64,000 bases of DNA, taken from the IMG/VR virus record IMGVR_UViG_3300027983_002383; one strand, written 5' to 3'. Under the pieces are notes generated by a model. That model searched no databases. It worked only from the letters and a program-made list of their open reading frames with translations, and was not told where the DNA came from. Shown here piece after piece: positions 1 through 64,000 of this stretch; position 1 is the stretch's first letter; the number at the start of each line of letters is the position of its first letter. This DNA comes from a virus. The translations under genes were made by a program, and so were the position numbers.

Positions 1-1434
1 GAAGATATTAATAAAACATTAATGTCTGATTTTAAAAGTAAGATGAAATCCAATGTTTATAACACTAAACAACTTGAATTGGATAATGAAGAATACTCTA
101 AGAATGTTAGTGATAATAGAATAGAGATTAAATTTAAAGGGAAAGAACTAAAAAAAGTAGAGAAGAAAATTACTGAAGCCAAAGATAAAAAGGATGATTT
201 ATTAGGGAAAAGATATTCTATTGATTCTGAAATTAAAAAAGTTAACCCAGATACACTTAAGAAAGAGATCGATGATTTAACTAACACTGGTGTAGAATTA
301 AAAGAAAAATTAAGTAAAATATTAAAAGAAATAAAAGGTATTAATAAATTTTCTTATGATGAAGACGATCATGAAATTTTAAGAGACACTGAGAAAGAAG
401 TACTTTTATTAGAAAGTTATCAGGAGTCTGAAATTAAGTCTATTGAAAAAATAATAAATGATTTAAAAGAAGGTGAAAATTGCCCAACATGTAAAAGGTC
501 TTTAGAAGAAGTGGATAATAGTGGTGATATAAAAGAAAATGAAAAGTCACTTAAAGAAAAGAATAAAGAACTTAAAAAAGTTAAATCTAAATTAGTAGGT
601 GTACAAGATAAATTAAAAACCACTAATGAAGAAAAGAAAAATTCTGATATATTTGATAGGTTAAGTTTGTCTAAAGATAGAACAGAGATTGAGATTGATA
701 GAATGAGGGTTGACTATAGAGAGAAGACATCTTTATTAAAGGACTATGAAAGAAATATTGATTTCATCGAAGAAAATAGGAAATTAGAGAGTAAAATACT
801 GGGATATAACCAACTATTAGAAACTTTAAACGTCAATAGAGATACAATAAGGACTGATATTCAGAATTTGAAAAACGATATAACACTAAAAGAAACTACA
901 ATATCAGATAATGTAAATCTAATTGGACAAATATTAAAGGAGGATGAAGTGCTTAAAATATTTGAGGTTTACAATAGAATGATAGGTAAAAATGGTATTT
1001 CTAAGTTGGTGTTATCATCGGTTATCCCAATTATCAATTATGAATTAACGAGATTATTAGATGAAGTTTGTGATTTTGAAGTACAATTAGAAATTAATAA
1101 TAAAAATGAAGTGGAATTTTTAATAATTAAAAATAACATAAATAAAAAACTTAAATCAGGGTCTGGTTTAGAGACTACTTTAGCCTCATTAGCTTTAAGG
1201 TGTGTGTTAGGTAGAGTATCGACACTACCAAAACCTAATGTGATAGTATTTGACGAGGTATTGGGTAAGGTTGCAAACAATAATTTAGACAACGTAAAAA
1301 TATTTTTTGATAAAATTAAGAAAATGTATGAAATTATTCTATTGATAAGTCATAACCCCATAATACAAGATTGGGCTGACAAAATTATCACTGTAGAAAA
1401 AAATAATGACATTTCTTCATTGCAGATAAAATAA
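1..1434 (+). CDS. SMC/SbcC/T4 gp46-like recombination ATPase, 5'-truncated by window edge
   Basis: Frame open from base 1; coiled coil with CPTC zinc hook, ABC-signature-like SGSGLE, Walker B VIVFDE, H-loop ISHN. Confidence 0.88.
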   Translation, partial: EDINKTLMSDFKSKMKSNVYNTKQLELDNEEYSKNVSDNRIEIKFKGKELKKVEKKITEAKDKKDDLLGKRYSIDSEIKKVNPDTLKKEIDDLTNTGVELKEKLSKILKEIKGINKFSYDEDDHEILRDTEKEVLLLESYQESEIKSIEKIINDLKEGENCPTCKRSLEEVDNSGDIKENEKSLKEKNKELKKVKSKLVGVQDKLKTTNEEKKNSDIFDRLSLSKDRTEIEIDRMRVDYREKTSLLKDYERNIDFIEENRKLESKILGYNQLLETLNVNRDTIRTDIQNLKNDITLKETTISDNVNLIGQILKEDEVLKIFEVYNRMIGKNGISKLVLSSVIPIINYELTRLLDEVCDFEVQLEINNKNEVEFLIIKNNINKKLKSGSGLETTLASLALRCVLGRVSTLPKPNVIVFDEVLGKVANNNLDNVKIFFDKIKKMYEIILLISHNPIIQDWADKIITVEKNNDISSLQIK

Positions 1435-1502
1435 ATTTTACTATATTTAACAAAATAAAGATTTAGTATAGTATTTGATAATATTTATTAGGAAAGAGAA
1501 TT

Positions 1503-1994
1503 ATGGAGAAACCTTATTTAAAAAACTATTGTATCATTGGGTTAGGTAAAATAGATGAAATAAAAGAAGACCTAACGGAGATATCTGAAACTAGTATAAA
1601 TTTTGTTAGTGGTGAAGGGTTATTAATCGCGACATTTACTAGCGGGTTTCATATTGGGGAAATTGAGGAGATATTAAAATCGAATCAAAGGTCGTTTATT
1701 ATTTTCGAAATGACACCAGGTTATTTCTCTGCAAGTATAGAGAACAAAGAATTTCAAGAAGCACTATTTGGGTCAATAATTAACAACTCTAATACTTCAT
1801 TTATTAAAATGGAAGAAGCGTTAAAGAAAATTAGGGAGGGGTTGAAAAATGGTGAAATGAATTTTAACCCTTTTAAATATGATTTTTTGGAGGACGTAGA
1901 AGAACAAAGTGATGAAGAGTTATTAGAAGAGGCTTTAAGTTCTGAAGATTATGAAGAAGCTGCTAGATTAAGAGACAAAATAAAAAACAAATAA
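1503..1994 (+). CDS. hypothetical protein with C-terminal UvrB/UvrC (UVR) motif
   Basis: C-terminus EEALSSEDYEEAARLRDKI. Confidence 0.6.
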   Translation: MEKPYLKNYCIIGLGKIDEIKEDLTEISETSINFVSGEGLLIATFTSGFHIGEIEEILKSNQRSFIIFEMTPGYFSASIENKEFQEALFGSIINNSNTSFIKMEEALKKIREGLKNGEMNFNPFKYDFLEDVEEQSDEELLEEALSSEDYEEAARLRDKIKNK

Positions 1995-2007
1995 ATAAAT
2001 AGACAAT

Positions 2008-2802
2008 ATGGCGAAGGGTTTTATCAACAACAAAGAAGATGGTATGGGTATATATATGAAGGATGTTAGAAAAAATAGTCTAATAACCGCAGAAAGGGAA
2101 GTGGTATTAGCCAAAAGAATTGAAAAAGGGGATGAAAGAGCTTTAAATGAGTTGGTGAGTGCCAACCTAAGATTTGTCATTAAAATTGCTAAGAGGTACC
2201 AGAATCAAGGTGTACCAATTGCTGATTTAATTTCGGAAGGTAATTACGGTTTAATTACTGCAGCTAAAAAGTTTGATCATACTAAAGGGTTTAGGTTTAT
2301 TTCATACGCGATATGGTGGATTAAACAATGTATCATACAATCGTTGAATGATGATTCAAGGACTGTTAGATTACCGGGGAATATGATAAATAAACTAAGT
2401 AAGATTAAAAAGGAGGTAGATACCTTTGAAAAGGATAATCATAGAAAACCAACAAATAGTGAAATAACACAAGTGATTGTACCATCTTGTACTTCATTAA
2501 ATACACCCATTAATGAAGATGGTGGTGAATTAGTAAATGTAATTGAAAGTACATTATTCTATAGTCCTGATACTATTGAAGGAGAAGAAGAGTTTTTTAA
2601 AAATCGAAGGTTGAATATTGCAATGAGTAATTTATCAGAAAGAGAGGTTGAAATTATTAATTGTTATTATGGTATTACAGGGGAATGTATGACATTAGAA
2701 ATGATTGGTGAAGATTTTGGGTTAACAAAGGAAAGAATACGACAAATAAAAGAATCTGCAATAAGAAAAATTAGAAATAATATTGCTATGGTTGGTTTTT
2801 AA
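2008..2802 (+). CDS. RNA polymerase sigma factor, RpoD/SigA (sigma-70) family
   Basis: Region 2 ANLRFV..AK.Y, DLISEGNYGL..AA.KFD..KGFRFISYAIWWIKQ; region 4 LEMIGEDFGLTKERIRQI. Confidence 0.93.
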   Translation: MAKGFINNKEDGMGIYMKDVRKNSLITAEREVVLAKRIEKGDERALNELVSANLRFVIKIAKRYQNQGVPIADLISEGNYGLITAAKKFDHTKGFRFISYAIWWIKQCIIQSLNDDSRTVRLPGNMINKLSKIKKEVDTFEKDNHRKPTNSEITQVIVPSCTSLNTPINEDGGELVNVIESTLFYSPDTIEGEEEFFKNRRLNIAMSNLSEREVEIINCYYGITGECMTLEMIGEDFGLTKERIRQIKESAIRKIRNNIAMVGF

Positions 2803-2829
2803 AAATTGACACGTTTAATTGGTTACTGA

Positions 2830-2856
2830 GGAGGTTGAAAACCCTCCTTTTTTTTT
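2830..2856 (+). terminator. intrinsic terminator
   Basis: GGAGG/CCTCC stem followed by T-run, after sigma gene. Confidence 0.75.
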
Positions 2857-2954
2857 GTTATTTACTATTTAGTAAAATATATTATAATTTAGTTATATTT
2901 ATATGATAAGTAAATTACATACTTTCATAGTAAAAATATTAAAATTAAAAAAAT

Positions 2955-3284
2955 ATGAAAAACTTTATTAATCTGATTAAAAAATATAAATTATATGTCC
3001 TAAGTGGTTTATTAGTGATATTATTTTTCCGATCATGTCAAAAATCAGTTGAAATCAAAAATCTGGGTAGAGATGGTGTTGTCACTATTAATCACATAGA
3101 TAGTTTAGAAACTATTATCACTCAAAAACAACAAAGAATAGATAGTATACCTGAATTAATAAGAGTGGAAAAAATAAATATCCATATTGAGTATGATAGT
3201 TGGGTTTCAGAACAAAATAGGGGTCAACAATTAATGGAGTTACACCCAATAATAAAGTATAATATTAAAGAACTACAAAAATAA
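2955..3284 (+). CDS. membrane-anchored protein, possible lipoprotein
   Basis: Basic N-terminus, hydrophobic helix, then FRSC (lipobox-like Cys). Confidence 0.5.
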   Translation: MKNFINLIKKYKLYVLSGLLVILFFRSCQKSVEIKNLGRDGVVTINHIDSLETIITQKQQRIDSIPELIRVEKINIHIEYDSWVSEQNRGQQLMELHPIIKYNIKELQK

Positions 3285-3290
3285 AATATT

Positions 3291-3458
3291 ATGGTAAATT
3301 GGGTCAATTCTTGGAAAGGTGAAAATAAAAAAAATAAGTGGAGTGTAACTATCCGATTAGGGAAGTTAACATTATTAGAAATTAAAATATGTCCATGTGA
3401 TAATGAAAAATGTGTTAAACTTAGAGTTATGGTGTTTAATTTTGGATTTGAAGTATGA
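3291..3458 (+). CDS. small hypothetical protein (55 aa, not in ORF track)
   Basis: MVNWVNSWKGENKKNKWSV...FNFGFEV; ATGA overlap with next gene. Confidence 0.7.
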   Translation: MVNWVNSWKGENKKNKWSVTIRLGKLTLLEIKICPCDNEKCVKLRVMVFNFGFEV

Positions 3459-4402
3459 TGAATATATGGAATTGGGTAAAGAATAACCCTAATAGGTTTA
3501 TGTTTCTTATACCAATACTATTGGTTGCTGGGATATCAATCTCTCACGTTGTAACTTGGTATGACATTGCTAACCCCTTAAATTGGGCGATATATCTTTC
3601 TATTGCTATCGAAGTTGGTGCTATGTCAGCATTGGTTGCAGCAACCAATCGAATAAGTGGTGGTGTGTGGTTTATGTTTGGTCTTGTTACTTTCATACAG
3701 ATGATAGGAAACATTTTTTACTCTTTTAATGAAATAGATGAGACAGGTAAATTATTTAAAACTTGGGTTGAGTTAACTGGTCCGATATGGGAATCGTTTG
3801 GTACAGAATTGACAGATACTGTTGGATTAAAAAGGTATTTAGCGTATTTAGAAGGTGGGTTACTACCAATTATTTCATTAACATCACTACACTTCTTCGT
3901 TAAATACGATAAGGAAGTGGTTGAAGAAAAACCAGAAACAGAAGAATATTTTAATAGTAGAAATAAATATGTGGAAAAGATGGTTTCTGAAAGGGAATTG
4001 AATAGAGTATTCAAAAAAGCTAATGAAATATCTAAGAAAGGTAAGGTAGAAATGGGTGAGGATGAACCAACAGCGTTATCATTTACGTACAACATAATTG
4101 AAGATGATTTTTCTGATTTGGATATAACGTTAAATGATGGATTGGAAGAATATCCTTATGAGGAAGAAGGTAATGGAACGGTAGATGAATTTATAGTGTC
4201 ATTAGAAAATGGTGAGGAAATAATTGAACAACCAGAGGTAGATGATATTTATGAAGAAATCTCTAAGTCCTTTGATGAACAACCTGACGTTACTTTAGTC
4301 ACACCACAAAAAGGTGATATTGATGAAGAGGTGATTATACAAGATGTAGTAGTTAAACAACCACTAACCCCACCTAAAACTAATATTCAAAGGATAGATT
4401 GA
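3455..4402 (+). CDS. multi-TM membrane protein with acidic C-terminal tail
   Basis: About 4 hydrophobic segments in first 150 aa; D/E-rich C-terminus. Confidence 0.7.
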   Translation: MMNIWNWVKNNPNRFMFLIPILLVAGISISHVVTWYDIANPLNWAIYLSIAIEVGAMSALVAATNRISGGVWFMFGLVTFIQMIGNIFYSFNEIDETGKLFKTWVELTGPIWESFGTELTDTVGLKRYLAYLEGGLLPIISLTSLHFFVKYDKEVVEEKPETEEYFNSRNKYVEKMVSERELNRVFKKANEISKKGKVEMGEDEPTALSFTYNIIEDDFSDLDITLNDGLEEYPYEEEGNGTVDEFIVSLENGEEIIEQPEVDDIYEEISKSFDEQPDVTLVTPQKGDIDEEVIIQDVVVKQPLTPPKTNIQRID

Positions 4403-5016
4403 TGGATATTGATATTGAAACATATTCTTTACCAGAGAATAACTATTACCCCATAGAGTTTAAAAAAAGACAAATTGTTTTAGGGAATAGTTTTTCAGAA
4501 AACAATAAACATATTAAAGGTTGGTTAAATAGGGAGATGGGTGAATATAAAAAAACATCTATGTTTACTATAGATAGAAAAGGTAAAGTTTATCAACACT
4601 TTACACCTAACAACTACTCAGATTTCACAAATAATAAATCTGTGGATAAAAAAATTATATCGATAACTATTGAGAATCAAGGTTGGTTAAATAAAGATTT
4701 GATAAATGATACGTACTTTGATTGGGTTGGTAATATTTATAATAGAAAGGTTAAGGTATATGAAAAAAGATGGAGAGGGTTTAATTACTGGGACCCATAC
4801 ACATTAAAACAATTAGATAGTTGTGTTGAGTTAGTAAAATACCTTTGTGATAAGTATGATATACCTAATAATTGTGTGGGTCATAATACTTATATAGATG
4901 GTGTTGAATTTTTTGAAGGTATAGTTTATAAAAGTAATTATTATAAAGAAAGTACCGATTTAAGTCCAGCTTGGGAATATAAAAAAATAAAAGATAAAAT
5001 AGAAAATAAAAAATAG
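4399..5016 (+). CDS. Amidase_2-like protein, probably catalytically inactive
   Basis: Aligns by eye with amidase domain of 9408..10619 (I.IEN.G, RG..YW..YT.KQ, D..P) but lacks the Zn-ligand His/His/Cys. Confidence 0.6.
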   Translation: MMDIDIETYSLPENNYYPIEFKKRQIVLGNSFSENNKHIKGWLNREMGEYKKTSMFTIDRKGKVYQHFTPNNYSDFTNNKSVDKKIISITIENQGWLNKDLINDTYFDWVGNIYNRKVKVYEKRWRGFNYWDPYTLKQLDSCVELVKYLCDKYDIPNNCVGHNTYIDGVEFFEGIVYKSNYYKESTDLSPAWEYKKIKDKIENKK

Positions 5017-5020
5017 AGAT

Positions 5021-5548
5021 ATGGGTCAACATGATGATACAAAGAGAATGTTAGGATTGATTAGAGAATCAATTAGTAAAAAAAATAAGGTTAATAAAAT
5101 AATGTTACGTGAACAATCTGAGCCTATCGGAGGTAAAGAAGATTTGTCACCTGCGGATTATGCGGAAGAACAACAAAAATTCAGAAACACTGTTTCACCT
5201 AGAGTTAAATTCACCTCTTTTAAATTATACCCTAATTCACAAAATGTTGAATTTAGTGGTGAATTTACTGATAGTAAAATAGAATGGTTTTATTCTTTAG
5301 ATGACACTAGGGGTGTATATATAACTGGTACATTTATACAACTTAGTGATGAAGTATTAAAAACTCAAATACAGAAATTAGTTGCATATTATGAAACTTG
5401 GTCGGATGAATGGGCTACTAGAATCGCAGAAGAATATAAAAATGAAATTGTAGATGAAGAAAACGCTGAAGATGGACCAGTAAGTGTGAACTCACCAGAA
5501 TTTGGGGGTCAGTCTTTTTCTGAAGAAGATGAGATTGAAAATGTTTAA
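5021..5548 (+). CDS. hypothetical, probable virion/head-internal protein
   Basis: N-terminal LIRE and MLRE motifs; acidic tail. Confidence 0.55.
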   Translation: MGQHDDTKRMLGLIRESISKKNKVNKIMLREQSEPIGGKEDLSPADYAEEQQKFRNTVSPRVKFTSFKLYPNSQNVEFSGEFTDSKIEWFYSLDDTRGVYITGTFIQLSDEVLKTQIQKLVAYYETWSDEWATRIAEEYKNEIVDEENAEDGPVSVNSPEFGGQSFSEEDEIENV

Positions 5549-5909
5549 GAATGGTATCGACATAAAAATAATTTTTATCCTAGTTTTAGGTGTTGCGTTA
5601 GTATTATCAATTTTATTAAGACCTTCTAAAGATATTAACAAATATGAAGAAGAGATTAATTTATTAAATCATCAGAACGAAATGTTGTTGGGTAACAACG
5701 ATAGTATTTCATTACTAAACGAAAAACTTATAAAAGATATTATAGTTTTAGAAGAGAATGTTGAAGTTGTTAATGTTAAATTAAAATATTCCGACACACA
5801 AATAAAAAAATTAAAAAATAAAAAGAATGAAGTTTATTCTAATGTTATTATTATGGACGCTAATAGTGTCACCATCAATATCTCAGAATATCTCAAAAGG
5901 AGAGGTTAA
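5541..5909 (+). CDS. N-terminal TM + coiled coil, spanin-like subunit
   Basis: TM IIFILVLGVALVLSILL then heptad coiled coil; overlaps next gene; start moved to ATG 5541. Confidence 0.45.
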   Translation: MFKNGIDIKIIFILVLGVALVLSILLRPSKDINKYEEEINLLNHQNEMLLGNNDSISLLNEKLIKDIIVLEENVEVVNVKLKYSDTQIKKLKNKKNEVYSNVIIMDANSVTINISEYLKRRG

Positions 5910-6285
5910 AACAATCGTTAATGATAAAGGAGATACACTGGTATTGATGAATTTAGAAGATGCTAAGTTTATCCTTAGTGACTTGTTAGAATGTGAAATC
6001 ACCGATAGTCTTTTAAATGTATATATAGAAAGGGATAGTCTTTATCAGAGTAAAATTACTTTAAAAGATGAGATAATTGATAAGTTAAATTTACAAAACA
6101 CTAATTGTGAAAGTGTGGTTAATAATTTAAAAACTATTATTGATAACAAGGATAGTGTAATTACTTTAAAAGATGATACTATTAAACAACAAAAAAAAGA
6201 GATTAGAAAACAAAAGTTTTTTAAATTTTTAGGTTTAGCGGGGTCAGTAATATTACCCATTATAACTTTATTAATATTGATATAG
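5827..6285 (+). CDS. signal peptide + coiled coil + C-terminal TM, spanin-like partner
   Basis: Hydrophobic N-terminus, coiled coil, C-terminal FLGLAGSVILPIITLLILI; 83-nt overlap with upstream gene. Confidence 0.4.
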   Translation: MKFILMLLLWTLIVSPSISQNISKGEVKTIVNDKGDTLVLMNLEDAKFILSDLLECEITDSLLNVYIERDSLYQSKITLKDEIIDKLNLQNTNCESVVNNLKTIIDNKDSVITLKDDTIKQQKKEIRKQKFFKFLGLAGSVILPIITLLILI

Positions 6286-6304
6286 TTTTTTTATTGAAAT
6301 GTTA

Positions 6305-6312
6305 ATATTTAT
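6305..6312 (+). promoter_or_regulatory. ATATTTAT motif, putative late promoter
   Basis: Intergenic, 7 nt before ATG of a leader-bearing gene; same placement at many operon starts. Confidence 0.5.
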
Positions 6313-6319
6313 ATAGTAT

Positions 6320-6580
6320 ATGGATAATAAAAGACTTAAACAAATCATTACAGAATCTTTAACTAAAACAGATGAAGCCAAAATTGGCGCAATGATTAGA
6401 AAAGAAATTAAAGATGTTTTTGGTAGTGATTTAGAAAATAAAGTCTTAAAAATCTTAGAAAAAGAACTTAAAGGTACAAAGTTTAGAAAAAAAATTGTAG
6501 AAATTAATAAAGATGTTCTTGTACAATTACATAAAGAATTGTGGATGAGAAGACAATTTTGGTTAACCGCATTAAAATGA
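6320..6580 (+). CDS. hypothetical protein with IITE leader
   Basis: MDNKRLKQIITES. Confidence 0.7.
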   Translation: MDNKRLKQIITESLTKTDEAKIGAMIRKEIKDVFGSDLENKVLKILEKELKGTKFRKKIVEINKDVLVQLHKELWMRRQFWLTALK

Positions 6581-7668
6581 TGAGTGAAGAAAAAATGAAA
6601 GCAGATTATGATAGAACCCGAGAGGTAATACTATCATGTCTAAATTATGAACAATTAAAGGTGGGGGTTAGAATGTTTAATCACTTAAATAGGCTGCATG
6701 ACATTCCTGAAAAAGATTTAAATAAGTTAGAAAATTTAATTGGGTTAATGCGTATTAGATGTGGGTCTGACGACATTAATGAAGATATGTCTAAGATTGG
6801 TAAAGAATTTAAGAAAGCTGCGTCACACGCAGGTTTAAACAATATTGTGTTTTCAGAAGAAGAATTAGTAGGTGGGGAATCTGATAATATGACAACAGAG
6901 GATTTAGCTAAAAAACATAATGTAGATGTAAAATCAATTAAAAAGGAAATTGGAATAGGTAGTCAAATTGAAAAGGAACACACAGATTCAGATGAAGAGG
7001 CTAAAGAAATCGCTATGGATCACATTGCAGAGTTTCCTGATTACTACTCAAACGATGAGTTCGGTATAATCGCAATTGAAAAAACTAGAGGGGAAGGTAG
7101 AAAAACTATAAGGATTTCTAAATCTGATATGAAAAAATTACATAAGGACGGTAAATCAGAAGTAGATGGTTATTTATTATCATTTTCTGAAGATATGGTT
7201 GAAGCGACTGGTGCTAGTGGTAGTGGTTCATACGTTGGTTTATTTTCTGGTGGAAAACAACAACCAATACGTAGGTCATTTGAAGATGTCCCTGTTACAA
7301 AGAATGGGATTGTTGGTAAAAGACAAACAGGGTTACCGATAGGGAAAATGTATTCATTTAATGAAGATAAAGAGGTTTTAGAAGAAGTAGATTTAGAGGA
7401 AGCAACATCAGCAGGAAGTGTAGGGGGTGTTTATGACACACCAGGATTTCCCGCAAGTAAATTTATGGGAACTGCAGGTAAGAAAGGAAAGGCACCTGTT
7501 AAAAATAAACAACCTAGTTTAGATTCTTTAGGGTATCAGAAGGTTAGGGTAAAAGATAAATGTAGTAAATTCCCTTATTGTAGTCAAAGTCCCGACGCTA
7601 TCGAATTCTATAACGAAAGTAGGGTAATAAAAACAATAAAAAGGGGAAACTTAAAAATAAAAAAGTGA
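6577..7668 (+). CDS. modular protein with DUF5661-like domain and repeated EAT..S.G.Y motifs
   Basis: G.QIEKEHTD..EEAKEIAMDHIAEFPDYY; start at ATGA overlap 6577. Confidence 0.55.
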   Translation: MMSEEKMKADYDRTREVILSCLNYEQLKVGVRMFNHLNRLHDIPEKDLNKLENLIGLMRIRCGSDDINEDMSKIGKEFKKAASHAGLNNIVFSEEELVGGESDNMTTEDLAKKHNVDVKSIKKEIGIGSQIEKEHTDSDEEAKEIAMDHIAEFPDYYSNDEFGIIAIEKTRGEGRKTIRISKSDMKKLHKDGKSEVDGYLLSFSEDMVEATGASGSGSYVGLFSGGKQQPIRRSFEDVPVTKNGIVGKRQTGLPIGKMYSFNEDKEVLEEVDLEEATSAGSVGGVYDTPGFPASKFMGTAGKKGKAPVKNKQPSLDSLGYQKVRVKDKCSKFPYCSQSPDAIEFYNESRVIKTIKRGNLKIKK

Positions 7669-7685
7669 TAATATCTAATTTTTAG

Positions 7686-7693
7686 ATATTTAT
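7686..7693 (+). promoter_or_regulatory. ATATTTAT motif, putative late promoter
   Basis: Intergenic, 13 nt before ATG 7707. Confidence 0.5.
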
Positions 7694-7706
7694 AAAAAAA
7701 ACAAAG

Positions 7707-8552
7707 ATGGAAAGAAAATTTTTAACTAAAAAAACTAAGGTAATTATTAGAGAAGAACAAGAACCTAATGGATTAAAAGTTGCTAATAAAGTTCGAAAAG
7801 AAAGTGGTAAGTTTAATGATGATAGTTTAAGAGCTTTAGATAAAAAGTTATCTAGTTATTATGATTTTGACAATGATGAAGATTTTACTATACCAAAAGT
7901 GGATAGAGCTCAGGATGAAACTGAACCATGGGATGTTTATGATACAGAAGCTTTAGGTGCTGGTAAAATGTATGGATTAAAATATGATAATGAAGGTACT
8001 GAAGTATATGATTCTTTTGAAAAAAGAAACGATGAGATAAATGACACTTCAGAGTATGACGATTTATTTGGTACACACGATGGATTTGGTGAAACAAAAG
8101 AAAAAGACGATACATATAAAAAATTAAAAGATGCGTCTAAAAAATATAAAGAATATAAGTATGACTTACCAACACAATATCAAGATACCCCAAGGGTGAG
8201 AGTAACAAAAGGTATAAATGAAAACAAAATGAAAAGACTAAATTTTAAACAAGAATTCGAAAACGAATATGAAATGAAAAAACTGATTCCTGAAAACTAT
8301 AAAGTTGAGGGACATACATTTCTAATGACAGATGGTAATCAAACGTATAAGGTAAGATGGGATGTATCATTAAAAGAGGGGACAGTCTTAGGATATAAAA
8401 ATAAATCTATGATCAATGAAGATATGGATAAAATGAAAAAATTATTCGATTATAAGTATTCTGATTCAATGGGTAAATCTACTGAATATGGTGAAGAAAC
8501 AAAATTATTTAAAACACTTTTTGAATCTGTTAAGAAAAAAGGTTTGTTATAG
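7707..8552 (+). CDS. hypothetical, probable head-internal protein with several (I/L/F)xE linkers
   Basis: IIREE, GINEN, MINED, LFES motifs. Confidence 0.55.
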   Translation: MERKFLTKKTKVIIREEQEPNGLKVANKVRKESGKFNDDSLRALDKKLSSYYDFDNDEDFTIPKVDRAQDETEPWDVYDTEALGAGKMYGLKYDNEGTEVYDSFEKRNDEINDTSEYDDLFGTHDGFGETKEKDDTYKKLKDASKKYKEYKYDLPTQYQDTPRVRVTKGINENKMKRLNFKQEFENEYEMKKLIPENYKVEGHTFLMTDGNQTYKVRWDVSLKEGTVLGYKNKSMINEDMDKMKKLFDYKYSDSMGKSTEYGEETKLFKTLFESVKKKGLL

Positions 8553-8572
8553 TAATTAGTAAATAATTTATT

Positions 8573-8598
8573 AAAAGGTGGGTTTTCCCACCTTTTTT
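8573..8598 (+). terminator. intrinsic terminator
   Basis: AAAAGGTGGG-TTTT-CCCACCTTTT hairpin plus T-run. Confidence 0.85.
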
Positions 8599-8621
8599 GT
8601 TTTATATAATATTTATATTAT

Positions 8622-9395
8622 ATGAGTTTAAATTTACAAAACATTTTAACAGAATCCATATTAGATGATTTGACTATATCTAAATTAGATAAGGTTACAT
8701 TAAAGGTTTTTAATGTGATTAAAGATGATAAGTTTTATTATACTGGTCAGGATAAGGCATGGGATATGTCAGATGGACAACGCATTGTGAAAGCTGCTGA
8801 AATGTTAAAAATAGGTGATTATGACTATCTCTATAGTGTCTATGATTTTTATAACACATATAGTGATATATTATTTAAAGATGTTCCCAGTGAGATACCA
8901 AAAAAAAAGGTACCATTTACTGGTGAATACGAACACATTTTAGGTGAAAAACTATTACAATATTTTCACTATTATTATAATGATAAAACAATTTATTCGA
9001 ATGAAACTGGTGAATTTATTTGTGGTGTAATTACTGGTGATATGGATGAGGCAATAATGGAAGAAATGTATAGTGTTGAGGTTTATAACCTTACCACACA
9101 AACCCACATATTTGTCAATATGTTCCCAACTTCAAAACAACCTAATAAGTTAGGTTGGGACTATCTAAGTATGGACGATGATTTAAGTGAATTTATCCCA
9201 GGATATAGAGGTATTGTTGATATTCCCTACGAAGAAACGATAGATAACGGATATTTTGATATTGATTTCCCTAAAGATATGAGTGATGAATCATTAAAAA
9301 AATATTTTGATGATATAATAAAGGTGGTAATAAAAGAAATGATAATCCCTAATAATGATTTAATGTTGGATTTCATATCCTCAGATACAAATTAA
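8622..9395 (+). CDS. acidic hypothetical protein with ILTE leader
   Basis: MSLNLQNILTES; ATATTTAT at 8609. Confidence 0.7.
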   Translation: MSLNLQNILTESILDDLTISKLDKVTLKVFNVIKDDKFYYTGQDKAWDMSDGQRIVKAAEMLKIGDYDYLYSVYDFYNTYSDILFKDVPSEIPKKKVPFTGEYEHILGEKLLQYFHYYYNDKTIYSNETGEFICGVITGDMDEAIMEEMYSVEVYNLTTQTHIFVNMFPTSKQPNKLGWDYLSMDDDLSEFIPGYRGIVDIPYEETIDNGYFDIDFPKDMSDESLKKYFDDIIKVVIKEMIIPNNDLMLDFISSDTN

Positions 9396-9407
9396 AACTA
9401 AAAATAT

Positions 9408-10619
9408 ATGTTATTAAAAAAGGGGGATAGTGGTCCAGATGTTAGAGAATTACAAACATTATTAGATGATAATGGTTTTTGGACATATTATACAATTACG
9501 GAATATTTTGGGACAGTTACTGAAACATCAGTTAAAAATTTCCAATTCTCAAAACAAATAAAAGTAGATGGTATAGTTGGTAATACAACATATAGTTGTC
9601 TAATAAATGGTGTTAAAAATGATATTATGATAAAAAAAGGAGACAGAGGTAATAAAGTAACAGAAGTTCAACGGATGTTAGGTATTACCACAGACGGTAT
9701 ATTTGGTTCAGGTACGGAATCCTCAGTGAAGGTATTCCAATTAGATAATGGGTTGTTAGTTGACGGTATTGTGGGCGCAAAAACATATGAGACATTAGTA
9801 AACAAAACATTGGGAGATAGTTTTGATAATATAATCGATGTAGATACAGACAGAACCGATTTTGATGATTCTGAAGACACTGATGATAAATTAAATTATT
9901 TAGGTTCTTATACAACAGAAGATGGTTTAGAAATAGATAGGGCTTATTTGGATGGTGATGAATATGTTAAGGATTATGGTAAGATACAACCAGAAAACTT
10001 CTTCATACATCACACCGCTGGATGGAACAACCCATACAATACTATTAATAGTTGGAATAAGGATAAAAGAGGTCGTGTGGCGACACAATATTGTATTGGT
10101 GGGACTAGTACTAAAGTTGGTAGTTACGGTGATGACAAATACAATGGTCAAGTTGTTGAGTGTTTTCCTGATAACTATATAGGATGGCACTTAGGGAAAG
10201 TTGGTAACTTTAATATGTCTAAATACTCTTCAGCAGTTGAGATTAACAACTTTGGTTATGTAACTAAGAGAGATGGTAAATATTACACCTATATCAATAG
10301 TGAGGTACCAGAAAGTATGGTGTGTGATTTAGGTTACGAGTTCAGAGGTCACCAGTATTGGCACGCATATACCCCAAAACAAATAGAATCTTTAAGATTA
10401 TTGATAAATCATACTAAACGTTTATACCCTAATATTGATATGTCCGCTGGGTTACCACAACTATTAAAAGATGGTGTACACCCTAAAGATGCTTTTGGGT
10501 TTAATGAAGACGCTTATTATGGTAGAATCAAAGGGTTGTGGACTCACACTAATGTTAGAAAAGATAAGTTTGATTGTTTCCCACAAACTGAACTAGTAGA
10601 ATTATTAAAATCGTTATAA
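9408..10619 (+). CDS. endolysin/lysin: two peptidoglycan-binding domains + N-acetylmuramoyl-L-alanine amidase
   Basis: LKKGD.G..V.ELQ / DGIVG..T repeats; FIHHTAG, GWH, VEI, THTNV..DKFDCFP. Confidence 0.88.
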   Translation: MLLKKGDSGPDVRELQTLLDDNGFWTYYTITEYFGTVTETSVKNFQFSKQIKVDGIVGNTTYSCLINGVKNDIMIKKGDRGNKVTEVQRMLGITTDGIFGSGTESSVKVFQLDNGLLVDGIVGAKTYETLVNKTLGDSFDNIIDVDTDRTDFDDSEDTDDKLNYLGSYTTEDGLEIDRAYLDGDEYVKDYGKIQPENFFIHHTAGWNNPYNTINSWNKDKRGRVATQYCIGGTSTKVGSYGDDKYNGQVVECFPDNYIGWHLGKVGNFNMSKYSSAVEINNFGYVTKRDGKYYTYINSEVPESMVCDLGYEFRGHQYWHAYTPKQIESLRLLINHTKRLYPNIDMSAGLPQLLKDGVHPKDAFGFNEDAYYGRIKGLWTHTNVRKDKFDCFPQTELVELLKSL

Positions 10620-10657
10620 AGTATTTATTTTTTAATAAATTGTGTTATTATTTTAAT

Positions 10658-11125
10658 ATGAAACATTCCGAATTCATGGATTATATATCAGTACCTTTAA
10701 CTTATGAACAAATGCATTTGTTATATAGGGCGAATAATATAAAATATGAAAAGTGTGAGTTATTTTATGATTTCATAAAATCCATTAACAAAATAATCCA
10801 CACCACCTATTTAGGTTCAGAATTCATAAAAACTGAAAATGAAATACATCAACACTTCGATTGGTGCATAAATAAAGTGTTTGATGATTTCAAAGAAGAA
10901 AATATAATCTTTGGGGATATAAAACAAATTAAAGATTATTTTTATTTTTTTTATGTTGAATTGTTTTATAATGGTAAGGGTGATGAAGATATGTTAATTA
11001 AATTAAATAGGTTACCAGACTTTTCTTTTAATTACCATAAATTAAAATCTAGGTCAGATATTGATGTTTTAATAGAATTATATAAAGTATTAGATAAAAG
11101 TCTCACTAAAAAAGTAAAAAAATAG
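10658..11125 (+). CDS. hypothetical protein
   Basis: ORF; ATG 10658 preferred to upstream TTG. Confidence 0.7.
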   Translation: MKHSEFMDYISVPLTYEQMHLLYRANNIKYEKCELFYDFIKSINKIIHTTYLGSEFIKTENEIHQHFDWCINKVFDDFKEENIIFGDIKQIKDYFYFFYVELFYNGKGDEDMLIKLNRLPDFSFNYHKLKSRSDIDVLIELYKVLDKSLTKKVKK

Positions 11126-11170
11126 GTTTTACTATTGATTATGACATTATAAAGGCTTAATGTTGTACAT

Positions 11171-11410
11171 ATGAATAATAAGATTAAGTTTTTGGAATTG
11201 ATATTGTCGGATTTAATATCCCATAGAGATACAATTGAAATGGAGTTAAGTAGGTTATTAAATGAAGAAGCCACCCCTATTATACATAAAAAAATAAATT
11301 TCGATAAAACATTAGAAGATATTGTTTTAACGAATAATAAAATAAAAACGTTAAGTGAATACATGTCAGTTCTTGGGCAGGTAAATGACGTTAATAATAA
11401 CAATGAATAA
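11171..11410 (+). CDS. small coiled-coil hypothetical protein
   Basis: ORF in operon. Confidence 0.65.
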   Translation: MNNKIKFLELILSDLISHRDTIEMELSRLLNEEATPIIHKKINFDKTLEDIVLTNNKIKTLSEYMSVLGQVNDVNNNNE

Positions 11411-11421
11411 AAATTTATAAC

Positions 11422-11595
11422 ATGGAATTGTATGAACAATTAAAAAATTTAGTGGCACAACTAGAAGAAGACACTACTAAATTTTACGACAAAGGGAACA
11501 AAGCTGCTGGTACGAGAGTACGAAAAGGTTGTCAAGACATTAAAAACTTATGTCAAGACATTAGAGTTGATGTTTCTTCTAAAAAGAATTTATAA
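11422..11595 (+). CDS. histone H1-like Hc1 family small protein (57 aa, not in ORF track)
   Basis: MELYEQLKNLVAQLEEDTTKFYDKGNKAAGTRVRKGCQDIKNLCQDIR matches the KF..KGNKAAGTR.RK motif of Bacteroidota Hc1-like proteins. Confidence 0.85.
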   Translation: MELYEQLKNLVAQLEEDTTKFYDKGNKAAGTRVRKGCQDIKNLCQDIRVDVSSKKNL

Positions 11596-11605
11596 AAAAT
11601 ATTAT

Positions 11606-11797
11606 ATGGATATAGTTAATAAAATATTGATGTTACTTTTTATCTTTTCCACTTTAAATGTGGTTAGACATAGTTTCTTTTTACTGAGAAGTTTTAGGAG
11701 CGATGAGAAATTTATTTTAGATAAGTACTCGTTATTTTTTTTAGGTGTATCCATATCATACCTTTTAATGTCAATAATTAACGGAATAACACTATAA
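11606..11797 (+). CDS. small 2-TM membrane protein
   Basis: Two hydrophobic helices. Confidence 0.65.
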   Translation: MDIVNKILMLLFIFSTLNVVRHSFFLLRSFRSDEKFILDKYSLFFLGVSISYLLMSIINGITL

Positions 11798-11800
11798 TAA

Positions 11801-12307
11801 ATGATTCAAGAAAAATTAAATGAGTTAAGACCTTATGTAACTGGTATTAGATTTGTAAAAGATTTACCAGTTGTAGATGTACTTTTACGAGATGGGTGGG
11901 ATATGTTTGAATCAGAAAATGTTATCTATAAATTAAGTGCTAATAATGAAAATTACTTTATGGTTCACCCAAAAGATCCAAAAGAATCGTTAGATGTTGT
12001 TTTGGATCACGTTGAATATGTAATAGAGTTTAATATTGAGAAAGAAAATAAATTAACACTATTAAAGGCGAAGATGGAGGAGTTGAAAGTTTTATTTACT
12101 GATAAGTCTTTAAAGGATTTGGAGAAATTAAAGTTTATCATAATGAATGAAACTATACCAGAACCAACATTGGATGATATACCTACGTCACCTTATAGTA
12201 GAATGACTACAAAGAATGGTGTAGAATTACCACCTAAACTACCAAAGGATTTAGATGTCAATATGAATGGACAAAGGAGAGAAAATTTAGAAAAAGAGGA
12301 AAATTAA
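11801..12307 (+). CDS. hypothetical protein
   Basis: ORF in operon. Confidence 0.7.
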   Translation: MIQEKLNELRPYVTGIRFVKDLPVVDVLLRDGWDMFESENVIYKLSANNENYFMVHPKDPKESLDVVLDHVEYVIEFNIEKENKLTLLKAKMEELKVLFTDKSLKDLEKLKFIIMNETIPEPTLDDIPTSPYSRMTTKNGVELPPKLPKDLDVNMNGQRRENLEKEEN

Positions 12308-12320
12308 TTTTCCTCTTTTT

Positions 12321-12641
12321 TTATCCTTCTAATCTTTCTTGAATGGTGTGTATTAGCCACGTTGTTCCTGAGATTAAACAAGAATCTAAAAATAATGATA
12401 TATATATATTTTCTAACCCATTTGAGTAAAATGGTGAAAATTCTACATATCCACTAATTTGTGAACCTAATGATAGGAAAAATCCTACCCACCAAGGTGT
12501 ACACATCATACAATTAAGTAATTTCCCAAAAAATTTGGGGTTGTAGATTTCAGCGGTTTCTCTTAAACCACTAAATAATGATCCAAATACTACTATATTA
12601 GATATAGAGTACCCCACCAAAATAATTATTAATAATTCCAT
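12321..12641 (-). CDS. DUF1360-like membrane protein
   Basis: TM helices around LLNCMMCTPWWVG; start at MELL. Confidence 0.55.
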   Translation of the reverse strand: MELLIIILVGYSISNIVVFGSLFSGLRETAEIYNPKFFGKLLNCMMCTPWWVGFFLSLGSQISGYVEFSPFYSNGLENIYISLFLDSCLISGTTWLIHTIQERLEG

Positions 12642-12695
12642 ACTATTTATTTTATTAAAATTTTTATGATATTTATTAATATAATAATAGTAAAA

Positions 12696-13607
12696 ATGAA
12701 AGTAATAGTAAATAGAAAACAATATGAAAAGGTAATAACAGAGTCTAAAGGATACTCCAAAAACGTGGAAAAGTGGGCGGATTATGTGACAGATGAGATA
12801 CTACCTTTAATAATGAAACAAGATATTGAGGAGGACGTATACATTTTAAAGAAATTATCTTTAAAATTAAAAGGTGAGGGGTTCTATGAAGATATCCCTA
12901 TTGATAGTGTTATAGTGACTGTTATTATTAATGATAGTGTAGATGACGAAGCTTCAGTAGATATGTCTTATAACCCACATTGGACACAAATAGTGGGAAA
13001 TGAAGATGGTACTTACAATATTTTAGATGCTGAGTTTGATGTGGTATTAACAATACCTAAAGATAGAGAAAGTGTTAATTATGAGACACTATATTATTAT
13101 GTTTCATCATTTTTTTCGCATGAATTTATGCATTTAAACGAATGGGTTAAAAGATTTTTAGAAGACCCTAAAGAATTAAAGGGTTGTGAAGAGGTATATC
13201 AAAATGGTAATATTAATGGGGATGCTGTAGATAGAATTGGTTACATGTTATATGTTTCACTATCGTTTGAATTGAATTCATTTATTCAACAAGCTGGGAC
13301 TATGATATCTAAAAGAAATCCAGAAGATAATCAACAATTCATGACTTATCTAAAAGAATTGCCTATGTATACTTTCGCAGAAACTATGGTGAACTACGAC
13401 ATTAACACATATTTAGAAGAAATTAATAACTTACCTAAAGATAGAATTGTTGAATTGAATAAAATGATGTTATGTTATTATTATGAAGAAGGTAAGGTAC
13501 CTAAATTTAAACCTATTGAAAAATTCTTATCAGATATAGATAAACATTTTAAAATTAGGGGTGAAGGGTTAAAAAGAAAATTATTAAGATTAATTACTGT
13601 AGTATGA
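12696..13607 (+). CDS. leader-bearing protein with HExxH metalloprotease-like motif
   Basis: MKVIVNRKQYEKVITES leader; SHEFMH; ATATTTAT at 12669. Confidence 0.55.
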   Translation: MKVIVNRKQYEKVITESKGYSKNVEKWADYVTDEILPLIMKQDIEEDVYILKKLSLKLKGEGFYEDIPIDSVIVTVIINDSVDDEASVDMSYNPHWTQIVGNEDGTYNILDAEFDVVLTIPKDRESVNYETLYYYVSSFFSHEFMHLNEWVKRFLEDPKELKGCEEVYQNGNINGDAVDRIGYMLYVSLSFELNSFIQQAGTMISKRNPEDNQQFMTYLKELPMYTFAETMVNYDINTYLEEINNLPKDRIVELNKMMLCYYYEEGKVPKFKPIEKFLSDIDKHFKIRGEGLKRKLLRLITVV

Positions 13608-14446
13608 AAAGAATTATTTTAACAGAGAGTCAATATAAAAGATTGGTTAAAAAACCTTTAAATGAGCAAAATGTAATTTTTGATTCTGGATATGATTGGG
13701 AAGATGTGAAAACATTCCAGATGATAAACATTCTCGGAAGCCTAACAGATAGTATTTTTTCTAATTTCAATGAAAATTTATATGTCAAATCAATAGATGG
13801 GGATAAAGTAGTTATCGACTTTGAAAAGTATGATGAGATAAAACGAGATGAAATAAAAAAATACATAATAGATGAATTTAATAGAGAAGTTACTTTTACA
13901 GATAACCCTGATGATAATATGGATGATGAGGGTAATATAGATTTTAGTTTTGATAGTGAACCTCTTGATGATGAAGAAAAAGAAATAAATGTAAACATAG
14001 ACACCAATTACAGTGACGATACAATGGGGTTCAAAACAGGTGGGGTAGACAGCCGACTAGCTATGGTTGGTGGTACGGGTAACAACTGGAATGGGTCGAT
14101 GCCTAGAGCATTATCAATAGCTAAAATGATCCATAAAGAATTTAATGTGGTACCCTCTTCACAAAAACGAAGAAAAAAACAAACAGAAAATGGGTCAACA
14201 TCTCAACACTACTTCAAAAACTTTGATTCATACGCGGTGGATTTACCAACTGGTACAGTCAAAAAGAGTTCATCGAAAGATAATAAAGGAGATAAAATGT
14301 TCAATATGATAGTAGACGTTTTAGGTCAACCAAATACCACATCAGGTAAATGGTTAAATATTATTTACGATGGTTATAAGTATAATATCGGATGGAGAGT
14401 AAAAGATCACTATAACCATATACATGTTGGTGTTAAAAAGAATTGA
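13604..14446 (+). CDS. leader-bearing protein with C-terminal M15/Hedgehog-fold peptidase-like domain
   Basis: MKRIILTESQYKRLVKKPLNE leader; SQH...AVD...HYNHIHV. Confidence 0.55.
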   Translation: MKRIILTESQYKRLVKKPLNEQNVIFDSGYDWEDVKTFQMINILGSLTDSIFSNFNENLYVKSIDGDKVVIDFEKYDEIKRDEIKKYIIDEFNREVTFTDNPDDNMDDEGNIDFSFDSEPLDDEEKEINVNIDTNYSDDTMGFKTGGVDSRLAMVGGTGNNWNGSMPRALSIAKMIHKEFNVVPSSQKRRKKQTENGSTSQHYFKNFDSYAVDLPTGTVKKSSSKDNKGDKMFNMIVDVLGQPNTTSGKWLNIIYDGYKYNIGWRVKDHYNHIHVGVKKN

Positions 14447-14565
14447 TAAACAATGTGAATGTAAATTAAATGAAGAAACTCAAAGTTATGGGTGGTTTAC
14501 CTTTAATAGGTTACCAAAACCATTATTTCCTACCCTATATTCTTCACTTGTTAGAATATTTTAAC

Positions 14566-14573
14566 TATATTTG
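14566..14573 (+). promoter_or_regulatory. Bacteroidota-type -7 element TATATTTG
   Basis: TAnnTTTG 4 nt before ATG 14578. Confidence 0.6.
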
Positions 14574-14577
14574 TAAT

Positions 14578-14769
14578 ATGGACGATATTAAAAAGGTTGA
14601 TAGGGATATGGATGCTGAAAAACAAAAAACCCAGATAAAGAAAGAAAAGTTTATAAGGGATATCAAAGGTGGTCTCGGTAACCACATCAAAAGAAACGGT
14701 GGTGTGGTTAAAAAAATAAAGAAATCCCGATTTAAAGTATTTTGGGGTAGGTTAATGAATATGTTTTAA
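14578..14769 (+). CDS. small basic hypothetical protein
   Basis: ATG after promoter. Confidence 0.65.
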   Translation: MDDIKKVDRDMDAEKQKTQIKKEKFIRDIKGGLGNHIKRNGGVVKKIKKSRFKVFWGRLMNMF

Positions 14770-14770
14770 C

Positions 14771-14992
14771 ATGAATTTAGAAAAAATTTTACAGATTACT
14801 AACGAATGTATCACTAATGATGTCATTGAAATCGAGGGGTTAACCATTAGTTATAAATTAACTGAAGAAGTCCATAAAAAATTGGATGAGGAATTGTTTT
14901 TAAATACGAATAGTAACTTAACTAATTTTGTACATAATGAGGTAATAGAACTTAATTTAGGTGGTATTACCTTTGTCTTTGAGATAATCTGA
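14771..14992 (+). CDS. small hypothetical protein
   Basis: ORF. Confidence 0.65.
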   Translation: MNLEKILQITNECITNDVIEIEGLTISYKLTEEVHKKLDEELFLNTNSNLTNFVHNEVIELNLGGITFVFEII

Positions 14993-14993
14993 T

Positions 14994-15022
14994 TTGACAT
15001 TCTAAAATAAAATCCATATCAT
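14994..15022 (+). promoter_or_regulatory. canonical sigma70-type promoter
   Basis: TTGACA-17-TATCAT upstream of 15043. Confidence 0.7.
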
Positions 15023-15042
15023 TGTTTTAAATAAAAAATATT

Positions 15043-16056
15043 ATGGGTAAAGAAGGAAACAACGATGATATTATGGACTTTATCTTAAACGATGATAAAG
15101 AAACATATGATAATGGATTATCTCACCCAAGTGTTGAATTTGAAGAGGGTGAAAGAAAAGAAGTTGATAAGATTTTAGAGGAGAAGATAATTAGTTATCA
15201 TTGTTGTGAAAGATTCTATGGTAATGAAAAATTGGTTTGTGATACGATACGAAAGTTAGGTAGTTGGTTAGGTGACTACAAAGGTTTAAATATGAAAGAT
15301 ATTGTTGATAAAGTATTGTCTGACGTGTTAGTATGTGAAGATATGAATAACAAATATCAACAACCATTGGAGTACCTTTATAAAACTGGGAAGGTTGAGG
15401 ATATAATTAAAAAAACTGACGGTACATATTATACAAAAAAACTTACCAACTGTTGTTTGGTTAAAGATGATAACGGTGAGTGGGACTATGTAAATAAATT
15501 AAATACCAACTACAATGACTTAGCTGAGTTATTAACCACTTTATTTTTAAAGGGTGGTAAGATTGAAGAATTATCAAAGATGAATTCGGCGGAAATAAAA
15601 ATATACCTTACTAACATTAGAAAGGGTAATGTATTATTAAAATTATTTATGAAGTATTTTACGGTGGACGAATATTCAGACTTCACCTATAATACAAAAA
15701 GTAATACTATAACGGGTGACTATGTTGAGGACTTAACTAAACAGATGTTGGAGAAGGAAGGTTACACAACGTTATATGAAGGCGGAAACGGTGACTTTAT
15801 TGATATGAGGTATGGTATTGATTTAATTGTGGAGAAAGATGGTGATATAAGTCTTGTACAGGTTAAGAGTAGAGCTACAACAGCCAAATATTCTATCAGT
15901 AAGGAATCTTATAGATATATTGATATCTTCGCTGGTGAGTCACCTGACGGTAATGGTATTACAATGTACCATAGAAATGATGGGTTTAATGAAAGATTTA
16001 TCGGTAAAGAGGTTTTAAATTCTAATATGGAATATCTTAAGAAAAGATATATGTAA
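15043..16056 (+). CDS. protein with C-terminal PD-(D/E)xK (Mrr-like) nuclease domain
   Basis: GDYVE...GIDLIVEKDGDISLVQVKS. Confidence 0.5.
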   Translation: MGKEGNNDDIMDFILNDDKETYDNGLSHPSVEFEEGERKEVDKILEEKIISYHCCERFYGNEKLVCDTIRKLGSWLGDYKGLNMKDIVDKVLSDVLVCEDMNNKYQQPLEYLYKTGKVEDIIKKTDGTYYTKKLTNCCLVKDDNGEWDYVNKLNTNYNDLAELLTTLFLKGGKIEELSKMNSAEIKIYLTNIRKGNVLLKLFMKYFTVDEYSDFTYNTKSNTITGDYVEDLTKQMLEKEGYTTLYEGGNGDFIDMRYGIDLIVEKDGDISLVQVKSRATTAKYSISKESYRYIDIFAGESPDGNGITMYHRNDGFNERFIGKEVLNSNMEYLKKRYM

Positions 16057-16076
16057 TTTCATTATTACTTAGAACT

Positions 16077-16142
16077 CTAATTTAGTACCTCCTTAACAAT
16101 TCTATGTAGATCCGATTCTTTTAATCTAACTATTTTTTTCAT
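16077..16142 (-). CDS. leader-only minigene MKKIVRLKESDLHRIVKEVLN (21 aa)
   Basis: Hand-translated; preceded on its strand by ATATTTAT (plus 16162..16169); resembles the shared leader family. Confidence 0.55.
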   Translation of the reverse strand: MKKIVRLKESDLHRIVKEVLN

Positions 16143-16214
16143 GTTAATTTAGGTTATCTTTATAAATATTAAGTATAGTGTAAAAATATAGAAATATGTT
16201 GATATTTATATTAT

Positions 16215-16286
16215 ATGGAAGATTTTGATAAATATTTGGATCAGTTGGTGGAAAACTTTTATGATACTGGAAATTTTGATATTTAA
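16215..16286 (+). CDS. 23-aa acidic mini-ORF MEDFDKYLDQLVENFYDTGNFDI
   Basis: ATATTTAT at 16202, 5 nt before ATG; divergent from leader minigene. Confidence 0.35.
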   Translation: MEDFDKYLDQLVENFYDTGNFDI

Positions 16287-16319
16287 AATAAAATAGTTAT
16301 ATTTATATAAAAAAGAATT

Positions 16320-16961
16320 ATGGGTTGTGATGTACATATGTTTGTTGAAAAGTATAATAATAATAGTGGAGAATGGTCACCGATTGGTAAGGTTCTTCCT
16401 GATATGGTTGCTATAGATAAGATTGTAAAATTTATGACCCACCATTTAGGTACTACACATAAAGAAGGTAAAGAACTGATTTTTAAATTCTTAAAAGGTG
16501 TAAAACCAACAACCAAATTCGAAGACTATGTTTTAAATATATTTTTACCTGAAGAAGTCCCTATGGAAGATGATGGATATAACTGGTGGGACAATGAAGG
16601 TAAATTATCATACCCATTTACCAGAGAACCATATAGTGGTAGAAACTACAATTTATTTGGTGCTTTGGCTAATGTGAGGAACTATACTATGGAAAAGGTT
16701 GCTGAATGGGAAAGAGGGTTGCCTGATGATGTTTCAGACGATATATGTACATTGAGTGATGAATGGGGTATTGATGGTCATTCCCACAACCATTTATATA
16801 TGGATGAGTTAGTTAATAGTAAGTATTATAAAATGACAGAAGATGAGTTAAATGAGTTAGGGTTAGGTACTCACTTTTTTAATGATACAGTGAATAATAT
16901 ATTAGATTTTGTTGATGCTGACTCTAAAGATATTAGAATAGTTTTTTGGTTTGATAATTAA
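16320..16961 (+). CDS. conserved phage hypothetical protein
   Basis: MGCDVH..VE, RNY.LFGALANVR, HSH, RIVFWFDN pattern typical of a phage family. Confidence 0.7.
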   Translation: MGCDVHMFVEKYNNNSGEWSPIGKVLPDMVAIDKIVKFMTHHLGTTHKEGKELIFKFLKGVKPTTKFEDYVLNIFLPEEVPMEDDGYNWWDNEGKLSYPFTREPYSGRNYNLFGALANVRNYTMEKVAEWERGLPDDVSDDICTLSDEWGIDGHSHNHLYMDELVNSKYYKMTEDELNELGLGTHFFNDTVNNILDFVDADSKDIRIVFWFDN

Positions 16962-17113
16962 TGATTATGAAAAAATACGATCAACATAAAGTTAAAAGAG
17001 GTGTCATTCGAAAGGATAAAATCGATGATGGTTTCTTTGATGGTAGGTTCGTTTCTAGGAGTGAAACCCCTAAAAATATCTATTCAAGGACGATTAAACA
17101 CAAAAAAAAGTAA
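16961..17113 (+). CDS. ArfA-like alternative ribosome-rescue factor candidate (50 aa, not in ORF track)
   Basis: MIMKKYDQHKVKRGVIRKDKIDDGFFDGRFVSRSETPKNIYSRTIKHKKK; D..F..R.E..K...Y.R..KH pattern as in E. coli ArfA. Confidence 0.55.
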   Translation: MIMKKYDQHKVKRGVIRKDKIDDGFFDGRFVSRSETPKNIYSRTIKHKKK

Positions 17114-17130
17114 AAAAGATTTAAATAAAT

Positions 17131-17161
17131 TTGACTTTTAAGTAAAAAGTTATTATATTTG
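17131..17161 (+). promoter_or_regulatory. hybrid promoter
   Basis: TTGACT-17-TATATT overlapping TATATTTG, upstream of DUF2828 gene. Confidence 0.65.
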
Positions 17162-17199
17162 TAATTGTAATCGTAATTAACTAAAAGACAACTTAAGAA

Positions 17200-18621
17200 A
17201 TGGATACTTCACAAACAGATATGGTAAAAACAGATGAAAAGGTAACTCTAACCGACAACGGTATGGTTACAAACCCAACAACGTTGAACAGTTGTGTGGA
17301 TCTTTTCTTTTCCATAGGTGCTATGAGAGGTAAGTCTAAAGATAAAGTTATTTCGTTATTTAACGAAGCTTACGAAGAAAACCCATTAGTTGCGTCTAAA
17401 GTTTTGTTTTGGACTCGAGATGTTAGAAGTGGGGCTGGAGAGAGACAAATCTTTAGAGATATATTATCTCACTTAGTTACTACATCACCACAAACAGTTA
17501 GAAAAAACATTGGACTGATTCCTGAATTTGGAAGATGGGACGATGTATTAGTGTTGATTGGAACAGAATTAGAGGACGATGCGTTCACACTAATTAAAAC
17601 TGCGTTAATCAATGAATCTAAGATGTGTTCAAAATGGATGTCAAGAAAAGGTGATGTGTCTAACAAACTTAGAAAACTCTTTAAGATGACACCTAAAGAA
17701 TATAGAAAGATGTTGGTTAACTTAACTAATGTTGTAGAATCTAAGATGTGTTCTAATAAATGGGAGGATATTGACTATTCGAAACTACCTTCTTTAGCTT
17801 CATCTAGATATCAAAAATCATTTGTAAAAAATGATACTGAAAGATATGAGGAATATAAGAAAGCATTAGTAGATGGAACTGCGAAAGTTAATGCTGGTGC
17901 AGTTTACCCATACGATATTATTAAAAGTATAAATAATGGTGGTGACAAAGTTGTTTCTCAGAAACAATGGGAGTCTCTTCCCAATTGGATGGAAAATTCA
18001 TCTGAATTAATACTACCCGTTGTGGATGTATCAGGATCTATGTGTTGTCCAGCTGGTGGTAACGATAACCTTAGTTGTATGGACGTTGCAATCTCATTAG
18101 GTATGTACATATCAGAAAGAAACGAAGGTAACTTCAAAGACTCTTTTATTACCTTCTCTAATACCCCACAACTACAATACTTAACTGGTGGACTTAGTGA
18201 AAGACTAGAACAACTTAGGAGAGCTGATTGGGGTATGAGTACTGATTTAGAAGCTGTTTTTAATTTGATTTTAAATCAAGCTAAAACATTCGACATCCCA
18301 CAGGATAAGATGCCAACTAAGATAATGATTTTATCAGATATGCAGTTTAATGAAGCAACACGTAGAGGTGATATAGGAGCTAATTCTATGATTGATACAA
18401 TGTATGAGGAAGCTGGATATAAAAAACCAGATATTGTATACTGGAATCTAAACTCCACTGGAGCTAATTTCCCAGTAGAATTTAATAAAAATGGTACCGC
18501 ATTGGTATCAGGGTTCAGTCCATCCATATTGAAATCAATTTTGGGCGGAAAGAATATGACACCAGAATCCATATTGATGGATACTGTTAATGATGAAAGA
18601 TATAGTGTAATAACTATATAA
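17200..18621 (+). CDS. DUF2828 family protein (TROVE/Ro-like helical region + vWA domain)
   Basis: TDNG...NPTT.NSCVDLFF, RDVRSGAGER, GRWDD, KW..RK, MIDAS-like DVSGSM, TFS, ILSDMQF, YWNL, VSGFSP. Confidence 0.88.
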   Translation: MDTSQTDMVKTDEKVTLTDNGMVTNPTTLNSCVDLFFSIGAMRGKSKDKVISLFNEAYEENPLVASKVLFWTRDVRSGAGERQIFRDILSHLVTTSPQTVRKNIGLIPEFGRWDDVLVLIGTELEDDAFTLIKTALINESKMCSKWMSRKGDVSNKLRKLFKMTPKEYRKMLVNLTNVVESKMCSNKWEDIDYSKLPSLASSRYQKSFVKNDTERYEEYKKALVDGTAKVNAGAVYPYDIIKSINNGGDKVVSQKQWESLPNWMENSSELILPVVDVSGSMCCPAGGNDNLSCMDVAISLGMYISERNEGNFKDSFITFSNTPQLQYLTGGLSERLEQLRRADWGMSTDLEAVFNLILNQAKTFDIPQDKMPTKIMILSDMQFNEATRRGDIGANSMIDTMYEEAGYKKPDIVYWNLNSTGANFPVEFNKNGTALVSGFSPSILKSILGGKNMTPESILMDTVNDERYSVITI

Positions 18622-18624
18622 GAC

Positions 18625-18636
18625 GTTCTTTGAAAA
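18625..18636 (+). promoter_or_regulatory. boxA-like antitermination element
   Basis: GTTCTTTGAAAA between DUF2828 stop and first structured RNA. Confidence 0.45.
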
Positions 18637-18640
18637 ATAT

Positions 18641-18795
18641 TTTGTGGTCTTAAGGAATAATTGCAGCAAATTAAACTTAAAACTAGGTCAGAGGGGCTTT
18701 GATAACCCCCCTAACTTTAAAAGGTGTAAATCGTTTGTAAAAACGATATATATCACTGTTAGGAAAAAGTGTCAAACCGATTCCGTAACCACAAA
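18641..18795 (+). ncRNA. structured ncRNA candidate 1
   Basis: 5'/3' closing stems TTTGTGGT/ACCACAAA and GGAAT/ATTCC; internal hairpins GGGG/CCCC, ATCGTTT/AAACGAT, CACT/AGTG. Confidence 0.6.
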
Positions 18796-18802
18796 TGTAT
18801 TA

Positions 18803-19058
18803 GATGTAAACGAATGGTTTCCGCAAAAAACCTACAAACTAAAAATAGAAACAGGTTTTCTACCCCCTTTACCTAAACGAACATAAAGGGGTTAACCATA
18901 GGTGAGGTTTAAATGGGATTGTCCCAACCTTTAGGTTATAAAACAGACCTCTTGAATTTGTCTCAAGTAAAATAAAGACATTCAGTGGGACTGAATTAAC
19001 AATCTACCGTAGGGACAGTCACTACGTAAAATAAATACTGAATCACCATTCCGACATC
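18803..19058 (+). ncRNA. structured ncRNA candidate 2, related to candidate 1
   Basis: Closing stems GATGT/ACATC and GAATGGT/ACCATTC; internal TAGAAA/TTTCTA, CCCCTTTA/TAAAGGGG, GAGGT/ACCTC, ATTCAGT/ACTGAAT. Confidence 0.6.
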
Positions 19059-19066
19059 GAATCATT

Positions 19067-19106
19067 AAAAGAGGGTATTTTTTCATTAAAGTATCCTCTT
19101 TTTTTT
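19067..19106 (+). terminator. intrinsic terminator
   Basis: AAAAGAGGGTAT/GTATCCTCTTTT plus T-run closing the DUF2828-ncRNA unit. Confidence 0.75.
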
Positions 19107-19177
19107 GTGTAAACATTTACTGTTGAGGTTTTCTTCAGTAATATTAAACCAATAATAAGATATGATAAAATGAAAAA

Positions 19178-19651
19178 ATGAAAATAGTCACTAAAAATTG
19201 TAGTTTGAGTAAAGGTGTGAGGGGATATTTAGTTTACTTAACCGATGATAATGGAAATTCTTTAGAGTGTTTCGATGTTACAGGTGAAGAAGAAAGACTA
19301 GAAAAGGAAAATCAACTGAGTAAAGATCATGACATCAGTGAAAACGATATTGATTCAGTCTCTTTAGAAAAATATAAATCCCAACACAATAACTACACAC
19401 CATTAATTTTAGTTTTTTATCTTAATGAAGAGTTATTTACTATGACTGATGCGATTAAGACGTATGGTGAAAATGTGAGACAATACTTAGAAAATAAAGG
19501 TGATAACGTTAGATTATTCTTTTTACCAACTAAAGAATCAGAAAAAGTGACTTGTATTAACCCTGTGTTTATAGAAGATGAAGGTGAATTTGATAAGTTA
19601 AATGATCTGATAGAAGACATTACCAATAAATTTCAGGTTGGTGTAGAATAG
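19178..19651 (+). CDS. hypothetical protein
   Basis: ORF. Confidence 0.7.
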   Translation: MKIVTKNCSLSKGVRGYLVYLTDDNGNSLECFDVTGEEERLEKENQLSKDHDISENDIDSVSLEKYKSQHNNYTPLILVFYLNEELFTMTDAIKTYGENVRQYLENKGDNVRLFFLPTKESEKVTCINPVFIEDEGEFDKLNDLIEDITNKFQVGVE

Positions 19652-19652
19652 G

Positions 19653-20306
19653 TTATGGCCGACTAGATGATCTATGCACTCTATTGATAGTCCAACCAGT
19701 CTTATCAACGATCCTTTTATATAGGTTAGTTCTATTTCTTTCAGTTACTAATCCAGTAAACAAAATATTTTTAAGTTTATCATTCGATTCGTAAAACTTT
19801 TCTAATATTTTATACAATCTTTTAGCGTCAGACTTAGTTTTACATATTATGATATCAAAATCACCATCTTGATGTATTAAAACTTTATTGAGAACATAAT
19901 TTACTTGTTTAAGTAGAATACCTTTATGTTTTCTTAATAGTATTAATTTTAGTATTTCTTTTGTCTCCAACCTTTTATCGTAACCAAAGACAGTAAACTT
20001 CTCTTCATAGAAGTATTCATCTTTGTGTAGTATACTCCATTTGTCACTTTTAATGTTCACTTCTATATTTCTACCTAATTCATCTTTATCGTAAAATTTT
20101 AAATCATCCACTTCTTTTTCTTTTAGTAAAAGTAACTCATAGACAACTGGTTTTGTTTTCTTATAGGCGTTTGTTTTCTTTGGTGTTAGTACTTTATTTT
20201 TATCTTTTATTGTGAAGTATTTTTTCTTTGCATGTTTTTGATCACCACCTTGATAGATTAATTTCTTATGTTTACCATTTTTAGTTATGATAATTTTATA
20301 TAACAT
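19653..20306 (-). CDS. basic hypothetical protein
   Basis: 217-aa ORF, convergent with 19178. Confidence 0.75.
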   Translation of the reverse strand: MLYKIIITKNGKHKKLIYQGGDQKHAKKKYFTIKDKNKVLTPKKTNAYKKTKPVVYELLLLKEKEVDDLKFYDKDELGRNIEVNIKSDKWSILHKDEYFYEEKFTVFGYDKRLETKEILKLILLRKHKGILLKQVNYVLNKVLIHQDGDFDIIICKTKSDAKRLYKILEKFYESNDKLKNILFTGLVTERNRTNLYKRIVDKTGWTINRVHRSSSRP

Positions 20307-20421
20307 GCTTTCTTTTTTGATAAAAAATACGTATTATTTGTAATAAATAAATATTAAACCAAAACAAATAAGAATATACAGTACCTAAATAATGGGGTAA
20401 AGTTAAACAATAGATAAAAAA

Positions 20422-21417
20422 ATGAGTAAAGACTATTATAAAATACTTGAAGTAGATAAAAATTCTTCAGAAAAAGATATAAAAAAATCATATCGAAGGT
20501 TATCTAAGAAATATCACCCAGATTTAAATCCGGATAATGAAGAGGCTGAAAATAAATTCAAGGAGATTGCTGAAGCGTATTCGATATTATCAGATAAAGA
20601 GAAAAAATCTAATTACGATAACTTTGGTGACCCTAATGGTCAACAAACCCCCTTTGGTGGTGGCGGTGGTATGTATGACATCTACTCTCAATTCTTTGGT
20701 GGTAGAGGTAGAGGAAGGTCTGTCGTTAAAGGTAGTGACATAAGGATAAACATTCAGATGTCATTAGAAGAAATTTATAGTGGTGCACATAAAAAGATAA
20801 AATATCGTAGAAATAAAAAGTGTGAAACTTGTAGTGGTACTGGTGGTGACTCAACCACTTGTAATGGTTGTAATGGTCAAGGGGTTGTTAATCAGATACT
20901 ACAAACACCTATGGGTAGAATGCAAACCACAGTGGGGTGTCCTACATGTGGTGGTTCAGGACAGGTTATCACAAAACCTTGTGGTGGATGTTCCGCCAAT
21001 GGGGTAATGTTAACAGAAGAACAGTTATCTTTCGATATACCTAAAGGTATTATGGATGGTGAAAGTTTAAGGGTTACTAGTAAAGGTAATTCGATTAAAA
21101 ATGGTGTTGACGGTAGCCTATTTATAAATATCATTGAAAAATCTCATGATAAGTTTAGGAGATCAGGATTAGATATACACCAGAGGGTTAACTTACTATA
21201 TAAAGATTTAGTGTTGGGGGCATCTATTGAGGTATCTACCATCGATGGTAAGATACTAATGACAGTTAAAGAGGGTACACAAGTGGGTAGTATGTTAAGA
21301 GTCCCCCAGAAAGGATTTATTAGGGATGGACAAAAGGGTGATATGATTGTTGAAGTATGGATGGACGTACCCAAAGAAGTTAGTGATGAAGAAAAAGTGA
21401 TAATTAAATCATTATAA
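20422..21417 (+). CDS. dnaJ: DnaJ chaperone (class A)
   Basis: J domain KDYY..L, HPD; four CxxCxGxG-type repeats; C-terminal domain. Confidence 0.95.
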
Positions 21418-21473
21418 TTTGACTCTTTAACATATTATCTATATATTTAAAGAAAAAAATAAAAGAAAAAAGT

Positions 21474-21899
21474 ATGGCAAAATTTGAAGAAGTATTTGAG
21501 GACACATTAACTTTATTTAATCGACACATTGAAGATAGTTCTATACCTAGAGTGGTGAAAATAAAAATCCTATCCAACGAAGGAATAAAAAAGGGGTTTG
21601 GTAATGTAAATAAGACACAAGAATTTGTTAAATTTATGACAGATTACGATGTTATTATACAAATTAACGAACCTATATTCGATCAGTTAGAGGATAACCA
21701 AAAAGAATATGTCGTAAAAGATTTATTGGCGAAGGTTTTTTATGATGTGGATAAGGACAAAGTAAGTATTTTACAACACGATATTACTACTTTTAGTGGT
21801 GTATTGAGTAAGTATGATATTAACACCTACCTTTCAATTAAAGAAAGTATTGTAACACTATTAGAACAAAAACAAATTCAAGAAGATTCAACAAAATAA
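21474..21899 (+). CDS. phage metallopeptidase-like protein lacking HExxH
   Basis: DVIIQIN..FDQL...QK...HDI.TFSGVL.KY pattern; HELxH position reads KDLLAK. Confidence 0.35.
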   Translation: MAKFEEVFEDTLTLFNRHIEDSSIPRVVKIKILSNEGIKKGFGNVNKTQEFVKFMTDYDVIIQINEPIFDQLEDNQKEYVVKDLLAKVFYDVDKDKVSILQHDITTFSGVLSKYDINTYLSIKESIVTLLEQKQIQEDSTK

Positions 21900-21904
21900 A
21901 AAAA

Positions 21905-22102
21905 ATGGAAATAAATAAAGATGCGTCATCAGCAGGATTAACAGTCCAAGACAAGAATTGGGAACTAATGAGTGTATTAGGGATGAAATGGTCAGAAACT
22001 AATAGTCTTACAGAAGAAGATAGACAATTTCTATTAGGGAAAGTAGAAATTGTTAAAGATCACATAAAGAGGCAAGGACAGCCTAGCGATATATTAGGGT
22101 AA
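21905..22102 (+). CDS. small hypothetical protein
   Basis: ORF. Confidence 0.65.
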   Translation: MEINKDASSAGLTVQDKNWELMSVLGMKWSETNSLTEEDRQFLLGKVEIVKDHIKRQGQPSDILG

Positions 22103-22111
22103 TTAAGTTCT

Positions 22112-22753
22112 ATGCAAGCGAGAGCAAAGACTGGCTACGACTTTGAACAAACGGTTCGAAAAAAAGAAGGTTTTGAACGTTATATAAAAGCACCAAGAAT
22201 TAAATGGACTGGTGTTGGAAAAAATAACGTTCAAAAACTCCTTAGTTTAAATAAAAACCCTAGACTATTCAGACCTATAATAGAAGAATCTAGATTTACT
22301 AAGGCGGATGCTAAGGGTAAAGATGGTACTTTATATGAGATCAAAAAATATAGTAAGAAAGACATTGTTAAATTTAAACTATATTCTGAACCGATTATAA
22401 AGGTTGCGCCCACCCGAAGTAAATGGGGTGTAGGTGACCCATATTATGATTCGTTTAAAGATTGTAACGAATATAATAGATTTATTTACAAAATTACTAA
22501 AACTATGTGGTGGAGAAAATATAATAAAACCTTACTTGAAAATATTTATAAATCAAACAGTGGTATATTTTCTAAGGATGGGTTTATATCACACGATGAG
22601 TTAGAGTTTAAATGGGTAATTAATAAAGGTGAGTACGCACCTATATTTGAAAACTATCATAGACTGACTATTGTTTTTAGGTTAAAACAAGAAGTAAAAT
22701 GGTTTAGTAGGGTGTTGACTATCTTAAGAAAAATCACTATAATTAATAATTAA
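22112..22753 (+). CDS. putative PD-(D/E)xK endonuclease
   Basis: GYDFE...KADAKGKDGTLYEIKK; directly upstream of two MTases. Confidence 0.4.
   Translation: MQARAKTGYDFEQTVRKKEGFERYIKAPRIKWTGVGKNNVQKLLSLNKNPRLFRPIIEESRFTKADAKGKDGTLYEIKKYSKKDIVKFKLYSEPIIKVAPTRSKWGVGDPYYDSFKDCNEYNRFIYKITKTMWWRKYNKTLLENIYKSNSGIFSKDGFISHDELEFKWVINKGEYAPIFENYHRLTIVFRLKQEVKWFSRVLTILRKITIINN
22715..22743 (+). promoter_or_regulatory. canonical sigma70-type promoter for MTase genes
   Basis: TTGACT-17-TATAAT. Confidence 0.7.
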
Positions 22754-22764
22754 TTGAGAATAAA

Positions 22765-23673
22765 ATGATAAGTTATATTGGTGGTAAAGCTAGAATAAGT
22801 AAGTGGATAGTACCGTTCATACCTAAAGACATTGAAACATATGTAGAGGCGTTTAGTGGTATGTTTTGGGTATTCTTTAAAATGGACTTGAGTAAATACC
22901 CAAATCTAAATACCGTAGTATATAATGACTTTAATGGTTTAAACGCCAATTTATTTGATTGTTGTTTGGAATATGATAAGTTATGGGTTGAAATATCTCA
23001 ATACCCTTGTCAACAAGTTGGGGTTGAGGTTACACCTATAGAGTATAGTGAGATGTTTAACGAATATCAGAAAGAAGTATTTCATAGTGGTGTGACTATA
23101 ACACCAGAAAATAAATATGAAATTGCAGCTAAGTATGTGTATGTGTTAACACAAATATTTTCAGGATCTAAACCAGAGACTTCTTCTTATATTGACTATA
23201 AAGGTAAGTATAGGTGTAAGGTGTTGATATTTTTAGATAAATTAAAAACCCCAGAGTATAGAAAACATTTTGATAAAATCACATTTGTGGAGAACTTAGA
23301 TTTCCAAGAGGTGATAGAAAAATACGATTCAGAAAAAACATATTTTTATGTGGACCCACCTTATTGGAAAACAGAGAATTACTATTCCAATCACGATTTC
23401 GATAGAAGTGATCATGAAAGGTTGGCGGATACATTACTTAATATGAAGGGTATGTTCTCTTTAAGTTATTATGATTTCCCATTATTAAGACAATGGTTTC
23501 CACCATATGAGTATGTGTGGGAAATGAAAGAGTTTGCTAAAGCTGCTGCAGCTAAAAGTGGTAAAAAACAAAATATGGGGAAGGAGTTATTAATTATGAA
23601 TTACGGGGAAAACAAACTTATCAAACCAGTGATAGGGGAACAATTAGATTTATTTACACATACATTTTTATAA
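22765..23673 (+). CDS. D12-class N6-adenine DNA methyltransferase (Dam-like)
   Basis: SYIGGK, YVE.FSG, YND.N, FYVDPPY. Confidence 0.92.
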   Translation: MISYIGGKARISKWIVPFIPKDIETYVEAFSGMFWVFFKMDLSKYPNLNTVVYNDFNGLNANLFDCCLEYDKLWVEISQYPCQQVGVEVTPIEYSEMFNEYQKEVFHSGVTITPENKYEIAAKYVYVLTQIFSGSKPETSSYIDYKGKYRCKVLIFLDKLKTPEYRKHFDKITFVENLDFQEVIEKYDSEKTYFYVDPPYWKTENYYSNHDFDRSDHERLADTLLNMKGMFSLSYYDFPLLRQWFPPYEYVWEMKEFAKAAAAKSGKKQNMGKELLIMNYGENKLIKPVIGEQLDLFTHTFL

Positions 23674-23674
23674 A

Positions 23675-24586
23675 ATGAAAATACCAAAAAGAAAAAGAGT
23701 AGAAGAACAACCATTTTTATTTGATGTTGGAGAGTTTACTACGGGAACAACAGAAGAACAATTAGTTGATGATGTCTTTGATGACATAGAAGAATTGTTT
23801 GAGGACACTTCTCCAACAGATGTTGGATTAATTACAAATGAAATATATTGTGGTGATACTGTAGAAACTATGAAAAAGATAGATGATAAATCCATCAACC
23901 TCATATTAACTTCACCACCTTACTTAGCGTCAATTAGAAAGGATAATCATAAATATCCTGGAGCTAAAGACATAATTAAAGATAACCAACCAGTAAAAGA
24001 GTATTTGGAATGGTTGATTGCTGTTTTTAAAGAATATGAGAGAATATTATCTGATGATGGGGTTATCGTGTTTAATTATAGCTATACCACCTTCAATCCC
24101 TCTCTACCATATCTATTAATTAATGAGGTATTTGAGAACACTTCCTTACAGATATATGATACAGCATCTTGGAAGAAGAAGAATTGTGTACCCTTAAGTG
24201 GTCACCCTAATAGAATGACTAGAATAGTTGAAATGGTATATATCTTTGCTAAGACACCAAAGTTTAAAGCGAATAAGAAAGTTTCTTCTATATCAAAAAC
24301 AGGTCAAAGATACTTTAAAACGTATTATAACTTCATTGAAGCTAAAAATAACGATGGTAAGGTAGAAGGTCATGAGGCTACATTCTCATCAGAGTTTGCT
24401 AAATACTTCATCAATCTTTATTCGGATCCTAATGATATTGTGTTAGATAATTTTTCTGGAACAGGAACCACACCATATACTAGTTCTAAGATGGGTAGAC
24501 AATATATTGGTATTGATTTGGTAGAAGATTATTGTGACCATGCTAGAGAAAGAATGAATAGATTATATAAAGAAAGGAATAAATAG
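23675..24586 (+). CDS. beta-class N4/N6 DNA methyltransferase
   Basis: LTSPPY near N-terminus; H.ATF; VLDNFSGTGTT; YIGID. Confidence 0.92.
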   Translation: MKIPKRKRVEEQPFLFDVGEFTTGTTEEQLVDDVFDDIEELFEDTSPTDVGLITNEIYCGDTVETMKKIDDKSINLILTSPPYLASIRKDNHKYPGAKDIIKDNQPVKEYLEWLIAVFKEYERILSDDGVIVFNYSYTTFNPSLPYLLINEVFENTSLQIYDTASWKKKNCVPLSGHPNRMTRIVEMVYIFAKTPKFKANKKVSSISKTGQRYFKTYYNFIEAKNNDGKVEGHEATFSSEFAKYFINLYSDPNDIVLDNFSGTGTTPYTSSKMGRQYIGIDLVEDYCDHARERMNRLYKERNK

Positions 24587-24694
24587 TCGAGACATTTATT
24601 CATTCTCAGATATTTATATGGAAACTAATAAATACTTGATTAGAAATCAGGGTTTTATTATACAGTAGTTGAGTAATCATTAAAAAACAATATT

Positions 24695-24907
24695 TTGGGA
24701 AATAATGAGAAAAATGTCGATGAAATAGAGAGTGAGATAAAATCACTAAAGAAAACTTTGGATGTTATACAAAGTGATTGTCCCCACCTTAAATACACTA
24801 TAAAATTCGTACCAGAATTAAAGTCACCTAAGAAAATTTGTGATAAATGTAACTTATCCTTCGGGTATGCTACCAATCAAGAATTAAAAGATCATGGTTT
24901 TATGTAG
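24695..24907 (+). CDS. small protein with CPH/CxxC motifs, start uncertain
   Basis: TTG start; DCPH...ICDKC. Confidence 0.5.
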   Translation: MGNNEKNVDEIESEIKSLKKTLDVIQSDCPHLKYTIKFVPELKSPKKICDKCNLSFGYATNQELKDHGFM

Positions 24908-24911
24908 AAAA

Positions 24912-24943
24912 TTTGTTTAATTAGATTATTATGCGTATATTTG
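24912..24943 (+). promoter_or_regulatory. Bacteroidota-type promoter
   Basis: TTTG-20-TATATTTG. Confidence 0.75.
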
Positions 24944-24947
24944 TATT

Positions 24948-25337
24948 ATGAATGAAAGATATTTGAAAAATATTCGAAAACATCTAAACGATGAAAACAT
25001 TTCTTCTAAGTGTGATGTATTAAGAAACACTGCTTACCATACAGATAGGGAAATAAAGATAATATTTCCAGAAATAAAAATGTTTAGTGATTTAGAATTC
25101 GGTCCACATCATGTTGTAACTGATGGTGTACAAGCTAGGTTAGTTTTTGATAATGGTCGTTCCATTTCCGTTGTCGGAGGTGGAACAGGGTTGTATGGTA
25201 ATGGGACTACATCGTTTGAGGTTGCGTGGGTATCCGATGACAGTGGTGATTTTGAGGTTGCTGGGCACTTGGATATTGATAGTGTGACACAAAAAATGGT
25301 TGAAATACAATCCACATTAAAAGACGAAAATGGTTGA
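24948..25337 (+). CDS. phage hypothetical protein
   Basis: FDNG.SISVV...LYG....FEVA pattern. Confidence 0.7.
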   Translation: MNERYLKNIRKHLNDENISSKCDVLRNTAYHTDREIKIIFPEIKMFSDLEFGPHHVVTDGVQARLVFDNGRSISVVGGGTGLYGNGTTSFEVAWVSDDSGDFEVAGHLDIDSVTQKMVEIQSTLKDENG

Positions 25338-25475
25338 AGAAGAGTTAATAGATTTCATTGATTGGTTATCTGAAGAAGGTATCGCGAGATGGTATATGAT
25401 AGATGAAGATGTTGGAGGTGAAGGATCTTATACCATTGTTAGACGATATTTAAAAGATAAATTAAAAGAAGAATA

Positions 25476-25793
25476 ATGGACTACAGAATAAAACACCACC
25501 TAACTAACATAAGGATAATGATGTTAGAGATAAGGGAACGAATTAATGATGTTGTTGAGATAAATGAGTCAACAGTTCGTAGTTTATATCTTAATTTAAT
25601 AACAGAGAATTATGATACTATTATGATGTATCATGGGGAAGAGTTTACAACAGCGGTAATGGAACTATATGCTGAATGTGAATTATATGAAACATGTGCA
25701 CTTATGAGAGATAATATAAGTTTTGTGAAGGAATTAATAGAAACACTAAAGGAAGATGAAAAAGATGGGATACGAAACACCACTACCATATAA
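25476..25793 (+). CDS. hypothetical protein
   Basis: ORF. Confidence 0.65.
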   Translation: MDYRIKHHLTNIRIMMLEIRERINDVVEINESTVRSLYLNLITENYDTIMMYHGEEFTTAVMELYAECELYETCALMRDNISFVKELIETLKEDEKDGIRNTTTI

Positions 25794-25965
25794 AAATGAA
25801 TCACGTGAAAGATATAAAAAAAGATTAGACACACATATTAAATTTATCAAAGAAAATAGTATATGGTTTAAATTATTTAATTTATCTAAAAAAAGAAAGA
25901 AATGAAATGGACAGTAACAACAACATATGGAGATATCAATTTCAAGTATGTTATAATAAAAGAAG

Positions 25966-26454
25966 ATGAAAAGAAATAGTTATAAAAAAAGATTAAAATT
26001 AATTAGTGAAGATATTAAAAGGGTTTTTGATAATTTACCTGAAGAATATATGGATTTACCTGTTAAGGGGTATGAAGACATTGGTACTTTACTAAGTAAT
26101 ATTGAAATTGCTTCAGACTTAAAAAGTGAGGAGTTTATAAATTGGAAACCAAAGTTTGAAATTCCCACACACGATCCACAAACAGGAGAATTGAACCCTT
26201 ATTATGAAATATTAAAAGGTTGGAAGAATCCATTATTATGTGAAGAATATAAGGATATGAACCCAACACTTAAAACAGACTATTTGGATGAGAACATTTC
26301 TAAGATGCCAGATCAAAAATTACATCAGATAATATCCTTCATCAAAAGTGGTGTGAGAATAGTGGGGTATATTATTATACCCTTTAGTTTGTTTTGGGCT
26401 GTATGCTGGCTTATATTGAGTGAAGTGATAGGTATAGTTGAAGAATTAGTGTAA
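25966..26454 (+). CDS. hypothetical protein with C-terminal hydrophobic segment
   Basis: ORF. Confidence 0.65.
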   Translation: MKRNSYKKRLKLISEDIKRVFDNLPEEYMDLPVKGYEDIGTLLSNIEIASDLKSEEFINWKPKFEIPTHDPQTGELNPYYEILKGWKNPLLCEEYKDMNPTLKTDYLDENISKMPDQKLHQIISFIKSGVRIVGYIIIPFSLFWAVCWLILSEVIGIVEELV

Positions 26455-26476
26455 ACAAATAAATAAATAATTAATT

Positions 26477-26662
26477 ATGATTATCAACAGAAAAAGAAAC
26501 GAAGGAATGGAAATTGAGTATTTGGTTTTTACAATTTTTAGGTTTAAAATTTGGATAACTAAATCAAAGTATTTTAGCAAATACCCAAGGATTGTTATTT
26601 GGAAATTGTCAAAAGACCCAAATGTAGGTGCGTTAAAAACGTGGTCGGTTAAGTTCGGCTAA
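26477..26662 (+). CDS. small cassette-like ORF
   Basis: Stops 6 nt before attC-like site 1. Confidence 0.6.
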   Translation: MIINRKRNEGMEIEYLVFTIFRFKIWITKSKYFSKYPRIVIWKLSKDPNVGALKTWSVKFG

Positions 26663-26668
26663 ATGCAC

Positions 26669-26760
26669 CTATAACGTGTTAAATATGGTGAGTAGCCGCC
26701 AATAAGTTTGCTACGAAGAACAAATGTTTAATCGGCTATTCACTATATTTTGTGTTAGCC
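26669..26760 (+). mobile_element. attC-like site 1 (92 bp)
   Basis: CTATAAC ... GTTAGCC ends; 17-bp imperfect inverted repeat AATATGGTGAGTAGCCG / CGGCTATTCACTATATT. Confidence 0.65.
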
Positions 26761-26775
26761 ACTTTACGGTAAATT

Positions 26776-27042
26776 ATGACAGATACATTTAGATACTTCA
26801 TTAGAAAAAACTTCCCTGGAATTGGAAAAATAAGTAATGAAGATATAGACGAAATAGGAATTGAATTTCATAAACACTTGGATAGTAAATTAAATGATGA
26901 ACAAAAGATCAAGATACTACCTAAAAGTGTAATGGATATAGTAATGAATAGCAATCATCCATTTAAAACAAATGGATTTGAACCTGCTTATGTACTACAC
27001 TTTACTCAATGGGTAAAAGAACAACAGGAAGCACAGATGTAG
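26776..27042 (+). CDS. small cassette ORF
   Basis: Between attC-like sites 1 and 2. Confidence 0.65.
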   Translation: MTDTFRYFIRKNFPGIGKISNEDIDEIGIEFHKHLDSKLNDEQKIKILPKSVMDIVMNSNHPFKTNGFEPAYVLHFTQWVKEQQEAQM

Positions 27043-27048
27043 TATTGC

Positions 27049-27249
27049 TGCCAACGGTTAAGCTATGTTTAGATTTTTAACGGACAAATAAATAGAATAT
27101 TATGGATAGTAGAGAATTTTTAGATAATGAATTATTAGATGTGCCGAGATTCAAAATTGAGTACCCAAAAATGTATGAAGATATAATATCCATAATGGAT
27201 AGATACCACCGGGAGCAAGTTGAAAAATTGAACATAGATAATGTTAGCA
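27049..27249 (+). mobile_element. attC-like site 2 (201 bp) with ORF in its loop
   Basis: TGCCAAC ... GTTAGCA; arms CTATGTTTAGATTTTT / AAAAATTGAACATAG with one extra base on left arm. Confidence 0.55.
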
Positions 27250-27272
27250 ACCAACGCAACTTAAAAGGATAA
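27102..27272 (+). CDS. 56-aa ORF inside attC-like site 2 (not in ORF track)
   Basis: MDSREFLDNELLDVPRFKIEYPKMYEDIISIMDRYHREQVEKLNIDNVSNQRNLKG. Confidence 0.6.
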   Translation: MDSREFLDNELLDVPRFKIEYPKMYEDIISIMDRYHREQVEKLNIDNVSNQRNLKG

Positions 27273-27276
27273 TAAA

Positions 27277-27474
27277 ATGAAAATAATTATTGAAAGAAAC
27301 CAAAACGAAAGCCAATCACCAATAGTAACAATAGATACTACAACGTGCCACTACCCTTATGATATTAGAGGAGCGATAGAGTTGGCTTTGGAAATAGACG
27401 GGCACTCTAAAGAAACAATAAAAGAGGTATTTGGAATAATGCCTGATGCTAAATGTGAAGTAGAAAGCGAATAA
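27277..27474 (+). CDS. small cassette ORF
   Basis: Between attC-like sites 2 and 3. Confidence 0.65.
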   Translation: MKIIIERNQNESQSPIVTIDTTTCHYPYDIRGAIELALEIDGHSKETIKEVFGIMPDAKCEVESE

Positions 27475-27484
27475 TTTTTATTGT

Positions 27485-27535
27485 AGTTAACGCCCAAATA
27501 AAAGCCGTTTCAATGGCTGTTTATAAGGTGTTATG
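27485..27535 (+). mobile_element. attC-like site 3 (51 bp)
   Basis: GTTAAC-gcccaa-ATAAAAGCC / GGCTGTTAT-aaggt-GTTATGA. Confidence 0.55.
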
Positions 27536-27633
27536 ACAAAGTAAAGTGATTAAAAAACAGGACAAAAAATAAATAAATTATATTATTATGAATATAGATA
27601 AAAAGATATGAATTATAATAAAACAGAAAAAAG

Positions 27634-27900
27634 ATGAATACAGTTGAACTATTAGAAGAAATAAGAAATGATTATGTCAACAAGTTTGACAATGACCCTG
27701 TCATTAAAAGAGTATGCGATGTAATAATTGCTGAATATAAAAATAGAAGTAAAAAATTACTTTTACTTACTGCTGACACACAAAGAGAATTATTAAATGG
27801 TTTTTTAGATTGGGAAGACACTAATGCGAGTGGTAAGGTAAACATTAGAGATGAAAATAACAAATATATAACTGATTTTTTAAAAACTATTAAAAAATAA
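27634..27900 (+). CDS. hypothetical protein
   Basis: ORF. Confidence 0.65.
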   Translation: MNTVELLEEIRNDYVNKFDNDPVIKRVCDVIIAEYKNRSKKLLLLTADTQRELLNGFLDWEDTNASGKVNIRDENNKYITDFLKTIKK

Positions 27901-27908
27901 ACACAAAC

Positions 27909-28544
27909 ATGGAACCAGAAAAGGACATATTTGAACAGTGGGAAGACGAGAGAGCAGCCAAATCATGGATTAGAAATAAACTAGAATTCATTCCATTATG
28001 GTGGGATCGTGATGGTAAGTTTATGTATCGTAACTTTAAAATAGGAGTAGTTAATATTGTATATTGGTTTCCTATCATATGGAAAGATCGTAACTGGGAT
28101 TCATATTATATCTTTGAAATACTCAAACACAAGCTAACATCTCAGGCTAAATATATCGCAGATAAAGACCGACATACAAGAGCACAGCATGATGTTAGAA
28201 ATATGAGAATTTGTGTTAAGTTAATGCAATTAATCCAAGATGATTTTTACGATAGCGAATACTCAGATTACCATAAAACAAAGACTTGGTTTGAACCGAC
28301 AGATGTCAACGATGGTTCATCAACATGGGAATCTCGTCAGTTAGAAGAAAACTTCGATGACTATTTCGCTAAATATCCATTAATTCACAAAAGAGTTTTA
28401 AGTGGTGAAGGAATATTCAAACGAGAAGGTAGAGAAGAAGATAAACAAATAATAGCAATGAATATTGGATTAATCAACCAATCAAGAGCACAAAAACTAC
28501 TATTTAAAATAATGGAACAAAATATATTAGGATGGTGGGATTAG
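27909..28544 (+). CDS. conserved phage hypothetical protein
   Basis: WFPIIWKDRNWD..YIFEILKHKL pattern. Confidence 0.7.
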   Translation: MEPEKDIFEQWEDERAAKSWIRNKLEFIPLWWDRDGKFMYRNFKIGVVNIVYWFPIIWKDRNWDSYYIFEILKHKLTSQAKYIADKDRHTRAQHDVRNMRICVKLMQLIQDDFYDSEYSDYHKTKTWFEPTDVNDGSSTWESRQLEENFDDYFAKYPLIHKRVLSGEGIFKREGREEDKQIIAMNIGLINQSRAQKLLFKIMEQNILGWWD

Positions 28545-28573
28545 TTAAATTTTTTTCGTATATTGTAATATAG

Positions 28574-28909
28574 ATGAGAAAGTTACTACAAAAAATAGAT
28601 TGGAAAACTAGGAAATGGAATATAACTATTAAATTTCTAGAAATTACACTCCATGACGGGAATGCTTGTTGGGGGTTTGAATTCTTACAAATCAATAGAA
28701 ACTACACCCCATACGCTCTATTAGCATTTGAGTTTAGATTACCAAATGGTGCTGAACGAAAGGTATTTAGTATTACTAATTGGGATTTTTTATATCTAAG
28801 TACCTATATTAGTAATTGGGTTAGTGATAATGATGAATCGATTTTGTGGGGAAACAAACCCACCGGATATAAAAAAGTATTATATAATATTCTAAATAAA
28901 ATAGTATGA
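28574..28909 (+). CDS. hypothetical protein
   Basis: ORF. Confidence 0.65.
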   Translation: MRKLLQKIDWKTRKWNITIKFLEITLHDGNACWGFEFLQINRNYTPYALLAFEFRLPNGAERKVFSITNWDFLYLSTYISNWVSDNDESILWGNKPTGYKKVLYNILNKIV

Positions 28910-29097
28910 AAGTTGAACAAGTAATAAAAAGTAGAAATATGTCACGTAGAGAAATAATATTATCACAAATAATACAATTACTAGAAGGTCAAATAGTGGA
29001 TCTTATATTGATGTCTAAGATTGAATTGGGTGATGATGTCATAGATGAAATAAAAAGACTAAAAGAACAGTTAAAAATAGAAGGATATGAAAGTTGA
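28906..29097 (+). CDS. small hypothetical protein
   Basis: ORF, overlapping neighbours. Confidence 0.6.
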   Translation: MKVEQVIKSRNMSRREIILSQIIQLLEGQIVDLILMSKIELGDDVIDEIKRLKEQLKIEGYES

Positions 29098-29275
29098 AAG
29101 ATTAACCAAAACAGATGAAGGTTTCAAACCAATCACAATCAAATTGACAATTGAAAGTAAAGAAGAATTGTTAGATTTATGGGGTAGAATAGCAATACAG
29201 GAACCGGAATGGAATGAAGTAAGTGGAGAGTTATTTTTGTTATTAGACAATATTAAATCAAACTTAAATTTGTAA
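29087..29275 (+). CDS. small hypothetical protein
   Basis: ORF. Confidence 0.6.
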   Translation: MKVERLTKTDEGFKPITIKLTIESKEELLDLWGRIAIQEPEWNEVSGELFLLLDNIKSNLNL

Positions 29276-29678
29276 TATTGTAAATAAACGACAACATAAC
29301 AGTTAAATGTAATAAGATATTGAAAGTGAAGAAATTAAAAAAATATTTAATGAAAATATGGAGGACATATATCTTGGATAAATGTCCACCACACCTAGAT
29401 GATTTATTTTAAATGAAAATTAAATTAACAAAATAATATATAAAACCAATATTATGAAAAAAATAACTTGGACAGAATCATTCTCCCAATCAACTGGATA
29501 TTCAGCCGAAATAACAGATGAGCAAGCTGAATTATTTAAAAGTAATCCTAATCAATTCTTTGATGAGGTGAATTTTAAAGAATCACAAGATCTGGAATGG
29601 GATAATATATATGATGAAAATGAAACAAATTACGAAATAAATTAATATGTCATTAAATCAAACTTAAATTTGTAATAT
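29252..29678. repeat. 27-bp exact direct repeat, copies 400 bp apart
   Basis: ATTAAATCAAACTTAAATTTGTAATAT at 29252..29278 and 29652..29678; contains TAAATTTG (TAnnTTTG). Confidence 0.85.
29454..29645 (+). CDS. small acidic hypothetical protein
   Basis: ORF between the direct repeats. Confidence 0.6.
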   Translation: MKKITWTESFSQSTGYSAEITDEQAELFKSNPNQFFDEVNFKESQDLEWDNIYDENETNYEIN

Positions 29679-29687
29679 CATAAGAAC

Positions 29688-30389
29688 ATGAGCGAAATTA
29701 AATGGTCAGGTTATAATTGGATTCCTCAAGAAAGATGGGGTCAAGTGCATACAAACAAACCAACAGCATGGTATGACCCTTCAGCAGTAATCATCAACGA
29801 TGATGATCAATTAATACTAAAAACACACCACAACCCACACTACTTCCGTGAATTTGATTTAACTTCAATAGTGGGGATTGGGTTAGTATCATGTACCGAG
29901 AAATTTGGGCATGGGGTATTTGAAATAGAAGCAAAGCTACCACGTGGTAAACATTTATGGCCTGCATTTTGGATGTGGAGTTGGGATTCATGGCCCCCTG
30001 AGATAGATGTATTCGAAGGTTACTCTAAAAACTTCAACTACCTAAATCTTAAATCACAAAGTTTCTTAGGGATATATAATTTACAATCAAATGTACATTA
30101 TATAAAGGATGGTAAGAAGATGTTAGGAGGTAGAACTAAATTCTTCGGATTCAAGGACCCAACTAAGAACTTCCTCAAATATAAATTAGATTGGACGCCT
30201 GAATACCTAAAGATATACTATAACGATGTGTTGGTGAGAACTGTAAAAGATCAGGATATACTAAAACAATTATCACAAACAACAATGAACGTGGTAATCA
30301 ACAATAGTGTTACAGACAAGCATGTTCCTGATAAACCCTCTGAATTCACAATAAACTACTTTAAATACACCCCACACCAAAATAAATAA
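29688..30389 (+). CDS. glycoside hydrolase family 16
   Basis: G.FEIEAKLPRG..LWPAFWM, WPPEIDVFEG (ExDxxE), Y.LDWTP; no signal peptide. Confidence 0.9.
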   Translation: MSEIKWSGYNWIPQERWGQVHTNKPTAWYDPSAVIINDDDQLILKTHHNPHYFREFDLTSIVGIGLVSCTEKFGHGVFEIEAKLPRGKHLWPAFWMWSWDSWPPEIDVFEGYSKNFNYLNLKSQSFLGIYNLQSNVHYIKDGKKMLGGRTKFFGFKDPTKNFLKYKLDWTPEYLKIYYNDVLVRTVKDQDILKQLSQTTMNVVINNSVTDKHVPDKPSEFTINYFKYTPHQNK

Positions 30390-30392
30390 ATT

Positions 30393-30938
30393 ATGAAATC
30401 AAATTTAACAGAAAAACTAGTAGATATTTGCGGTCACTCTATGGAAGCATTGGGTATTAACAATTTAACCGAAGAACAACTCATACAAGTAGAAGCAGAA
30501 CTTATTAAACACTTTGAGTTCGATAAAATTATTTGGATGAAACATCCGGGTGAATTAGCAGAAGATAACACAACCCCAATTGTTGTAAAATCAATAAAAA
30601 TATCAGATGCCGATAACCCAACTTATAAACACAAAGTAGGATACATTCATAGTATAATGTTTACTCCAAAAATGTATGAGCCAGGTACAATGCATACTCC
30701 AGTAAACGATGGATGTGTATTTGCCCCCACCACTTACAACCCAGAAACATTTGAACCTAAACAAAGTATTACTCTAACTTGGTCACCTGATTTTCCTCAA
30801 GATATTGATGCTCCACAAAGAACATATGAAGATGATAAACAAATGATTCGTGATATGTTAGAAAAAGTATTGGATAATCCTGAAGAGTATAGACCTCATA
30901 CGCACTCAGGATGTATCGTAAGATTTGCAGCTGTATAA
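30393..30938 (+). CDS. hypothetical protein
   Basis: ORF. Confidence 0.7.
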   Translation: MKSNLTEKLVDICGHSMEALGINNLTEEQLIQVEAELIKHFEFDKIIWMKHPGELAEDNTTPIVVKSIKISDADNPTYKHKVGYIHSIMFTPKMYEPGTMHTPVNDGCVFAPTTYNPETFEPKQSITLTWSPDFPQDIDAPQRTYEDDKQMIRDMLEKVLDNPEEYRPHTHSGCIVRFAAV

Positions 30939-30976
30939 TGATATAAAAATAATAAACTAACAGAAAAATTAAAAAT

Positions 30977-31183
30977 ATGAAAGATATAATAAACTTTATA
31001 ATATCTGCAATAGCAATATTATTGTCATTAATAACTCCATTCATGATAATGATATTAGGGGTAATTATGTTTGATTTAGACACATTATCTACGGCTTTAT
31101 TGATTGTATGTCTTTCAATCCCAACAACCATAGTAACTATAGTATTAGTCTGGTATGTGATTGAATTAAATAGATTAAAATAA
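30977..31183 (+). CDS. small membrane protein
   Basis: Two hydrophobic helices. Confidence 0.6.
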   Translation: MKDIINFIISAIAILLSLITPFMIMILGVIMFDLDTLSTALLIVCLSIPTTIVTIVLVWYVIELNRLK

Positions 31184-31188
31184 ATGTA

Positions 31189-31476
31189 ATGGAAGTTTTA
31201 AGAATAATTATTTTAGAAGGTATAGTTAAAGAAGATAAAAGATTTTATGACAATGTTAAAACTTTTGCTGAAGATGAACCATTACATAATTTAGAAATGG
31301 TTGGATTAATATTTACTACTTTAGAATTGCCGATACAATCTGTAATGAGAAAGATGGATAAAGAGGGACAATGTGTATTTCTAAAAGATGTGGTTGAAAA
31401 ATTAGAAATGTCTTGTGACGGTACAGATCCTATGGTAGTTACATATGATAGTATTATAAATGAAAATAATAACTAA
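31189..31476 (+). CDS. hypothetical protein
   Basis: ORF. Confidence 0.6.
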   Translation: MEVLRIIILEGIVKEDKRFYDNVKTFAEDEPLHNLEMVGLIFTTLELPIQSVMRKMDKEGQCVFLKDVVEKLEMSCDGTDPMVVTYDSIINENNN

Positions 31477-32146
31477 GAAAATGGATAAGATGAGTAAAAT
31501 AGAAGACACATGGCAGATCCTCAGGATACAAGCTGAATTTACAAAAGGTTTCGACACCTTTAACGAGATATCAGTACCCTGCGTTTCAGTATTTGGTAGT
31601 GCAAGAACTGAAGAAGGAAGTAAATGGTATGAAGAAGCTAGAGAATTCGCAAAATTAATGGTGGGTAACGGATTCGGTGTGATAACTGGAGGTGGTCCCG
31701 GAATAATGGCAGGTGCAAATAAAGGAGCACAAGAGGTGTCAGGTAAATCTATTGGGATTGGGATAGAACTCCCCTTTGAATCGGGTATGAATAAGTACGT
31801 TGATATGGGGGTGGAGAATAGATACTTTTTCACTAGAAAGGTAATGTTCCTTAAGTATTCACAAGCGTTTGCTGTGTTTCCAGGAGGGCTTGGTACCTTA
31901 GATGAGTTATTTGAGGCTATCACATTAGCACAATGTGGGCATAACATAAAGTATCCAATAGTACTAGTTGGTAAAGATTATTGGTCAGGATTAGTAGAAT
32001 GGTTACGCGATGTAGTGCTTGAAAGTAATAAAATGAGATCTTCTGATTTTGATTTATTTAGAATAGTAGATACGGCAGAAGAAGCTAGAGATAAAATCAT
32101 GGAATATAGAAATACACATGAAAAAAATACATCTACAAACTTTTAA
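31460..32146 (+). CDS. LOG family (TIGR00730-like) nucleotide phosphoribohydrolase
   Basis: VSVFGSAR, ITGGGPGIM.GANKGA, YFFTRK.MF, PGG.GTLDELFE; alternative start 31481. Confidence 0.92.
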   Translation: MKIITKKMDKMSKIEDTWQILRIQAEFTKGFDTFNEISVPCVSVFGSARTEEGSKWYEEAREFAKLMVGNGFGVITGGGPGIMAGANKGAQEVSGKSIGIGIELPFESGMNKYVDMGVENRYFFTRKVMFLKYSQAFAVFPGGLGTLDELFEAITLAQCGHNIKYPIVLVGKDYWSGLVEWLRDVVLESNKMRSSDFDLFRIVDTAEEARDKIMEYRNTHEKNTSTNF

Positions 32147-32163
32147 AATTAATTATATAGAAG

Positions 32164-32352
32164 ATGGTAAAAAAGAATAATCCTTTTAAATGTTACCTTA
32201 AATGGTCATATGGTGAATCGAAACGCCCACAGAAACTAATGAAAGTTTTTAAAAAGGGGAAAAGGGTTCAAGAGTTAGATTTTACAGTTAACCCCACAAA
32301 AAAAGAAATTAGTGAGATTGAAATTAACACTAATTTTATTAAATGGGTTTAA
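32164..32352 (+). CDS. small basic hypothetical protein
   Basis: ORF. Confidence 0.55.
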   Translation: MVKKNNPFKCYLKWSYGESKRPQKLMKVFKKGKRVQELDFTVNPTKKEISEIEINTNFIKWV

Positions 32353-32371
32353 ACTTATTATAAAGATTGTG

Positions 32372-32716
32372 ATGGTTAAAAACATTTTGTTATCTTGTTT
32401 ATTTTTTTTTATTGGTCATGTATTAGTATGGTTCCAGTTGAATGGACAATTTATTTGGAATAGTTGGAGAGACAATATGATAATAGTTTCTCTATTAGGG
32501 ATTCCAGTGTCAATATTTTTTTTATTGGCGACTAAGTGGGGTGTGAGTGCGTTTGGTGGGTTATTTTGGCCATCCAGATTTATAGGGTTTAGTGTGGGTA
32601 TTATAATATACTGGTTAATGGTGAGTTATTATTTTAACGAAGACTTTACCTTAAAAACTATGATAACTTTAATATTGTCGTTAATTATAGTAACTATACA
32701 GGTATTTTGGAAATAA
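32372..32716 (+). CDS. 4-TM small membrane protein (SMR/DMT-like topology)
   Basis: Four hydrophobic helices in 114 aa. Confidence 0.6.
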   Translation: MVKNILLSCLFFFIGHVLVWFQLNGQFIWNSWRDNMIIVSLLGIPVSIFFLLATKWGVSAFGGLFWPSRFIGFSVGIIIYWLMVSYYFNEDFTLKTMITLILSLIIVTIQVFWK

Positions 32717-32843
32717 AAAATTATGAAAAATATGTTATATAAAATTAATAAGTGGTTTGAGTTAAATTGTGGGTGGATATTTATAAATGGGAATAAAACT
32801 TCTAAATATGAGAAATATTTAAAAGAAAAGTATGGTAAGGATG

Positions 32844-32872
32844 TTGACATTTAAAGAAAAAATAACTATACT
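32844..32872 (+). promoter_or_regulatory. canonical sigma70-type promoter
   Basis: TTGACA-17-TATACT. Confidence 0.7.
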
Positions 32873-32878
32873 TATAAT

Positions 32879-33052
32879 ATGGGTTTGACAAAACAGTTAT
32901 ATGAAGATTACGTGTTAGACGGTAGTATGAAAATTGACTACTATGAAAAGATAACATACATAAGAGGAATATCTAAACCTAAAAAAGATATTATACCTTT
33001 GAAATATGGGGGAGAGTTGGTTTTAACTATTGATAAGAAGAATAGAGATTAA
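32879..33052 (+). CDS. 57-aa hypothetical protein (not in ORF track)
   Basis: ATG after promoter, MGLTKQLYEDY... Confidence 0.55.
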   Translation: MGLTKQLYEDYVLDGSMKIDYYEKITYIRGISKPKKDIIPLKYGGELVLTIDKKNRD

Positions 33053-33056
33053 AAGA

Positions 33057-33365
33057 ATTACCTACTGAAGATAAACACCCCATTGTAATAAGTGATAACC
33101 AGAACAAAGCCAAAGTGTGCATAAGGTTATGGGAGACACACGCTCCATTACAAAAAGGTAATCACATCCAAGTGGTGTTGTTTATTAGAAGGTGTTAAGG
33201 GGTGAGGTGTGAATTATATTATACTATAGACACACCAATCTACGAACACCCCAGGTGGAACTGGGTGGGTATATTTTATCATAAACAGACATTATAATGT
33301 TTGTTATGTGATAATAAGTGTGATATAACACATAGTTATTAGTAAATAAACATTATAATGTTTAT
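33057..33365 (+). ncRNA. structured non-coding region, ncRNA candidate
   Basis: Nested stems ATTACCT/AGGTAAT, TTGTAAT/ATTACAA, ATAACC/GGTTAT, GGAG/CTCC; GGTGTG/CACACC; CACC-C-CAG/CTG-GGTG; ends at terminator. Confidence 0.45.
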
Positions 33366-33380
33366 TAAAGATAAACCATT

Positions 33381-33408
33381 AAACCTCACCATCAGTGGTG
33401 GGGTTTTT
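33381..33408 (+). terminator. intrinsic terminator
   Basis: AAACCTCACCA-TCAG-TGGTGGGGTTT plus T-run. Confidence 0.75.
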
Positions 33409-33457
33409 ATATTATTATAGTGACAATATAAAGGTTGATAAAAAGATGTGATATAAA

Positions 33458-33489
33458 TTTGTTTTATTGAAATAAATTATATATATTTG
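33458..33489 (+). promoter_or_regulatory. Bacteroidota-type promoter
   Basis: TTTG-20-TATATTTG. Confidence 0.75.
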
Positions 33490-33523
33490 TATTATTAAAC
33501 AATAATAACTTAAAATATAAATT

Positions 33524-33757
33524 ATGCAATTAGGAGGAAGATCCGTAAGGGTTAAATTGAATGTAGACTTAACTAAGTACGATACACGTTGTGTTAAAGG
33601 TCAAGAGGGTATAACATTACCTAACGTGAAACTATCGATGTGGGGTGGATTTGATCACTTTGTAGCGGTACAATTCGATAATGGTGCAATAATGGATATT
33701 GCAATTAGTAGTGTAGAATTTATGGGGGAGACAATTATAGAAGCTCAACAATCATAG
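33524..33757 (+). CDS. small hypothetical protein (SH3/KOW-like beta pattern)
   Basis: ORF after promoter. Confidence 0.65.
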   Translation: MQLGGRSVRVKLNVDLTKYDTRCVKGQEGITLPNVKLSMWGGFDHFVAVQFDNGAIMDIAISSVEFMGETIIEAQQS

Positions 33758-33782
33758 TAAATTCACTATATAAAGACAAATA

Positions 33783-33856
33783 GGTCCCTTAGCTCAGTTG
33801 GTTAGAGCATCTGACTCATAATCAGAGGGTCGAAGGTTCGAGCCCTTCAGGGACCA
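33783..33856 (+). tRNA. tRNA with CAT anticodon, probably tRNA-Ile2 (lysidine type); CCA not encoded
   Basis: GGTCCCT/AGGGACC acceptor, AGCTCAGTTGGTTAGAGC D arm, TCTGA-CTCATAA-TCAGA anticodon arm, GGTTCGAGCC T arm; closely resembles bacterial ileX-type sequence. Confidence 0.95.
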
Positions 33857-33890
33857 CACAACACACTTTGTGTGTTAAAAATAAAGTAGT

Positions 33891-34169
33891 ATGGAAAAAC
33901 GGTGTAAAAAAACAAAGTTATTAATGATGTTGAGGAGAATGGGTTGGTTGTGTCGTAAACCTAGGCCACATAAATATGTACTTAAGATATCGCACACAAT
34001 AATACCTGAAGGGGGTACCACCCCACTTAAAGCAGCTAGAAATGTATTTATACAAAATAAATTAGCTATGGTTAGGGGGTGTAAATTCGATGCTACAACA
34101 GAAACTTGTCAATGTGGGTTTGACATAGATCAGTTTTTGGAGGGGTGTAAAATGAATACCGTTACTTAA
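33891..34169 (+). CDS. small Cys-rich hypothetical protein
   Basis: ORF; RGCKFD...CQCG. Confidence 0.55.
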   Translation: MEKRCKKTKLLMMLRRMGWLCRKPRPHKYVLKISHTIIPEGGTTPLKAARNVFIQNKLAMVRGCKFDATTETCQCGFDIDQFLEGCKMNTVT

Positions 34170-34299
34170 TGGTTGTATAATAACACCCACTTCAATTATG
34201 TTTACAAACAATATTAAATTAAATTTATCTTTGATATATACAATACCGTAATTTATAAGTATGTTTACAAACAATGGTTACGAAAAAAAAATAAAACAA

Positions 34300-35886
34300 A
34301 TGAAAAAACACGTTATTTTAAACGCCCTCCCTACGGATACCCCTGATTATATTTTTATAATCACAGATCAAGAAAGAGCAACACAACATTTCCCTGATAA
34401 TTGGGAAAGAGACAATCTACCAACATTAACTAAGTTAAAGGACAATGGGTTCAGTTTCGAAAGAGCCTTTTGTAATAGTTGTATGTGTACACCAAGTAGA
34501 GCAACATTATTTACAGGAACATATCCTGCACAACACTGTTGTAGTGAAACATTAACAACGGATGGTATTTACTCACCAGGTGAGATTCAGTTAAATAATA
34601 AAACTAATAATATCGGAAGGATGTTAGATGGTATTGGTTATGATGTCCAATATAGGGGTAAGTGGCACATGAGTAAAGGTGTTGATGGTGGTGACCCATT
34701 AGCTAAAGACATTTCACTTTATGGTTTTAAAGGTTGGATTGGTCCTGATGCTGGTGAAGATGCAAAACCTGAAAACTTCGGTGGTGGTTATCCTAATCAT
34801 GATGAGAAATATGTTGAAGAAGCAATTAATTATTTAGAAGAGGTTAGACTTAGAAGAGAAAAGGGGGATATGACACCATATTGTTTAGTATTAAGTTTAG
34901 TGAACCCTCACGATGTGTTAGGTTACCCGAAACTTGTCCAATATGGTTATAGTGAAGATGAGTATAATGGTAGAGATATTTCATTACCTAAAAGTTATGA
35001 CGAGCAACTATTAAGAAATTTAAAACCTATGGCTCAACTCCAAACTAATATAGCTGCTGACGGTCTATTAGGTGTTTTGAAGAATGATGACATGAAATTA
35101 AATTATATTAACTTTTATGCTTACTTATTAACTAAGATTGATGGTCAGATTGGTAAGTTTATTGATGTACTTTACGATGAAAGTAGAGGTAAGAGAATGG
35201 CGGATGATGCTTTAGTGTTTAGGTTAGCTGATCATGGTGAGATGGGTATGTCTCATGGTGGTTCAAGACAAAAGGCGTTTGTTGCTTATGAGGAAGCGTT
35301 AAGAATCCCTATGGTAATATCAAACCCCATAATGTTCCCCGAACCTAAAAAATCTAGTGAATTGGCATCTCTGGTTGATATCGTACCAACACTATCAGAA
35401 CTTTTAAATATCGAAACACCATTAAATGCTAGGGGAGTTAGTTTAGTTCCTATTATTGATGAAGGTAAGTCTGTACAAGACGCTATCTTATTTACCTTTG
35501 ACGATACAAAATCAGGCTCCAATAATTTACCATCATCAGTAAAGACAACTAATAGGTTACGTACTATTAGAACTAAAGAGTGGAAATATACATATTATTT
35601 TGATGCGTTAGGGAGTTACCAAACACAACATGAGATGTATGATTTATTAAATGATGAAGATGAATTAATAAATTTAGCTTATAGTCCTCAACATAAAGAA
35701 ATGAGAGAGAAATTACACATACAATTAAAAGCATTAGAGGAGAAAAAACTTAGAATCAATAAGTTTGATGAATCAACTAATGATTACATTAGTAAAACTT
35801 GGAAAGATACCAATGCACTATTTGATAATTACGCTTATAATGGTTTACCCGAATATGAAAAAGAAACATTAAAAAACGAAAATTAA
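34300..35886 (+). CDS. sulfatase (formylglycine-dependent, choline-sulfatase-like)
   Basis: ITDQ, CTPSRATLFTG (CxPxR), YRGKWH, NPHD, ADHGEM, YEEALRIP, EMYDL.ND.DEL.NLA; start ATG 34300. Confidence 0.92.
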   Translation: MKKHVILNALPTDTPDYIFIITDQERATQHFPDNWERDNLPTLTKLKDNGFSFERAFCNSCMCTPSRATLFTGTYPAQHCCSETLTTDGIYSPGEIQLNNKTNNIGRMLDGIGYDVQYRGKWHMSKGVDGGDPLAKDISLYGFKGWIGPDAGEDAKPENFGGGYPNHDEKYVEEAINYLEEVRLRREKGDMTPYCLVLSLVNPHDVLGYPKLVQYGYSEDEYNGRDISLPKSYDEQLLRNLKPMAQLQTNIAADGLLGVLKNDDMKLNYINFYAYLLTKIDGQIGKFIDVLYDESRGKRMADDALVFRLADHGEMGMSHGGSRQKAFVAYEEALRIPMVISNPIMFPEPKKSSELASLVDIVPTLSELLNIETPLNARGVSLVPIIDEGKSVQDAILFTFDDTKSGSNNLPSSVKTTNRLRTIRTKEWKYTYYFDALGSYQTQHEMYDLLNDEDELINLAYSPQHKEMREKLHIQLKALEEKKLRINKFDESTNDYISKTWKDTNALFDNYAYNGLPEYEKETLKNEN

Positions 35887-35908
35887 TAAATTTAATATAT
35901 ACATTTAG

Positions 35909-35936
35909 AAAGACACTCTAAGGGGTGTCTTTTTTT
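35909..35936 (+). terminator. intrinsic terminator
   Basis: AAAGACACTC-TAAG-GGGTGTCTTT plus T-run. Confidence 0.8.
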
Positions 35937-35947
35937 ATTTAAAAATG

Positions 35948-35978
35948 TTTGGTAATTAAGTTATTTTTCGTATATTTG
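35948..35978 (+). promoter_or_regulatory. Bacteroidota-type promoter
   Basis: TTTG-19-TATATTTG. Confidence 0.75.
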
Positions 35979-35994
35979 TATAAATAACTTAATT

Positions 35995-36729
35995 ATGTTA
36001 AAAATATTTGAAGTAGGGGGTTGTGTAAGAGATGAACTTTTAGGGGTTCATACTAATGACATTGATTTTACATTTGTATTAGACGATATATCACAATCTG
36101 TTGATGAAGGATGGTGTCAAATGTTGTCACATCTTAAAACTGAAGGATTTACTATATTTTTAGAAACCAAAGATTGTTTTACTGTTAGAGCTAAATTCCC
36201 TAAAGGACATAAGAATGTAGGTTTAGTCGCAGATTTTGTGATGGCTAGAAAGGAAGTAGGTGTTATTGAAGGTACACGTAAACCGATAATAGAATTGGGT
36301 ACGTTAGAAGATGATTTAACCCGTAGAGATTTTACCCTCAACGCAATGGCAAAAGATTTAGATGGAAACATCATAGACTTATTTGATGGTAAAAAACATT
36401 TAGAGATGGGGTTATTGGTTACACCTTTGGATCCAGTGCAGACATTTTTAGATGACCCTTTACGAATGATTAGAGCATTACGATTCTCCATCACTAAAGG
36501 ATTTATTATTGCACCTAATGTGTGGTCAGCCATATTTATAAATGGGTTGATTGATAAATTAGAATTAGTGGTTTCACAAGAAAGGATTCAGGGGGAAGTT
36601 ACTAAGATGATGAAACACGATACAGTAGGGACTTTAAGGTTATTAGCTGAGATAGATAAAAAAGAACCACGTTTAATGGAGATTATGTTTAAGGGTAATA
36701 TGTGGTTATTACCAACAAATAAAAAATAA
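35995..36729 (+). CDS. class II tRNA nucleotidyltransferase (CCA-adding/poly(A) polymerase family), compact
   Basis: VGGCVRD.LLG, DIDF, DL.RRDFT.NAMA, DDPLRMIRALRF, SQERI. Confidence 0.92.
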   Translation: MLKIFEVGGCVRDELLGVHTNDIDFTFVLDDISQSVDEGWCQMLSHLKTEGFTIFLETKDCFTVRAKFPKGHKNVGLVADFVMARKEVGVIEGTRKPIIELGTLEDDLTRRDFTLNAMAKDLDGNIIDLFDGKKHLEMGLLVTPLDPVQTFLDDPLRMIRALRFSITKGFIIAPNVWSAIFINGLIDKLELVVSQERIQGEVTKMMKHDTVGTLRLLAEIDKKEPRLMEIMFKGNMWLLPTNKK

Positions 36730-36734
36730 ATGAT

Positions 36735-37271
36735 ATGTCTGTACAAATTGATAAAATAAAAGAGTTGGCGATAAGAGCACATGGGAATCAGAAAAGAAAA
36801 TATTCTGGGGATCCATATGTTACCCATACATTTAGAGTCTCTGATATAGTAAAAAAGTTTGGTGGGGATGATGCTCAGATTATGGGGGCAATACTTCATG
36901 ATGTCTTAGAAGATACACCTATGACAGAAAATGAGTTGTGGATGGAACTATTGGATATAGTGGGGGGTAGGATGGCTAATGATGTTATTAAATTGGTTAG
37001 GGAATTGACTGATGTTTATACTACAGAAATTTTTCCAGATTTTAATAGGAAGGCTAGAAAAGAAATGGAGTCAATGAGAATGGGTAATATATCTCCTAGA
37101 TCACAAACTATTAAATACGCTGATATATTGGATAATGGTGAGGATATTATGAAAAATGACCCTAAATTCGGTAAACTTTACCTTAAAGAAAAAGAAAGTA
37201 TGTTAAAATATATGAATAAGGGTAACTCAGAACTATACCAAAAATGTTTGGATGAGCTAGATATTAAATAG
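36735..37271 (+). CDS. HD-domain (p)ppGpp hydrolase-like protein (Mesh1/SAH)
   Basis: AH.NQKRK.SG.PY..H, A.LHDVLEDT, V.ELTD, IKYADILDN. Confidence 0.88.
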   Translation: MSVQIDKIKELAIRAHGNQKRKYSGDPYVTHTFRVSDIVKKFGGDDAQIMGAILHDVLEDTPMTENELWMELLDIVGGRMANDVIKLVRELTDVYTTEIFPDFNRKARKEMESMRMGNISPRSQTIKYADILDNGEDIMKNDPKFGKLYLKEKESMLKYMNKGNSELYQKCLDELDIK

Positions 37272-37471
37272 GGGTTTACTTAAATTACCCATATTTATAG
37301 GTATATGGAAAGATTATTAAAAATACCGTTATTAGTGTTTGTGGGATATATGTCTATCATTGTTGCATCAATTTATACTTTAATTAATTTAATTAGGGAA
37401 ACGTAAAACAATATTAGATTGTTATTTACTATTTGGTGTAGTATCCTTATGCTTAATAAAAAATTTATATT

Positions 37472-37897
37472 ATGAAAAAAGTTGAAAATGGAAATAATGT
37501 AGTGGTTCATTATATAGGAAAGTATGAAGACGGTTCAATATTTGATGATTCTACAGTAGATGGAAGAGAACCAATTAAAACAGTATTAGGTCAGGGTAGT
37601 TTAATAAAAGGGTTTGAGCGTGGTTTATTAGGTATGGTTGAAGGTGAAAAGAAAACTGTTGAGATTTCACCGGAAGATGGATATGGCGAATATCTAGATG
37701 GTTTAGTAACTGAAGTGGGAAAAGATAAGGTACCGGATACAGTTAAATTAGGTGATGTATTAAAATCAGAAGGACCTAAAGGAATTATTAATGTTACAGT
37801 TACTGAAATAAATGAGACTACTATAAAGTTAGATGCTAATCACCCAATGGCTGGTAAGAAATTGTTTTTTGATTTAGAGGTAGTTAGTGTAGATTAA
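37472..37897 (+). CDS. FKBP-type peptidyl-prolyl isomerase, SlyD-like without His tail
   Basis: V.VHY, G.GSLI.GFE..L.GM, SPEDGYG, LDANHP.AGK.L.F. Confidence 0.92.
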   Translation: MKKVENGNNVVVHYIGKYEDGSIFDDSTVDGREPIKTVLGQGSLIKGFERGLLGMVEGEKKTVEISPEDGYGEYLDGLVTEVGKDKVPDTVKLGDVLKSEGPKGIINVTVTEINETTIKLDANHPMAGKKLFFDLEVVSVD

Positions 37898-37915
37898 AAA
37901 TTTATCACTATGGTG

Positions 37916-37944
37916 TTGACTATTAAATATATTTTCTCTACCAT
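37916..37944 (+). promoter_or_regulatory. canonical sigma70-type promoter
   Basis: TTGACT-17-TACCAT. Confidence 0.6.
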
Positions 37945-37980
37945 TGATTAAATTATAACAAAAACATAATATTTTAAAAG

Positions 37981-38163
37981 ATGAGTAGAAAAAACACAAA
38001 AAACAGAGAAGAGTCTTTATCGTCACTTTTCGGTCCTTCTAAGACAGGAGTACCAACAGAATCATTAACTTACATTAGAAAAAACCCAAAAAGATTTGTT
38101 CAGAAAATTACTGAAATCTATGGTTTAAATTCTGTAGTTAAGTGGGTAGGTGAAAAAGCGTAA
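37981..38163 (+). CDS. small hypothetical protein
   Basis: ORF. Confidence 0.65.
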   Translation: MSRKNTKNREESLSSLFGPSKTGVPTESLTYIRKNPKRFVQKITEIYGLNSVVKWVGEKA

Positions 38164-38183
38164 GTAATAAATCTAAAATTATT

Positions 38184-38212
38184 AAAAGGGTGGTATTTTT
38201 TACCACCCTTTT
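38184..38212 (+). terminator. intrinsic terminator (possibly bidirectional)
   Basis: AAAAGGGTGGTA-TTTT-TACCACCCTTTT. Confidence 0.8.
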
Positions 38213-38233
38213 ATATTTATATAAAAAAACAAT

Positions 38234-38530
38234 ATGAGTGATTTTAACAATTTAATTAATTCTACAAAACCAACGTTAGTGGACTTTTACGCGATCTGGT
38301 GCGTACCCTGCCAAATGATGTCCCCAATAATTGAACAAACTAAAAAAGATTTAGGTAGTACAGCTACCGTATTAAAAGTAGATATAGAGTCTAATGCTGA
38401 TATTGCTAGAAAATATGGGATTAGAAGTATCCCTACTTTATTATTATTTAAAGAGGGTGAGATAGTGTGGAGACAAACTGGTGTACCACCTAAAGAGCTA
38501 ATAGTTGACTCAGTTAAAAAATACATATAA
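38234..38530 (+). CDS. trxA: thioredoxin
   Basis: LVDFYA.WCVPC, K.DIE, IRSIPTL..FK.GE. Confidence 0.93.
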   Translation: MSDFNNLINSTKPTLVDFYAIWCVPCQMMSPIIEQTKKDLGSTATVLKVDIESNADIARKYGIRSIPTLLLFKEGEIVWRQTGVPPKELIVDSVKKYI

Positions 38531-38586
38531 CTATTGTAGTTATTGGGATATTTATATTATAATAACATAAACAAAAAATATTTTTT

Positions 38587-38739
38587 ATGAAAACAATTAG
38601 TAAAGTGATTAACAATAAATTATTCAGATCTGGTGTTGTCGCTGTGATTTGTATTACATTATTCATAAATGGTAGCATTAATTACGCATGGTTTGCTGGT
38701 GGTGTTGCTGTAAGAGAATTTTTATTATCATTTAAATAG
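38587..38739 (+). CDS. 50-aa membrane protein (not in ORF track)
   Basis: MKTISKVINNKLFRSGVVAVICITLF... Confidence 0.55.
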   Translation: MKTISKVINNKLFRSGVVAVICITLFINGSINYAWFAGGVAVREFLLSFK

Positions 38740-38767
38740 TTATAAATAATTATAGTATTATATAATG

Positions 38768-38791
38768 AACCCACAACTTGTGGGTTTTTTT
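38768..38791 (+). terminator. intrinsic terminator
   Basis: AACCCACAA-C-TTGTGGGTT plus T-run. Confidence 0.75.
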
Positions 38792-38840
38792 ATGCTTACA
38801 CGATATTTATATATGGATAACAATTTAAAAGTTTTTATAT

Positions 38841-39107
38841 ATGAGAAAAGTAATACGAAAATTTATGAAATTTATAAGTGATATTTTAACTGAAGACAAG
38901 AAGGATAATAAGTATTCATCTAAAAAAACAATGGGAATAATATCGGGTGTACTAGTGTGTATAGCTTTTATAGGGGATGGGTTTCATTGGTTCACCATTA
39001 ATGAGAATTTATTTAGCTCTATGTTGATATTTTCCGCAACTATGTTAGGGGTATCTACCGTTAAAGCATTCGCAACCCCTAAATCAAAAGAAGAAAACAT
39101 AGGATAA
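38841..39107 (+). CDS. 2-TM membrane protein, holin-like
   Basis: YSSKK followed by two hydrophobic helices. Confidence 0.45.
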   Translation: MRKVIRKFMKFISDILTEDKKDNKYSSKKTMGIISGVLVCIAFIGDGFHWFTINENLFSSMLIFSATMLGVSTVKAFATPKSKEENIG

Positions 39108-39706
39108 TGAAAATTAGATTAACAGAAGGACAATATAAAAGATTATTATCTGAGGAGACTTCCGAAGAACTTCTAACTGTTTATGGTAACTATAAAACAA
39201 TTGGTGATAAAATCAGTAAGTTTATCGCTGATTTATATATTCATGTGAATGAGGTAGAAAAGATTACACCACAAATGATGGAAAATCACTACGGTTATGA
39301 ACCATTAAAGAAAGTGATTATGGAAATTGGTGATTATAAGTATAGAGTTGCATTGGTTTTAGCACATAACTACATTAAAAATTATGATTTAATAAAGAAT
39401 AATGATAAAGAAGGTTTGATTGGTATACCTTATGAATTTTATAGTGAGTTCTCGATTGACGTACCAATAAAAATGAATGGACGATTATATGGTAAAGGTG
39501 ATGGTAAGATACAAGCTATGGCTACTAGTCCTGAAGAATTTTATGAAAAAATAGAATCTGGAGATTATGATATTATAGAAGATGGGTATGACCCTTCTTA
39601 TGATAGTAGTGAAATTCATTGGGAACAAGATTATGCAGCAACAACTGATAATATACATTATAACATTGAAGAGTTGATAGATAAAGAGGAAATAAAGTGG
39701 TTATGA
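39107..39706 (+). CDS. leader-bearing acidic protein, paralog 1
   Basis: MKIRLTEGQYKRLLSEE. Confidence 0.8.
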   Translation: MKIRLTEGQYKRLLSEETSEELLTVYGNYKTIGDKISKFIADLYIHVNEVEKITPQMMENHYGYEPLKKVIMEIGDYKYRVALVLAHNYIKNYDLIKNNDKEGLIGIPYEFYSEFSIDVPIKMNGRLYGKGDGKIQAMATSPEEFYEKIESGDYDIIEDGYDPSYDSSEIHWEQDYAATTDNIHYNIEELIDKEEIKWL

Positions 39707-40299
39707 AAATTAGATTAACAGAAGGACAATATAAAAGATTATTATCTGAGGATAATAAAAGTTTTCTTGATGGGGAAGTTGACTTTAGGAACATAGGTAA
39801 TAAGGTTGATAGATTTGTTGTTAATTGTTTTGAATATGTTTATGAAAAAACCCAAAACATTCCTAATAACGCTAGTAACCAAGATTACTCTCAATTATTT
39901 ATGAAAGAGTTTGGTTTAACAGAACCAGAATCTATTTTATTGTCACATAATTTCATTAAATTTAAAAAAGAAGTAGTAGATGGTGATTTTAAAAAGATAT
40001 TAGGTAAACCTTTAGAATATTATGGTAAATTTACTTATAGTAGTTACTACCCAGTTACGGGTTATATTAGTGGACAAATGGATGTTAATTATGTCGGTTA
40101 TGGTAGTTCCCGTCAAGAATTTTTTGATCAATTATCTCAAGGGGACTTTGACTCATATGAAGATGCTGGTGATATAGAATATGAAAATGGTAATATAACA
40201 TGGGAGGATGATAATGATTATGCGGGTGATTACATAGCACAACAAATAGATGATGGTGACATTGATGAAGTAATGGATAATATTGTAATATCTAATTAA
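39703..40299 (+). CDS. leader-bearing acidic protein, paralog 2
   Basis: MKIRLTEGQYKRLLSED; start at ATG 39703. Confidence 0.8.
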   Translation: MKIRLTEGQYKRLLSEDNKSFLDGEVDFRNIGNKVDRFVVNCFEYVYEKTQNIPNNASNQDYSQLFMKEFGLTEPESILLSHNFIKFKKEVVDGDFKKILGKPLEYYGKFTYSSYYPVTGYISGQMDVNYVGYGSSRQEFFDQLSQGDFDSYEDAGDIEYENGNITWEDDNDYAGDYIAQQIDDGDIDEVMDNIVISN

Positions 40300-40300
40300 T

Positions 40301-40870
40301 ATGAAAATTAGATTAACAGAGGGACAATATAAAAGATTATTATCTGAGGATAATAAGGGTGGTTTTATTACTATTACCCCTAAAGTAATTAGGTTAATGG
40401 AGTTAATTAATAAACACATTGGGTATAACGCTACTAAAGGTGAGGTATTAAAATTAGTAAGAGATGATATGGGACTTTCACATAACGAATTCCTAACAAT
40501 ATATAACAGCTGGATTATAGACTTCAAAGAATTAGATGTAGAAGAGTATAGGGGTTTATTGGGTAAAGAAATGGAATTTAAAGGTATTTGGGCGATACAA
40601 ACATATATCCCCACTTATTTATGTGGTAGAACACATCTTCCAGGGTTTATAAATGTTGAGGCATCTTCAGAGGAGGAAGATTTAGAGTTATCAAAAACCA
40701 TACCCCATAGTGATTTAGATGTGGAATTTGATGAAACAAGTTGGGAATATCAAAACCCAGAACTAGATTTTGATTATGATGATGCTGACATGTTAAAAGA
40801 TATGGTGCAAGATCATATGCATGATGTGTCAATTTCAAATATGAGTGGTAGAATAAGGTTAGTAAATTAA
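40301..40870 (+). CDS. leader-bearing acidic protein, paralog 3
   Basis: MKIRLTEGQYKRLLSED. Confidence 0.8.
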   Translation: MKIRLTEGQYKRLLSEDNKGGFITITPKVIRLMELINKHIGYNATKGEVLKLVRDDMGLSHNEFLTIYNSWIIDFKELDVEEYRGLLGKEMEFKGIWAIQTYIPTYLCGRTHLPGFINVEASSEEEDLELSKTIPHSDLDVEFDETSWEYQNPELDFDYDDADMLKDMVQDHMHDVSISNMSGRIRLVN

Positions 40871-40889
40871 TAAGATATATAGTATAAAG

Positions 40890-41756
40890 ATGAAAATAAT
40901 AATAACAGAGGATCAATATAAGAACCTAATAACTGAATCTAATTTTGTATTTCCAATAGGGAATGATAATTTTAATGTGGGTTATGACTCACAAGGATTA
41001 GGTAGTGGTATATCACCAAAGGTATTAGACAGAGAAGGTTCTATACATAATTCAGATTATAAACGTGGTGACGCAGCTCATAAATCGAGGGGTGGTCATT
41101 TAGGTATTGATATTTTTGCGCCCAAAGGAACCCCATTAGTTTCTTGTGTTAATGGTGTAATATTTTCTATAGGTAGAAATAATGGTATTGGTGGGAACAC
41201 TGTCAACATTAAAGGTGATGATGGTAAAAATTACTATTATGCACATTTAAATAGTATAAATAACGAATTAGAAGAGGGTGAAGATATCACTATGGGTAAA
41301 TTTTTAGGAACAGTCGGTAATACGGGTAACGCTAGCGGTACTCACCCACATCTACACTTCTCAATTTATAAGGGGGATTATAGTAAAGGTACTATTGACC
41401 CATGGGATTATCTGAAATCAACTTTAGATAATGAAAACATCATCATTATCGATAAAGATGATGTTACAGAAAAGGTTGATGGGAGAGTAGTTACAGATGA
41501 AGTTTTTATCGATGATATTATAGATAATATGGATAATAGTGAATTAATTTCTTTGGGTAGTAAAGGTGATGGTGTAAAGGAGGTTCAAAGTATATTAATG
41601 GAATTAGGTTATGAATTATCAGAATATGGTGATGATGGGATATTCGGTAGTGAAACAATGGATGCGGTTAAAGATTTCCAAAGGGAAGAAGAGTTATCAC
41701 TGATTGATGGTATCATTGGTATTGAAACATCAACAATGTTGCATAAATTTATTTAA
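40890..41756 (+). CDS. leader + M23 peptidase + peptidoglycan-binding domain
   Basis: MKIIITEDQYKNLITES; HLGID, YYYAHL, G.VGNTG, HPHLHF; LGSKG.GV.EVQ...FQ...DGIIG.ET. Confidence 0.88.
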   Translation: MKIIITEDQYKNLITESNFVFPIGNDNFNVGYDSQGLGSGISPKVLDREGSIHNSDYKRGDAAHKSRGGHLGIDIFAPKGTPLVSCVNGVIFSIGRNNGIGGNTVNIKGDDGKNYYYAHLNSINNELEEGEDITMGKFLGTVGNTGNASGTHPHLHFSIYKGDYSKGTIDPWDYLKSTLDNENIIIIDKDDVTEKVDGRVVTDEVFIDDIIDNMDNSELISLGSKGDGVKEVQSILMELGYELSEYGDDGIFGSETMDAVKDFQREEELSLIDGIIGIETSTMLHKFI

Positions 41757-41775
41757 AAGATAAAAGACTATTAAT

Positions 41776-42195
41776 ATGAAAATAATAATAACAGAGGAAC
41801 AATATAAGAAGGTTTTACTAAAGGAATTTGGTGAAACCATTACTGACCCTAAAGAATGGTATGATCGTGTCTTAGAATGGGTAGACGATAGAAAAGAATT
41901 GAAGTTTGATAGTAATGAGGTTGAAGTTGTTGCTTACGATAGTAACGACATCTATTTAGGGTATTACGATAAAGAACAACAATTTGGGTTTGTAGTATCG
42001 GAATATGGTATTGGGGTAGAAGATGAATACGATGATGAAGAATATATTGATGAACAAGATAGTGGTGCACCCGAAAGTGGGTCTTCTACCAAGTGGGAAG
42101 ATATTGTATCATTAACTAGGGGACCTGCCAATACATTGGATAATAGTCCTTGGTCAGATAACCTTAATAGAGGTCCCGCTAACCAACTAACTTAA
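41776..42195 (+). CDS. leader-bearing acidic protein with RGPAN repeats
   Basis: MKIIITEEQYKKVLLKE; W...L.RGPAN twice at C-terminus. Confidence 0.75.
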   Translation: MKIIITEEQYKKVLLKEFGETITDPKEWYDRVLEWVDDRKELKFDSNEVEVVAYDSNDIYLGYYDKEQQFGFVVSEYGIGVEDEYDDEEYIDEQDSGAPESGSSTKWEDIVSLTRGPANTLDNSPWSDNLNRGPANQLT

Positions 42196-42197
42196 AA

Positions 42198-42323
42198 TTA
42201 GTTTCCTGAATTATCAGTACTGGTAGTTGTAGTCGTAGTTGTCGTACTTTCGTTTGTAGGTTTAACTACTGGTTTCTTTTTTTTACATCCACAACCTCTG
42301 TAATTTAATTCATTTTTAATCAT
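42198..42323 (-). CDS. 41-aa GCGCKK / poly-Thr mini-protein (not in ORF track)
   Basis: MIKNELNYRGCGCKKKKPVVKPTNESTTTTTTTTSTDNSGN; ATATTT directly abuts ATG. Confidence 0.6.
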   Translation of the reverse strand: MIKNELNYRGCGCKKKKPVVKPTNESTTTTTTTTSTDNSGN

Positions 42324-42422
42324 AAATATATGTTTTTATTATTGTATTATTATATTATTATATTATAAATATCTGCAAAATCCTTATTTTGTAAATATTT
42401 AATTTAATTTTATTTAAAAAAA

Positions 42423-42454
42423 TTTGTTTTAATGGGAAATTATTCATATATTTG
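42423..42454 (+). promoter_or_regulatory. Bacteroidota-type promoter
   Basis: TTTG-20-TATATTTG. Confidence 0.75.
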
Positions 42455-42463
42455 TTTAAAATA

Positions 42464-43498
42464 ATGATTATGAATGTAGATTTTTTAAAAGAAGTATTAT
42501 CACTACCATCGATATCAGGTAATGAAAGTGTGGTTAGAGACTATATTTTAGAATTTGCGGAGAAGAATCAGATATTATCTACAGTAGATAAGAAAGGTAA
42601 TGTTTACCTAACAAAAGGTAGTGACTATATGACTGAGGGTGAGTTTTACCCCTGTGTTGTATCACATATGGATACTGTACATCGATCACATACAGAATAT
42701 GTTATAAACAAAGAACGATTAGATATTGTTGAAGACGATGGTATATTAACTGCTCGACACCCTAATAGTGAGATACAAACAGGTATTGGTGGGGATGATA
42801 AGTGTGGTGTTTACGTTTGTTTAGAGATGTTTAATGAATTAAATATCCTTAAAGGTGCTTTCTTCGTTGAAGAAGAAATAGGTATGTTAGGGTCTAGAGA
42901 AGCTGATGACAGATTTTTTGATAATGTGGGGTACGCCATCCAATTTGACGCACCATCAGATAATTGGATTAGTGAGGTGTGTAGTGGTGTAAAATTATTT
43001 GATGAGGATTTTAAAGAAGAAATCACTCAAACATTAAATGAATCTGGATATACGAAATTCAGTATTGACCCATTCACAGATGTCCATCAGTTAGCTACAA
43101 AGTATGACTTCAACTGTTTAAATTTAGGCTGTGGGTATTATAGACAACATACAGATAGTGAATATGTGGTAATCGAAGAAGTTAGTAACTCATTAAAGGT
43201 TGGTATTAAATTAATTGATAAATTAGGAATTAAAAAATATTTTCATAATAAAGAAGTAACCAAACCACTAATGACTGAAAGTACCCCTTACTATGGGTAT
43301 AATGATATGGAAAGCGATGTAGATAATTACGACATATATGGTGATGATTACGACATATATGGTGATGATGAAGTTTTAGATGAGGTTAGTGAAAGTATTG
43401 TAGAATTAGTTATCAGTATGAATGAACAAGGTCATAACATCGAAGAAATAAAGTATGAGGTGTCAAAGTATTTAATTGATAATAGTTTATATGTTTGA
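42464..43498 (+). CDS. M20/M28/M42-clan zinc peptidase
   Basis: SHMDTVH, GIGGDDKCG, FFVEEEIG, QFD, FTD, GYY.QHT..E. Confidence 0.85.
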   Translation: MIMNVDFLKEVLSLPSISGNESVVRDYILEFAEKNQILSTVDKKGNVYLTKGSDYMTEGEFYPCVVSHMDTVHRSHTEYVINKERLDIVEDDGILTARHPNSEIQTGIGGDDKCGVYVCLEMFNELNILKGAFFVEEEIGMLGSREADDRFFDNVGYAIQFDAPSDNWISEVCSGVKLFDEDFKEEITQTLNESGYTKFSIDPFTDVHQLATKYDFNCLNLGCGYYRQHTDSEYVVIEEVSNSLKVGIKLIDKLGIKKYFHNKEVTKPLMTESTPYYGYNDMESDVDNYDIYGDDYDIYGDDEVLDEVSESIVELVISMNEQGHNIEEIKYEVSKYLIDNSLYV

Positions 43499-43661
43499 TT
43501 TTGATGAAGAAGGGTTTAAAAGAATGGTTTCAATAGTGATATTGTCAATATCATTATTCTTATTAATAATTTTAATTTTCCCCACACTATTATATGTGAT
43601 AGTGATTATAGGGATATTGGTACCATCCTATTATATATATAAAAAGAAAAAAAATGAATAA
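43491..43661 (+). CDS. small membrane protein
   Basis: Hydrophobic ORF. Confidence 0.55.
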   Translation: MFDFDEEGFKRMVSIVILSISLFLLIILIFPTLLYVIVIIGILVPSYYIYKKKKNE

Positions 43662-43887
43662 AATGATAAATCCCTCAGATGAATTAAAAGTGGGTGATAA
43701 TGTATGTTATCAACCTAAACATTATGAAGATGGTCAGTTTGAGAATGGAGTTGTAAAAGAAATTCCAACCCACACTGAAACTTCAGTAAGAGTAGTATAT
43801 AATTGTGGAGGACAATGGCATAAGTTTATGGACTATACCTCAGCATTAACAAAATTATCTGACCTTACATTAGGTTGGAAATATTAA
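43654..43887 (+). CDS. small hypothetical protein
   Basis: ORF. Confidence 0.65.
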   Translation: MNKMINPSDELKVGDNVCYQPKHYEDGQFENGVVKEIPTHTETSVRVVYNCGGQWHKFMDYTSALTKLSDLTLGWKY

Positions 43888-43899
43888 AAAGAAAACAAA

Positions 43900-44142
43900 A
43901 TGGAACACGAAACACCAACAATAGAAATCTTTAATGAACTTAAAGAGGCTGCTACAACAGTATGGAATACATTTGATAATACCTATGGGTATGTTACAGA
44001 GAAACTTGAAATAGTAAACTCAATAGAGAATTATGCTGATAACGTAATGATATCTTATCGAATGTTTGATAATGGAAATCAACGTTTAATGAGACAGGAA
44101 CTATCAAGCGAAGCACTTAGTTATATTAATAACAATTTATAA
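43900..44142 (+). CDS. small hypothetical protein
   Basis: ORF. Confidence 0.65.
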   Translation: MEHETPTIEIFNELKEAATTVWNTFDNTYGYVTEKLEIVNSIENYADNVMISYRMFDNGNQRLMRQELSSEALSYINNNL

Positions 44143-44148
44143 ATAAAA

Positions 44149-44364
44149 ATGAATAAAATGGAAAATAAAATATATCTAATAAGAAAAACAATTATTGGAA
44201 AAAACCTTTCGGTAATAATGAATGATAGTTTAGGTTCTGTATTAGAATTTAATAGTTTTGACGAGGTGTCTAAAATGTGTGAAATACTAAATGTGAATTC
44301 AGATAACAATTGTAGATATGAAATACATACTGTTAACGGGTATACCCCAAAAGATAATAAATAA
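44149..44364 (+). CDS. small hypothetical protein
   Basis: ORF. Confidence 0.6.
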   Translation: MNKMENKIYLIRKTIIGKNLSVIMNDSLGSVLEFNSFDEVSKMCEILNVNSDNNCRYEIHTVNGYTPKDNK

Positions 44365-44365
44365 T

Positions 44366-44668
44366 ATGAAGAAGAAGGGGTTGATTGATGAGTATAAGGA
44401 AGCGAAATCTAAAGAAATATGGGTTGACGGAGTTTTGTCTAATTTCATTTATGGGTTATTAGGGTCAATGGTAATTGTATCCATTACCGCTAGGATAGAT
44501 ATTGCTGTATTATTAGCATACTTAGTTTACTATTTTTACTTAGGTAAAGTAGTTAACAGACCCAAATACGTTACGTCATTAGGTAAATTTATAGTGTTTC
44601 CGATACCAACCGCATTAGGTGCGTTTATAGGGTATAAGTTAACACCTTTATTAATTGAGTTATTATAA
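44366..44668 (+). CDS. membrane protein
   Basis: Three hydrophobic segments; ATG 44366. Confidence 0.65.
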   Translation: MKKKGLIDEYKEAKSKEIWVDGVLSNFIYGLLGSMVIVSITARIDIAVLLAYLVYYFYLGKVVNRPKYVTSLGKFIVFPIPTALGAFIGYKLTPLLIELL

Positions 44669-44689
44669 ATGAATTAAAAAATAAAAGTT

Positions 44690-45256
44690 ATGGCAACATT
44701 AGAAGTAAGCAACGATCAATTAAGATTAATCCAAATTGCCCTTGATTTCTACTCAAGAGTAGGGATAGGGCAATTTGGAGTGATTAAAGACCATCCAACA
44801 TTTGAGAAACATTTATATGATGTTTGTAGACCAGATAAAGAAGTAGAAGTAGGTGATAGCACCTCACAAGGAAAAATACTTGAGATTAAAGACGGTAAAG
44901 CATTAATTGCAGGTAGTGTAAAAAATAAAATGTGGAATGAAGCAACAGAATGGAAAAAATTAAAAGATGTTAAGTTATCTACTAATTATGAGGAGTTTCA
45001 TTCAATTCGAGATGAAATTGATACTAAATTATACAAAGTACGAAACATACTAACTAATGATGATTCAGTTGGTAGAAATGGGAATAGGGGGATATATAAT
45101 CCAAAGGTAGATGAAACATGTAGAGTAGCTTATGATATAATCCAAGTAATTAGACACGAGTTCTGGAAAGCAGATGAAACTAGAAGTAGCATAACAGTGG
45201 ATTCAAGTATTTACTTAACAACAAAAGATACAGGAAATATAAAAGTAACATTATGA
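44690..45256 (+). CDS. hypothetical protein
   Basis: ORF. Confidence 0.7.
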   Translation: MATLEVSNDQLRLIQIALDFYSRVGIGQFGVIKDHPTFEKHLYDVCRPDKEVEVGDSTSQGKILEIKDGKALIAGSVKNKMWNEATEWKKLKDVKLSTNYEEFHSIRDEIDTKLYKVRNILTNDDSVGRNGNRGIYNPKVDETCRVAYDIIQVIRHEFWKADETRSSITVDSSIYLTTKDTGNIKVTL

Positions 45257-45275
45257 AAAAATTGATAATAAGTAT

Positions 45276-45764
45276 ATGCAGAAGTTAACTAAATTAGATT
45301 ACCAAATTAGATTATCGGTATTGTTGTTAGCATTTATATCCCCACTCATATATTTAATGATAAGTGGATATCAACCTTCCCTTTCATCATATTGGAACAC
45401 TATATGTCAACCTATGTTTATTGTTGTAAATACATCAACTGCATTCTACCTAACCCAGATTAAGAACTGGAAGATGTCAGCATTAACATTACTATTATTA
45501 ACAGCCTTTTCAATTGCATTATTTCCAAATACACATAATGTTTTAGCTACTTTGTTTTTTGTAGTTACAATATATCCACTATGGATAACCCATCACTTTA
45601 AATGGGTTGTTTGGTTATATATGATATCGTTGCTTATATTTCCATTCAATATGTTAATCGCTGAGATAGTAGCTATGTGGTTAGTATGTTTACATCAAGG
45701 ATTAGTGTTAATAAAGTTATATAAATTAAGTAATAGAGTAAAAAATAACATAGAATATGAATAA
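45276..45764 (+). CDS. multi-TM membrane protein
   Basis: About 6 hydrophobic segments; SLSSYW motif. Confidence 0.65.
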   Translation: MQKLTKLDYQIRLSVLLLAFISPLIYLMISGYQPSLSSYWNTICQPMFIVVNTSTAFYLTQIKNWKMSALTLLLLTAFSIALFPNTHNVLATLFFVVTIYPLWITHHFKWVVWLYMISLLIFPFNMLIAEIVAMWLVCLHQGLVLIKLYKLSNRVKNNIEYE

Positions 45765-45788
45765 TATACTAAATACATAAAATAAATT

Positions 45789-46040
45789 ATGATGGAGCAA
45801 ATAATATTAGTTATTTCACAACTTACCTTCTCTTTTTGTAGAACGTTGAACGTTAGATATACAAGTAGAGATGTGATTCTACCCTCAATTATAACATCAA
45901 CTTTAGTTAAAATAACTTGGATTGTAAGCACTTATTTAGGAATTAATGCAATGATTAACAGGGATTTCACAACAATAGCTGTATATGTTATATTTGGAGT
46001 AATTGGAGATTATTTATCTTTTAAAATTAAAATTAAATAA
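45789..46040 (+). CDS. small membrane protein
   Basis: Hydrophobic ORF. Confidence 0.6.
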   Translation: MMEQIILVISQLTFSFCRTLNVRYTSRDVILPSIITSTLVKITWIVSTYLGINAMINRDFTTIAVYVIFGVIGDYLSFKIKIK

Positions 46041-46041
46041 A

Positions 46042-46266
46042 ATGAAAGCAATACTTAAATTTGACTTAGACAATCTAGAAGATAGAAAGGAACATATGAT
46101 GTGTATGAAATCTTCAAAAATGGCATCTTTTATTTGGGAACTTCAACATAATTTTTGGAGACAATGGAAACATGATGAAGACAATTTCACATTAGACAAC
46201 TATAAGGATGCATTGCTCCAGTTACTAAATGACCATAATATTAATGTAGATGAATTAGTAGATTAA
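46042..46266 (+). CDS. small hypothetical protein
   Basis: MKAILKFDLDN.EDR..H pattern. Confidence 0.65.
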   Translation: MKAILKFDLDNLEDRKEHMMCMKSSKMASFIWELQHNFWRQWKHDEDNFTLDNYKDALLQLLNDHNINVDELVD

Positions 46267-46315
46267 TTAAATAAAAGAATTTGGCTATCTAAAATAGCCT
46301 TCACATATTAACGTT

Positions 46316-47368
46316 ATGAAAAACAAATTAAAATTCAAAAAAGAATTCAATTTAACAGAAAATCAATTTAATGGAACAGAACAAATTGATAGAGATCTTG
46401 ATTTATATAATCTTACTTCTATACCAAAGGGTTTTAATCCAACAGTAGGTGGAAATCTTTGTTTAAGTACTCTTATTACTATACCAAAGGGTTTTAATCC
46501 AACAGTAGGTGGAAATCTTTATTTAAGTAATCTTACTTCTATACCAAAGGGTTTTAATCCAACAGTAGGTGGAAATCTTTGTTTAAGTACTCTTATTTCT
46601 ATACCAAAGGGTTTTAATCCAACAGTAGGTGGAAATCTTTATTTAAGTAATCTTACTTCTATACCAAAGGGTTTTAATCCAACAGTAGGTAGAGCTCTTG
46701 ATTTATATAATCTTACTTGTATACCAAAGGGTTTTAATCCAACAGTAGGTGAAGGTCTTTATTTACGTAATCTTATTTCTATACCAAAGGGTTTTAATCC
46801 AACAGTAGGTGGAAATCTTTGTTTAAGTACTCTTATTTCTATACCAAAGGGTTTTAATCCAACAGTAGGTGGAAATCTTTATTTAAGTAATATTACTTCT
46901 ATACCAGAAGGTTTGGGTAACAAAGAAATAGGAATGTTATCTTGGGAAAATGGTAAATACATACAGGTTGACGGTATATTTTCAGAGGTTGTAAATAAGA
47001 AAAAGAACATATATGTTGTTAAATCTATTGGAAAACCAGAAATATCTTATATTGTTTCAGATGGTAAAGGTACTTGGTCGCATGGAGTAACTATAAAACA
47101 AGCAAAGGCTGATTTAATTTACAAGTTTACTAATATAGATGTTTCAAAACTAAAAGAACTAGACATCAATAATAAAATGGAATTTGGTGAAGCTGTGAGT
47201 TGTTATAGGTCTATCACTAAATCTTGCATCTCAGGTATCAAAAGTTTCATAGAAACTAATGATATAGATAATTCAAAGAAATACTCAGTACTTGATGTAA
47301 TTAGAATAACAAAAGAAAACAATGGATATGGTAACAAAACATTTTCAAGATTTTTTAAGAATAGATAA
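46316..47368 (+). CDS. LRR-like 20-aa repeat protein
   Basis: L.L.NLTSIPKGFNPTVGGN repeats, then C-terminal HG.T.KQA..DL domain. Confidence 0.85.
   Translation: MKNKLKFKKEFNLTENQFNGTEQIDRDLDLYNLTSIPKGFNPTVGGNLCLSTLITIPKGFNPTVGGNLYLSNLTSIPKGFNPTVGGNLCLSTLISIPKGFNPTVGGNLYLSNLTSIPKGFNPTVGRALDLYNLTCIPKGFNPTVGEGLYLRNLISIPKGFNPTVGGNLCLSTLISIPKGFNPTVGGNLYLSNITSIPEGLGNKEIGMLSWENGKYIQVDGIFSEVVNKKKNIYVVKSIGKPEISYIVSDGKGTWSHGVTIKQAKADLIYKFTNIDVSKLKELDINNKMEFGEAVSCYRSITKSCISGIKSFIETNDIDNSKKYSVLDVIRITKENNGYGNKTFSRFFKNR
46391..46910 (+). repeat. 60-bp coding tandem repeat, about 8.7 units
   Basis: Invariant ATACCAAAGGGTTTTAATCCAACAGTAGGT at 46421, 46481 ... 46841 alternating with variable 30-mers. Confidence 0.97.
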
Positions 47369-47381
47369 TTAAATTAAAGTT

Positions 47382-47855
47382 ATGAGAAATTTTGAATGGA
47401 TGAAGAGTTACAACTCTCCCTTTAAACCACCAACACCTAAATTTTATATTGGTAAGGTAGCGATAGGAACACCATACTTCTTTCCAAGAAGATGGATTAA
47501 AAATAAAGAAAAACCAGGTTACCAAACGCCAGTACCTAAAAAAATAGGGTTTGACTTTGTATCTTTAGGTTGGAAAACTAAATGGAGTAGTACAGATTAT
47601 AGATTCGAATGGTCTCCAATGTGGTCATTTGTATTTTTTAAATGGCAAATAGCTATAACATTTGTATCCCCATACTTAGATCATTATTGGGAGTGTTGGT
47701 TATATTATACAAGAGAAACTGATAAAACAAAAACAACTAAGGAAAGACTAAAAGAATCAATATTAGAATTCCCATGTATATGGACAACCCATAGTGATGA
47801 AGACAAAGAGACTAAATGTTATTGGGATTTGATTTTAAAAAAGAAGTATAAATAA
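47382..47855 (+). CDS. hypothetical protein
   Basis: Aromatic-rich ORF. Confidence 0.7.
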   Translation: MRNFEWMKSYNSPFKPPTPKFYIGKVAIGTPYFFPRRWIKNKEKPGYQTPVPKKIGFDFVSLGWKTKWSSTDYRFEWSPMWSFVFFKWQIAITFVSPYLDHYWECWLYYTRETDKTKTTKERLKESILEFPCIWTTHSDEDKETKCYWDLILKKKYK

Positions 47856-47904
47856 TAGGTGAATCCCAACCTAAGATATTATTAAATCAATTAAAATAAA
47901 TAAG

Positions 47905-49755
47905 ATGGATAATATATTAAAAGATAAAGATATTGTTAGTAAAATACTTACTAACTTAAGTAAATTATCTGTAATACCTGATAATGGGTTTTTAGCTGGT
48001 GGTGCAGTAGCAAATACATTACTTTCTATGAAATATGGGAAATCATACCCTATTAATGATTTAGATATTTTTATAGAAGAAGAGGGAGTTACTTATGAAG
48101 ATAGTGGTACCACACCTTTAAGGTCGCAAACATTAGTTATCCAAAGTGGGTATAATGAAGGTGAGTTAAGTTATGACCATGGTAGTAATTATAGAATTTT
48201 AGAAGTATCTAGGGATGGGTTATTAAATTGGATAACTATTAGTAGAGTTAGTGATAGAGATAATATTAGAAACTATCGTTATATATTAAATGGATTTGAT
48301 TTTAATTGTTGTCAAGCAGGGATTGATTTAAGAACAAATGAATTATACTACACTGATGAATTTGAAGAATTTTTAAATACACTACAATTAGATGTTACCG
48401 CTATTTATACTCCAGCACACACCGCTATTAGGTTATTTAAAAAGAAAAAAGAATTAGATTGTTATTGTAATGTGGAAAATTGTATGGAATTACTTTCACA
48501 ACCTTTGATTCGTGAAACTAGGGGAAAATTAAACCCTAGACATTTCGGCATATATTTTAGTCATAAATATAGAGATATGTTCATAGAACACCATATTGAA
48601 TTAAAAGAATATTTCAAAATAGAAAGTTTCTTTGATGATAAAAAGGAAATGTGGAAAGTGATTAATAATAGTCAAGAATTAACACCACCCGATGAAGAAC
48701 ATGTTACTAACTGGTTAAGTATAGAAAATACTATACCTGAAGAGGTATTGACACAGTGGTCTTCATATAATGATATAATGTGGACATTACTACCTAAAAA
48801 ATATGACACTCCGAGTGTAAAGATTACTGAAATCTTATCTACTGTCACTTATAACCCATTAACATTTATGGGGACTTATAAATTAGTTAATGGTAAAATA
48901 AAGAAGAATGTAATTGATAAATGTGGTATTGTTTTAAAAAAGGGTAATTGGACTAAATTACTTACACTATTAAACCCTTATTATTGTGATTGTGATTTTA
49001 GTGGTGAGCATGTAAATATTATAGAAGTTTTTATTGGTAAATACCCACATTTTTTAGGGGTTATAACTAAATATAAATTAAATTTACAAGAAACTTTAAA
49101 ACTCACTAAAGTAGTTAATAGAATAATTTCAGTAGAAGGTGAGTGGATTGAAGTGAAAATTGTGGAAATATTAAGTAAGGGTAATACCTCAATCAAACCC
49201 ACATATGAGAGTATAACTAATTCATTAATAACATATAAAAGTGAGATGTCTAAACCTATGGTGGATGAAATTAAACACCTTAAAGAGATTAAGTTACCAA
49301 AAGGGGTGGTACTTAAAGAAATAGTTAGTGAGATGGAATTACATTGGGCTGGGAATAAATTAAAAAATTGTCTTAATGATTCTGGTCAATCTTATAAAGA
49401 AAAGATAAAAGGTGGTAAAGTTAAAGTCATTGTGATTACATCACCATATAGTACATCTGCTTTAGAATTGAGATTGGAAGATGAAAACATTGTATACGAA
49501 GAACGCCAGTTACTTTCATATTGTAACAAAAAAGCAAGTTCTTACCATAGAATCATAGCGGACATCATTAAGTCAGAGTTAAATAGTAATTTATTAAAAA
49601 GTCAATATGAAAAAAGGTTGAGACTATATGGTGATGTGTCTTTATTAAATAGGGGTATACTGATTAGTACTGAAGATAAAAAGGTTGATAATACCGATGG
49701 GGTAGGGATCTACTTAAATATCCCTATTGATGATCACCTGGATGAACTGTTTTAA
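47905..49755 (+). CDS. nucleotidyltransferase-like N-terminus fused to PcfJ-like C-terminal region
   Basis: FLAGGAVAN, NDLDIF, FDFNCCQ; ELHWAGNKLKNCL. Confidence 0.5.
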   Translation: MDNILKDKDIVSKILTNLSKLSVIPDNGFLAGGAVANTLLSMKYGKSYPINDLDIFIEEEGVTYEDSGTTPLRSQTLVIQSGYNEGELSYDHGSNYRILEVSRDGLLNWITISRVSDRDNIRNYRYILNGFDFNCCQAGIDLRTNELYYTDEFEEFLNTLQLDVTAIYTPAHTAIRLFKKKKELDCYCNVENCMELLSQPLIRETRGKLNPRHFGIYFSHKYRDMFIEHHIELKEYFKIESFFDDKKEMWKVINNSQELTPPDEEHVTNWLSIENTIPEEVLTQWSSYNDIMWTLLPKKYDTPSVKITEILSTVTYNPLTFMGTYKLVNGKIKKNVIDKCGIVLKKGNWTKLLTLLNPYYCDCDFSGEHVNIIEVFIGKYPHFLGVITKYKLNLQETLKLTKVVNRIISVEGEWIEVKIVEILSKGNTSIKPTYESITNSLITYKSEMSKPMVDEIKHLKEIKLPKGVVLKEIVSEMELHWAGNKLKNCLNDSGQSYKEKIKGGKVKVIVITSPYSTSALELRLEDENIVYEERQLLSYCNKKASSYHRIIADIIKSELNSNLLKSQYEKRLRLYGDVSLLNRGILISTEDKKVDNTDGVGIYLNIPIDDHLDELF

Positions 49756-50256
49756 CTATTCAGGTTCATCCACACCTAATACCTTATTCATTTCATAGAG
49801 CCCCAAAGTATTATCACCAATAATCTTTAAGTTATCTATAATTTCTTTAAATTTATTCTCTTCTTCTCTTTGTTCTGTAATAAACCACTGTAAGAAATTT
49901 TCAGTAGTGTAGTCACCGACTTCTTTACATTTAGATATGATTTTGTTTATTGATTTAGTAACTTCACGCTCACCAGATAAAGAATCCTCAAATAAACATA
50001 TGATATTAAACTCACCTTCATCTTCTTCTAAAAAATTGTAGTTTGGAATTATTGGTTCAGCATCTTGTTCTTTAAGGTATTCGAATATTTTTATCATATG
50101 TACTCTCTCCTCATTTGATTGATTAAGAAAGAATTTCGATATACCGGAATACCCATTCTTATTAAATTCCACCGATAATTTTAAATAATAAAATGATGCT
50201 CTATTTTCTAACCATATCTGTCCGTTTAATAACTCAACTATTTCTTCGTTTAACAT
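49756..50256 (-). CDS. ftnA: non-heme ferritin
   Basis: LN.QI..E..AS..Y, FF..QS.EE..H..K, E..VT..IN, FLQWF..EQ.EEE. Confidence 0.9.
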   Translation of the reverse strand: MLNEEIVELLNGQIWLENRASFYYLKLSVEFNKNGYSGISKFFLNQSNEERVHMIKIFEYLKEQDAEPIIPNYNFLEEDEGEFNIICLFEDSLSGEREVTKSINKIISKCKEVGDYTTENFLQWFITEQREEENKFKEIIDNLKIIGDNTLGLYEMNKVLGVDEPE

Positions 50257-50260
50257 AATT

Positions 50261-50449
50261 TTAATTTTCTGAATTGTATTTTTTTTGTAAATACTTTGCT
50301 TTATTTAATACCCCTCTCTTCTCAACAGACTTTTTAATGTGTTCTTTTCTATCTCGACATTCTTTAGGTACTTTGGTTTTAATAAACTTATCTTTAAGTG
50401 TTTTTAATGCCCTTTCTATATTATTTTTTGTAACTTTAACTCTTAACAT
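50261..50449 (-). CDS. rpsU: ribosomal protein bS21
   Basis: V.V.K.NIERALK.LK.K..K.....E.R.RKE..K.SV..R, 62 aa, basic. Confidence 0.85.
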   Translation of the reverse strand: MLRVKVTKNNIERALKTLKDKFIKTKVPKECRDRKEHIKKSVEKRGVLNKAKYLQKKYNSEN

Positions 50450-50490
50450 ACAATATTTATAAAAAAAATGTGTATTTTAGTTAAATAATA

Positions 50491-50498
50491 ATATTTAT
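50491..50498 (+). promoter_or_regulatory. ATATTTAT motif, putative late promoter
   Basis: Upstream of 50519 cluster; second copy at 50453. Confidence 0.5.
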
Positions 50499-50518
50499 TA
50501 GTATAATAGTAAACAATA

Positions 50519-51598
50519 ATGAGTTTAAAATTTAAAGATATAATTACTGAGGATGACTTCCATAGTGTTAAAGGGGGTAAACTTAAACCTAAAGAAGAAA
50601 AACTTCTTAAAAATATTCATAACTATATTTTAGTGTCGTATTTTGACGATCAACAATTACCATCGGAGTTGTTGGATTTAACTGAATATTATGAGTTATA
50701 TTATAAAATATATGATTTTCTAATAGATACAATGTTATTTGATAGTGTAACCGCATCACACTTATTTAATTTATTCGTGTTAAATTATAATAGAGAAGGT
50801 GAGTATACGAACATTGAAGAAATTAGGACATTATCGCATGAAGATGAAATAGAGATGTTTGGTTGGCGGGTTATGGTTTTAGCTAAACACTTCAAAACTT
50901 TACCATTTATGGTTGAACGTTTAGATTTATCCCATTATGGTATACCTTCTTATGTTATAAATGGTAGGGATGAGTGGTACGCTTTCGGTAATCAAGCAGA
51001 TATTGATTATGCAGTAAGAGAGATGCTTGAACAGAGATGGTCTGAGAGAGAAGTTTTTAATGTGTATGGTGCGGAGGGTTACGTGGCTTATTGTAATGTT
51101 AGTGATACAGATAAAAGAATAATATCTAATGAAGATGCTGACCATTACGAATCTGAACAGGATCCTGAAGAAATTATTAATTATCTTAGACATAATAGGG
51201 AAAATGATAAGGATGATGCAATTGTGTTGGATTATGATGAAATGGTGGAAGAGTTGGAAGAGTCATCTACTGAAGATGAAAGCCATTATGAAGTAAGAAT
51301 AGATGAGATAGTTAACAATGGTAGAGAAAGGGTTAGAGAGATAATATATAATGTCACCTACACCACTTTAGAAAATAATTTAGAGGAGTATCTGACAGAG
51401 TTGGGTTACCTAATGGATGAAGGATCCTCACATGAACGATGGGAGAGATTACCCTCATGGATGACGTTTGATTGGAAAGAATTTATGGGTGATGAGATTC
51501 AACACTTTGATATCAATGAGTTATCTCCGTATGAAAATGTGGATGAGATTTATTCAGAGAATGGTGATATTTATTATATAGTACAAATAGATTATTAG
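50519..51598 (+). CDS. leader-bearing acidic protein, family B paralog 1
   Basis: MSLKFKDIITED; C-terminal Y...E....G..YYI. Confidence 0.75.
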   Translation: MSLKFKDIITEDDFHSVKGGKLKPKEEKLLKNIHNYILVSYFDDQQLPSELLDLTEYYELYYKIYDFLIDTMLFDSVTASHLFNLFVLNYNREGEYTNIEEIRTLSHEDEIEMFGWRVMVLAKHFKTLPFMVERLDLSHYGIPSYVINGRDEWYAFGNQADIDYAVREMLEQRWSEREVFNVYGAEGYVAYCNVSDTDKRIISNEDADHYESEQDPEEIINYLRHNRENDKDDAIVLDYDEMVEELEESSTEDESHYEVRIDEIVNNGRERVREIIYNVTYTTLENNLEEYLTELGYLMDEGSSHERWERLPSWMTFDWKEFMGDEIQHFDINELSPYENVDEIYSENGDIYYIVQIDY

Positions 51599-51599
51599 G

Positions 51600-52775
51600 A
51601 TGAAACTATATAAAATATTGCAAGAACAAGAGGAGAAAGAATCACCAAAGGAGATTAGAAAGATAACTAATACCCATAAGAGGATGTTAAACGCTTTATC
51701 TCGGATGGATATTGATGATACCGAATACTCGGTTATATGGAAAGAACTTATAGATGTTTTCCAAATCAATGATATTGACCTAGTAACAGAAATAACTTAT
51801 TTATATCACGAATATAGTTATGTGTTTGATGAGGATGAGAAAGATAGTTATAAGGAGTTACCTGACGATGCTTTATCGGGGTTAATGGATATAACCGGGT
51901 TCGACAATGCACAGATTGCGTTATCAATAAATTTAAAAACACCACTTTTTTTAATTGAGGAAAGTAACTATGACCATTACGGGCTAAGTCAATACTATGA
52001 TTTAGTTGATGGTGGAATGTACGGTGTAGGAAATGAAGACGAAGTGCAATCTGCTATGTTAGAATGGGCACAATCCAGTTATGATAGTGAGGGGCTAGAT
52101 TATGTGAATAGAAATTATCTGGACCAATTTATAGAATTAAATGATGTATCTGATTTCGCAGAAGAGGATGTGGATAGTTTGTTAGATGATATGTCAGAAG
52201 AACATATTATCGAAGAAGCTGGTTACGATAAAGATCAAATGGTTGAACAAATGGAGTCTATGGAGAGTAGGATAAGTGATATAGTTGGTGAGTTGGAAAC
52301 TCTTAAAGATGAAATCGATGAAATTCAAGAGATGTTAGATGAATTGGAGGAAGAATCTGAAGAAGAGGAAGATATTTCCCAGACAGAAGAATATGTAGAT
52401 TTAAAGGGGTCACAAACTTCATTAATATATAAACGACAGGACTTTGATAGTGAAAAAGATAATTTAGAATCAGAAATGAGCGATTTAGAGACAGAAATAG
52501 ATGGTTTATTTGATACTGCTAAAGAGGAAGTTAGAACTAGTAGAATAGGTAATTTAATAGAGGCAATTGAAAATGAGGGTGTCGATTTTTTTATAAATGA
52601 TTTAGGTTATAGTTTAGAAGATGCAGTTAGATACTTTTGTGATTTTGATGAGGAAGGGTTTATTAGTGGTATGTCGACTGATAACGAAGCTAGTGACGTT
52701 TTAGCAAGTTATAATGGACAAGAAGATTATGAAAATGTAGATGGTGTATACTATTATATATATAGAACAGAATAA
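51600..52775 (+). CDS. leader-bearing acidic protein with coiled-coil insert, family B paralog 2
   Basis: MKLYKILQEQ; LASYNGQED.ENVDGVYYYIYRT. Confidence 0.75.
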   Translation: MKLYKILQEQEEKESPKEIRKITNTHKRMLNALSRMDIDDTEYSVIWKELIDVFQINDIDLVTEITYLYHEYSYVFDEDEKDSYKELPDDALSGLMDITGFDNAQIALSINLKTPLFLIEESNYDHYGLSQYYDLVDGGMYGVGNEDEVQSAMLEWAQSSYDSEGLDYVNRNYLDQFIELNDVSDFAEEDVDSLLDDMSEEHIIEEAGYDKDQMVEQMESMESRISDIVGELETLKDEIDEIQEMLDELEEESEEEEDISQTEEYVDLKGSQTSLIYKRQDFDSEKDNLESEMSDLETEIDGLFDTAKEEVRTSRIGNLIEAIENEGVDFFINDLGYSLEDAVRYFCDFDEEGFISGMSTDNEASDVLASYNGQEDYENVDGVYYYIYRTE

Positions 52776-52777
52776 AT

Positions 52778-53305
52778 ATGAAAATAAAATTAAGTAAAAA
52801 ACAATTTAAAAGATTATTAAACGAAATGCGGTTTGATGGTAAATCTACAGGTCTATTCTCGAATGAAGAACCTGAAGAAGTTAATGAATTTTTTGGTGGT
52901 AAAATAAAAGATAGGTGGTCTAATTTTTTAGTTGCAGCTAAAAGAGAAGGAAAAGAAACGGAGGTAGCATCAGAAATATTAAAACGACTATTAACTAAGA
53001 AAGAAGTTTCTAAAATAGAAAAAACCTTTCTAAAATCACAGGCAATGGATTTATTAAAAATTGTTGGTGTATTAGGTTTAGGTGCTGTCTCTGCTATAAT
53101 ACCCGTAACATTAGAAAAGATTTTAAATAAAAAAGGACTTTCAATACTACCTAAAAGTCAAGAAATACCCAAAGAGGACCCAAAAACTGGTGAAGATTTA
53201 ACGGGCGAATATTGGTCACCTGAACTCGAGCAAGATTTAGAAGCTTTTCACAATATAAATATAGAGGGTAATTTAGATTTAATAAAAACGAAACCGTTGA
53301 AATGA
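52778..53305 (+). CDS. leader-bearing protein with hydrophobic/amphipathic segment
   Basis: MKIKLSKKQFKRLLNE; LLKIVGVLGLGAVSAIIP. Confidence 0.75.
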   Translation: MKIKLSKKQFKRLLNEMRFDGKSTGLFSNEEPEEVNEFFGGKIKDRWSNFLVAAKREGKETEVASEILKRLLTKKEVSKIEKTFLKSQAMDLLKIVGVLGLGAVSAIIPVTLEKILNKKGLSILPKSQEIPKEDPKTGEDLTGEYWSPELEQDLEAFHNINIEGNLDLIKTKPLK

Positions 53306-54522
53306 AATTAAAACTAAGTGAAATATTAAACGAATCTAAAGAACCTGTTAAAATAAGTAGGTTCGAAGAAAGCTCGCTTTATTATATGTGTGATAATAAA
53401 GTTGACCCAACGGACACTAAAAAGGTATATAATTTCTTAGTGGGTCAATTGTATTTGAAAGATGAAACGGAAATAATTAAAATAATGAAACTTTATTATT
53501 TTAATTTTCCCTATGGTAAGATAATGTCGGGTGAATGTGAAGAAGTTGAAAAAACGTTTCATTTACCGTTAGATGAGAAATATGTTTACGAACATTTAGC
53601 ACTATCCCAATGGTTAGGGGTAAATCCCTATTTGATTACTTTAATCAATGAACCAATCCATGGTGCTTTAGGTGAGTTTGAAGTTGATTTAGAAGGTCAT
53701 ACTTATAAGGTTGGTACTGCAGATGACTCTCGTTCCGCAGCAAGGAAAACGACTAAGTATATAATTGAGACTGAGGGGTATGGTTATTTTGATAGTGACT
53801 GGATTTCTTCGTATGTTTCTATAGTTGATGAGTCTGCGGAATATAACGCTGAACAACGCGGAAAAGAGGAATCTAAAGGTATGACTGATGATTACCTTAG
53901 AAATGATGTAGACTGGAGCGCTGAGTATGATTATTTAAAAGAGGATAAAGAAGGTGAAGAAGAAGAGTTAACATATAGAGTTAATAAAGTTAAAAAAATT
54001 AAATTTAAGTTAGAAAAGTTAGATAAAGAGAAAAAAATAATAGAGAGAGAAATTGAAACATTAGGGTTTTATTTAGATTACGATGTTGATGATGAGTATT
54101 CTAATGATTATAATATTGATATTAGTGAAATGACAAATACCTTAAATGAATTAGAGACTACTATCTACGAATACAATTATTATATTGATGAGTCAGAAAA
54201 AGAAATTGGTAACATAAAAGAAATTATTGATGACATATTAGATGAAATGTCTGAATTCGAAGGTGTTAAGTTATTGGAGAGATGGATGGTGAATTTCATT
54301 GAAATGGTGGTTGAAGAGTATTCAGACAATCCAATGGACTATGTGCATGACTCTGGTATGAATGTAGATGAAGCGGAATTAGAGGGGTTAATAGAAGTAG
54401 ATGATGAAAGTTTAATTAATGACTATATTAGTGAACTTGGTACAGTGGTCGCTGATTACGATGGGGTCCAAAACATCACACTTTTTAATGGTATATATTA
54501 TTATATATTTAGAACACATTAA
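53302..54522 (+). CDS. leader-bearing acidic protein with coiled-coil insert, family B paralog 3
   Basis: MKLKLSEILNES; VADYDGVQN...NGIYYYIFRT. Confidence 0.75.
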   Translation: MKLKLSEILNESKEPVKISRFEESSLYYMCDNKVDPTDTKKVYNFLVGQLYLKDETEIIKIMKLYYFNFPYGKIMSGECEEVEKTFHLPLDEKYVYEHLALSQWLGVNPYLITLINEPIHGALGEFEVDLEGHTYKVGTADDSRSAARKTTKYIIETEGYGYFDSDWISSYVSIVDESAEYNAEQRGKEESKGMTDDYLRNDVDWSAEYDYLKEDKEGEEEELTYRVNKVKKIKFKLEKLDKEKKIIEREIETLGFYLDYDVDDEYSNDYNIDISEMTNTLNELETTIYEYNYYIDESEKEIGNIKEIIDDILDEMSEFEGVKLLERWMVNFIEMVVEEYSDNPMDYVHDSGMNVDEAELEGLIEVDDESLINDYISELGTVVADYDGVQNITLFNGIYYYIFRTH

Positions 54523-54526
54523 ATTA

Positions 54527-54555
54527 TTGACTTTCTAGTGAAAAATCCATATTAT
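54527..54555 (+). promoter_or_regulatory. canonical sigma70-type promoter
   Basis: TTGACT-17-TATTAT. Confidence 0.7.
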
Positions 54556-54568
54556 TATAAAAAAATAT

Positions 54569-54787
54569 ATGGATAAAAAAGAAAGGGTTCAACACCCATC
54601 ACACTATAATAGAGGGGTAGAAATGTGGGACTACGCACATTCCCATAACTTAGATTTTTTTGAGGGTAACATTGTTAAATATGTAACAAGATGGAAAGAT
54701 AAGAACGGGGTAGAAGACTTAAAGAAAGCAAAACAGTATTTGGATAAATTAATTGAACTTAATGAAGGTAATAGTAGCGGGAAGTAG
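54569..54787 (+). CDS. DUF3310 family protein
   Basis: V.HPSHYN, F.EGN.VKY..RW..KNG.EDL.KA..YL. Confidence 0.88.
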   Translation: MDKKERVQHPSHYNRGVEMWDYAHSHNLDFFEGNIVKYVTRWKDKNGVEDLKKAKQYLDKLIELNEGNSSGK

Positions 54788-55109
54788 AGATTTTAATGAT
54801 TACCACACTTTAAAGGAGAAACTTGATATGATATTAAAGAATCAAAAAGAGGTTACCATTATTTCTGGTACTGCAAAGGGTGCTGATAAACTTGGTGAAA
54901 GGTATGCTAGTGAACATCACCATAAAGTAGAACAATACGTACCAATGTGGGACATATTCGGTAAAAAGGCTGGTTATATGAGAAATGAGGAGATGGCTAA
55001 ACATTCAGATGCTTGTGTTGTATTTTGGGATGGTAAGAGTAGAGGTACCAAACATATGATAGATATTTCAAAAAAACATAAACTTAAATTAAGAATTATT
55101 AAATTTTAA
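54762..55109 (+). CDS. YspA/DUF2493-like SLOG family protein
   Basis: MKVIVAGSRDF.DY, IISG.A.GAD.LGE.YA, AG..RN.EMA, FWDGKS.GT..MI. Confidence 0.88.
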   Translation: MKVIVAGSRDFNDYHTLKEKLDMILKNQKEVTIISGTAKGADKLGERYASEHHHKVEQYVPMWDIFGKKAGYMRNEEMAKHSDACVVFWDGKSRGTKHMIDISKKHKLKLRIIKF

Positions 55110-55134
55110 TATATTTATTACGAAAAATAAGTAT

Positions 55135-55488
55135 ATGCAAAATTATGTAATAGATGAAGTAATAGAAATTTTATGTGATGTAGATAAAATTTTAACTGTT
55201 AAGTTTAGATTAAACGAAGATGAAACTACAACCCATAGAGAAATTATAGATAGTGAATATTATAGTTGGTGTGAGGAAAACCATTACATCAAGGGTGAAG
55301 TGGAAGAAGATTTAGAAGAAGATTTTGATGATGACACTGAAGAAGAATTAGACTACAATGGGTTTCATTTCGACATAGAAATATGGGAAAGTAATTATAG
55401 TGACGTGAATATCATAATTGACTATATCTACGACAATTACCACAATAAGTTAGATTTACCTGAAACAAAAGATAGTTTATTTCACTAA
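55135..55488 (+). CDS. acidic hypothetical protein
   Basis: ORF; ATATTTAT at 55111. Confidence 0.65.
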   Translation: MQNYVIDEVIEILCDVDKILTVKFRLNEDETTTHREIIDSEYYSWCEENHYIKGEVEEDLEEDFDDDTEEELDYNGFHFDIEIWESNYSDVNIIIDYIYDNYHNKLDLPETKDSLFH

Positions 55489-57288
55489 ATTCACCTTAAC
55501 ATTAACATTATTTTCCATTCCCCATTCTTGGAACGATGAGGCGTGTGGTTCCCTATCCTCCCACATCTCTATAGAGTTGACTTGAGGGTACCTACTCATT
55601 AATGTGGTGATAGTATTTAATTTACTACTTAAAGTGTTACCATCCTCTTTATAATGATATTCACTGAAAAATATATTATTCATAGATAATAGTTCCTTAA
55701 TTTGATCATCTTGGTGTGGTAATCTCCCTGTTAACATTATAACAAGTGTGTTTGGATCTTTCATCTCTAATTTATAGTCCTCCACAGTAGAGACTATAGG
55801 TTCAATATTAAATACAGCATCATCTAATGATTCTGGTTTACTCCACCACCCTATATGGGGATATTTCTTATCATAAAAATCTTCCCATTCTTTTTTCCCT
55901 TCTTCTGGGTGTGGTGTTCTCATTAATGTACCATCAAAATCGAAGATAGATATTTTAGTAATATCTTCTACAGATTCTTTTAATAATCTTTTATTATATT
56001 TAACACTCTCATTTAAGTCTAACACACCACCTAAAACCCAATCAGATAGGTTATCCCATGGTATATTATGGTTCTTACCATTATAGGTTATTGTTATTTT
56101 TTTATTTTTATAGTCTACATTTCCAGTATGAAAAGATATTTTATTATCTCTACTTCTATAGGAACCAGTTATGTGTGATGATATTTCCACAAACCCCAAC
56201 TTTTCTATAATGCTAAAAAACACTTCTCTATCTTTAATAAGTTCTTTAATGTCAACACCACCATCTTCACTAATTTTATTTATCACCCTTTCTAAAGAAT
56301 CGTTTAAATCACTAATGACCGTCTGACTACCATCATCAGATAACCAATTGTCATAATAACCGTCATAAAGGTTAACGTCAGGTTGTATCTCTAACTCTTT
56401 TAAATCAGAAAGATTTATCACATCTTCGTTTTTAACTATATATAATAAATCATTGTATGGTATGGTAATACACATTCTACCACATGTACATGAACCGTCA
56501 ACGTTGTATTTTATTTCAGAATTGTAAGCTTCTATAGTTCCAGCATTTCTAGCTTCAGTAAGTTCCATACTTATGGTTGATAAGAATTCATTCGTTATAT
56601 CTTCATAATGATTTTGTGGTAGTGTTGTAGATAAGAATTTATTAATTTCCTCATTCTCAATATTAACCCCACCCTTACCTGGCCAAACATTTTTACCGAC
56701 TAACAACGCAATTGTTTCGAAATGTTCTTTTGTTGTATCATTAACAAAAGAATCCATATAATGTAATTCACCCTCATCCACCTCATCATAATAACCACCA
56801 TAATGACTATTGGCATGATGGTAAAAATGTAGTGAGTCATCATCTAAACCAGAAAAATGTTCTTCCCATTGTTCATTACTTAAATTTAATTCAGCTCCTT
56901 CATTATTCCATTCTATCGATGGTGTATTGCCTCTGTAAACACCACCACAACCCGTATGAAACCAATCACCATAAAGTTTTTCTAACTCATCGTTGTGGTT
57001 ATCAACCATATCCTCAAGGAACTTCTCTCTTTCAGGTTTTATTAATAGAGACATTTTTGTTACGAACTTTATTAAAGGAGTCTCACCTCTATCTATCTCC
57101 ATTTCTTTATAGTCGACACCTTTTTTCTGATTAAAATACCACAACCTATAAATGTCTATTGCCTCATCTTGGGTTAACCCCATATGTGTGACAAGTTCTT
57201 TCATCGCACTATTTTTACTGTTAGTATGTTTAACAATATCATCTAAATACCTTAGTGAGCTTAACTCGAACCTACTTAATTTACCCAT
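55477..57288 (-). CDS. acidic virion-like domain fused via LNES/LLKES linker to HAD phosphatase (Swiss-Army-Knife RNA-repair type)
   Basis: LDLNESVKYNKRLLKES then IFDFDGTL.RTP, WW..P.SL, MLTGR, WEDR..H. Confidence 0.7.
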   Translation of the reverse strand: MGKLSRFELSSLRYLDDIVKHTNSKNSAMKELVTHMGLTQDEAIDIYRLWYFNQKKGVDYKEMEIDRGETPLIKFVTKMSLLIKPEREKFLEDMVDNHNDELEKLYGDWFHTGCGGVYRGNTPSIEWNNEGAELNLSNEQWEEHFSGLDDDSLHFYHHANSHYGGYYDEVDEGELHYMDSFVNDTTKEHFETIALLVGKNVWPGKGGVNIENEEINKFLSTTLPQNHYEDITNEFLSTISMELTEARNAGTIEAYNSEIKYNVDGSCTCGRMCITIPYNDLLYIVKNEDVINLSDLKELEIQPDVNLYDGYYDNWLSDDGSQTVISDLNDSLERVINKISEDGGVDIKELIKDREVFFSIIEKLGFVEISSHITGSYRSRDNKISFHTGNVDYKNKKITITYNGKNHNIPWDNLSDWVLGGVLDLNESVKYNKRLLKESVEDITKISIFDFDGTLMRTPHPEEGKKEWEDFYDKKYPHIGWWSKPESLDDAVFNIEPIVSTVEDYKLEMKDPNTLVIMLTGRLPHQDDQIKELLSMNNIFFSEYHYKEDGNTLSSKLNTITTLMSRYPQVNSIEMWEDREPHASSFQEWGMENNVNVKVNLVK

Positions 57289-57357
57289 ATTTTATAATTA
57301 TATTAAATAAATATTAAAAAAACACCTTTAAAATTTTTTTTATCGGAAATAAATGAC

Positions 57358-57365
57358 TATATTTG
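57358..57365 (+). promoter_or_regulatory. Bacteroidota-type -7 element
   Basis: TATATTTG upstream of 57387. Confidence 0.6.
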
Positions 57366-57386
57366 TTTAAATAAAAAATAATAACT

Positions 57387-58181
57387 ATGGAATATTTAAA
57401 TTTAAGTGAAATCGAAAAAAGTTGTCCTTCATCTTTAACACAAACTCAGGCATCAAATCTATCACACATCTACAAGTTTATCCCAACGACAGAAGTGATG
57501 GATATTTTAGGGGAGCAAGGTTGGTACCCAACCCAAGCAGTCCAAGTGAAAACCAGAAAAGGTAATGAAGACAAAAAACCTTATAAGAAACATATGGTGA
57601 GATTTCGTAATAAAAATAATGATACAATGTCAAAAGAAATGGGTGATACCCACCCAGAGATAGTTTTAACTAATTCTCACGATGGGTCATCCTCTTTTAA
57701 GTTTCACGTTGGACTTTTCAGATTGGTTTGTAGTAATGGGTTAGTAGTGGCGGATAAAACATTTGATCAGTTTAGGGTGATGCACAAAGGGTTTAAAAAA
57801 GAAGACGTTCTGAAAGCTATCACCATGGCTACTGAAAGAATCCCTTATGTAGTAGGGAACGTTCAAAATATGATGGATAAAAAACTTAGTAAGAGTCAAC
57901 AATATGATTTTGCTAAAACCGCAGCTGAACGCAGATGGGGTGAAGATAAAATGATTGACCTTAATCAGATGTTACATGTTAGAAGATCAGAAGATGCTGG
58001 AGATGATTTATGGAGTGTCTTTAACAGGGTACAAGAAAATATATTACAGGGTGGAATATTAACAGTAACACCAAAGGAAAATGGTAAGGTTCGTAACTCT
58101 AGAAGTAGAGCAATACGTTCAATCGACCAAAATTTAGAGGTAAATAAAATGTTGTGGACTCTATCTGAAACTATGATGTAA
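57387..58181 (+). CDS. DUF932/DUF945 family protein
   Basis: Y.FIPT..V, KH.VRFR, NSHDG.SSF....GLFRLVC.NG, DLWSVFNRVQEN. Confidence 0.88.
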   Translation: MEYLNLSEIEKSCPSSLTQTQASNLSHIYKFIPTTEVMDILGEQGWYPTQAVQVKTRKGNEDKKPYKKHMVRFRNKNNDTMSKEMGDTHPEIVLTNSHDGSSSFKFHVGLFRLVCSNGLVVADKTFDQFRVMHKGFKKEDVLKAITMATERIPYVVGNVQNMMDKKLSKSQQYDFAKTAAERRWGEDKMIDLNQMLHVRRSEDAGDDLWSVFNRVQENILQGGILTVTPKENGKVRNSRSRAIRSIDQNLEVNKMLWTLSETMM

Positions 58182-58206
58182 AACATAGTAGTTTGTTTTA
58201 ATAAAG

Positions 58207-58232
58207 AAAGGGTGAGAAATCACCTTTTTTTT
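58207..58232 (+). terminator. intrinsic terminator
   Basis: GGTGA-GAAA-TCACC plus T-run. Confidence 0.8.
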
Positions 58233-58287
58233 ATTATAAATTGTAACATTTATAGTCTTTTAGATATTTATAATTAAAACTGATTAA

Positions 58288-58887
58288 ATGGTAGAAATAA
58301 TAGTGGCATTTTTAATAGGTGTCTTAGGTCCAATATCAATTATATATGTTAAACATGAGCTTTATAAGAAAAAAAAACCATGTATGGTTACTGAAGCATT
58401 AGAACTGGGGGAATTGGTTACTTATAAAATTGAAGGAATTAAAGAAGGGGTTAAAGCAGATAGAGTTTGGGTAACACAATTCCATAATGGTGGGAACTTT
58501 TACCCCACAGGAAAATCTATAACTAAATTTTCTGTTATATATGAATCAGTTAGCACTGGGGTGTCCTCAGTACAAGGTAATTTCCAGAACATTCCTGTTA
58601 ATCTATTTTCAAAATCATTAAATCATTTGGCACATAATGATACTATCGAAATATCCGATTACACAGATAATAAAGTTGCAACGTATGGGTTAAGATATGC
58701 TGCTGAAGAGTATAATGGGAAATCGGGTTACTTATTCGCAATAAAATCTATAGATGGTAAGTTTATCGGAGTTTTAGGGTTAGACTACACTAAAAAGAAA
58801 ACAAAGTTATCTGGTGATCAAGTCAATAGTATTATGAATGATGTATCTACTATAGGTGGTGTTCTTATGGCTCACTTAGTGGATTAG
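58288..58887 (+). CDS. N-terminal TM + GAF-like domain, T4 gpT-type holin candidate
   Basis: TM at residues 3-21; ADRVW..QFHNGG, IG.LG.DY; ATATTTAT at 58264. Confidence 0.55.
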   Translation: MVEIIVAFLIGVLGPISIIYVKHELYKKKKPCMVTEALELGELVTYKIEGIKEGVKADRVWVTQFHNGGNFYPTGKSITKFSVIYESVSTGVSSVQGNFQNIPVNLFSKSLNHLAHNDTIEISDYTDNKVATYGLRYAAEEYNGKSGYLFAIKSIDGKFIGVLGLDYTKKKTKLSGDQVNSIMNDVSTIGGVLMAHLVD

Positions 58888-59098
58888 AAAAGAGTAAAGG
58901 ATTATCCTCCATCACAGAATCATTTATAATTTTAAAATAATTACCGTTTGGTGTGTTTTCCCCCTGTTTAATACTGATTAAAACTTGCCATTCATCTTCT
59001 TTTAAATTAACTAGGTAAAATTTCTTAAAATCATCCCCATAATTTTTACTTAATATTTTTTTAAGTTCTAATATTAAATGTTCCGTATCTTTATCCAT
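58865..59098 (-). CDS. small hypothetical protein
   Basis: ORF; ATATTTAT on its strand at 59117..59124. Confidence 0.6.
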   Translation of the reverse strand: MDKDTEHLILELKKILSKNYGDDFKKFYLVNLKEDEWQVLISIKQGENTPNGNYFKIINDSVMEDNPLLFSNPLSEP

Positions 59099-59191
59099 AT
59101 AGTAGTAAACTTTCTTATAAATATAGTGTAAAATTATTTAAAATAAAGGAATAATGTTGATTATTTAAATAAAAATGATTATCATTGTTTT

Positions 59192-59617
59192 ATGATGGGA
59201 AATGACGCAATAAAAAATGCTTTACTGAAATATTTAGAAGGTGAAAAATCTTTAGTGAATAATAGTATAAGTGATCTAAAATCAGAGGTAGATGTTATTA
59301 AGATAATGAGAGATAAGATTGATGATAACATATTGAAAACAAAAATTAGTGTTATTAATAGTAGTACACATCTTTTAATTGATAAAATCCATAGGGACGA
59401 TAAAGAAGGTGTGTTACAGATATTAAAAAACACCAGAGATAAGACAGTTTTCTACGATTTTATAGAGTCAATGAATGAGTTATTAATAAATTACTACAAA
59501 TATGAGGAGAATTATAAAAATGAATCTCCAGAACTGATGGATTTAAAAGAAACATTTGTTTTAAATGATCATAAATTAACTGAATTAATTACTGAAATAA
59601 GTTTGGATAGTAAATAA
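59192..59617 (+). CDS. helical hypothetical protein
   Basis: ORF. Confidence 0.65.
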   Translation: MMGNDAIKNALLKYLEGEKSLVNNSISDLKSEVDVIKIMRDKIDDNILKTKISVINSSTHLLIDKIHRDDKEGVLQILKNTRDKTVFYDFIESMNELLINYYKYEENYKNESPELMDLKETFVLNDHKLTELITEISLDSK

Positions 59618-59728
59618 TTTATGGGAAATAGTAAGGTAAATGAGGTAGTATCTTTAATTAGTTTTTTAATTTCATTGGGGTGGTTAATCTACGTCATACA
59701 TATAATACGAAAATAATAAATAATAATT

Positions 59729-60088
59729 ATGAAAGTTAAATTAGATAGAATTAATGGGTCCATCATTAAAGATAACGACACATATAAGATAGAAGATAAC
59801 ACCCACTTGAACCACTTGACGTTATCAACCACCCACTTAAATCCTGGACAAAAGACAAGTGGACATTCCCATAAAAATCAAGAAGAGGTTTATATCTTTA
59901 CTAGTGGTCATGGAACAATGATTATTGGTGAGAATAATTATAGTGCTCTCTCTGGGGATACCTTCTTAATCCCTGTTGATACATTCCACCAAGTGATAAA
60001 TGGGAGTGATGACAACCCATGTAATTTTACATGTATCTTTGAAAAATACGATCGTAATGGTGACGTTGCTGAATATAAAAAAGATTAA
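59729..60088 (+). CDS. cupin domain protein
   Basis: L.PG..TSGHSH..QEEVY.F.SG.G, GD..LIP...FH.V.N. Confidence 0.88.
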   Translation: MKVKLDRINGSIIKDNDTYKIEDNTHLNHLTLSTTHLNPGQKTSGHSHKNQEEVYIFTSGHGTMIIGENNYSALSGDTFLIPVDTFHQVINGSDDNPCNFTCIFEKYDRNGDVAEYKKD

Positions 60089-60107
60089 GGGTGTGTTAGA
60101 TACTTTG

Positions 60108-60833
60108 TCAATCTAATTTCTCAACAGATAATAGGGTTGACCCCTTACCTTTATTTTTTAAAGTGACTTCTTCTTCGTGTGGATAATAGATGTTATTAAA
60201 TAAGGTATTGAAAACATCTATTTGTTCCTTTTTCGCAATCAACTTTAATAAGGTAGGGTCACCCTCACCACCACCATAAATAGAACCTTTATTATAATGG
60301 TTATCAAGTAATTCTCTTTTATTAGTTGTGTAATGGTCACCAATAAATTCCTCATCAATATTGTTATCATCGTCAATATATAATAAACGATATAAGATAA
60401 TCTCATTGGGTAGGTTATTTAACCAATACAGCAATTCAATTAAGCTCTCTTCGTATAATTCTTGATCCATCCCCATTTCAGTGTAAGCTTGATATAATAG
60501 GGTTTTTTCTCTATTAGATATGGTAATCTTTTTATTTTTCATTTGGGATTCATTAAGGTTACCTTTAGAACTTACTTTATCGTTAATAGTTCTAACAAAT
60601 TCTTTCCATATGTATTCCATTTCATTATCATCTTTTATCCCATACGTATTTTTACAATGATTGAAGAATGAATCATGGAAGAAAGTATTTTTACTAGTTG
60701 GGAAATGGAAAAGGGACATCGAATTCCCTGAAGTGAAAGGTGGTTTTATTGTCCCCATTGACCCCTCACTATAATCTATTACTGTCTCATCTACAATCTG
60801 AGCAACTACCTTATCTAAGAAATTATTATTCAT
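60108..60833 (-). CDS. repeat module + LNES linker + putative ADP-ribosyltransferase-fold domain
   Basis: Module FLDKVV..IV.ET...HCK..YG; then LYR, HYTT, PHEEEVTL (R-S-E-like). Confidence 0.45.
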   Translation of the reverse strand: MNNNFLDKVVAQIVDETVIDYSEGSMGTIKPPFTSGNSMSLFHFPTSKNTFFHDSFFNHCKNTYGIKDDNEMEYIWKEFVRTINDKVSSKGNLNESQMKNKKITISNREKTLLYQAYTEMGMDQELYEESLIELLYWLNNLPNEIILYRLLYIDDDNNIDEEFIGDHYTTNKRELLDNHYNKGSIYGGGEGDPTLLKLIAKKEQIDVFNTLFNNIYYPHEEEVTLKNKGKGSTLLSVEKLD

Positions 60834-60925
60834 ATTATATCACCTTCTTCATAAGTTGCATACTTCTCTTGTGCAAAACTTGTCATACCCAGCATCAGGG
60901 TTATAGCTAATGTTAACTTTTTCAT
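60830..60925 (-). pseudogene. signal-peptide-only remnant ORF (31 aa)
   Basis: MKKLTLAITLMLGMTSFAQEKYATYEEGDII stop. Confidence 0.4.
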
Positions 60926-60926
60926 T

Positions 60927-61574
60927 TTAATTGTATTTATTGTTATTTATTGTTATTTTATTAATAATATGTATAGTAATAGTGTTGTGTGAGTCTACTT
61001 TAGGGGCATTATTATCTTCAAAATAACCTATACAATTAGTAGAGTTGTTTACACAATTAACCTCTGTCTTATTACATTTATAGCACCAAAGTTCATCATC
61101 AGTATAGTCAACATCAACTTCATCAATACCACCTAGCTTACAATACTTCTCTATGAATGCTTGTGATGGTTTAGGTAATGGTTTTTTGTACATATGAACA
61201 TCCTCTTCAACTATCTCATTAGTGTGAAGTTTAGGGTCAGTAGATGCTATGATTTTCTTACAATCTACATATACATCACTAAAATTATTTTGTGGTACTG
61301 TTGCGTCAGAATGAATAAACCAATCACCTTCTTTAATCTCTTCACCTGTTGTGAAGTATAGGTGTTGAGGTTGCCACATAGTGTTACAATTAGCCACACC
61401 TTCTCTTCCATTCGCTGATTGTAACATACCATCTTTAGTTCTTTTAGATAACATTGAACATTTATCAATGAACTCTAAAAACTCAGACTTTGCTTTTGCA
61501 TCTAGTATTAATCCTGATTTCTTTGAAACATACATGTAAACGTTTCCTTGTGATTTACCTGGCTTAATTACCAC
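60927..61574 (-). CDS. phage hypothetical protein, start uncertain
   Basis: QHLYFT...EIKEGDW, CKKIIASTD, LP.PSQ.FIEKY pattern; GTG start or internal ATG. Confidence 0.6.
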   Translation of the reverse strand: MVIKPGKSQGNVYMYVSKKSGLILDAKAKSEFLEFIDKCSMLSKRTKDGMLQSANGREGVANCNTMWQPQHLYFTTGEEIKEGDWFIHSDATVPQNNFSDVYVDCKKIIASTDPKLHTNEIVEEDVHMYKKPLPKPSQAFIEKYCKLGGIDEVDVDYTDDELWCYKCNKTEVNCVNNSTNCIGYFEDNNAPKVDSHNTITIHIINKITINNNKYN

Positions 61575-63130
61575 GTTGATTTAGGTAATTGATTTCTCAT
61601 TATATTATGTATTAATTCTTTATATTCTTCAAAAACAACCCAAGCTTCCTCTTTAGATAAACCATAATTTTCCATTACCCCATGAATGAAGATAACTTTC
61701 GGTACTGCTTCATACCACATATGGGGGATTTTATTATCATTATAGGTAACAAATGGGTATTTTACCCTTATATGTGGGTGACCATCTACTTTTATTATGT
61801 CAGTAGACTTAACCATATAATCAACCATTTTAGGTATAAACTTTTTAACACTACCTGTGGATTTTGTGGACTCACTGACATTACCTTTAGAGTTAAATTT
61901 ATCTCTAAAAGTTTTTTTATACTCTGACCATACATATTCTATCTCTTCTTTATCCTTTAACCCATATATATCTTTACAATGTATTTTAAAATAATAAGGT
62001 GGAATTTCTATGGGGTGAAGTTTGTCATAAGAGATGACGAATGGTGAGATAGTGAATAGGGTTTTTATCATTTCCCTCTTATAACATATCTCAGTTTCAC
62101 TAACTAGTTGATCAACTATCTTATGTAGAAACTTTTTATCAACAGACTCATTTAGGTAATCCAAACCCAATCTTCTAAGATGTGGGGGGAGATTTTCTTT
62201 TTTAGATAACACCATATTAATAATGTGTTCATCATACCTACCCCAAAATAACTCATCAATTTCTTTATGATTTAACCCGTAGATATTTTCTAATTGTTCA
62301 TATAAACATTCAGGTATACCTATGAAATATGGTGCAACACTTCCCCAACTTATCATGACTTGAATATTTTTACATATACCGCCATATAAATCAATACTAC
62401 TAAATGATGAATCTCTCCATTTAGTATTCTCAACTAGTTCGTTATAAACAAAGTTTAATAAATCTTCTTGACTACCACGACTATATATACCCTCATTAAC
62501 ATTAGTTTTATTGTGGTTAGATAATTTGGTAACCCAATCCTCCTCAACATTACATATTTGTAATGTTTTTAAATTATTTAATACAGGTAATCTTTGTTCT
62601 AGTATTGTGCGTATAATATCTCTTATTTCAGAGATAACTTCCCACCCGAAATCACTATTACTTGTCACCTCCCTTATTGTCCATTCTCTACCCTCATCAT
62701 CCCTTTCCGGTCCATATAAATAAACTGTACCATTTACATCTACGTCAACATCAATGTCAATTAAATCCCCGACACCACTAAATAAATTAGATTCGTCTTT
62801 ATCGAATATATCATTTGAGAGATAAACATTGTCAACTTCAAAAGTAAATTCATAATTACCTGTACCGATCCATTTAGGGTTGCTAGTGTCAAATATTTCA
62901 CCCTTTAGTGAATTAATAACACTTACTTCGTAATCAACAATTTCAAGATACTCCTCTTTAGATATGGAGTATATATTTTTAAGATCCACTCTACTTAATA
63001 ATGGGTCACTTTTTATGTGGTCCATTATTTTAGAAGTGTATTCAGATTCTGTTAAAATATTACTTTTATTAACACCACTAATTTTAGAGTTTAATCTTTC
63101 GTTCTTCAGTATTTTACTATAATTACTCAT
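61568..63130 (-). CDS. modular polyprotein-like protein with three ~80-aa repeat modules
   Basis: ILTES leader; linkers NVNEG, YLNES, NVSES; modules end in YGL..E....W/F. Confidence 0.7.
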   Translation of the reverse strand: MSNYSKILKNERLNSKISGVNKSNILTESEYTSKIMDHIKSDPLLSRVDLKNIYSISKEEYLEIVDYEVSVINSLKGEIFDTSNPKWIGTGNYEFTFEVDNVYLSNDIFDKDESNLFSGVGDLIDIDVDVDVNGTVYLYGPERDDEGREWTIREVTSNSDFGWEVISEIRDIIRTILEQRLPVLNNLKTLQICNVEEDWVTKLSNHNKTNVNEGIYSRGSQEDLLNFVYNELVENTKWRDSSFSSIDLYGGICKNIQVMISWGSVAPYFIGIPECLYEQLENIYGLNHKEIDELFWGRYDEHIINMVLSKKENLPPHLRRLGLDYLNESVDKKFLHKIVDQLVSETEICYKREMIKTLFTISPFVISYDKLHPIEIPPYYFKIHCKDIYGLKDKEEIEYVWSEYKKTFRDKFNSKGNVSESTKSTGSVKKFIPKMVDYMVKSTDIIKVDGHPHIRVKYPFVTYNDNKIPHMWYEAVPKVIFIHGVMENYGLSKEEAWVVFEEYKELIHNIMRNQLPKSTW

Positions 63131-63150
63131 TAACACTTTATTATATTGAT

Positions 63151-63162
63151 ATAAATATTTAT
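63151..63162. promoter_or_regulatory. palindromic ATAAATATTTAT, double late-type motif
   Basis: Perfect 12-bp palindrome at divergent junction. Confidence 0.45.
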
Positions 63163-63457
63163 AATTATAATAAAGTGAAAAATATTATGGATAAGTTTAA
63201 TTTAATTTCAACACACCCAATAAAAAATCAGATTTAGGGTTTCATGGAAACCTCTTCGGGGGTAAATTACTGACTATGTAAAAAATAATTTACTATGAAT
63301 TATAGAAAATTATGGGAAGGTAATTCACCATAACAACACATCAAAAAAGGGCTTATGATAGAAAATACTATTACCACTATTTTAACAATAAAGTTATTTT
63401 TTAAAGGTGAGTTAAAGTTCATAAAATTTAGATGATATGATTTAAAATTTTATTTAA

Positions 63458-63489
63458 TTTGGTTTATCCAATAAAATAGCTTATATTTG
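63458..63489 (+). promoter_or_regulatory. Bacteroidota-type promoter
   Basis: TTTG-20-TATATTTG. Confidence 0.7.
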
Positions 63490-63655
63490 TTTTATAAAAT
63501 TAATCGTTTTGTACTATACAATGAAGAATATTGAATAAAATTTTGAGGAGGACACGAATGTCTCTTACAAAAACACTTATGATTTTTAGGTATACTATGA
63601 GAGGTTTAAGGTGGACTGAATTAAAAATTACTAAAAAAGTAACTTATTAATAATT

Positions 63656-64000
63656 ATGAAACTATGATAACTAAATTCCATCACAGTAAAGATATACTAA
63701 AAGAAGATACTTTAACTGTTAATCAAACAAACATATCTTTCGATGATCTTTATTCTAGTTTATGGGTTAAGATGTTGAATAGAGTATGTAGAAAATATAC
63801 TATAGATAATGATAAGGCTCAAGACTATTGTCAAAATGGATTTATAAAAGTATATAACAACATCCATAAATATGTTGGTAAAGGTTCATTAGAGGGTTGG
63901 GTGTCACGAGTAATAAGTAATAGTATCTTAGATGAGTTAAGGGGAGGTAGGGTCGAAATAACTGATGGTGGATTAGAGGGTTTTGATTTAACAAGTATCA
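63656..64000 (+). CDS. ECF-type sigma-70 factor, 3'-truncated by window edge (not in ORF track)
   Basis: FDDLY...W.KM...VCRKY..D.DKAQDYCQNGFIKVY.NIHKY.GKGSLEGWV.RVI.N.ILDELR (region 2). Confidence 0.85.

Follow-up and report, generated by a model that had tools for sequence, protein, structure and literature searches.

The window analyzed here, a stretch of 64,000 nucleotides from the IMG/VR virus record IMGVR_UViG_3300027983_002383, raises the question of why otherwise unrelated proteins should share their first residues, and whether these leaders serve as a T4-style tag for packaging into, and release within, the phage head, as the original prediction had it, or whether they reflect another destination or no sorting at all. 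The leader is a peptide of ~16 residues with the consensus MKI[IK][IL]TExQYKx[LI]..E. When the ORFs of the window were searched with an independent profile of this leader (hmmsearch), eight matches of 20.7-34.7 bits were obtained, all of them beginning at the Met of the ORF, with nothing else above 6 bits (next best, 5.9 bits). These are exactly the eight full leaders that had been claimed, at 12696, 13604, 39107, 39703, 40301, 40890, 41776 and 52778, and relatives of the window carry the leader as well. The pattern Q[YF][KE][KRN][LVI] gives the same picture: it occurs nine times in the six-frame translation of the window, and eight of these occurrences lie at residues 9-11 of tagged ORFs (Table 1).

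Table 1. Tagged genes and related features of the window (a slash separates a leader from the residue that follows it)
Positions	Strand	Feature	Evidence
6320..6580	+	short leader MDNKRLKQIITE/S, behind ATATTTAT	short-form motif
8622..9395	+	acidic 257-aa protein, short leader MSLNLQNILTE/S, behind ATATTTAT	short-form motif
12696..13607	+	303-aa protein, tag MKVIVNRKQYEKVITE	25.0 bits at Met
13604..14446	+	280-aa protein, tag offset by one residue (MKR-IILTESQYKRL...PLNE)	20.7 bits
16077..16142	-	21-codon mini-ORF, variant leader alone (MKKIVRLKESDLHRIVKEVLN-stop), own ATATTTAT	ORF and motif
38803..39107	+	promoter-like ATATTTAT (38803-38810), then 88-aa protein (38841-39107)	motif and short form
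39107..40870	+	three tandem paralogues (39107-39706, 39703-40299, 40301-40870)	29.6-29.7 bits
40890..41756	+	M23 peptidase with PG_binding_1, tag MKIIITEDQYKNLITE/S	34.7 bits
41776..42195	+	139-aa very acidic protein (pI 4.1), tag MKIIITEEQYKKVLLKE/F	28.6 bits
50491..52775	+	two acidic proteins behind ATATTTAT motifs	50519-51598, short form MSLKFKDIITE/D; 51600-52775, weak form
52778..53305	+	175-aa module, tag MKIKLSKKQFKRLLNE/M	25.3 bits
53302..54522	+	acidic 406-aa protein, short leader MKLKLSEILNE/S	short-form motif
55477..57288	-	603-aa protein, linker then HAD_SAK_1, behind ATATTTAT	Pfam and linker motif
60108..63130	-	beads-on-a-string genes	LNES, VSES and VNEG joints

Across 95 distinct leader DNAs, synonymous codons vary as they do in the protein bodies, the codon usage of tag and body is the same, and Ser8 is encoded by both AGY and TCN, while Q9, Y10, K11 and T6-E7 are nearly invariant. 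Free synonymous variation combined with near-invariant residues therefore indicates a constraint on the peptide and not on the DNA. The three tandem paralogues carry identical tags (MKIRLTEGQYKRLLSE) on bodies that are 30-31% identical, and in their alignment (A3) the invariant columns are almost confined to the tag; a fold search with a paralogue body, modeled by AF2 at a pLDDT of 85-90, gave no match. In AlphaFold models the tag appears as a detached, low-confidence N-terminal segment (residues 1-20, pLDDT <50, versus 85-90 in the body), with a short amphipathic helix placed at residues 7-16. A Sec, Tat or lipoprotein signal peptide was considered and rejected. Such signals consist of a positive n-region and, behind it, a continuous hydrophobic core (~7-15 residues), which E7, Q9, K11 and K/R12 would break up; the tag, charged at E7, K11 and K/R12 and devoid of a hydrophobic core, is thus none of these.

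Under closer inspection, the leader contains two potential processing sites. In 33 of the 42 tagged families, an [IL]xE motif has its Glu at residues 14-19, compared with 7% in protein bodies and 11% at other N-termini (p = 3e-30), and a second one, ITE, occupies residues 5-7 almost without variation. [IL]xE is in itself a low-information motif. Shorter leaders at 6320, 8622, 38841, 50519, 53302 and 61568-63130(-) have in common the motif [IL][ILV][TN]E[SDGEN], which is 17 times commoner within the first 30 residues than in protein interiors in the window and 24 times in G004. Among the short forms predicted earlier, those at 6320, 8622, 50519, 53302 and 63130 share this motif, and that at 51600 turned out to be weak, as is the case at 5021. 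The predicted internal LNES/LLKES linkers were found in three minus-strand genes. In 55477-57288(-), the linker LDLNES-VKYNKRLLKES (residues 423-438, nt 55975-56022) precedes the HAD domain; in 60108-60833(-), NLNES joins a ~90-aa module to the ART-like domain behind it; and 61568-63130(-) displays ...ILTES at residue 25 as well as VNEG, LNES and VSES joints. Two further proteins, P0033 and P0043, are nothing but repeats of the ~90-aa module. Moreover, stand-alone homologues of the ART-like domain have 10-residue leaders ending in LLNE or LLKE (e.g., MISFIKLLNE) at the place where fused copies have ..LNES or VNES. At the level of sequence, the internal linkers are thus equivalent to short, T4-like leaders.

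The proteins behind these leaders and linkers are diverse, and the cargo originally proposed was borne out to different degrees: the M23 peptidase with PG_binding_1 and the HAD_SAK_1 domain are recognized by Pfam, the HExxH and M15-like assignments stand as motifs alone, and the ART-like domain is weakly supported by fold search. Specifically, the M23 protein matches PF01551 (7.7e-22) and PF01471 (1.2e-12), and all 18 other protein clusters found align over its tagged first 40 residues. The protein at 12696..13607 contains HEFMH, an HExxH motif, and has no match in Pfam, PHROG or PDB, and its neighbor at 13604..14446 displays LAS/M15-like H-x5-D and HIH motifs and has no Pfam match. In the ART-like domain of 60108-60833, 15 homologues keep LYR, DHY[ST] and HE[QE]E without exception; R-S-E ADP-ribosyltransferases are characterized by Arg, Ser/Thr and Glu-x-Glu motifs on an ART fold. 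The best fold match of the domain, DraT, is weak (E = 0.014, probability 0.97, TM 0.38), and among PDB entries ParT, TreX, cholera toxin A1 and PltA match only at E >0.1. The 175-aa module at 52778..53305 combines a conserved MRFDGKSTGLF stretch with a TM-like segment (hydropathy 2.19) and resembles modules in L035, L012 and L085; in relatives it heads arrays of tagged genes or precedes further tagged modules within a fusion. The 88-aa protein at 38841-39107, first gene of the tagged unit 38841-42195, joins the short form ...ISDILTED to hydrophobic segments (mean hydropathy 1.86 over 19 residues). Much of the cargo is very acidic (pI 4.1-5.3), including the protein at 41776..42195, whose orthologues occur in L027, L036, L065, L091 and L096. 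Relatives tag a lysozyme with LysM and a thioredoxin, have a TM-like module ahead of internal tags, and contain the same body both stand-alone and fused through the tag.

Searched with a DNA pattern of the tag, IMG/VR yielded the same leader on at least 133 ORFs at no fewer than 120 loci, and among the matches listed the bodies of 129 tagged ORFs form 42 BLAST-unrelated clusters. In ~1.3 Mb of related DNA, 284 of 296 leader matches start at a Met. In 596 Gb of cellular genomes, the pattern was found in only four places, two of which are phage contigs within a single-cell assembly. All carriers are fragments or complete genomes of T4-like phages of ~250-330 kb, with 8-18 tagged genes per genome; they represent a clade of uncultivated phages, probably of Bacteroidota. 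The group is aquatic, with ~30% GC and huge genomes. As a point against a head-loading role, the tag was not found in the nearest GenBank relatives with an S77 protease (Flavobacterium phage immuto, Microcystis phage Mel-JY01, LR756508 and LR756511).

The carriers also possess a protease of the type that such cut sites call for. PF03420 (gp21-type, Peptidase_S77) scores above cut-off in each of the five complete carriers. Overall it does so in 22 of 63 carrier contigs, which corresponds roughly to how complete CheckV rates them, and no S78 protease was found in the carriers examined. The propeptide of the clade's major capsid protein (MCP) can be aligned with the delta domain of T4 gp23, with FL[IL]NE/A kept, and the carrier proteases retain GIL[VI]E near their own N-terminus; in T4, Alt, gp67, gp68, gp21, gp22 and gp24 each have [IL]xE within the first 10 residues. 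Head genes were looked for on the window's own 95.6-kb contig and none were found, so that for this genome the protease is deduced from relatives such as C9, which encodes the S77 protease together with a T4-type head module. Gene order likewise connects the tag with the head: the commonest tagged family sits between portal and protease in L140, L041, L055, L059, L064, L073 and L104, the slot occupied in T4 by genes 67/68, and in C9 a seven-gene unit (five full tags, one short form) abuts terL-portal-protease-scaffold-MCP, with a homologue of the 52778..53305 module, at 39996, heading the array before terL. Against such a link, the majority of tagged genes in complete genomes lie dispersed, at a distance from the head module (in G002, 1 of 18 lies near it).

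With the cut site of the T4-type head protease at its end, the tag most likely serves to bring proteins into the phage head, and it probably represents a version of the T4 capsid-targeting propeptide (CTS) that is longer and consists of two parts. All comparative tests of the predicted packaging tag agree (N-terminal position, peptide-level constraint, [IL]xE, S77 protease, placement at the head module, detachment from the body in the models and equivalence of linkers and short leaders); homology to the T4 CTS, MKTYQEFIAE, did not emerge, as the two sequences cannot be aligned and none of the T4 head proteins matches a tagged protein, and what we claim is therefore an analogy. By this analogy, the tag would bind the scaffolding core and thereby bring its protein into the prohead, and the S77/gp21-family protease would then cut the tag after Glu, at ITE (residue 7) and at L-x-E (residues 15-16). 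The freed protein might stay in the head and be ejected with the DNA, while very acidic tagged proteins might instead be degraded like core proteins. The short leaders, ~11 residues long with I[IL]TE or ILNE at the end, and the internal ..LNES.. linkers would be substrates of the same protease. Core binding, cleavage and a place in the virion are all steps that we infer from T4.

The T4 CTS comprises 10 residues, is cleaved by gp21 after L/I-x-E and is all that the diverse internal proteins of T4 have in common (PMC9026906, PMC3012670); it has already been suggested as a general loading device of T4-like phages for varied proteins (PMC9026906). Like it, the tag is a short N-terminal peptide on unrelated proteins with an MK start and an [IL]-x-E end, its carriers encode a gp21-family protease and a portal-core-protease-scaffold-MCP module, and its cargo, with an ART-like domain, recalls T4 Alt. 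In contrast, the present tag has 16 residues and two [IL]xE sites, serves at least 42 cargo families and 8-18 genes per genome instead of about four, and has counterparts between modules inside proteins, and many of its cargo proteins are acidic, whereas IPII and IPIII of T4 are basic. The polymorphic internal-protein loci of T-even phages, with diverse, fast-evolving proteins that share only the leader (PMC3012670), resemble the three tandem paralogues of the window with their identical leaders and divergent bodies, but the leader, the phage clade (uncultivated, ~30% GC, huge genomes) and the far larger repertoire set the present system apart. In phiKZ, 201phi2-1 and SPN3US, gp175-family proteases cut many head proteins after Glu within short motifs, often at several sites (PMC9026906), and the multi-module proteins with ..NES.. 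joints are reminiscent of this; however, those phages lack a single shared leader and their P3 preference differs, and the carriers, with a T4-type S77 protease and a gp23-type MCP, are closer to T4. If the capsid-targeting reading is true, sequence would mark the proteins carried in the heads, and probably injected, by a large group of huge, uncultivated aquatic phages: dozens of families without assigned function, wall hydrolases, a metalloprotease-like protein, a thioredoxin and the ART-like domain. Candidate proteins for host takeover and anti-defence could then be picked out directly, engineering would gain a second capsid-loading peptide, longer than the first, and capsid-targeting leaders, an idea so far drawn from T-even phages, would find support as a general device of the T4 superfamily.

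Alternatively, the tag could be a docking peptide for another virion part or the ejection complex (neck, tail, baseplate or a trans-envelope conduit), recognized by one receptor without any need for cleavage. Its portability and N-terminal position would suit this role, as would the peptidoglycan hydrolases and TM-bearing modules among the cargo, which are typical of tail-associated and ejection proteins; the tagged genes adjoin terL and head genes, but occur elsewhere too. As docking accounts neither for the terminal [IL]xE nor for the equivalence of linkers and leaders, and no tagged family significantly matches a tail PHROG, we consider it unlikely. A role as a phage-specific export or assembly signal, directing proteins late in infection to the cell envelope or to a lysis/membrane complex, is rather improbable. 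The unit 38841-42195 does open with the 88-aa protein, which is holin-like, and includes the M23 and PG-binding domains, and the tagged lysozyme, thioredoxin and TM-like modules of relatives point the same way. Yet the tag is charged and lacks a hydrophobic core, most cargo is acidic and without assigned function, the placement between portal and protease would be left unexplained, and a more ordinary endolysin candidate, an Amidase_2 with two PG_binding_1 domains, is encoded in the window untagged.

A broader proposal is likewise improbable: the tag as a sorting signal that gathers wall-degrading and redox enzymes and TM-anchored modules at the envelope or at an ejection/lysis complex, or, if it is a capsid address after all, as a universal plug-and-cut junction for polyprotein cargo. 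To our knowledge, a phage-specific sorting signal to the host envelope or to an ejection/lysis complex is a kind of targeting not described for phages. One could see in the almost identical leader DNA of the three paralogues, in the tag-only mini-ORFs (16077-16142 in the window, another in L101) and in the bodies that exist both stand-alone and fused the traces of a recombination or gene-conversion junction for cassette swapping, or else of a favorable translation start, with no sorting role. This reading is disfavored on sequence grounds and has very little probability in our view: the leader DNAs vary synonymously like the bodies around nearly invariant residues, and a translation start would not account for conservation out to residue 16.

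Another observation concerns possible late expression alongside the head genes. The promoter-like ATATTTAT occurs 42 times in the window against 26 +/- 5 expected, and lies directly upstream of 12696 (at 12669-12676), of 38841, the head of the 39107-42195 unit, and of 50519 and 51600. All eight tagged genes thus fall into motif-headed units, just three of which are independent; the prediction that most sit behind the motif is borne out only in part. The AT-rich motif TATTTAT likewise precedes tagged units, in the window three independent ones only; it also stands before terL, portal and protease in C9, not before scaffold or MCP, and before all five of these genes in G002.

The motif Q[YF][KE][KRN][LVI] occurs nine times in the six-frame translation of the window, and eight of these occurrences lie at residues 9-11 of ORFs starting with MK. 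A leader profile (A1) built from 44 leader sequences, 39 of them from other phages, retrieved exactly those eight ORF starts, at 20.7-34.7 bits vs 5.9 bits for the next-best match in any frame, and thus bears out the original prediction that otherwise unrelated ORFs share a common N-terminal leader. The short forms share the motif [IL][ILV][TN]E[SDGEN], which is enriched 17-fold (window) and 24-fold (G004, a complete-rated carrier genome) in the first 30 residues relative to protein interiors. The internal linkers were likewise recovered: a tag copy, LDLNES-VKYNKRLLKES, stands ahead of the HAD domain in the protein encoded at 55477-57288(-), and ~90-residue modules in those encoded at 60108-63130(-) are separated by LNES/VSES/VNEG joints. 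Two homologues of the latter (P0033 and P0043) are nothing but two to three copies of this module (..FL.KV..QIV.ET...C...YG[LI]...E...W..[YF]) with INES/ISES joints. A second leader variant, MKKI[IV].L.ESD[LI]..[IA]V.., was observed at 16077-16142(-) of the window, as a lone mini-ORF of 21 codons that has a ATATTTAT motif of its own, at 37325-37804 of the related contig C9 (L154) and at 145763-146494 of G004.

Beyond the window, a degenerate DNA pattern for MKIx[LI]TExQYK matched at least 120 loci in IMG/VR, and all 133 pattern matches among those listed (at least 133) are ORF starts. The 129 usable tagged proteins among the matches listed, with the leader consensus MKI[IK][IL]TE-x-QYK-x-[LI], fall into at least 42 clusters whose BLAST similarity is limited to the tag; a protein search with the first 40 residues of the M23 protein gave orthologues only and is unsuited to counting carriers. 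Complete carriers span 257-322 kb with 8-18 tagged ORFs per genome, while CheckV completeness of the 30-180 kb carrier contigs is 10-60%. Across bacterial and archaeal genomes totalling 596 Gb, the same DNA pattern was found in only four places, two of them phage contigs in a Prochlorococcus-labelled single-cell assembly and two short MAG contigs. The 'Prochlorococcus sp. AG-409-L21' assembly (G019; L149, L150, L154, L155) holds two huge-phage contigs, C9 and C14, syntenic with 37-40 kb of the window and with 52778, so that the Prochlorococcus label may not give the phage host; among the ORFs of C14 are also one that is lipoprotein-like and one of 798 aa whose N-terminus has a signal-like segment. 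The tag was not found in the nearest GenBank phages (Flavobacterium phage immuto, Microcystis phage Mel-JY01, uncultured LR756508 and LR756511), tblastn with tag-bearing proteins or a 24-residue leader gave no cultured carrier among GenBank phages, and we found no description of this tag in the literature.

The window itself makes up ~31.7-95.65 kb of a metagenomic contig of 95,654 bp (ENA k141_1336112) that has no head genes; megablast gave no close GenBank phage relative, and an exact-sequence search did not find the window in IMG/VR. Its GC content is ~30%, almost every gene lies on the + strand, and among the proteins it encodes are one like SbcC/gp46, a DNA methyltransferase and a DUF2828 protein also found in KVP40-type phages. 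Three peptidoglycan hydrolases lie inside these 64 kb (table). As regards cargo, the M23 peptidase and HAD phosphatase of the original prediction were recovered as domain matches; the HExxH and M15-like enzymes are present as motifs, most cargo giving nothing in Pfam, PHROGs or PDB sequence searches, and the ART-like domain is weakly indicated, by a DraT match and many weak ART ones. Stand-alone homologues (149 aa) of the ART-like domain start with 10-residue leaders such as MISFIKLLNE, and fused versions carry ..NLNES/VNES/ITES no more than a few residues from the same boundary, so that leader and linker mark essentially one domain boundary. Large proteins of relatives contain two internal tags, with L[EK]ES ahead of each. 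AF2 models of the three-paralogue family show a body at pLDDT 85-90 and a detached tag (pLDDT <50) that includes a short helix at residues 7-16; Foldseek with the 39703-family model found no match in PDB or BFVD.

Domains and motifs in the window and in tagged proteins of relatives
Feature	Location	Strand	Remarks
Sigma-70-like protein, 264 aa	window 2008-2802	+	Sigma70_r1_2, r2, r4 (Pfam matches on identical contig gene)
Amidase_2	window 4399-5016		peptidoglycan hydrolase
Amidase_2 + two PG_binding_1 domains	window 9408-10619		peptidoglycan hydrolase
HEFMH protein	window 12696		motif
LAS/M15-like motifs	window 13604		motif
M23 + PG_binding_1	window 40890-41756		tagged; peptidoglycan hydrolase; domain match
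HAD_SAK_1	window 55477-57288	-	domain match
ART-like domain	window 60108-60833	-	DraT E = 0.014 and many weak ART matches
Lysozyme, with or without LysM	relatives		tagged cargo
Thioredoxin	relative C9		tagged cargo

In T4, a 10-residue CTS suffices for packaging, is the sole common feature of diverse internal proteins and is taken off by gp21, which cuts after L/I-x-E; reviews have already suggested that T4-like phages use it as a general means of loading (PMC9026906, PMC3012670). The present tag differs in being longer and two-part, cannot be aligned with the CTS, occurs on far more families and also between modules, and is carried by an uncultivated clade; we would group the two by the proposed likeness of their working, not by homology. 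An [IL]xE ends at residues 14-19 of the leader in 33 of 42 independent families (from the matches listed; p = 3e-30), vs 7% in protein bodies and 11% at other N-termini, and residues 5-7 are a nearly invariant I-T-E. Peptidase_S77, the gp21 family, exceeds the Pfam cut-off in all five complete carriers and, among 63 carrier contigs, in 22, about what their completeness predicts, and the HK97-type S78 protease is absent from the carriers searched. The clade's MCP propeptide can be aligned with the T4 gp23 delta domain, FL[IL]NE|A being kept, and its proteases bear GIL[VI]E near the N-terminus, just as T4 gp21 has LLIE; in T4 Alt (MELITE), gp67, gp68, gp21, gp22 and gp24, an [IL]xE lies at most 10 residues from the start. 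A complex prediction for the C9 S77 protease with an 83-aa tagged protein scored 0.00 ('no answer') and counts neither way for binding.

In the complete-rated genome G002, terL is separated from portal by one gene (694 aa) and portal from S77 protease by three (238 aa, a tagged one of 148 aa, and 155 aa, in this order); an acidic scaffold-like gene (508 aa) and then a gp23-type MCP follow. This order is found again in six other loci, one with two tagged copies; the prohead-core genes 67 and 68 of T4 occupy the same place as the tagged gene. Further tagged ORFs stand immediately ahead of terL or between protease and scaffold, and on C9 a seven-gene unit with five full tags and one short form directly abuts terL-portal-protease-scaffold-MCP. 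One locus (L101) has a tag-only ORF of 17 codons directly ahead of terL. Placement inside the head module is limited to specific tagged families; in complete genomes most tagged genes are scattered, as are the IP genes and alt of T4.

Taken together, the tag is probably a capsid-loading, protease-removed propeptide, which supports the original prediction in part: its [IL]xE end, the S77 protease and the head-module positions of some families argue for this, whereas a general head-module enrichment was rejected, since head genes accompany ~13% of the loci listed, about chance for such genome sizes. That the tag is instead a docking peptide for another virion part seems unlikely, and an envelope- or lysis-related sorting signal, with which a holin-like first gene, TM-bearing modules and wall enzymes would agree, more doubtful still. 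We give least credence to a recombination or translation-start junction, for which the near-identical leader DNA of the window's three tandem paralogues might be quoted; this identity reflects recent duplication or gene conversion rather than a general DNA element. Across 95 distinct leader DNAs, synonymous codons are used as in the protein bodies, and AGY and TCN codons both occur for Ser8, which indicates selection on the peptide; this synonymous-site test disfavours the junction and led us to reject a DNA-level function of the leader.

The window contains 42 copies of the motif ATATTTAT vs 26 +/- 5 expected. Its core, TATTTAT, lies upstream of terL, portal, protease, scaffold and MCP in G002, and upstream of terL, portal, protease and the tagged unit, not of scaffold or MCP, in C9. 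Motif-headed units hold all eight tagged window genes vs 39 of 104 window genes overall, which may point to late expression, an argument that is suggestive rather than conclusive, since the eight genes form just three units. The phage-encoded sigma factor might be a reader of one promoter type in the window. G004 (IMGVR_UViG_3300032296_003307; L125-L138; 268.7 kb, rated 100% complete) contains two divergent T4-type head modules, located at 25-35 kb and at 228-238 kb. Both comprise terL, portal, S77 protease and MCP, and the two share 29-44% and 66-74% identity with the G002 set; either the assembly is chimeric or the phage has two sets of head genes. Lastly, the 1031-aa portal ORF of G002 (L140 4874-7969) has HNH-endonuclease PHROG matches at residues 229-412, with portal-homologous sequence on either side, which points to an intein-like or homing-endonuclease insertion.

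Follow-up and report, generated by a model that had tools for sequence, protein, structure and literature searches.

Does a 50-codon open reading frame in the DNA of an uncultured phage encode a ribosome rescue factor of the ArfA type? The question arose from an earlier note on the stretch of 64,000 nucleotides that was analysed here as a whole (hereafter the window, 64 kb), in which a small basic ORF resembling Escherichia coli ArfA had been pointed out. The window displayed about 30% G+C and carried nearly all of its genes on one strand. Matches to phage families within it were few (an SbcC-like protein, endolysin domains and phrog_850); it was treated as belonging to an uncultured phage because of these matches and because relatives of the small gene were encoded on IMG/VR viral contigs. 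Near-identical contigs (L109 and L110) stem from freshwater samples. The features needed at this point were the following:

16320..16961, + strand: upstream gene of 213 aa with a PHROG match to phrog_10141, function unassigned
16959..16963, + strand: TAATG overlap between the upstream stop and the start of the small ORF, read from the sequence
16961..17113, + strand: small ArfA-like basic ORF of 50 aa, running from ATG at 16961 to TAA at 17111-17113
17111..17113, + strand: ordinary TAA stop close to where active ArfA ends, read from the sequence

The small ORF was present exactly as it had been described. By direct count its 50-aa product contained 16 K/R against 6 D/E residues, which corresponds to a net charge of about +10. 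An alternative in-frame ATG at position 16967 would give a 48-aa form starting with MKKYDQH, and this start is also the N-terminus of most relatives. In the TAATG arrangement, the stop codon of the 213-aa gene and the start of the small ORF have one base in common. This layout is that of translationally coupled genes, and judging from it the two genes may be coupled; they probably form part of one transcription unit. The 213-aa gene was absent beside the 54 related viral copies of the small gene.

The relatives of the ORF indicated whether it is a real gene. A word-indexed search yielded 16 close homologues with 63-94% identity, all 49-57 aa long except one, for which the gene call included a long N-terminal extension. 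The close family displayed 21 invariant columns, namely Y6, D7, Q8, H9, K12, R17, G24-R33, E35, Y41, R43 and K46. When all of 1.84 billion cluster representatives were searched with a profile, 68 matched at E<=1e-3, with lengths of 43-90 aa in nearly all cases; three long matches (P0148, P0168 and P0200) proved to be unrelated repeat proteins and were excluded. The wider relatives amounted to about 65 small proteins beyond the 16 close ones and displayed the core R..Q.EQGFFDGRFV.R.E.SKK.Y.RK.KHK. Two profiles were used, A1 for the close family and A2 for the wider family (64 sequences), and related loci were collected with the A1 alignment. The close subfamily provided 20 distinct coding sequences, for which median pS was 0.79 and median pN 0.155. 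Differences at codon positions one, two and three numbered 1735, 797 and 3735, respectively, the third position being dominant. The small ORF is a genuine gene under purifying selection.

Taken alone, the window protein displayed no Pfam match even at E<=10, ArfA (PF03889) and DUF7230 (PF23876) included; it had no match in NCBIfam or PHROGs at the same threshold and nothing in PDB by phmmer, and the single sequence retrieved nothing among GenBank phages by tblastn or megablast. None of the close relatives (16-17 proteins) matched Pfam ArfA or DUF7230, whose gathering cut-offs are 25.5 and 27 bits, respectively. Since the single sequence lacked a Pfam ArfA match, the window protein is referred to here as ArfA-like and not as a curated member of ArfA.

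Similarity to ArfA was found at the level of profiles. Against 177,635 distinct PDB sequences, the best match of A1 was E. coli ArfA (5u4i_w, E 0.26), and the best four matches of A2 were all ArfA chains (E 0.0064, 0.0096, 0.011 and 0.013), followed by a fifth match at E 0.082. An ArfA alignment was built from E. coli arfA, 29 non-redundant enteric homologues and seven phage homologues (tblastn). When A2 was compared to it by hhalign, a probability of 95.6% was obtained (P 1.2e-8, score 37.7, 41 columns). The scores of 100 column shuffles of the ArfA alignment reached a maximum of 16.2 with a median of 8.1, and reversed-alignment controls scored 7.8 and 7.4; as shuffled and reversed controls lay so far below the real score, composition is not the explanation of the similarity. 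Profile similarity, on which the earlier note had made its proposal depend, was in this way both detected and controlled. The hhalign probability was 92.3% for A1 against the same alignment, 92.8% without the bridge protein of phage J2-1 (described below) and 96.3% against phage ArfA alone, and it dropped to 77.7% (A2) and 14% (A1) against the low-diversity enteric ArfA alone. Few of the neighbours retrieved by a language-model search bore a name, and an ArfA cluster was one of them (score 0.88), which served as a lead only.

The bridge protein is encoded by Pseudoalteromonas phage J2-1 (L003:2983-3138), is 51 aa long and is annotated as ArfA in GenBank. It cleared both curated cut-offs, with 41.3 bits for Pfam ArfA and 28.6 bits for DUF7230. 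It is devoid of the GKG triplet, so that its spacing from E to Y equals that of the window protein. The DUF7230 model spans the F..R.E..K..Y.RK.KHK tail, which is common to the window family; the window protein itself did not match it, though 16 of its 64 relatives in A2 did so weakly (best E 5.7e-5). Only one of these 64 members matched Pfam ArfA (E 0.049). The closest bacterial relative (L064) reached 26.0 bits with DUF7230 against the cut-off of 27. Pfam ArfA and DUF7230 thus overlap, and DUF7230 is probably an ArfA-related family. No paper mentioning DUF7230 was found in a literature search, and the link between ArfA and DUF7230 appears to be previously unrecorded.

The same data bear on the idea that the gene encodes an unrelated small basic protein, binding DNA or RNA or acting in packaging, whose likeness to ArfA would be convergent and driven by composition. 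The protein is indeed short, K/R-rich and largely non-globular, its single sequence lacks a significant family match, and fold searches came back empty. Its AF2 model (pLDDT 81.8) displayed a helix at residues 8-22 and an extended tail; Foldseek found no match for it in PDB, and VIA-align gave Z<=2.2 at most among 48,161 chains. Both results are uninformative in either direction, as would be expected of a non-globular peptide. Convergence is contradicted by the composition-preserving controls, which attained at most 16.2 against 37.7, by the rank of ArfA above all PDB proteins, many basic ribosomal ones included, and by the J2-1 protein clearing both curated Pfam models. A nucleic-acid binder of this kind was considered quite improbable, and homology to ArfA, at profile level only and on a basic peptide of 40 residues, very probable.

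ArfA (YhdL; PF03889; PDB 5H5U, 5MDV and 5U4I) is about 50 residues long in its active form, as is the window protein, and both display an N-terminal helix, an extended mid-region and a K/R-rich tail ending in a KH motif. The spacing D..F..R.E..K...Y.R..KH, which the earlier note had read as conserved apart from a three-residue gap, was recovered independently by HMMER and by hhalign against E. coli ArfA. The N-terminal match fared less evenly: pairing YDQH with YQH of ArfA, as had been proposed, requires a shift of three residues, but hhalign paired KRGVIRKD with TKGQIKDN without any gap. In the hhalign alignment, residues G14, I16, I21, D27, F30 and R33 of the window protein were identical to G9, I11, I16, D22, F25 and R28 of ArfA, and E35, K38, Y41, R43, K46 and H47 to E30, K33, Y39, R41, K44 and H45. 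Most of these columns were invariant in the window family. The tail motif Y.RK.KH was present, with Y41, R43, K46 and H47 invariant or nearly so, and is only predicted to bind the mRNA channel.

In ribosome-bound ArfA, the A site is occupied by His21-Glu30, Trp319 of RF2 is bound by a hydrophobic patch made up of Leu19, Leu24 and Phe25, Ala18 packs on Ile11, and Pro23 touches A1492/A1493 (PMC5378476). The window family kept the equivalents of F25 and I11 together with the D..F..R.E frame. Positions L19, P23 and L24 of ArfA, which contact RF2 or the decoding centre, were replaced by G, G and R; L19 paired with G24 of the window protein and L24 with R29, and F25/F26 of the window protein are adjacent to these positions. 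A18 paired with D23, a position occupied by A in most A1 members. RF2 of one carrier genome (G004; L117:1486-2565, - strand) was 360 aa long, was encoded without a frameshift and displayed SPF, GGQ and a Trp within EWGSQIRNY, which we take to be the counterpart of Trp319 of E. coli RF2.

This pattern of kept and lost contacts raises the question of whether the peptide rescues ribosomes or merely binds them. A protein with an ArfA-type tail might occupy the vacant mRNA channel or the A site and block or redirect some process at this place; for example, it might keep tmRNA-SmpB or ArfB off stalled ribosomes or halt host translation, all without recruiting a release factor. Such a role would suit a family in which the tail and the mid-region are best conserved with ArfA, the contacts made by L19, P23 and L24 are not conserved and the N-terminal region is variable across the wider family. 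However, the alignment with ArfA also spans the N-terminal helix region, including the equivalents of I11, I16 and F25, and we judge binding without rescue to be unlikely.

The reading we favour, with modest confidence and from sequence comparison, is that the small gene encodes a divergent phage homologue of ArfA that would act as a constitutive, release-factor-dependent rescue factor. When a ribosome has reached the 3' end of a truncated mRNA and stalled there, the C-terminal tail, which is rich in K/R (SETPKNIYSRTIKHKKK), would thread into the empty mRNA channel and the invariant mid-region GFFDGRFVSRSE would sit in the A site. The mid-region and the N-terminal helix would together keep a class-I release factor of the host in the form that is active, and the peptidyl-tRNA would then be hydrolysed without a stop codon. 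By analogy this factor would be RF2, RF1 being also possible. The peptide would be produced constitutively with its operon, outside the repression exerted by tmRNA tagging. Ribosome binding, release-factor recruitment and rescue are all steps that we infer by analogy with ArfA. That the peptide might serve against mRNA- or tRNA-cleaving defences, as the earlier note had suggested, is speculation.

The 3' end of the gene is relevant to the constitutive part of this proposal. As the earlier note had it, the gene ends naturally near the active length, with TAA after codon 50 and no degradation tail. Folding of positions 17040-17199 was no better than that of shuffled sequences (z 0.05) and gave no 3' hairpin, and no terminator-like site was detected after the small ORF. 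There was no sign of non-stop mRNA control or of tmRNA feedback, as these observations suggest. Since the stop is normal and a hairpin is missing, the peptide would be made whenever its operon is transcribed, and tmRNA tagging would not repress it as it does bacterial ArfA.

Downstream of the small gene, a spacer separates it from a Ro-like gene:

17130..17161, + strand: promoter-like element TTTG-N20-TATATTTG, also readable as TTGACT-17-TATATT (motif scan)
17200..18621, + strand: Ro60/TROVE-vWA-like gene, DUF2828 + DUF7788, phrog_850 (Pfam and PHROG matches)
17130-17161, 24912-24943, 33458-33489, 35948-35978, 42423-42454 and 63458-63489, + strand: TTTG-N17-21-TATATTTG motifs

The two genes had been noted as immediate neighbours. 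The Ro-like gene does adjoin, starting 86 nt downstream at 17200, but this order is shared by the closest relatives alone (94% and about 80% identity). Because these relatives keep their Ro-like neighbour even where the upstream gene differs, the small protein could work specifically with the Ro60-like protein and its RNAs, for instance as an RNP cofactor, rather than as a general ribosome factor. Against this, a Ro-like gene was found within 6 kb at none of the 54 other viral loci and none of the 29 bacterial loci (tblastn, E<=1e-5), the promoter-like element lies between the two genes, and the family moves alone into tRNA arrays and bacterial chromosomes; a dedicated partnership was therefore rated as very improbable. 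A functional link to Ro-like genes as a general feature was rejected as well, with a Ro-like neighbour at 0 of 83 related loci.

As the promoter-like element suggests, the Ro-like gene may be driven by its own promoter in the spacer. All six TTTG-N17-21-TATATTTG motifs of the window displayed the same TATATTTG box and lay on the + strand; their enrichment in the window was not significant (six found against 3.4 expected). This type of motif resembles the -33/-7 promoter type of Bacteroidetes. Two genes upstream of the small ORF, a 337-aa protein (15043-16056) displayed weak C-terminal matches to Mrr_cat, UPF0102 and PD-(D/E)xK endonuclease-like domains (E about 0.015).

Relatives of the small gene were encoded at 54 IMG/VR viral loci, none of which displayed the neighbours found in the window. 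Their surroundings were often rich in tRNA genes. At 28 of the 54 loci tRNA genes occurred within 6 kb on either side, and 23 had five or more of them within this distance, up to 22. Fifteen loci were flanked by tRNAs on both sides and 14 had the nearest tRNA within 1 kb, some relatives starting only 22-53 nt after a tRNA-Leu gene. These loci belong partly to related phages and are not all independent, and several distinct arrangements occurred. A location in tRNA arrays suggests support of translation rather than its inhibition, which speaks against a peptide that would bind ribosomes without rescuing them. DUF5872, an SPFH/Band 7 protein and an RNase H-like protein also recurred beside the viral copies and were uninformative on function.

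Relatives within large arrays, with 10-22 tRNAs in the 6 kb on either side, were seen at loci L015, L017, L025, L027, L031-L034, L049-L052 and L057. In most of them the match lay at about 6001-6147, often 22-300 nt after genes for tRNA-Cys and tRNA-Leu(tag). The tRNA array was a recurrent site for the ArfA-like gene, and in Salmonella phage Arash the canonical ArfA homologue was located inside such an array as well.

The 29 bacterial loci were almost all from Bacteroidota MAGs, for example of Crocinitomicaceae, other Flavobacteriales and Cryomorphaceae. The genes around them on large bacterial contigs were of an ordinary chromosomal kind or typical of defence islands (thioredoxin/AhpC, a T9SS-tailed protein, type I HsdR, and WYL with a reverse transcriptase). 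Two chromosomal copies adjoined defence-type genes: at L078:2892-6206 the neighbours were a reverse transcriptase and a WYL/WCX regulator, and at L072:4160-7030 the HsdR subunit of a type I restriction system. Carriage was sporadic, with six of 401 sampled Bacteroidota genomes and six of 151 genomes of one family, figures by which a phylum-wide housekeeping gene was ruled out.

Pfam-level ArfA was detected in none of the five carrier genomes examined for it. Only two genes with an RF-1 domain (RF1 and RF2) were found in all six carriers of the family sample and in four of the five carriers examined first (G004, G456, G461, G476, G524 and G551; also G001, G002 and G005). The exception was G003, which displayed a 146-aa ArfB-like ORF. 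Having only two RF-1-domain genes, these carriers lacked an ArfB-like gene; three or more such genes were present in 71 of the 151 genomes of the same family (about 47%). The absence of an ArfB-like gene from carriers gave a one-sided hypergeometric P of about 0.02, a value uncorrected for phylogeny, genome size and MAG completeness. A 2024 survey of 1,956 genomes of the FCB group, to which Bacteroidota belong, reported arfA in none and arfB in 1,426 of them (PMC11633108). The gene counts are consistent with a peptide that would stand in for ArfB in a back-up rescue role. Chromosomal copies in ArfB-less genomes fit such a beneficial back-up, and this again argues against binding without rescue.

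ArfA has been reported only from beta- and gammaproteobacteria (PMC8012679, PMC11633108), whereas the window family occurs in phages and Bacteroidota and not in proteobacteria. The window protein further differs from ArfA by lacking the GKG triplet, and its gene by ending with an ordinary stop and having neither an RNase III hairpin nor an internal terminator. BrfA of Bacillus subtilis and ArfT of Francisella are likewise small and basic; these peptides recognise an mRNA channel that is empty and bring in release factors, as is proposed here. BrfA also has a KH motif (PMC8012679); unlike the window gene it is made from a non-stop mRNA, and no BrfA chain was among the PDB sequence matches of profiles A1 and A2 at E<=10. 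ArfT is a member of another family, of the repeat type (PMC6514570).

Phage ArfA genes as such are already annotated and published. Gene product 10 of Citromicrobium phage RXM is one (PMC8953757), and gp30 of pelagiphage HTVC027P carries PF03889 and is highly expressed (PMC12753301); homologues were also found in Pseudoalteromonas phage J2-1, Pseudomonas phage pf16 and Salmonella phage Arash. Like the window protein, the known phage homologues are phage-borne and short (42-60 aa) and end at natural stops. Unlike the window family, they pass Pfam ArfA (22-72 bits). The phages that encode them infect proteobacteria, whereas the likely hosts of the phages with the window family are Bacteroidota. 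The invariant GFFDGRF core distinguishes the window family from them.

These comparisons tie ArfA to a widespread family of small proteins in phages and Bacteroidota and to the uncharacterised DUF7230. Phages carry naturally truncated versions of ArfA, often among tRNA genes, and these would escape tmRNA control. The family with the GFFDGRF core may then be an unrecognised branch of an ArfA superfamily, overlapping DUF7230, that would provide constitutive rescue to Bacteroidota phages and to a few seemingly ArfB-less Bacteroidota and would belong, with the tRNA arrays, to a translation toolkit by which ribosomes stay at work while host nucleases cut mRNAs or tRNAs during infection; we put this broader proposal forward tentatively, with somewhat more doubt than confidence. 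If rescue activity is confirmed, release-factor-dependent rescue has a wider range than described, a function is found for many unannotated phage ORFs of less than 60 aa, and the supply of ribosome rescue by a phage during infection becomes directly testable.

Two further observations were made in the tRNA arrays. ARAGORN reported tRNA-like genes of 86-96 nt in phage arrays, to which it assigned no identity and an 'anticodon' of two bases (ta or tt), at the following places:

L012:3940-4035, odd tRNA-like gene (ARAGORN)
L013:5855-5950, odd tRNA-like gene (ARAGORN)
L014:8343-8438, odd tRNA-like gene (ARAGORN)
L017:11375-11467, odd tRNA-like gene (ARAGORN)
L018:5705-5797, odd tRNA-like gene (ARAGORN)
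L025:11798-11883, odd tRNA-like gene (ARAGORN)

Such genes might encode tRNAs with an intron or tRNAs that are unusual in another way. In Salmonella phage Arash, gp99c (L005:2917-3141) is annotated as 'ribosomal protein L2' and is an ArfA homologue; read from an internal Met, it scores 69.6 bits with PF03889. Four clustered tRNA genes directly precede it, and its annotated start is probably too far upstream.

What the first reader, a model, noticed from the sequence alone, without database searches (positions are those of the whole stretch)
17200..19106. DUF2828 (Ro/TROVE-vWA-like) gene followed by two related structured RNAs: candidate phage Ro-Y-RNA-like ribonucleoprotein
Seen: 445 nt of non-coding, GC-richer sequence between the DUF2828 stop and a strong terminator folds into two tandem units. 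Each has its 5' and 3' ends paired in an interrupted stem (18641-58 with 18780-95; 18803-18 with 19045-58) enclosing several hairpins. Both share GAATnnTTnCnGCAAA at the 5' arm and ATTCCG at the 3' arm. Established: bacterial Ro60/Rsr (TROVE+vWA) binds Y RNAs encoded next to it via a terminal stem and acts in RNA repair/decay. Inference: these are the cognate RNAs of a DUF2828 protein and, with the upstream ArfA-like gene, form an RNA/translation damage-response module. I do not recognise them as a described RNA family.
Basis: partly seen in the sequence, partly recalled or inferred. Interest (0 to 1): 0.86.

Follow-up and report, generated by a model that had tools for sequence, protein, structure and literature searches.

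The report
Phage Ro60-like protein, two partner RNAs
An uncultured aquatic phage encodes a ring-shaped protein that folds like the RNA-surveillance protein Ro60, followed by two structured RNAs whose closing "handle" recurs beside this gene in very different phages, so they are probably its RNA partners in a kind of Ro/Y-RNA particle for which I found no published description.

Summary
Window 17200-18621 encodes a DUF2828+DUF7788 protein. Its AlphaFold model (pLDDT 94) matches only Ro60/TROVE rings in the PDB and Swiss-Prot, and its MIDAS site is intact.

The 445 nt up to the terminator (19067-19102) hold two tandem RNAs, 18641-18795 and 18803-19058. Each is closed by an outer helix, an internal loop and an inner "handle". 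The handle is a helix (GGAAU/AUUCC; GAAUGG/CCAUUC), then single-stranded U-N-C-N-GCAA.

About 60 relatives support the folds by covariation. RNA and gene are almost always linked: 52 of 53 loci found by the RNA alone have the gene just upstream.

The same handle, mostly as 50-65 nt units, lies on the gene's strand beside DUF2828 genes in 12 of 13 GenBank phage lineages examined and in 67 of 80 IMG/VR loci. Some units carry YrlA-like permuted tRNA domains.

Rfam has no family for the window's RNAs. The short relatives weakly match Dictyostelium Class I RNA (RF01414).

The ArfA-like link is not supported. Binding and expression are untested. This scan noted the same pairing earlier on other DNA; I found the handle before reading those notes.

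The parts
17200..18621 (+). Gene for a 473-aa Ro60-like protein (DUF2828 helical ring part plus DUF7788 vWA part with a complete MIDAS site)
   Evidence: Pfam and PHROG phrog_850 'RNA-binding protein'. AF2 model pLDDT 94.3. The top 13 PDB matches are all Ro60/TROVE, TM 0.60-0.66 to X. laevis Ro60. The top 5 Swiss-Prot matches are RO60. D276, S278, S280, T348 and D380 are invariant in 101 homologues.
18641..18795 (+). RNA unit 1 (about 155 nt), closed by an outer helix 18642-48/18788-94, an internal loop, and the handle helix GGAAU 18654-58 / AUUCC 18780-84 followed by G18785
   Evidence: MFE and centroid pair the ends, z = -3.3. Covariance model R1 and covariation counts on 63 sequences.
18659..18670 (+). 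Unit 1 single-stranded handle motif AAUUGCAGCAAA (core CAGCAA at 18664-69)
   Evidence: Invariant or nearly so in 42 relatives. Same core as the handles of other phages.
18693..18762 (+). Unit 1 insert: hairpin GGGG-CUUUGAUAA-CCCC (18693-18709) and a long irregular hairpin (18711-18762) capped by a GUAA tetraloop (18737-40; GAAA in most relatives)
   Evidence: Helices 3-5 all show changes on both sides. Sequences.
18803..19058 (+). RNA unit 2 (about 255 nt), closed by the outer helix GAUGU 18803-07 / ACAUC 19054-58, the loop AAAC, and the handle helix GAAUGG 18812-17 / CCAUUC 19046-51 followed by CG
   Evidence: MFE pairs the ends, z = -3.1. The outer helix covaries between G-C and A-U. Pair counts on 66 sequences.
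18818..18827 (+). Unit 2 single-stranded handle motif UUUCCGCAAA (core CCGCAA at 18821-26)
   Evidence: The flanking 18-mer is exact in all relatives found. C at the variable core position occurs in 9% of 128 handles elsewhere.
18851..18952 (+). Unit 2 insert, first domain: helix 18851-56/18947-52 enclosing hairpins 18863-71/18884-92 and 18893-18900/18932-38 (extended by 18904-07/18928-31 and 18913-18/18922-27)
   Evidence: RNAalifold consensus with 2-4 compensatory pairs per helix.
18960..19044 (+). Unit 2 insert, second domain: small hairpins (GUC 18960-62 / GAC 18977-79; AUUCAG 18980-85 / CUGAAU 18991-96; and one around 19004-19026 whose exact pairing is not settled)
   Evidence: Compensatory changes. 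Relatives come in two subtypes that swap these hairpins.
19067..19110 (+). Intrinsic terminator (15-pair stem, T run) that ends the gene-plus-RNA transcription unit
   Evidence: A terminator sits at the same place in all relatives aligned.

Best explanation
The 17200-18621 gene encodes a distant structural relative of Ro60: a helical-repeat ring plus a vWA domain with a metal site.

The two RNAs made from 18641-19058 are its partner RNAs, the counterpart of Y RNAs. They are probably co-transcribed with the gene, because no terminator separates them, and then cut out.

Each RNA offers the protein the same handle: a 5-7 bp helix formed by its two ends, immediately followed on the 5' side by unpaired U-N-C-N-G-C-A-A. 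Here the handle is wrapped in an extra outer helix and internal loop, as in classical Y RNAs.

The variable inserts are the working ends. In this phage they are large structured domains; elsewhere they are short hairpins or permuted tRNA look-alikes.

By analogy with Ro60/Y RNA, the inserts would tether the ring to host RNA enzymes or control what enters the ring. That would serve phage RNA or tRNA quality control, or counter-defence.

Shown here: the protein fold, the RNA structures, and the gene-RNA linkage. Inferred: binding, processing and function.
For: Protein:
- AF2 model pLDDT 94.3.
- Foldseek PDB: the 13 best matches are all Ro60/TROVE over the full length, E 2e-9 to 2e-5.
- Swiss-Prot: RO60 of frog, mouse, Deinococcus, human and worm, then telomerase p80.
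- A sequence profile finds Ro60 entries as the four best PDB hits, at the MIDAS motif.

RNAs:
- Both units fold better than every shuffle.
- Covariation supports the helices.
- The region is as conserved as the protein: 83% column identity against about 75% amino-acid identity.

Linkage from RNA to protein:
- Of 120 metagenome stretches fetched by an 18-nt RNA word alone, 69 hold unit 2.
- 52 of the 53 with enough upstream DNA have the gene ending 129-270 nt upstream on the same strand.
- The other word matches are chance hits in coding DNA, without a closing helix or the gene.

Linkage from protein to RNA:
- A handle with a helix of at least 7 bp lies on the same strand within 700 nt in 67 of 80 IMG/VR loci (127 handles).
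- The opposite strand gives 16 loci and the reversed motif 11-12 loci.

Other lineages:
- Handles lie beside the gene in phages of Aeromonas, Citrobacter (two lineages, one Felix O1-like), Campylobacter, Listeria, Vibrio, Mycobacterium (two), Staphylococcus, Enterococcus, Bacillus and Sinorhizobium.
- In whole-record searches with model R2, all but one of the hits below E = 1e-3 lie within 4.5 kb of the gene.

Bridging forms:
- L156 and L152 hold a 49-nt version of unit 2 with the same flanks.
- Model R1 reaches their units at E 0.002-0.03.

Y-RNA kinship:
- A handle-closed unit in L213 carries a YrlA-type T-arm/D-arm domain (RF02553, 29 bits, E 9e-5 locally).
- A Mordin unit carries a permuted tRNA-like insert, read by eye.

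Literature:
- Ro60 with adjacent Y-like RNAs is established in bacteria and phages (PMC4201824, PMC12135203).
- Bas63 gp130 is described as Ro60-like, lies upstream of tRNAs and counters the ppl defence (PMC11482910). I did not verify that it is a DUF2828 member.
Against: - There are no binding data and no transcript data. No RNA run holding the locus was listed.
- The protein does not match Pfam TROVE by sequence.
- The RNAs do not match Y_RNA or YrlA models at E <= 10.
- The short-handle model R2 does not find the window's units, so their membership rests on features and bridging forms.
- No tRNA-like domain is detectable in this window's units.
- Aeh1 (L008) showed no clear handle, and 13 of 80 IMG/VR loci had none within 700 nt.
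- Neighbourhood alone cannot exclude another binding partner.
Confidence: 0.72

Rival explanations
1. The RNAs are real stable RNAs but work with another partner, such as host tRNA-processing or decay enzymes, or another phage protein. They sit beside the DUF2828 gene only because they share a transcription unit or the tRNA-type expression region.
For: In several phages the units lie inside or next to tRNA arrays. Some carry tRNA-like inserts, which would be substrates of tRNA enzymes whatever the Ro-like protein does. An RtcB-like ligase lies nearby in Listeria phage LP-125.
Against: DUF2828 is the only gene that stays beside the handles across all lineages. This window has no tRNA next to the units. 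Linkage in the window's clade is 52 of 53. In Vibrio phage V05 a handle overlaps the gene's own ribosome-binding site and start codon, which fits recognition by its own product.
Confidence: 0.13
2. The two units are cis-acting parts of the DUF2828 mRNA: 3'-UTR structures that stabilise it, or operators for autoregulation. They would not be separate RNAs acting in trans.
For: There is no terminator and no convincing promoter between the stop codon and unit 1. The V05 handle covers the SD and ATG.
Against: Units occur upstream or downstream of the gene, in one to eight tandem copies, between tRNAs, and sometimes after promoter-like sites of their own. About 400 nt of covarying multi-helix RNA is far more than 3'-end protection needs.
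Confidence: 0.1
3. They are ordinary members of the described Y RNA / YrlA families, merely diverged.
For: They have a stem-loop-stem closure. Unit 2 has AACGAAUGG at the loop/helix junction, close to the YrlA motif GNCGAAN0-1G (PMC4201824). They lie on the same strand within 450 nt of a Ro-like gene.
Against: There is no match to RF00019 or RF02553 at E <= 10 and no tRNA-like domain. The invariant element (CNGCAA after the helix) is not a YrlA feature described in PMC4201824. The GAAU part covaries freely in other phages.
Confidence: 0.04

Closest known systems
Ro60 (Rsr) with Y RNAs: Deinococcus Yrn1, Salmonella YrlA/YrlB, mycobacteriophage YrlA (PMC4201824), Thermus phage phiLo Ro60 with Yrl1/Yrl2 (PMC12135203; PDB 9KOP, 9L5Y)
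   Same: The protein has the same ring-plus-vWA fold with a MIDAS site. One to several small RNAs are encoded next to the gene on the same strand. Their 5' and 3' ends pair in a stem-loop-stem, and their inserts vary. Some relatives' inserts are YrlA-type permuted tRNA mimics.
   Different: The protein belongs to a separate sequence family (DUF2828/DUF7788, no TROVE Pfam match, 12-18% identity). The RNA signature is a helix followed by unpaired U-N-C-N-GCAA, not the bulged GGUCCGA/CGAA helix. No Rfam Y-family model matches. Nothing has been shown biochemically.
Dictyostelium Class I RNAs (Rfam RF01414; PMC7919456)
   Same: The short phage units share these features: length about 60 nt, a start of AAG, a 6-7 bp covarying stem joining the ends, the motif CUUACAGCAA right after the 5' strand, a variable remainder and an end of CUG(U). 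RF01414 is the best Rfam family for 7 of 8 units in Aeromonas phage 4_4572 and 2 of 3 in SEP9.
   Different: All scores are below the gathering score (19-30 against 41.5 bits). The window's own units (155 and 255 nt, extra outer helix) give no RF01414 match. Class I RNAs are reported as unique to dictyostelids, with Rnp1A as their direct binder. I did not test whether Dictyostelium has a DUF2828 protein.
Annotated phage 'Ro-like RNA binding protein' / 'RNA-binding protein' (SEA-PHAGES, RefSeq, PHROG 850), and Bas63 gp130 (PMC11482910)
   Same: This is the same protein family: 30-50% identity over the full length in 711 phage records. The Ro60 likeness is already noted in annotations and in the PhageMaP preprint, which guesses that neighbouring 'tRNAs' may be Y RNAs.
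   Different: In the paper library searched, none of these sources describes the handle RNAs. I did not verify that Bas63 gp130 belongs to this family.

Membership tests
Ro60/Rsr proteins (TROVE + vWA) | Sequence match to Pfam TROVE (PF05731) | tested here: not met
   Only DUF7788 and DUF2828 match at E <= 0.01. No NCBIfam match.
Ro60/Rsr proteins (TROVE + vWA) | Helical-repeat ring plus C-terminal vWA fold | tested here: met
   AF2 pLDDT 94.3. The 13 best PDB matches are all Ro60/TROVE, TM up to 0.66/0.60 over about 560 columns. RO60 entries lead Swiss-Prot.
Ro60/Rsr proteins (TROVE + vWA) | MIDAS metal site in the vWA domain | tested here: met
   DxSxS (D276, S278, S280), T348 and D380 are invariant in 101 sequences. 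The profile aligns this motif to the Ro60 MIDAS.
Ro60/Rsr proteins (TROVE + vWA) | Binds Y RNA on the outer surface and misfolded RNA ends in the hole | not testable with these tools
   This needs EMSA, RIP or a structure.
Y RNA / YrlA (RF00019, RF02553) | Covariance-model match at the gathering score | tested here: not met
   No match, even at E <= 10, on 18500-19250.
Y RNA / YrlA (RF00019, RF02553) | 5' and 3' ends paired in a stem interrupted by a loop or bulge, encoded near the Ro gene on the same strand | tested here: met
   The units start 20 nt after the stop codon.
Y RNA / YrlA (RF00019, RF02553) | GNCGAAN0-1G / CGAA motif at the protein-binding stem (PMC4201824, PMC12135203) | tested here: inconclusive
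   Unit 2 reads AACGAAUGG and unit 1 reads AAGGAAU (AACGAAU in L001/L002). In other phages this helix covaries.
Y RNA / YrlA (RF00019, RF02553) | tRNA-like domain (YrlA) | tested here: not met
   No tRNA or YrlA signal in the window's units. It is present in relatives' units.
Handle RNAs beside DUF2828 genes (undescribed; defined here and in earlier notes of this scan) | Closing helix immediately followed on the 5' side by unpaired U-N-C-N-GCAA; the 3' strand followed by G | tested here: met
   Unit 1: GGAAU, AAUUG-CAGCAA, AUUCC-G. Unit 2: GAAUGG, UUU-CCGCAA, CCAUUC-CG. The logo of 128 handles shows U at -2 in 85%, core second base A 66% / U 18% / C 9%, and spans of 32 to over 300 nt.
Handle RNAs beside DUF2828 genes (undescribed; defined here and in earlier notes of this scan) | Same strand as a DUF2828 gene and within about 1 kb of it | tested here: met
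   Window. 52 of 53 in the clade. 67 of 80 across IMG/VR loci.
Handle RNAs beside DUF2828 genes (undescribed; defined here and in earlier notes of this scan) | Match to a covariance model of the short units (R2) | tested here: not met
   R2 gives no hit at 18.6-19.1 kb, as expected for inserts of 120-230 nt. The link is made by bridging forms and by R1 hits on them, E 0.002-0.03.
Dictyostelium Class I RNA (RF01414) | Model match at the gathering score (41.5 bits); length about 60 nt | tested here: not met
   The window gives no match. Short phage units score 19-30 bits.

The most novel reading that the evidence does not exclude
The phage handle RNAs and the Class I RNAs of dictyostelid amoebae are one RNA family. 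Its conserved partner would be a DUF2828-type Ro60 paralogue; DUF2828-type proteins also appear among the cellular proteins of AlphaFold DB, including a plant-named entry. If so, a class of abundant amoeba RNAs that has no assigned mechanism would be Y-RNA-like partners of a Ro-like ring. Ro/Y-type particles would then have a second, mostly viral branch with its own recognition code.
Probability: 0.12. Interest if true: 0.9.

Novelty: new variant of a known kind. Interest (0 to 1): 0.7.

Why it matters
Ro60/Y-RNA particles are known from animals, about 5% of bacteria and a few phages.

Here a far larger protein family takes the Ro60 fold. It has 711 GenBank phage records and thousands of metagenome clusters. 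It travels with its own RNA family, which has a distinct, simple recognition element.

If binding is confirmed, this gives:
- a function for a widespread 'DUF' and for unannotated intergenic RNAs in model phages (Felix O1 types, Listeria A511/P100 types, Staphylococcus and mycobacteriophages);
- a tractable system for asking what Ro-type rings do during infection, whether tRNA/RNA quality control, nuclease recruitment or counter-defence;
- a testable lead on Dictyostelium Class I RNAs.

This window adds the most elaborate versions seen here: Y-RNA-like double closure and large conserved inserts.

Tried and rejected
- Rfam at gathering and at E <= 10 on the window's region: nothing relevant.
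- blastn of the RNA region against GenBank phages: no match.
- ARAGORN: only tRNA-Met at 33783.
- ArfA-like reading of ORF 16961-17113: no Pfam, NCBIfam or PHROG hit, and not syntenic. Rejected.
- A protein-coding reading of 18644-18886: the frame is not conserved. Rejected.
- Short-handle model R2 on the window: only chance-level hits elsewhere, none at the units.
- My helix-plus-core scan of the whole window: apart from unit 2 (unit 1's 5-bp helix is below the scan's cut-off) only AT-rich chance hits.
- Expression: none of the 24 listed runs is on record as RNA, and the RNA-only query listed none.
- ESM Atlas and the AlphaFold DB clusters only returned DUF2828/DUF7788 clusters, with organism names masked, so the Dictyostelium protein question stays open.
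- PHROG scan of ten large ORFs did not type the phage; it found only an SbcC-like protein and an endolysin.
- RNAalifold on the mixed 66-sequence unit 2 alignment missed the outer helix and gave a doubtful last hairpin. I rely for the outer helix.
- Complex prediction was not used, because it cannot take RNA.
Full report
**What is there**

The window is AT-rich phage DNA from aquatic metagenomes. DNA runs from freshwater and marine samples hold it, and the closest contigs are IMG/VR phage contigs of 71-254 kb.

ORF 17200-18621 (+) encodes 473 aa that match Pfam DUF2828 and DUF7788 and PHROG 850 'RNA-binding protein'. The next 445 nt have no conserved reading frame. They end in a strong terminator at 19067-19102. 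Their GC is about 0.33, against 0.23-0.26 in neighbouring spacers.

**The observation**

- Folded alone, unit 1 (18640-18796) and unit 2 (18801-19060) pair their 5' and 3' ends in the MFE. Both fold better than all 200 dinucleotide shuffles, with z = -3.3 and -3.1. The whole stretch has z = -4.1.
- Unit 1: outer helix 18642-48/18788-94, loop, inner helix GGAAU 18654-58 / AUUCC 18780-84, then AAUUGCAGCAAA.
- Unit 2: outer helix GAUGU 18803-07 / ACAUC 19054-58, loop AAAC, inner helix GAAUGG 18812-17 / CCAUUC 19046-51, then UUUCCGCAAA.

**Relatives and covariation**

A protein search of IMG/VR gave four loci at about 75% identity. Their downstream RNA region is 83% identical column by column, so it is at least as conserved as the protein.

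Scans with RNA words in IMG/VR and in metagenomes, followed by nhmmer, gave 54 distinct unit 1 and 66 distinct unit 2 sequences.

For unit 1 I built covariance model R1 from 42 sequences and counted pairs on its 63 distinct matches. 98% of cells were paired, against 83% in shuffles. 19 of 22 pairs changed on both sides; 0 of 500 shuffles reached this and slid controls gave 6-11. The alignment is fitted to the model, which favours the structure somewhat, but the margin is large.

For unit 2, which is too long for a model here, a script gave 93.8% paired against at most 48% when slid, and 22 compensatory pairs against 2-9. The outer helix switches between G-C and A-U.

Inserts differ between subclades. 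Some relatives have an extra hairpin in the internal loop of unit 2, a shorter unit 1 whose 5' arm reads like unit 2, or swapped distal hairpins. The two units are therefore paralogues built on one closure.

**Linkage in this clade**

The 18-nt word of unit 2 fetched 120 metagenome stretches without reference to any protein.

- 69 of them hold unit 2.
- Of the 53 with at least 700 nt upstream, 52 have a DUF2828 homologue (57-85% identity) ending 129-270 nt upstream on the same strand.
- The remaining word matches lie in unrelated coding DNA, without a closing helix or the gene. They serve as a negative control.

**The same element in other phages**

Reading that region showed eight tandem units of about 55-65 nt. 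Each has the form AG-helix, U-U/A-A/G-C, AGCAA, variable part, A-rich stretch, helix, CUG. The helix sequence differs from unit to unit.

A scan for a helix followed by C-N-GCAA found such units beside the gene, on its strand, in these phages:

- Citrobacter phage Mordin: four units between tRNAs, one holding a permuted tRNA-like insert (read by eye).
- Campylobacter NCTC12673: two units.
- Listeria LP-125: three units.
- Vibrio V05: one unit, whose 3' strand covers the SD and ATG of the gene.
- Two mycobacteriophages, despite their high GC.
- Staphylococcus SEP9: three units.
- Enterococcus Porthos, Bacillus PK-3 and Sinorhizobium phiN3.
- Citrobacter phage Ci1, where the motif sits inside tRNA-shaped RNAs.
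- Aeh1 showed none.

Across 80 diverse IMG/VR loci (47-76% protein identity), handles with a helix of at least 7 bp lie on the gene's strand within 700 nt in 67 loci (127 handles). The opposite strand gives 16 loci and the reversed motif 11-12.

The logo of 128 distinct handles has these features:

- a 3-nt spacer in 55%;
- U two bases before the core in 85%;
- the core C-(A 66%, U 18%, C 9%, G 6%)-GCAA;
- G after the 3' strand in 52%;
- spans from 32 to over 300 nt.

The window's spans of about 130 and 240 nt are therefore within range.

Model R2, built from 52 short units, was run on five whole phage records. All but one of its hits below E = 1e-3 fall within 4.5 kb of the gene; the exception is one at E = 6e-5 in Aeromonas phage 4_4572. 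Most of these hits are units the model was built from. The informative result is that the rest of each record gave almost nothing.

R2 does not reach the window's units. I attribute this to their long inserts, but it means formal model membership is not met.

The link is made in two ways:

- by features, as described above;
- by bridging loci L156 and L152 (57% protein identity). They have a unit with an outer helix, loop and handle like unit 1, and a 49-nt unit that reads GGUU-AUAAC-GAAUGA-GUUCAGCAAC...UCAUUC-CG-AACC. That is unit 2 without its insert. R1 hits their units at E 0.002-0.03.

**The protein**

With an alignment of 101 representatives, the AlphaFold model has pLDDT 94.3.

- Foldseek against the PDB returns Ro60/TROVE entries as the 13 best matches: Thermus phage Ro60, X. 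laevis Ro60 at TM 0.64-0.66 by query, human Ro60 and Deinococcus Rsr. Isolated vWA domains follow only after these.
- Swiss-Prot gives RO60 of five species and then telomerase p80, another TROVE protein.
- A sequence profile puts Ro60 entries first at weak E-values (0.0075-0.1), aligned at the MIDAS DxSxS.
- The MIDAS residues are invariant.
- Pfam TROVE itself does not match.

So this is a separate sequence family with the Ro60 architecture. Annotators already call homologues 'Ro-like RNA binding protein' or 'RNA-binding protein'. A preprint notes the Ro60 likeness of Bas63 gp130, its position before the tRNA array and its role against the ppl defence, and guesses that some 'tRNAs' are Y RNAs (PMC11482910). 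LeBron gp53 is mildly toxic when overexpressed (PMC13148394).

**Comparison with known RNAs**

Bacterial and phage Ro60 proteins bind Y RNAs encoded next to them. These have paired ends, a loop or bulge with a CGAA-type motif and, in YrlA, a tRNA-like domain (PMC4201824, PMC12135203).

The window's units share the double closure. Unit 2 reads AACGAAUGG at the junction. However, no Y-family model matches, no tRNA-like domain is detectable here, and the GAAU helix covaries elsewhere.

Kinship of function is suggested by relatives. The insert of a handle-closed unit in L213 matches the T-arm/acceptor/D-arm core of YrlA (29 bits, below the gathering score of 69; E 9e-5 in a 161-nt search).

After I had found the handle, the scan's notebook showed that other agents had reported the same pairing on other genomes and had pointed to Dictyostelium Class I RNAs. 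I tested that lead.

- RF01414 is the best Rfam family for 7 of 8 units of phage 4_4572 and 2 of 3 of SEP9. All are below its gathering score (19-30 against 41.5 bits).
- The paper's description fits the short phage units: start AAG, 6-bp covarying stem, 11-nt motif after the 5' strand with U3, C6, C9, A10 and A11 conserved, and end CUGU (PMC7919456).
- It does not apply to the window's long units as such.
- I could not check whether dictyostelids have a DUF2828 protein.

**Mechanism**

Most likely (0.72) the protein binds the handle of both RNAs, and the inserts act as effector or gate modules, as in Ro60/Y RNA.

Co-transcription with the gene is likely, because there is no terminator between them and only one after unit 2. 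Processing is inferred.

What the particle does is open: RNA or tRNA surveillance, recruitment of host exonucleases as shown for phiLo Ro60 with PNPase, or counter-defence.

The rivals are another binding partner (0.13), a purely cis role on the mRNA (0.10) and plain YrlA membership (0.04).

**Not supported**

The 'ArfA-like' ORF has no family match and no synteny.

**Verdict**

The core interpretation is supported by strong comparative evidence, but binding and expression are untested.

Relative to the literature searched, the protein's Ro60 likeness is known at annotation level. I found no description of the RNA family or its handle. I class this as a new variant of a known kind.

Noticed in passing
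L006:1923-1965 (Vibrio phage V05, MT135024.1): A single handle hairpin (GACAUU, UUACAGCAA, then AAUGUC) has a 3' strand that covers the Shine-Dalgarno sequence and ATG of the DUF2828 gene itself. This suggests translational autoregulation by the protein.
   Followed up: no
L011:450-1001 (Listeria phage LP-125, NC_021781.2): A ROOL RNA-like match (RF03087, 87.4 bits, E 2e-16, just under the gathering score of 99.1). It lies in the tRNA region about 1 kb upstream of the DUF2828 gene and is unannotated in the record.
   Followed up: no
L009:4446-4570 (Citrobacter phage Mordin): By eye, one handle-closed unit contains a circularly permuted tRNA-like insert: T arm, acceptor 3' strand with CCA, then acceptor 5' strand and D arm. 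This is the order seen in YrlA.
   Followed up: partly
L005:4352-4586 (Citrobacter phage Ci1): Downstream of the DUF2828 gene, after a promoter-like site, lie tRNA-shaped RNAs with 40-60 nt inserts in place of the anticodon arm. The inserts carry ACAGCAA-like words. One is annotated 'tRNA-Pseudo-AAC'.
   Followed up: partly
L152:3950-4010 versus L156:3950-3960: Two near-identical loci differ by an inserted T-arm-like hairpin (GACAGGUUCAAACCCUGUC) inside the first handle unit. This shows how tRNA-like pieces are gained or lost in the inserts.
   Followed up: no
L007:905-975 (Aeromonas phage 4_4572): An unannotated tRNA (Rfam tRNA, 42.9 bits) lies directly before the first of the eight handle units. 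A further strong handle hit lies 4.4 kb upstream of the gene, and one lies far away at record position 18140.
   Followed up: no
window 18731-18746: The distal hairpin of unit 1 is capped by a GNRA tetraloop (GUAA here, GAAA in most relatives). A conserved GGG-CUUUGAUAA-CCC hairpin sits 20 nt upstream. A tertiary contact between them is possible but was not tested.
   Followed up: no
It has no family match and recurs only in the close relative L304.
   Followed up: yes
window 19113-19125 and the equivalent place in L001-L004: A conserved AACAUUUAC(A/U)GUU word lies just after the terminator in the window and its closest relatives. It may be a promoter element for the next gene (19178-19651).
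   Followed up: no

Follow-up and report, generated by a model that had tools for sequence, protein, structure and literature searches.

Integrons are the textbook system of single-gene capture, and the I2 insertion is thought to be necessary for attC recombination in single-stranded form. Xer enzymes act on double-stranded dif sites in the resolution of chromosome dimers, and the PeSL modules of T4-type phages are conserved stem-loops of hyperplastic regions that precede small accessory genes and have been linked to gene shuffling. With IntegronFinder 2.0 almost no integrons were detected in Bacteroidetes, including Flavobacteriaceae (PMC9024848), and in a 2024 preprint Bacteroidota are still placed among the clades without integrons (10.1101/2024.07.02.601686). 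Qi et al. (2023; PMC9892861) described CALINs from phages, Polaribacter phage P12002L among them, whose site P12002L_attC1 is an independent HattCI prediction of an attC. Of six sites, this was the only one not recombined by IntI1, no recombination having been verified (PMC9892861). In a literature search of incomplete coverage, no paper was found on the chromosomal arrays described below, their recombinase or the reversed polarity of the phage cassettes.

The window analysed here is the whole 64,000-nt stretch of IMG/VR virus record IMGVR_UViG_3300027983_002383. With a probability of roughly 0.8, positions 26675-27901 constitute a short three-cassette array of an integron-like system that is common to Flavobacteriia and their phages. 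The region carries five small + strand ORFs, and three attC-like sites split it into cassettes A, B and C (Table 1).

Table 1. Sites, cassettes and small ORFs of the array, with positions in the window; stem arms are given 5' arm first, and crossover points are putative.
Feature	Position	Strand	R'' core	Stem arms	R'	Putative crossover	Description
Site 1	26672..26762	+	TAAC, 26672-75	26681-98 with 26733-50; 18 bp, imperfect	GTTAGCCAC, 26754-62	26674|26675	Intact long attC-like element; 34-nt loop
Site 2	27052..27251	+	CAAC, 27052-55	27063-81 with 27219-37; 19 bp, imperfect	GTTAGCAAC, 27243-51	27054|27055	Atypical long element, ~200 nt; 137-nt loop holding ATG 27102
Site 3	27488..27537	+	TAAC, 27488-91	27496-27506 with 27515-24	GTTATGAC, 27530-37	27490|27491	Short, weak hairpin; loop GTTTCAAT; z about -2, alone not significant
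Cassette A	26675..27054	+					Site 1 body, 88-aa ORF, terminal R'' ATTGCTGCCAA|C
Cassette B	27055..27490	+					Site 2 body, two ORFs (56 and 65 aa), terminal R'' ATTGTAGTTAA|C
Cassette C	27491..~27901	+					Site 3 body, AT-rich leader, 88-aa ORF
ORF before site 1	26477..26662	+					
Cargo ORF of cassette A	26776..27042	+					88 aa, MTDTFRYF...; conserved protein, no known function
First ORF of cassette B	27102..27272	+					56 aa
Second ORF of cassette B	27277..27474	+					65 aa
ORF of cassette C	27634..27900	+					88 aa

The sequence-only reading had proposed three palindromes bounded by AAC...GTT, each starting close to the stop of a small ORF, in a window that lacks an integrase. Three sites so bounded are indeed present at those starts, with their cores 7-14 nt past stop codons (26660-62, 27040-42 and 27472-74), and a survey of the 49 window ORFs of at least 140 aa turned up no recombinase. 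As palindromes the three are unequal, site 1 being strong and conserved, site 2 much longer than had been described (~200 nt) and site 3 short and weak. Their matches to RYYYAAC/GTTRRRY are as imperfect as had been said, covering 5-6 of the 7 positions per box with imperfect box flanks. Site 1, in which the R'' core is followed by a spacer and a stem closed by TAACG/TGTTA, scored 20 in a purpose-built descriptor scan (YAAC-spacer-stem-loop-stem-spacer-GTTR) compared with a shuffle maximum of 15.5. A sequence one base off TAnnTTTG, the Bacteroidota promoter motif, was seen by eye in the site 1 3' arm. An absence of hits to an attC model had been named in advance as speaking against the proposal; covariance model R1, built on alignment A6 of 11 diverse long elements of the family, matched site 1 with 97.9 bits (E 3e-22) and matched this site only, among the three lying within 0.9 kb and in the window as a whole. 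At site 2 the small local palindrome gave no fold (z +1.1), while the duplex of its distant arms was calculated at -23.8 kcal/mol against -13.1 +/- 3.5 for random window segments, 0.8% of which were equally good, and its descriptor score was 16; elements with an ATG inside the loop are also found at locus L101. Short elements similar to site 3 occur at L006 646-697 and as P12002L_attC1, which is itself a match of model R1 (L132 30001-30062) and so belongs to the same family as site 1. Site 1 looks functional and sites 2 and 3 look partly decayed, such that the array may be largely frozen.

Across the whole 64 kb the counts of attC-like motifs were not above chance, indicating that the signal is local to the stretch 26477-27900, and the descriptor scan of the same 64 kb gave no other clear element and one marginal hairpin at 18712-61. 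A plain energy scan of every TAAC...GTTA pair gave no discrimination, Rfam 15 covariance models produced only chance-level matches in 25500-29000 (E above 5) and no tRNA was found near the sites.

An unannotated intergenic stretch of Cellulophaga phage phi18:3 is 82% identical to site 1, the 3' half of which is identical in phi18:3 and eight IMG/VR contigs. An exact 20-mer of the element was recovered from nine IMG/VR contigs and three Bacteroidota assemblies; a fourth genome holding the 20-mer (L019) was rejected as a chance match. Among 151 sampled Flavobacteriaceae genomes, 103 have matches to model R1, most of which are a variant 138 nt long, and element lengths in the family range from ~50 to ~200 nt. 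The AAC and GTT are invariant in all 11 aligned long elements and the 18-bp stem is 96% paired in these, with compensatory changes in 12 of its 18 pairs; 0 of 500 shuffles reached the observed values and slid partner columns were 35-48% paired. Several of the stem pairs are G.U, one of them invariant on the + strand, and given that the G.T wobbles are on the window + strand it is this strand, which is ORF-sense in the phages, that folds best.

All phage copies of the element lie just ahead of a small same-strand ORF, ending 12-14 nt from its ATG, and the ORFs found behind them belong to at least five unrelated families. Each such phage ORF is ended or trailed by the motif ATTGTGGCTAAC, which lies either in frame as ..NCG-stop or past the stop, indicating that the signal operates at the DNA level. 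Read in reverse complement, the related terminal motif GTGGCTAAC is identical to the GTTAGCCAC of the element 3' end. Elements so placed could be read as regulatory modules of phage morons, serving as promoter, leader RNA or terminator and shuffled by homologous or microhomology recombination across conserved boundary repeats in the manner proposed for PeSL. The constant distance to the start codon, the 100% conservation of the site 1 3' half across unrelated phages and the near-identical element heads that precede different ORFs all favour such modules, and the G.U wobbles would suit folding of a sense RNA as well as that of single-stranded DNA. This explanation is nevertheless judged improbable. 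Promoter-like sites numbered 20 against 18.4 expected, with none at the elements, in a sigma-70-type scan that does not cover Bacteroidota-type promoters, and the sole terminator-like site is away from the elements, for which there is no Rfam match. Further observations that bear on it are provided by the cassette junctions, the pairing of neighbouring sites and the bacterial arrays.

The boundaries of the cassettes can be placed exactly by comparison with other loci. In BLASTN cassette A is 88-92% identical to L006, L005 and L101 over exactly 26672-27055/6, with nothing outside. In L005 and L006 the cassette sits between terminase-like and portal-like genes, and in L101 it is within a four-cassette array whose phage-like contig was binned into a Cyclobacteriaceae MAG, the three contexts of cassette A being mutually unrelated. 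The occurrence of one cassette at such identity in unrelated phages shows that exchange is real and recent. The terminal R'' of cassette A in the window is a decayed ATTGTGGCTAA|C, having three substitutions relative to the L006 and L101 copies. For cassette B, similarity to homologs of the 65-aa ORF in L117-L122 stops at 27491-93. This ORF is accompanied by a long element of its own in L118, L119, L121 and L122, where R' reads GTTACCCAC and the terminal R'' either GTGGGTAAC or GTGGCTAAC, and L121 and L122 are identical through GGGTAAC and divergent from the next base. Cassette C is 85.5% identical to L126 across 27488-27901, the homology starting at TAAC 27488 and keeping site 3 together with its ORF. 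Its right end is without a canonical R'' and abuts a conserved core gene at 27909, an arrangement that is the same in freshwater metagenome contigs of runs X1/X2. Several different left contexts abut at 27488/9 in freshwater metagenome contigs, and one such contig (X5) carries an 82-nt stretch that matches 26672-26753 only. Among these assembled contigs neither an excised circle nor an empty site was seen. Homology breakpoints thus fall at the TAA|C cores, at one dinucleotide step, for all three window sites, and are not spread over the repeat, which counts against shuffling of regulatory repeats by homologous or microhomology recombination. A fixed gene order among relatives had been named by the sequence-only reading as evidence against cassettes; what was found is boundary polymorphism exactly at the AAC cores.

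The relationship between neighbouring sites was assessed in nine arrays, six of them from phages and three chromosomal, over 8 positions beyond the core. The R' of site i and the R'' of site i+1 are complementary at 5.1/8 positions, compared with 2.6/8 for the two boxes of the same hairpin and 2.58/8 for random pairs (p = 2.8e-5 and 2.5e-8). This complementarity identifies the cassette as a circularly permuted unit, the two ends of which together make up one site, as in integrons, and would not be predicted of regulatory repeats. In the window, a hand count gives 5/8 complementary positions between the R' of site 2 in cassette B and the R'' of site 3, whereas the terminal R'' of cassette A fits its own R' at only 3/8 because of the three substitutions in the terminal motif. 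The pattern fits a putative exchange point at AA|C of the folding strand, equivalent to G|TT on the opposite one.

In bacterial chromosomes the same hairpins form regular arrays beside a recombinase gene. Three Flavobacteriaceae regions (L114-L116) were examined, each with an ORF-site-ORF-site array of 5-7 sites in which the ORFs are opposite to the model strand and each is followed by the site that belongs to it, as in classical integrons, and with a tyrosine recombinase gene adjoining the array. Since the elements in these arrays are antisense to the ORFs, they cannot be a general 5' leader or promoter, and regulatory repeats would not predict a link to a tyrosine recombinase. Two of the array-side recombinases share 34% identity over their full length and the third is truncated; at L101 a 90-aa C-terminal recombinase remnant follows the phage array and matches the end of the L115 enzyme at 48% identity. 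Homologs of the recombinase are present in 105 of the 151 Flavobacteriaceae genomes, and in at least 25 genomes a homolog lies within 20 kb of a site match on the same contig, where the rough chance expectation for such proximity, calculated from a few matches per 3-4 Mb genome, is a few percent.

Against TIGR02249 (integron integrase) the array-side recombinases scored 193.5 and 186.6 bits, matched in two stretches, where the cut-off is 265, and they fall below the cut-offs for integron integrase, XerA, XerC and XerD alike. On alignment to IntI4, residues 204-245 of IntI4, the 42-residue IntI-specific insertion, have no counterpart in the array-side recombinase, whose best solved relative is 4a8e, a XerC-like protein. 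The array-side enzyme is accordingly predicted to be a Xer/IntI-like tyrosine recombinase without the IntI-specific insertion, and therefore no classical IntI. Neither an attI nor a Pc was identified. The tyrosine recombinase gp037 of phi18:3, which adjoins two elements, is unrelated to the chromosomal enzyme, so no link was drawn. For phage-borne relatives of the chromosomal recombinase, one search returned none and another only four, at 25-27% identity and without adjoining sites. The sequence-only reading had called the locus an attC-like cassette array served by an integron integrase of host or phage. Its sites do bound mobile cassettes, but with reversed polarity, the hairpin travelling with the downstream ORF, and a tyrosine recombinase does stand beside the chromosomal arrays, but one that is Xer/IntI-like, below the integrase cut-off and without the insertion.

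The same chromosomal copies bear on a second explanation, in which the hairpins derive, as ends or as relics, from a single-strand transposon (IS200/IS605, REP/RAYT) or from a miniature inverted-repeat element that inserts beside genes. Their imperfect pairing, the conserved tetranucleotides that flank them, their many copies per chromosome and their frequent position at contig ends would be expected of such transposons, yet no HUH transposase lies beside the arrays examined, where the neighbour is a tyrosine recombinase, and each unit has one hairpin and not two different ends, with varied cargo ORFs in ordered arrays, making this origin very unlikely. That palindromes arose by chance in AT-rich intergenic DNA at all three sites, as the insignificance of the site 2 local fold and of site 3 alone and the chance-level motif counts of the window might suggest, has next to no probability given the stem covariation and the homology breakpoints exactly at all three cores, and for site 1 is already refuted by its E value of 3e-22.

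The cargo proteins belong to no known family. The 88-aa protein of cassette A has 41 homolog clusters, all unnamed, with conserved residues in alignment A8, and is predicted to form a helical bundle (AF2 pLDDT 92); fold searches gave no structural match and a PHROG search no match. The cargo genes are presumably accessory.

The window encodes a sigma factor, DnaJ and DNA methylases, and is taken to come from a large freshwater phage. Relatives of the core gene at 27909 occur in 80 viral contigs, which reach 322 kb in length, making a large phage plausible. None of the small ORFs next to this gene in the window is conserved in those related large-phage contigs, and the 80 loci of related large phages hold few elements, with 28 matches compared with 12 in shuffles. 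Among five near-complete relatives (236-322 kb), four are without a tyrosine recombinase and none matches the site model, indicating that the system is sporadic in this phage lineage. The three cassettes are therefore read as sporadic acquisitions in a hyperplastic region, most probably through a host enzyme acting during infection.

A mechanism can be proposed in which each cassette is headed by an attC-like site composed of R'' (..YAAC), spacer, imperfect stem, variable loop, stem, spacer and R' (GTTR..). The window + strand would be the counterpart of the recombining 'bottom' strand of a classical attC, with single-stranded DNA as the probable substrate of recombination. A tyrosine recombinase would cut the AAC core between A and C, the cassette would leave as a circle with its terminal R'' closing onto its own R', and the circular cassette would reintegrate at a different site or a stray AAC. 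The ORF of a phage cassette is inverted, which puts the site 12-14 nt upstream of the start codon and aligns the genes with phage transcription. Because the window holds no recombinase, the enzyme acting on this phage would be a host Xer/IntI-like recombinase.

We give slightly better than even odds to the broader proposal that this is an undescribed and widespread capture system of Flavobacteriia and their phages, which uses a Xer-like recombinase without I2 and an inverted polarity, and through which lytic jumbo phages that lack a recombinase trade single genes with unrelated phages and with chromosomes via the host enzyme. If true, cassette biology would extend to a major aquatic group, covering about two-thirds of sampled Flavobacteriaceae genomes together with their phages. 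It would also provide a natural recombinase that apparently handles attC-like sites without the IntI-specific domain, which bears on the evolution of IntI from Xer, and a concrete mechanism behind the single-gene mosaicism of phage accessory regions.

Of the systems to which the array can be compared, PeSL modules share with it conserved stem-loops directly upstream of small genes in a hyperplastic region of a large phage, but the elements described here have no sigma-70 promoter signal, are antisense in bacterial arrays and are tied to a tyrosine recombinase. With Xer/dif and archaeal XerA the likeness is in the enzyme, which is about equally close to XerA, XerC, XerD and IntI, although its gene adjoins arrays of hairpin sites and cassettes. 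The array resembles the phage CALINs (PMC9892861), in which attC-like sites cluster in virulent phages that carry no integrase beside them, although only site 1 of the three window sites is matched by R1; that study treats the sites as classical attC for IntI1 and has no chromosomal arrays, Xer-like recombinase or reversed polarity. Chromosomal integrons differ in their host group, which is here the Flavobacteriaceae, in the polarity of their cassettes, the ORF of the phage cassettes being inverted relative to the site, and in their recombinase, the present one scoring 187-194 bits against 265 for TIGR02249 and being without the 42-residue IntI insertion. With chromosomal integrons the array nonetheless shares folded imperfect palindromes with invariant AAC/GTT, variable in length and sequence and conserved in structure, a putative G|TT crossover, circularly permuted cassettes and arrays that stand beside a tyrosine recombinase of the Xer/IntI branch.

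Across contigs of four freshwater metagenomes, the summed contig depth over window positions 27447-27628, which cover the site 3 element and the next ~90 nt, was 10-20x that of the flanks, with positions 27488/9 and 27577-81 acting as junction points for many different sequences. This 'head' segment is therefore a very abundant module that is put ahead of differing ORFs. In two runs one contig linked 27614 back to 27479, as would be expected of a 136-nt unit that is either repeated in tandem or circular.

Elsewhere in the window, metagenome contig depth at 26446-26537, at the start of the ORF at 26477-26662, was ~2x that of the flanks with the assembly graphs breaking there, and this stretch may be another shared module. 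Two hairpins lie in the intergenic region at 18622-19177 (550 nt): a TAAC...GTTA hairpin at 18712-61, for whose score of 11.5 chance alone predicts ~1 hit, and one near 19066-19100 that resembles a terminator. On the + strand at 31658-31670, ATGGTGGGTAACG matches the cassette-end motif with two mismatches, and no hairpin was detected beside it. In addition to a tRNA-Met gene, the window encodes a sigma-70-family factor, a DnaJ-like chaperone, two DNA methylases, a sulfatase-like protein and a poly(A) polymerase head domain.

In three elements, one in the window and two in L101, a phage-like contig from a Cyclobacteriaceae MAG bin, the cassette ORF starts within the hairpin loop and its coding sequence takes in the 3' arm and R' box (see table).

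Coordinates of elements and genes in the window and in other phage or phage-like sequences
Feature	Sequence	Position	Strand	Remark
Element	L101	16827-16964		Cassette-ORF start codon in loop
Element	L101	16558-16691		Cassette-ORF start codon in loop
Element	Window	27052-27251		Cassette-ORF start codon in loop
90-aa ORF	L101	16075-16347	minus	Immediately after phage cassette array
tRNA-Met	Window	33783-33857
Further element	L011 (Cellulophaga phage phi18:3)	14714-14852
Further element	L011 (Cellulophaga phage phi18:3)	16340-16469

The 90-aa ORF of L101, whose catalytic region is degenerate, is a C-terminal remnant of the Xer/IntI-like tyrosine recombinase and shares 48% identity with the final part of the enzyme of L115, a chromosomal array. 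Among Flavobacteriaceae genomes two arrangements of recombinase and array were seen, the 355-aa type of L115 being divergent from its array while most homologs of ~380 aa lie upstream of the cassette ORFs and are co-directional with them.

In Cellulophaga phage phi18:3 two further elements bracket the DNA methylase gp032 together with the small genes that immediately precede gp037, a tyrosine recombinase of another type (SAM_5) that is unrelated to the chromosomal enzyme. Comparison of phi46:3, phi13:2 and phi19:3 (L013, L014 and L015) with phi18:3 (L001) revealed four close relatives with common flanks and differing small genes in an island oriented against the structural module. Phage phi46:3 carries a long element of its own, inserted exactly at the stop codon of a shared 130-aa gene.
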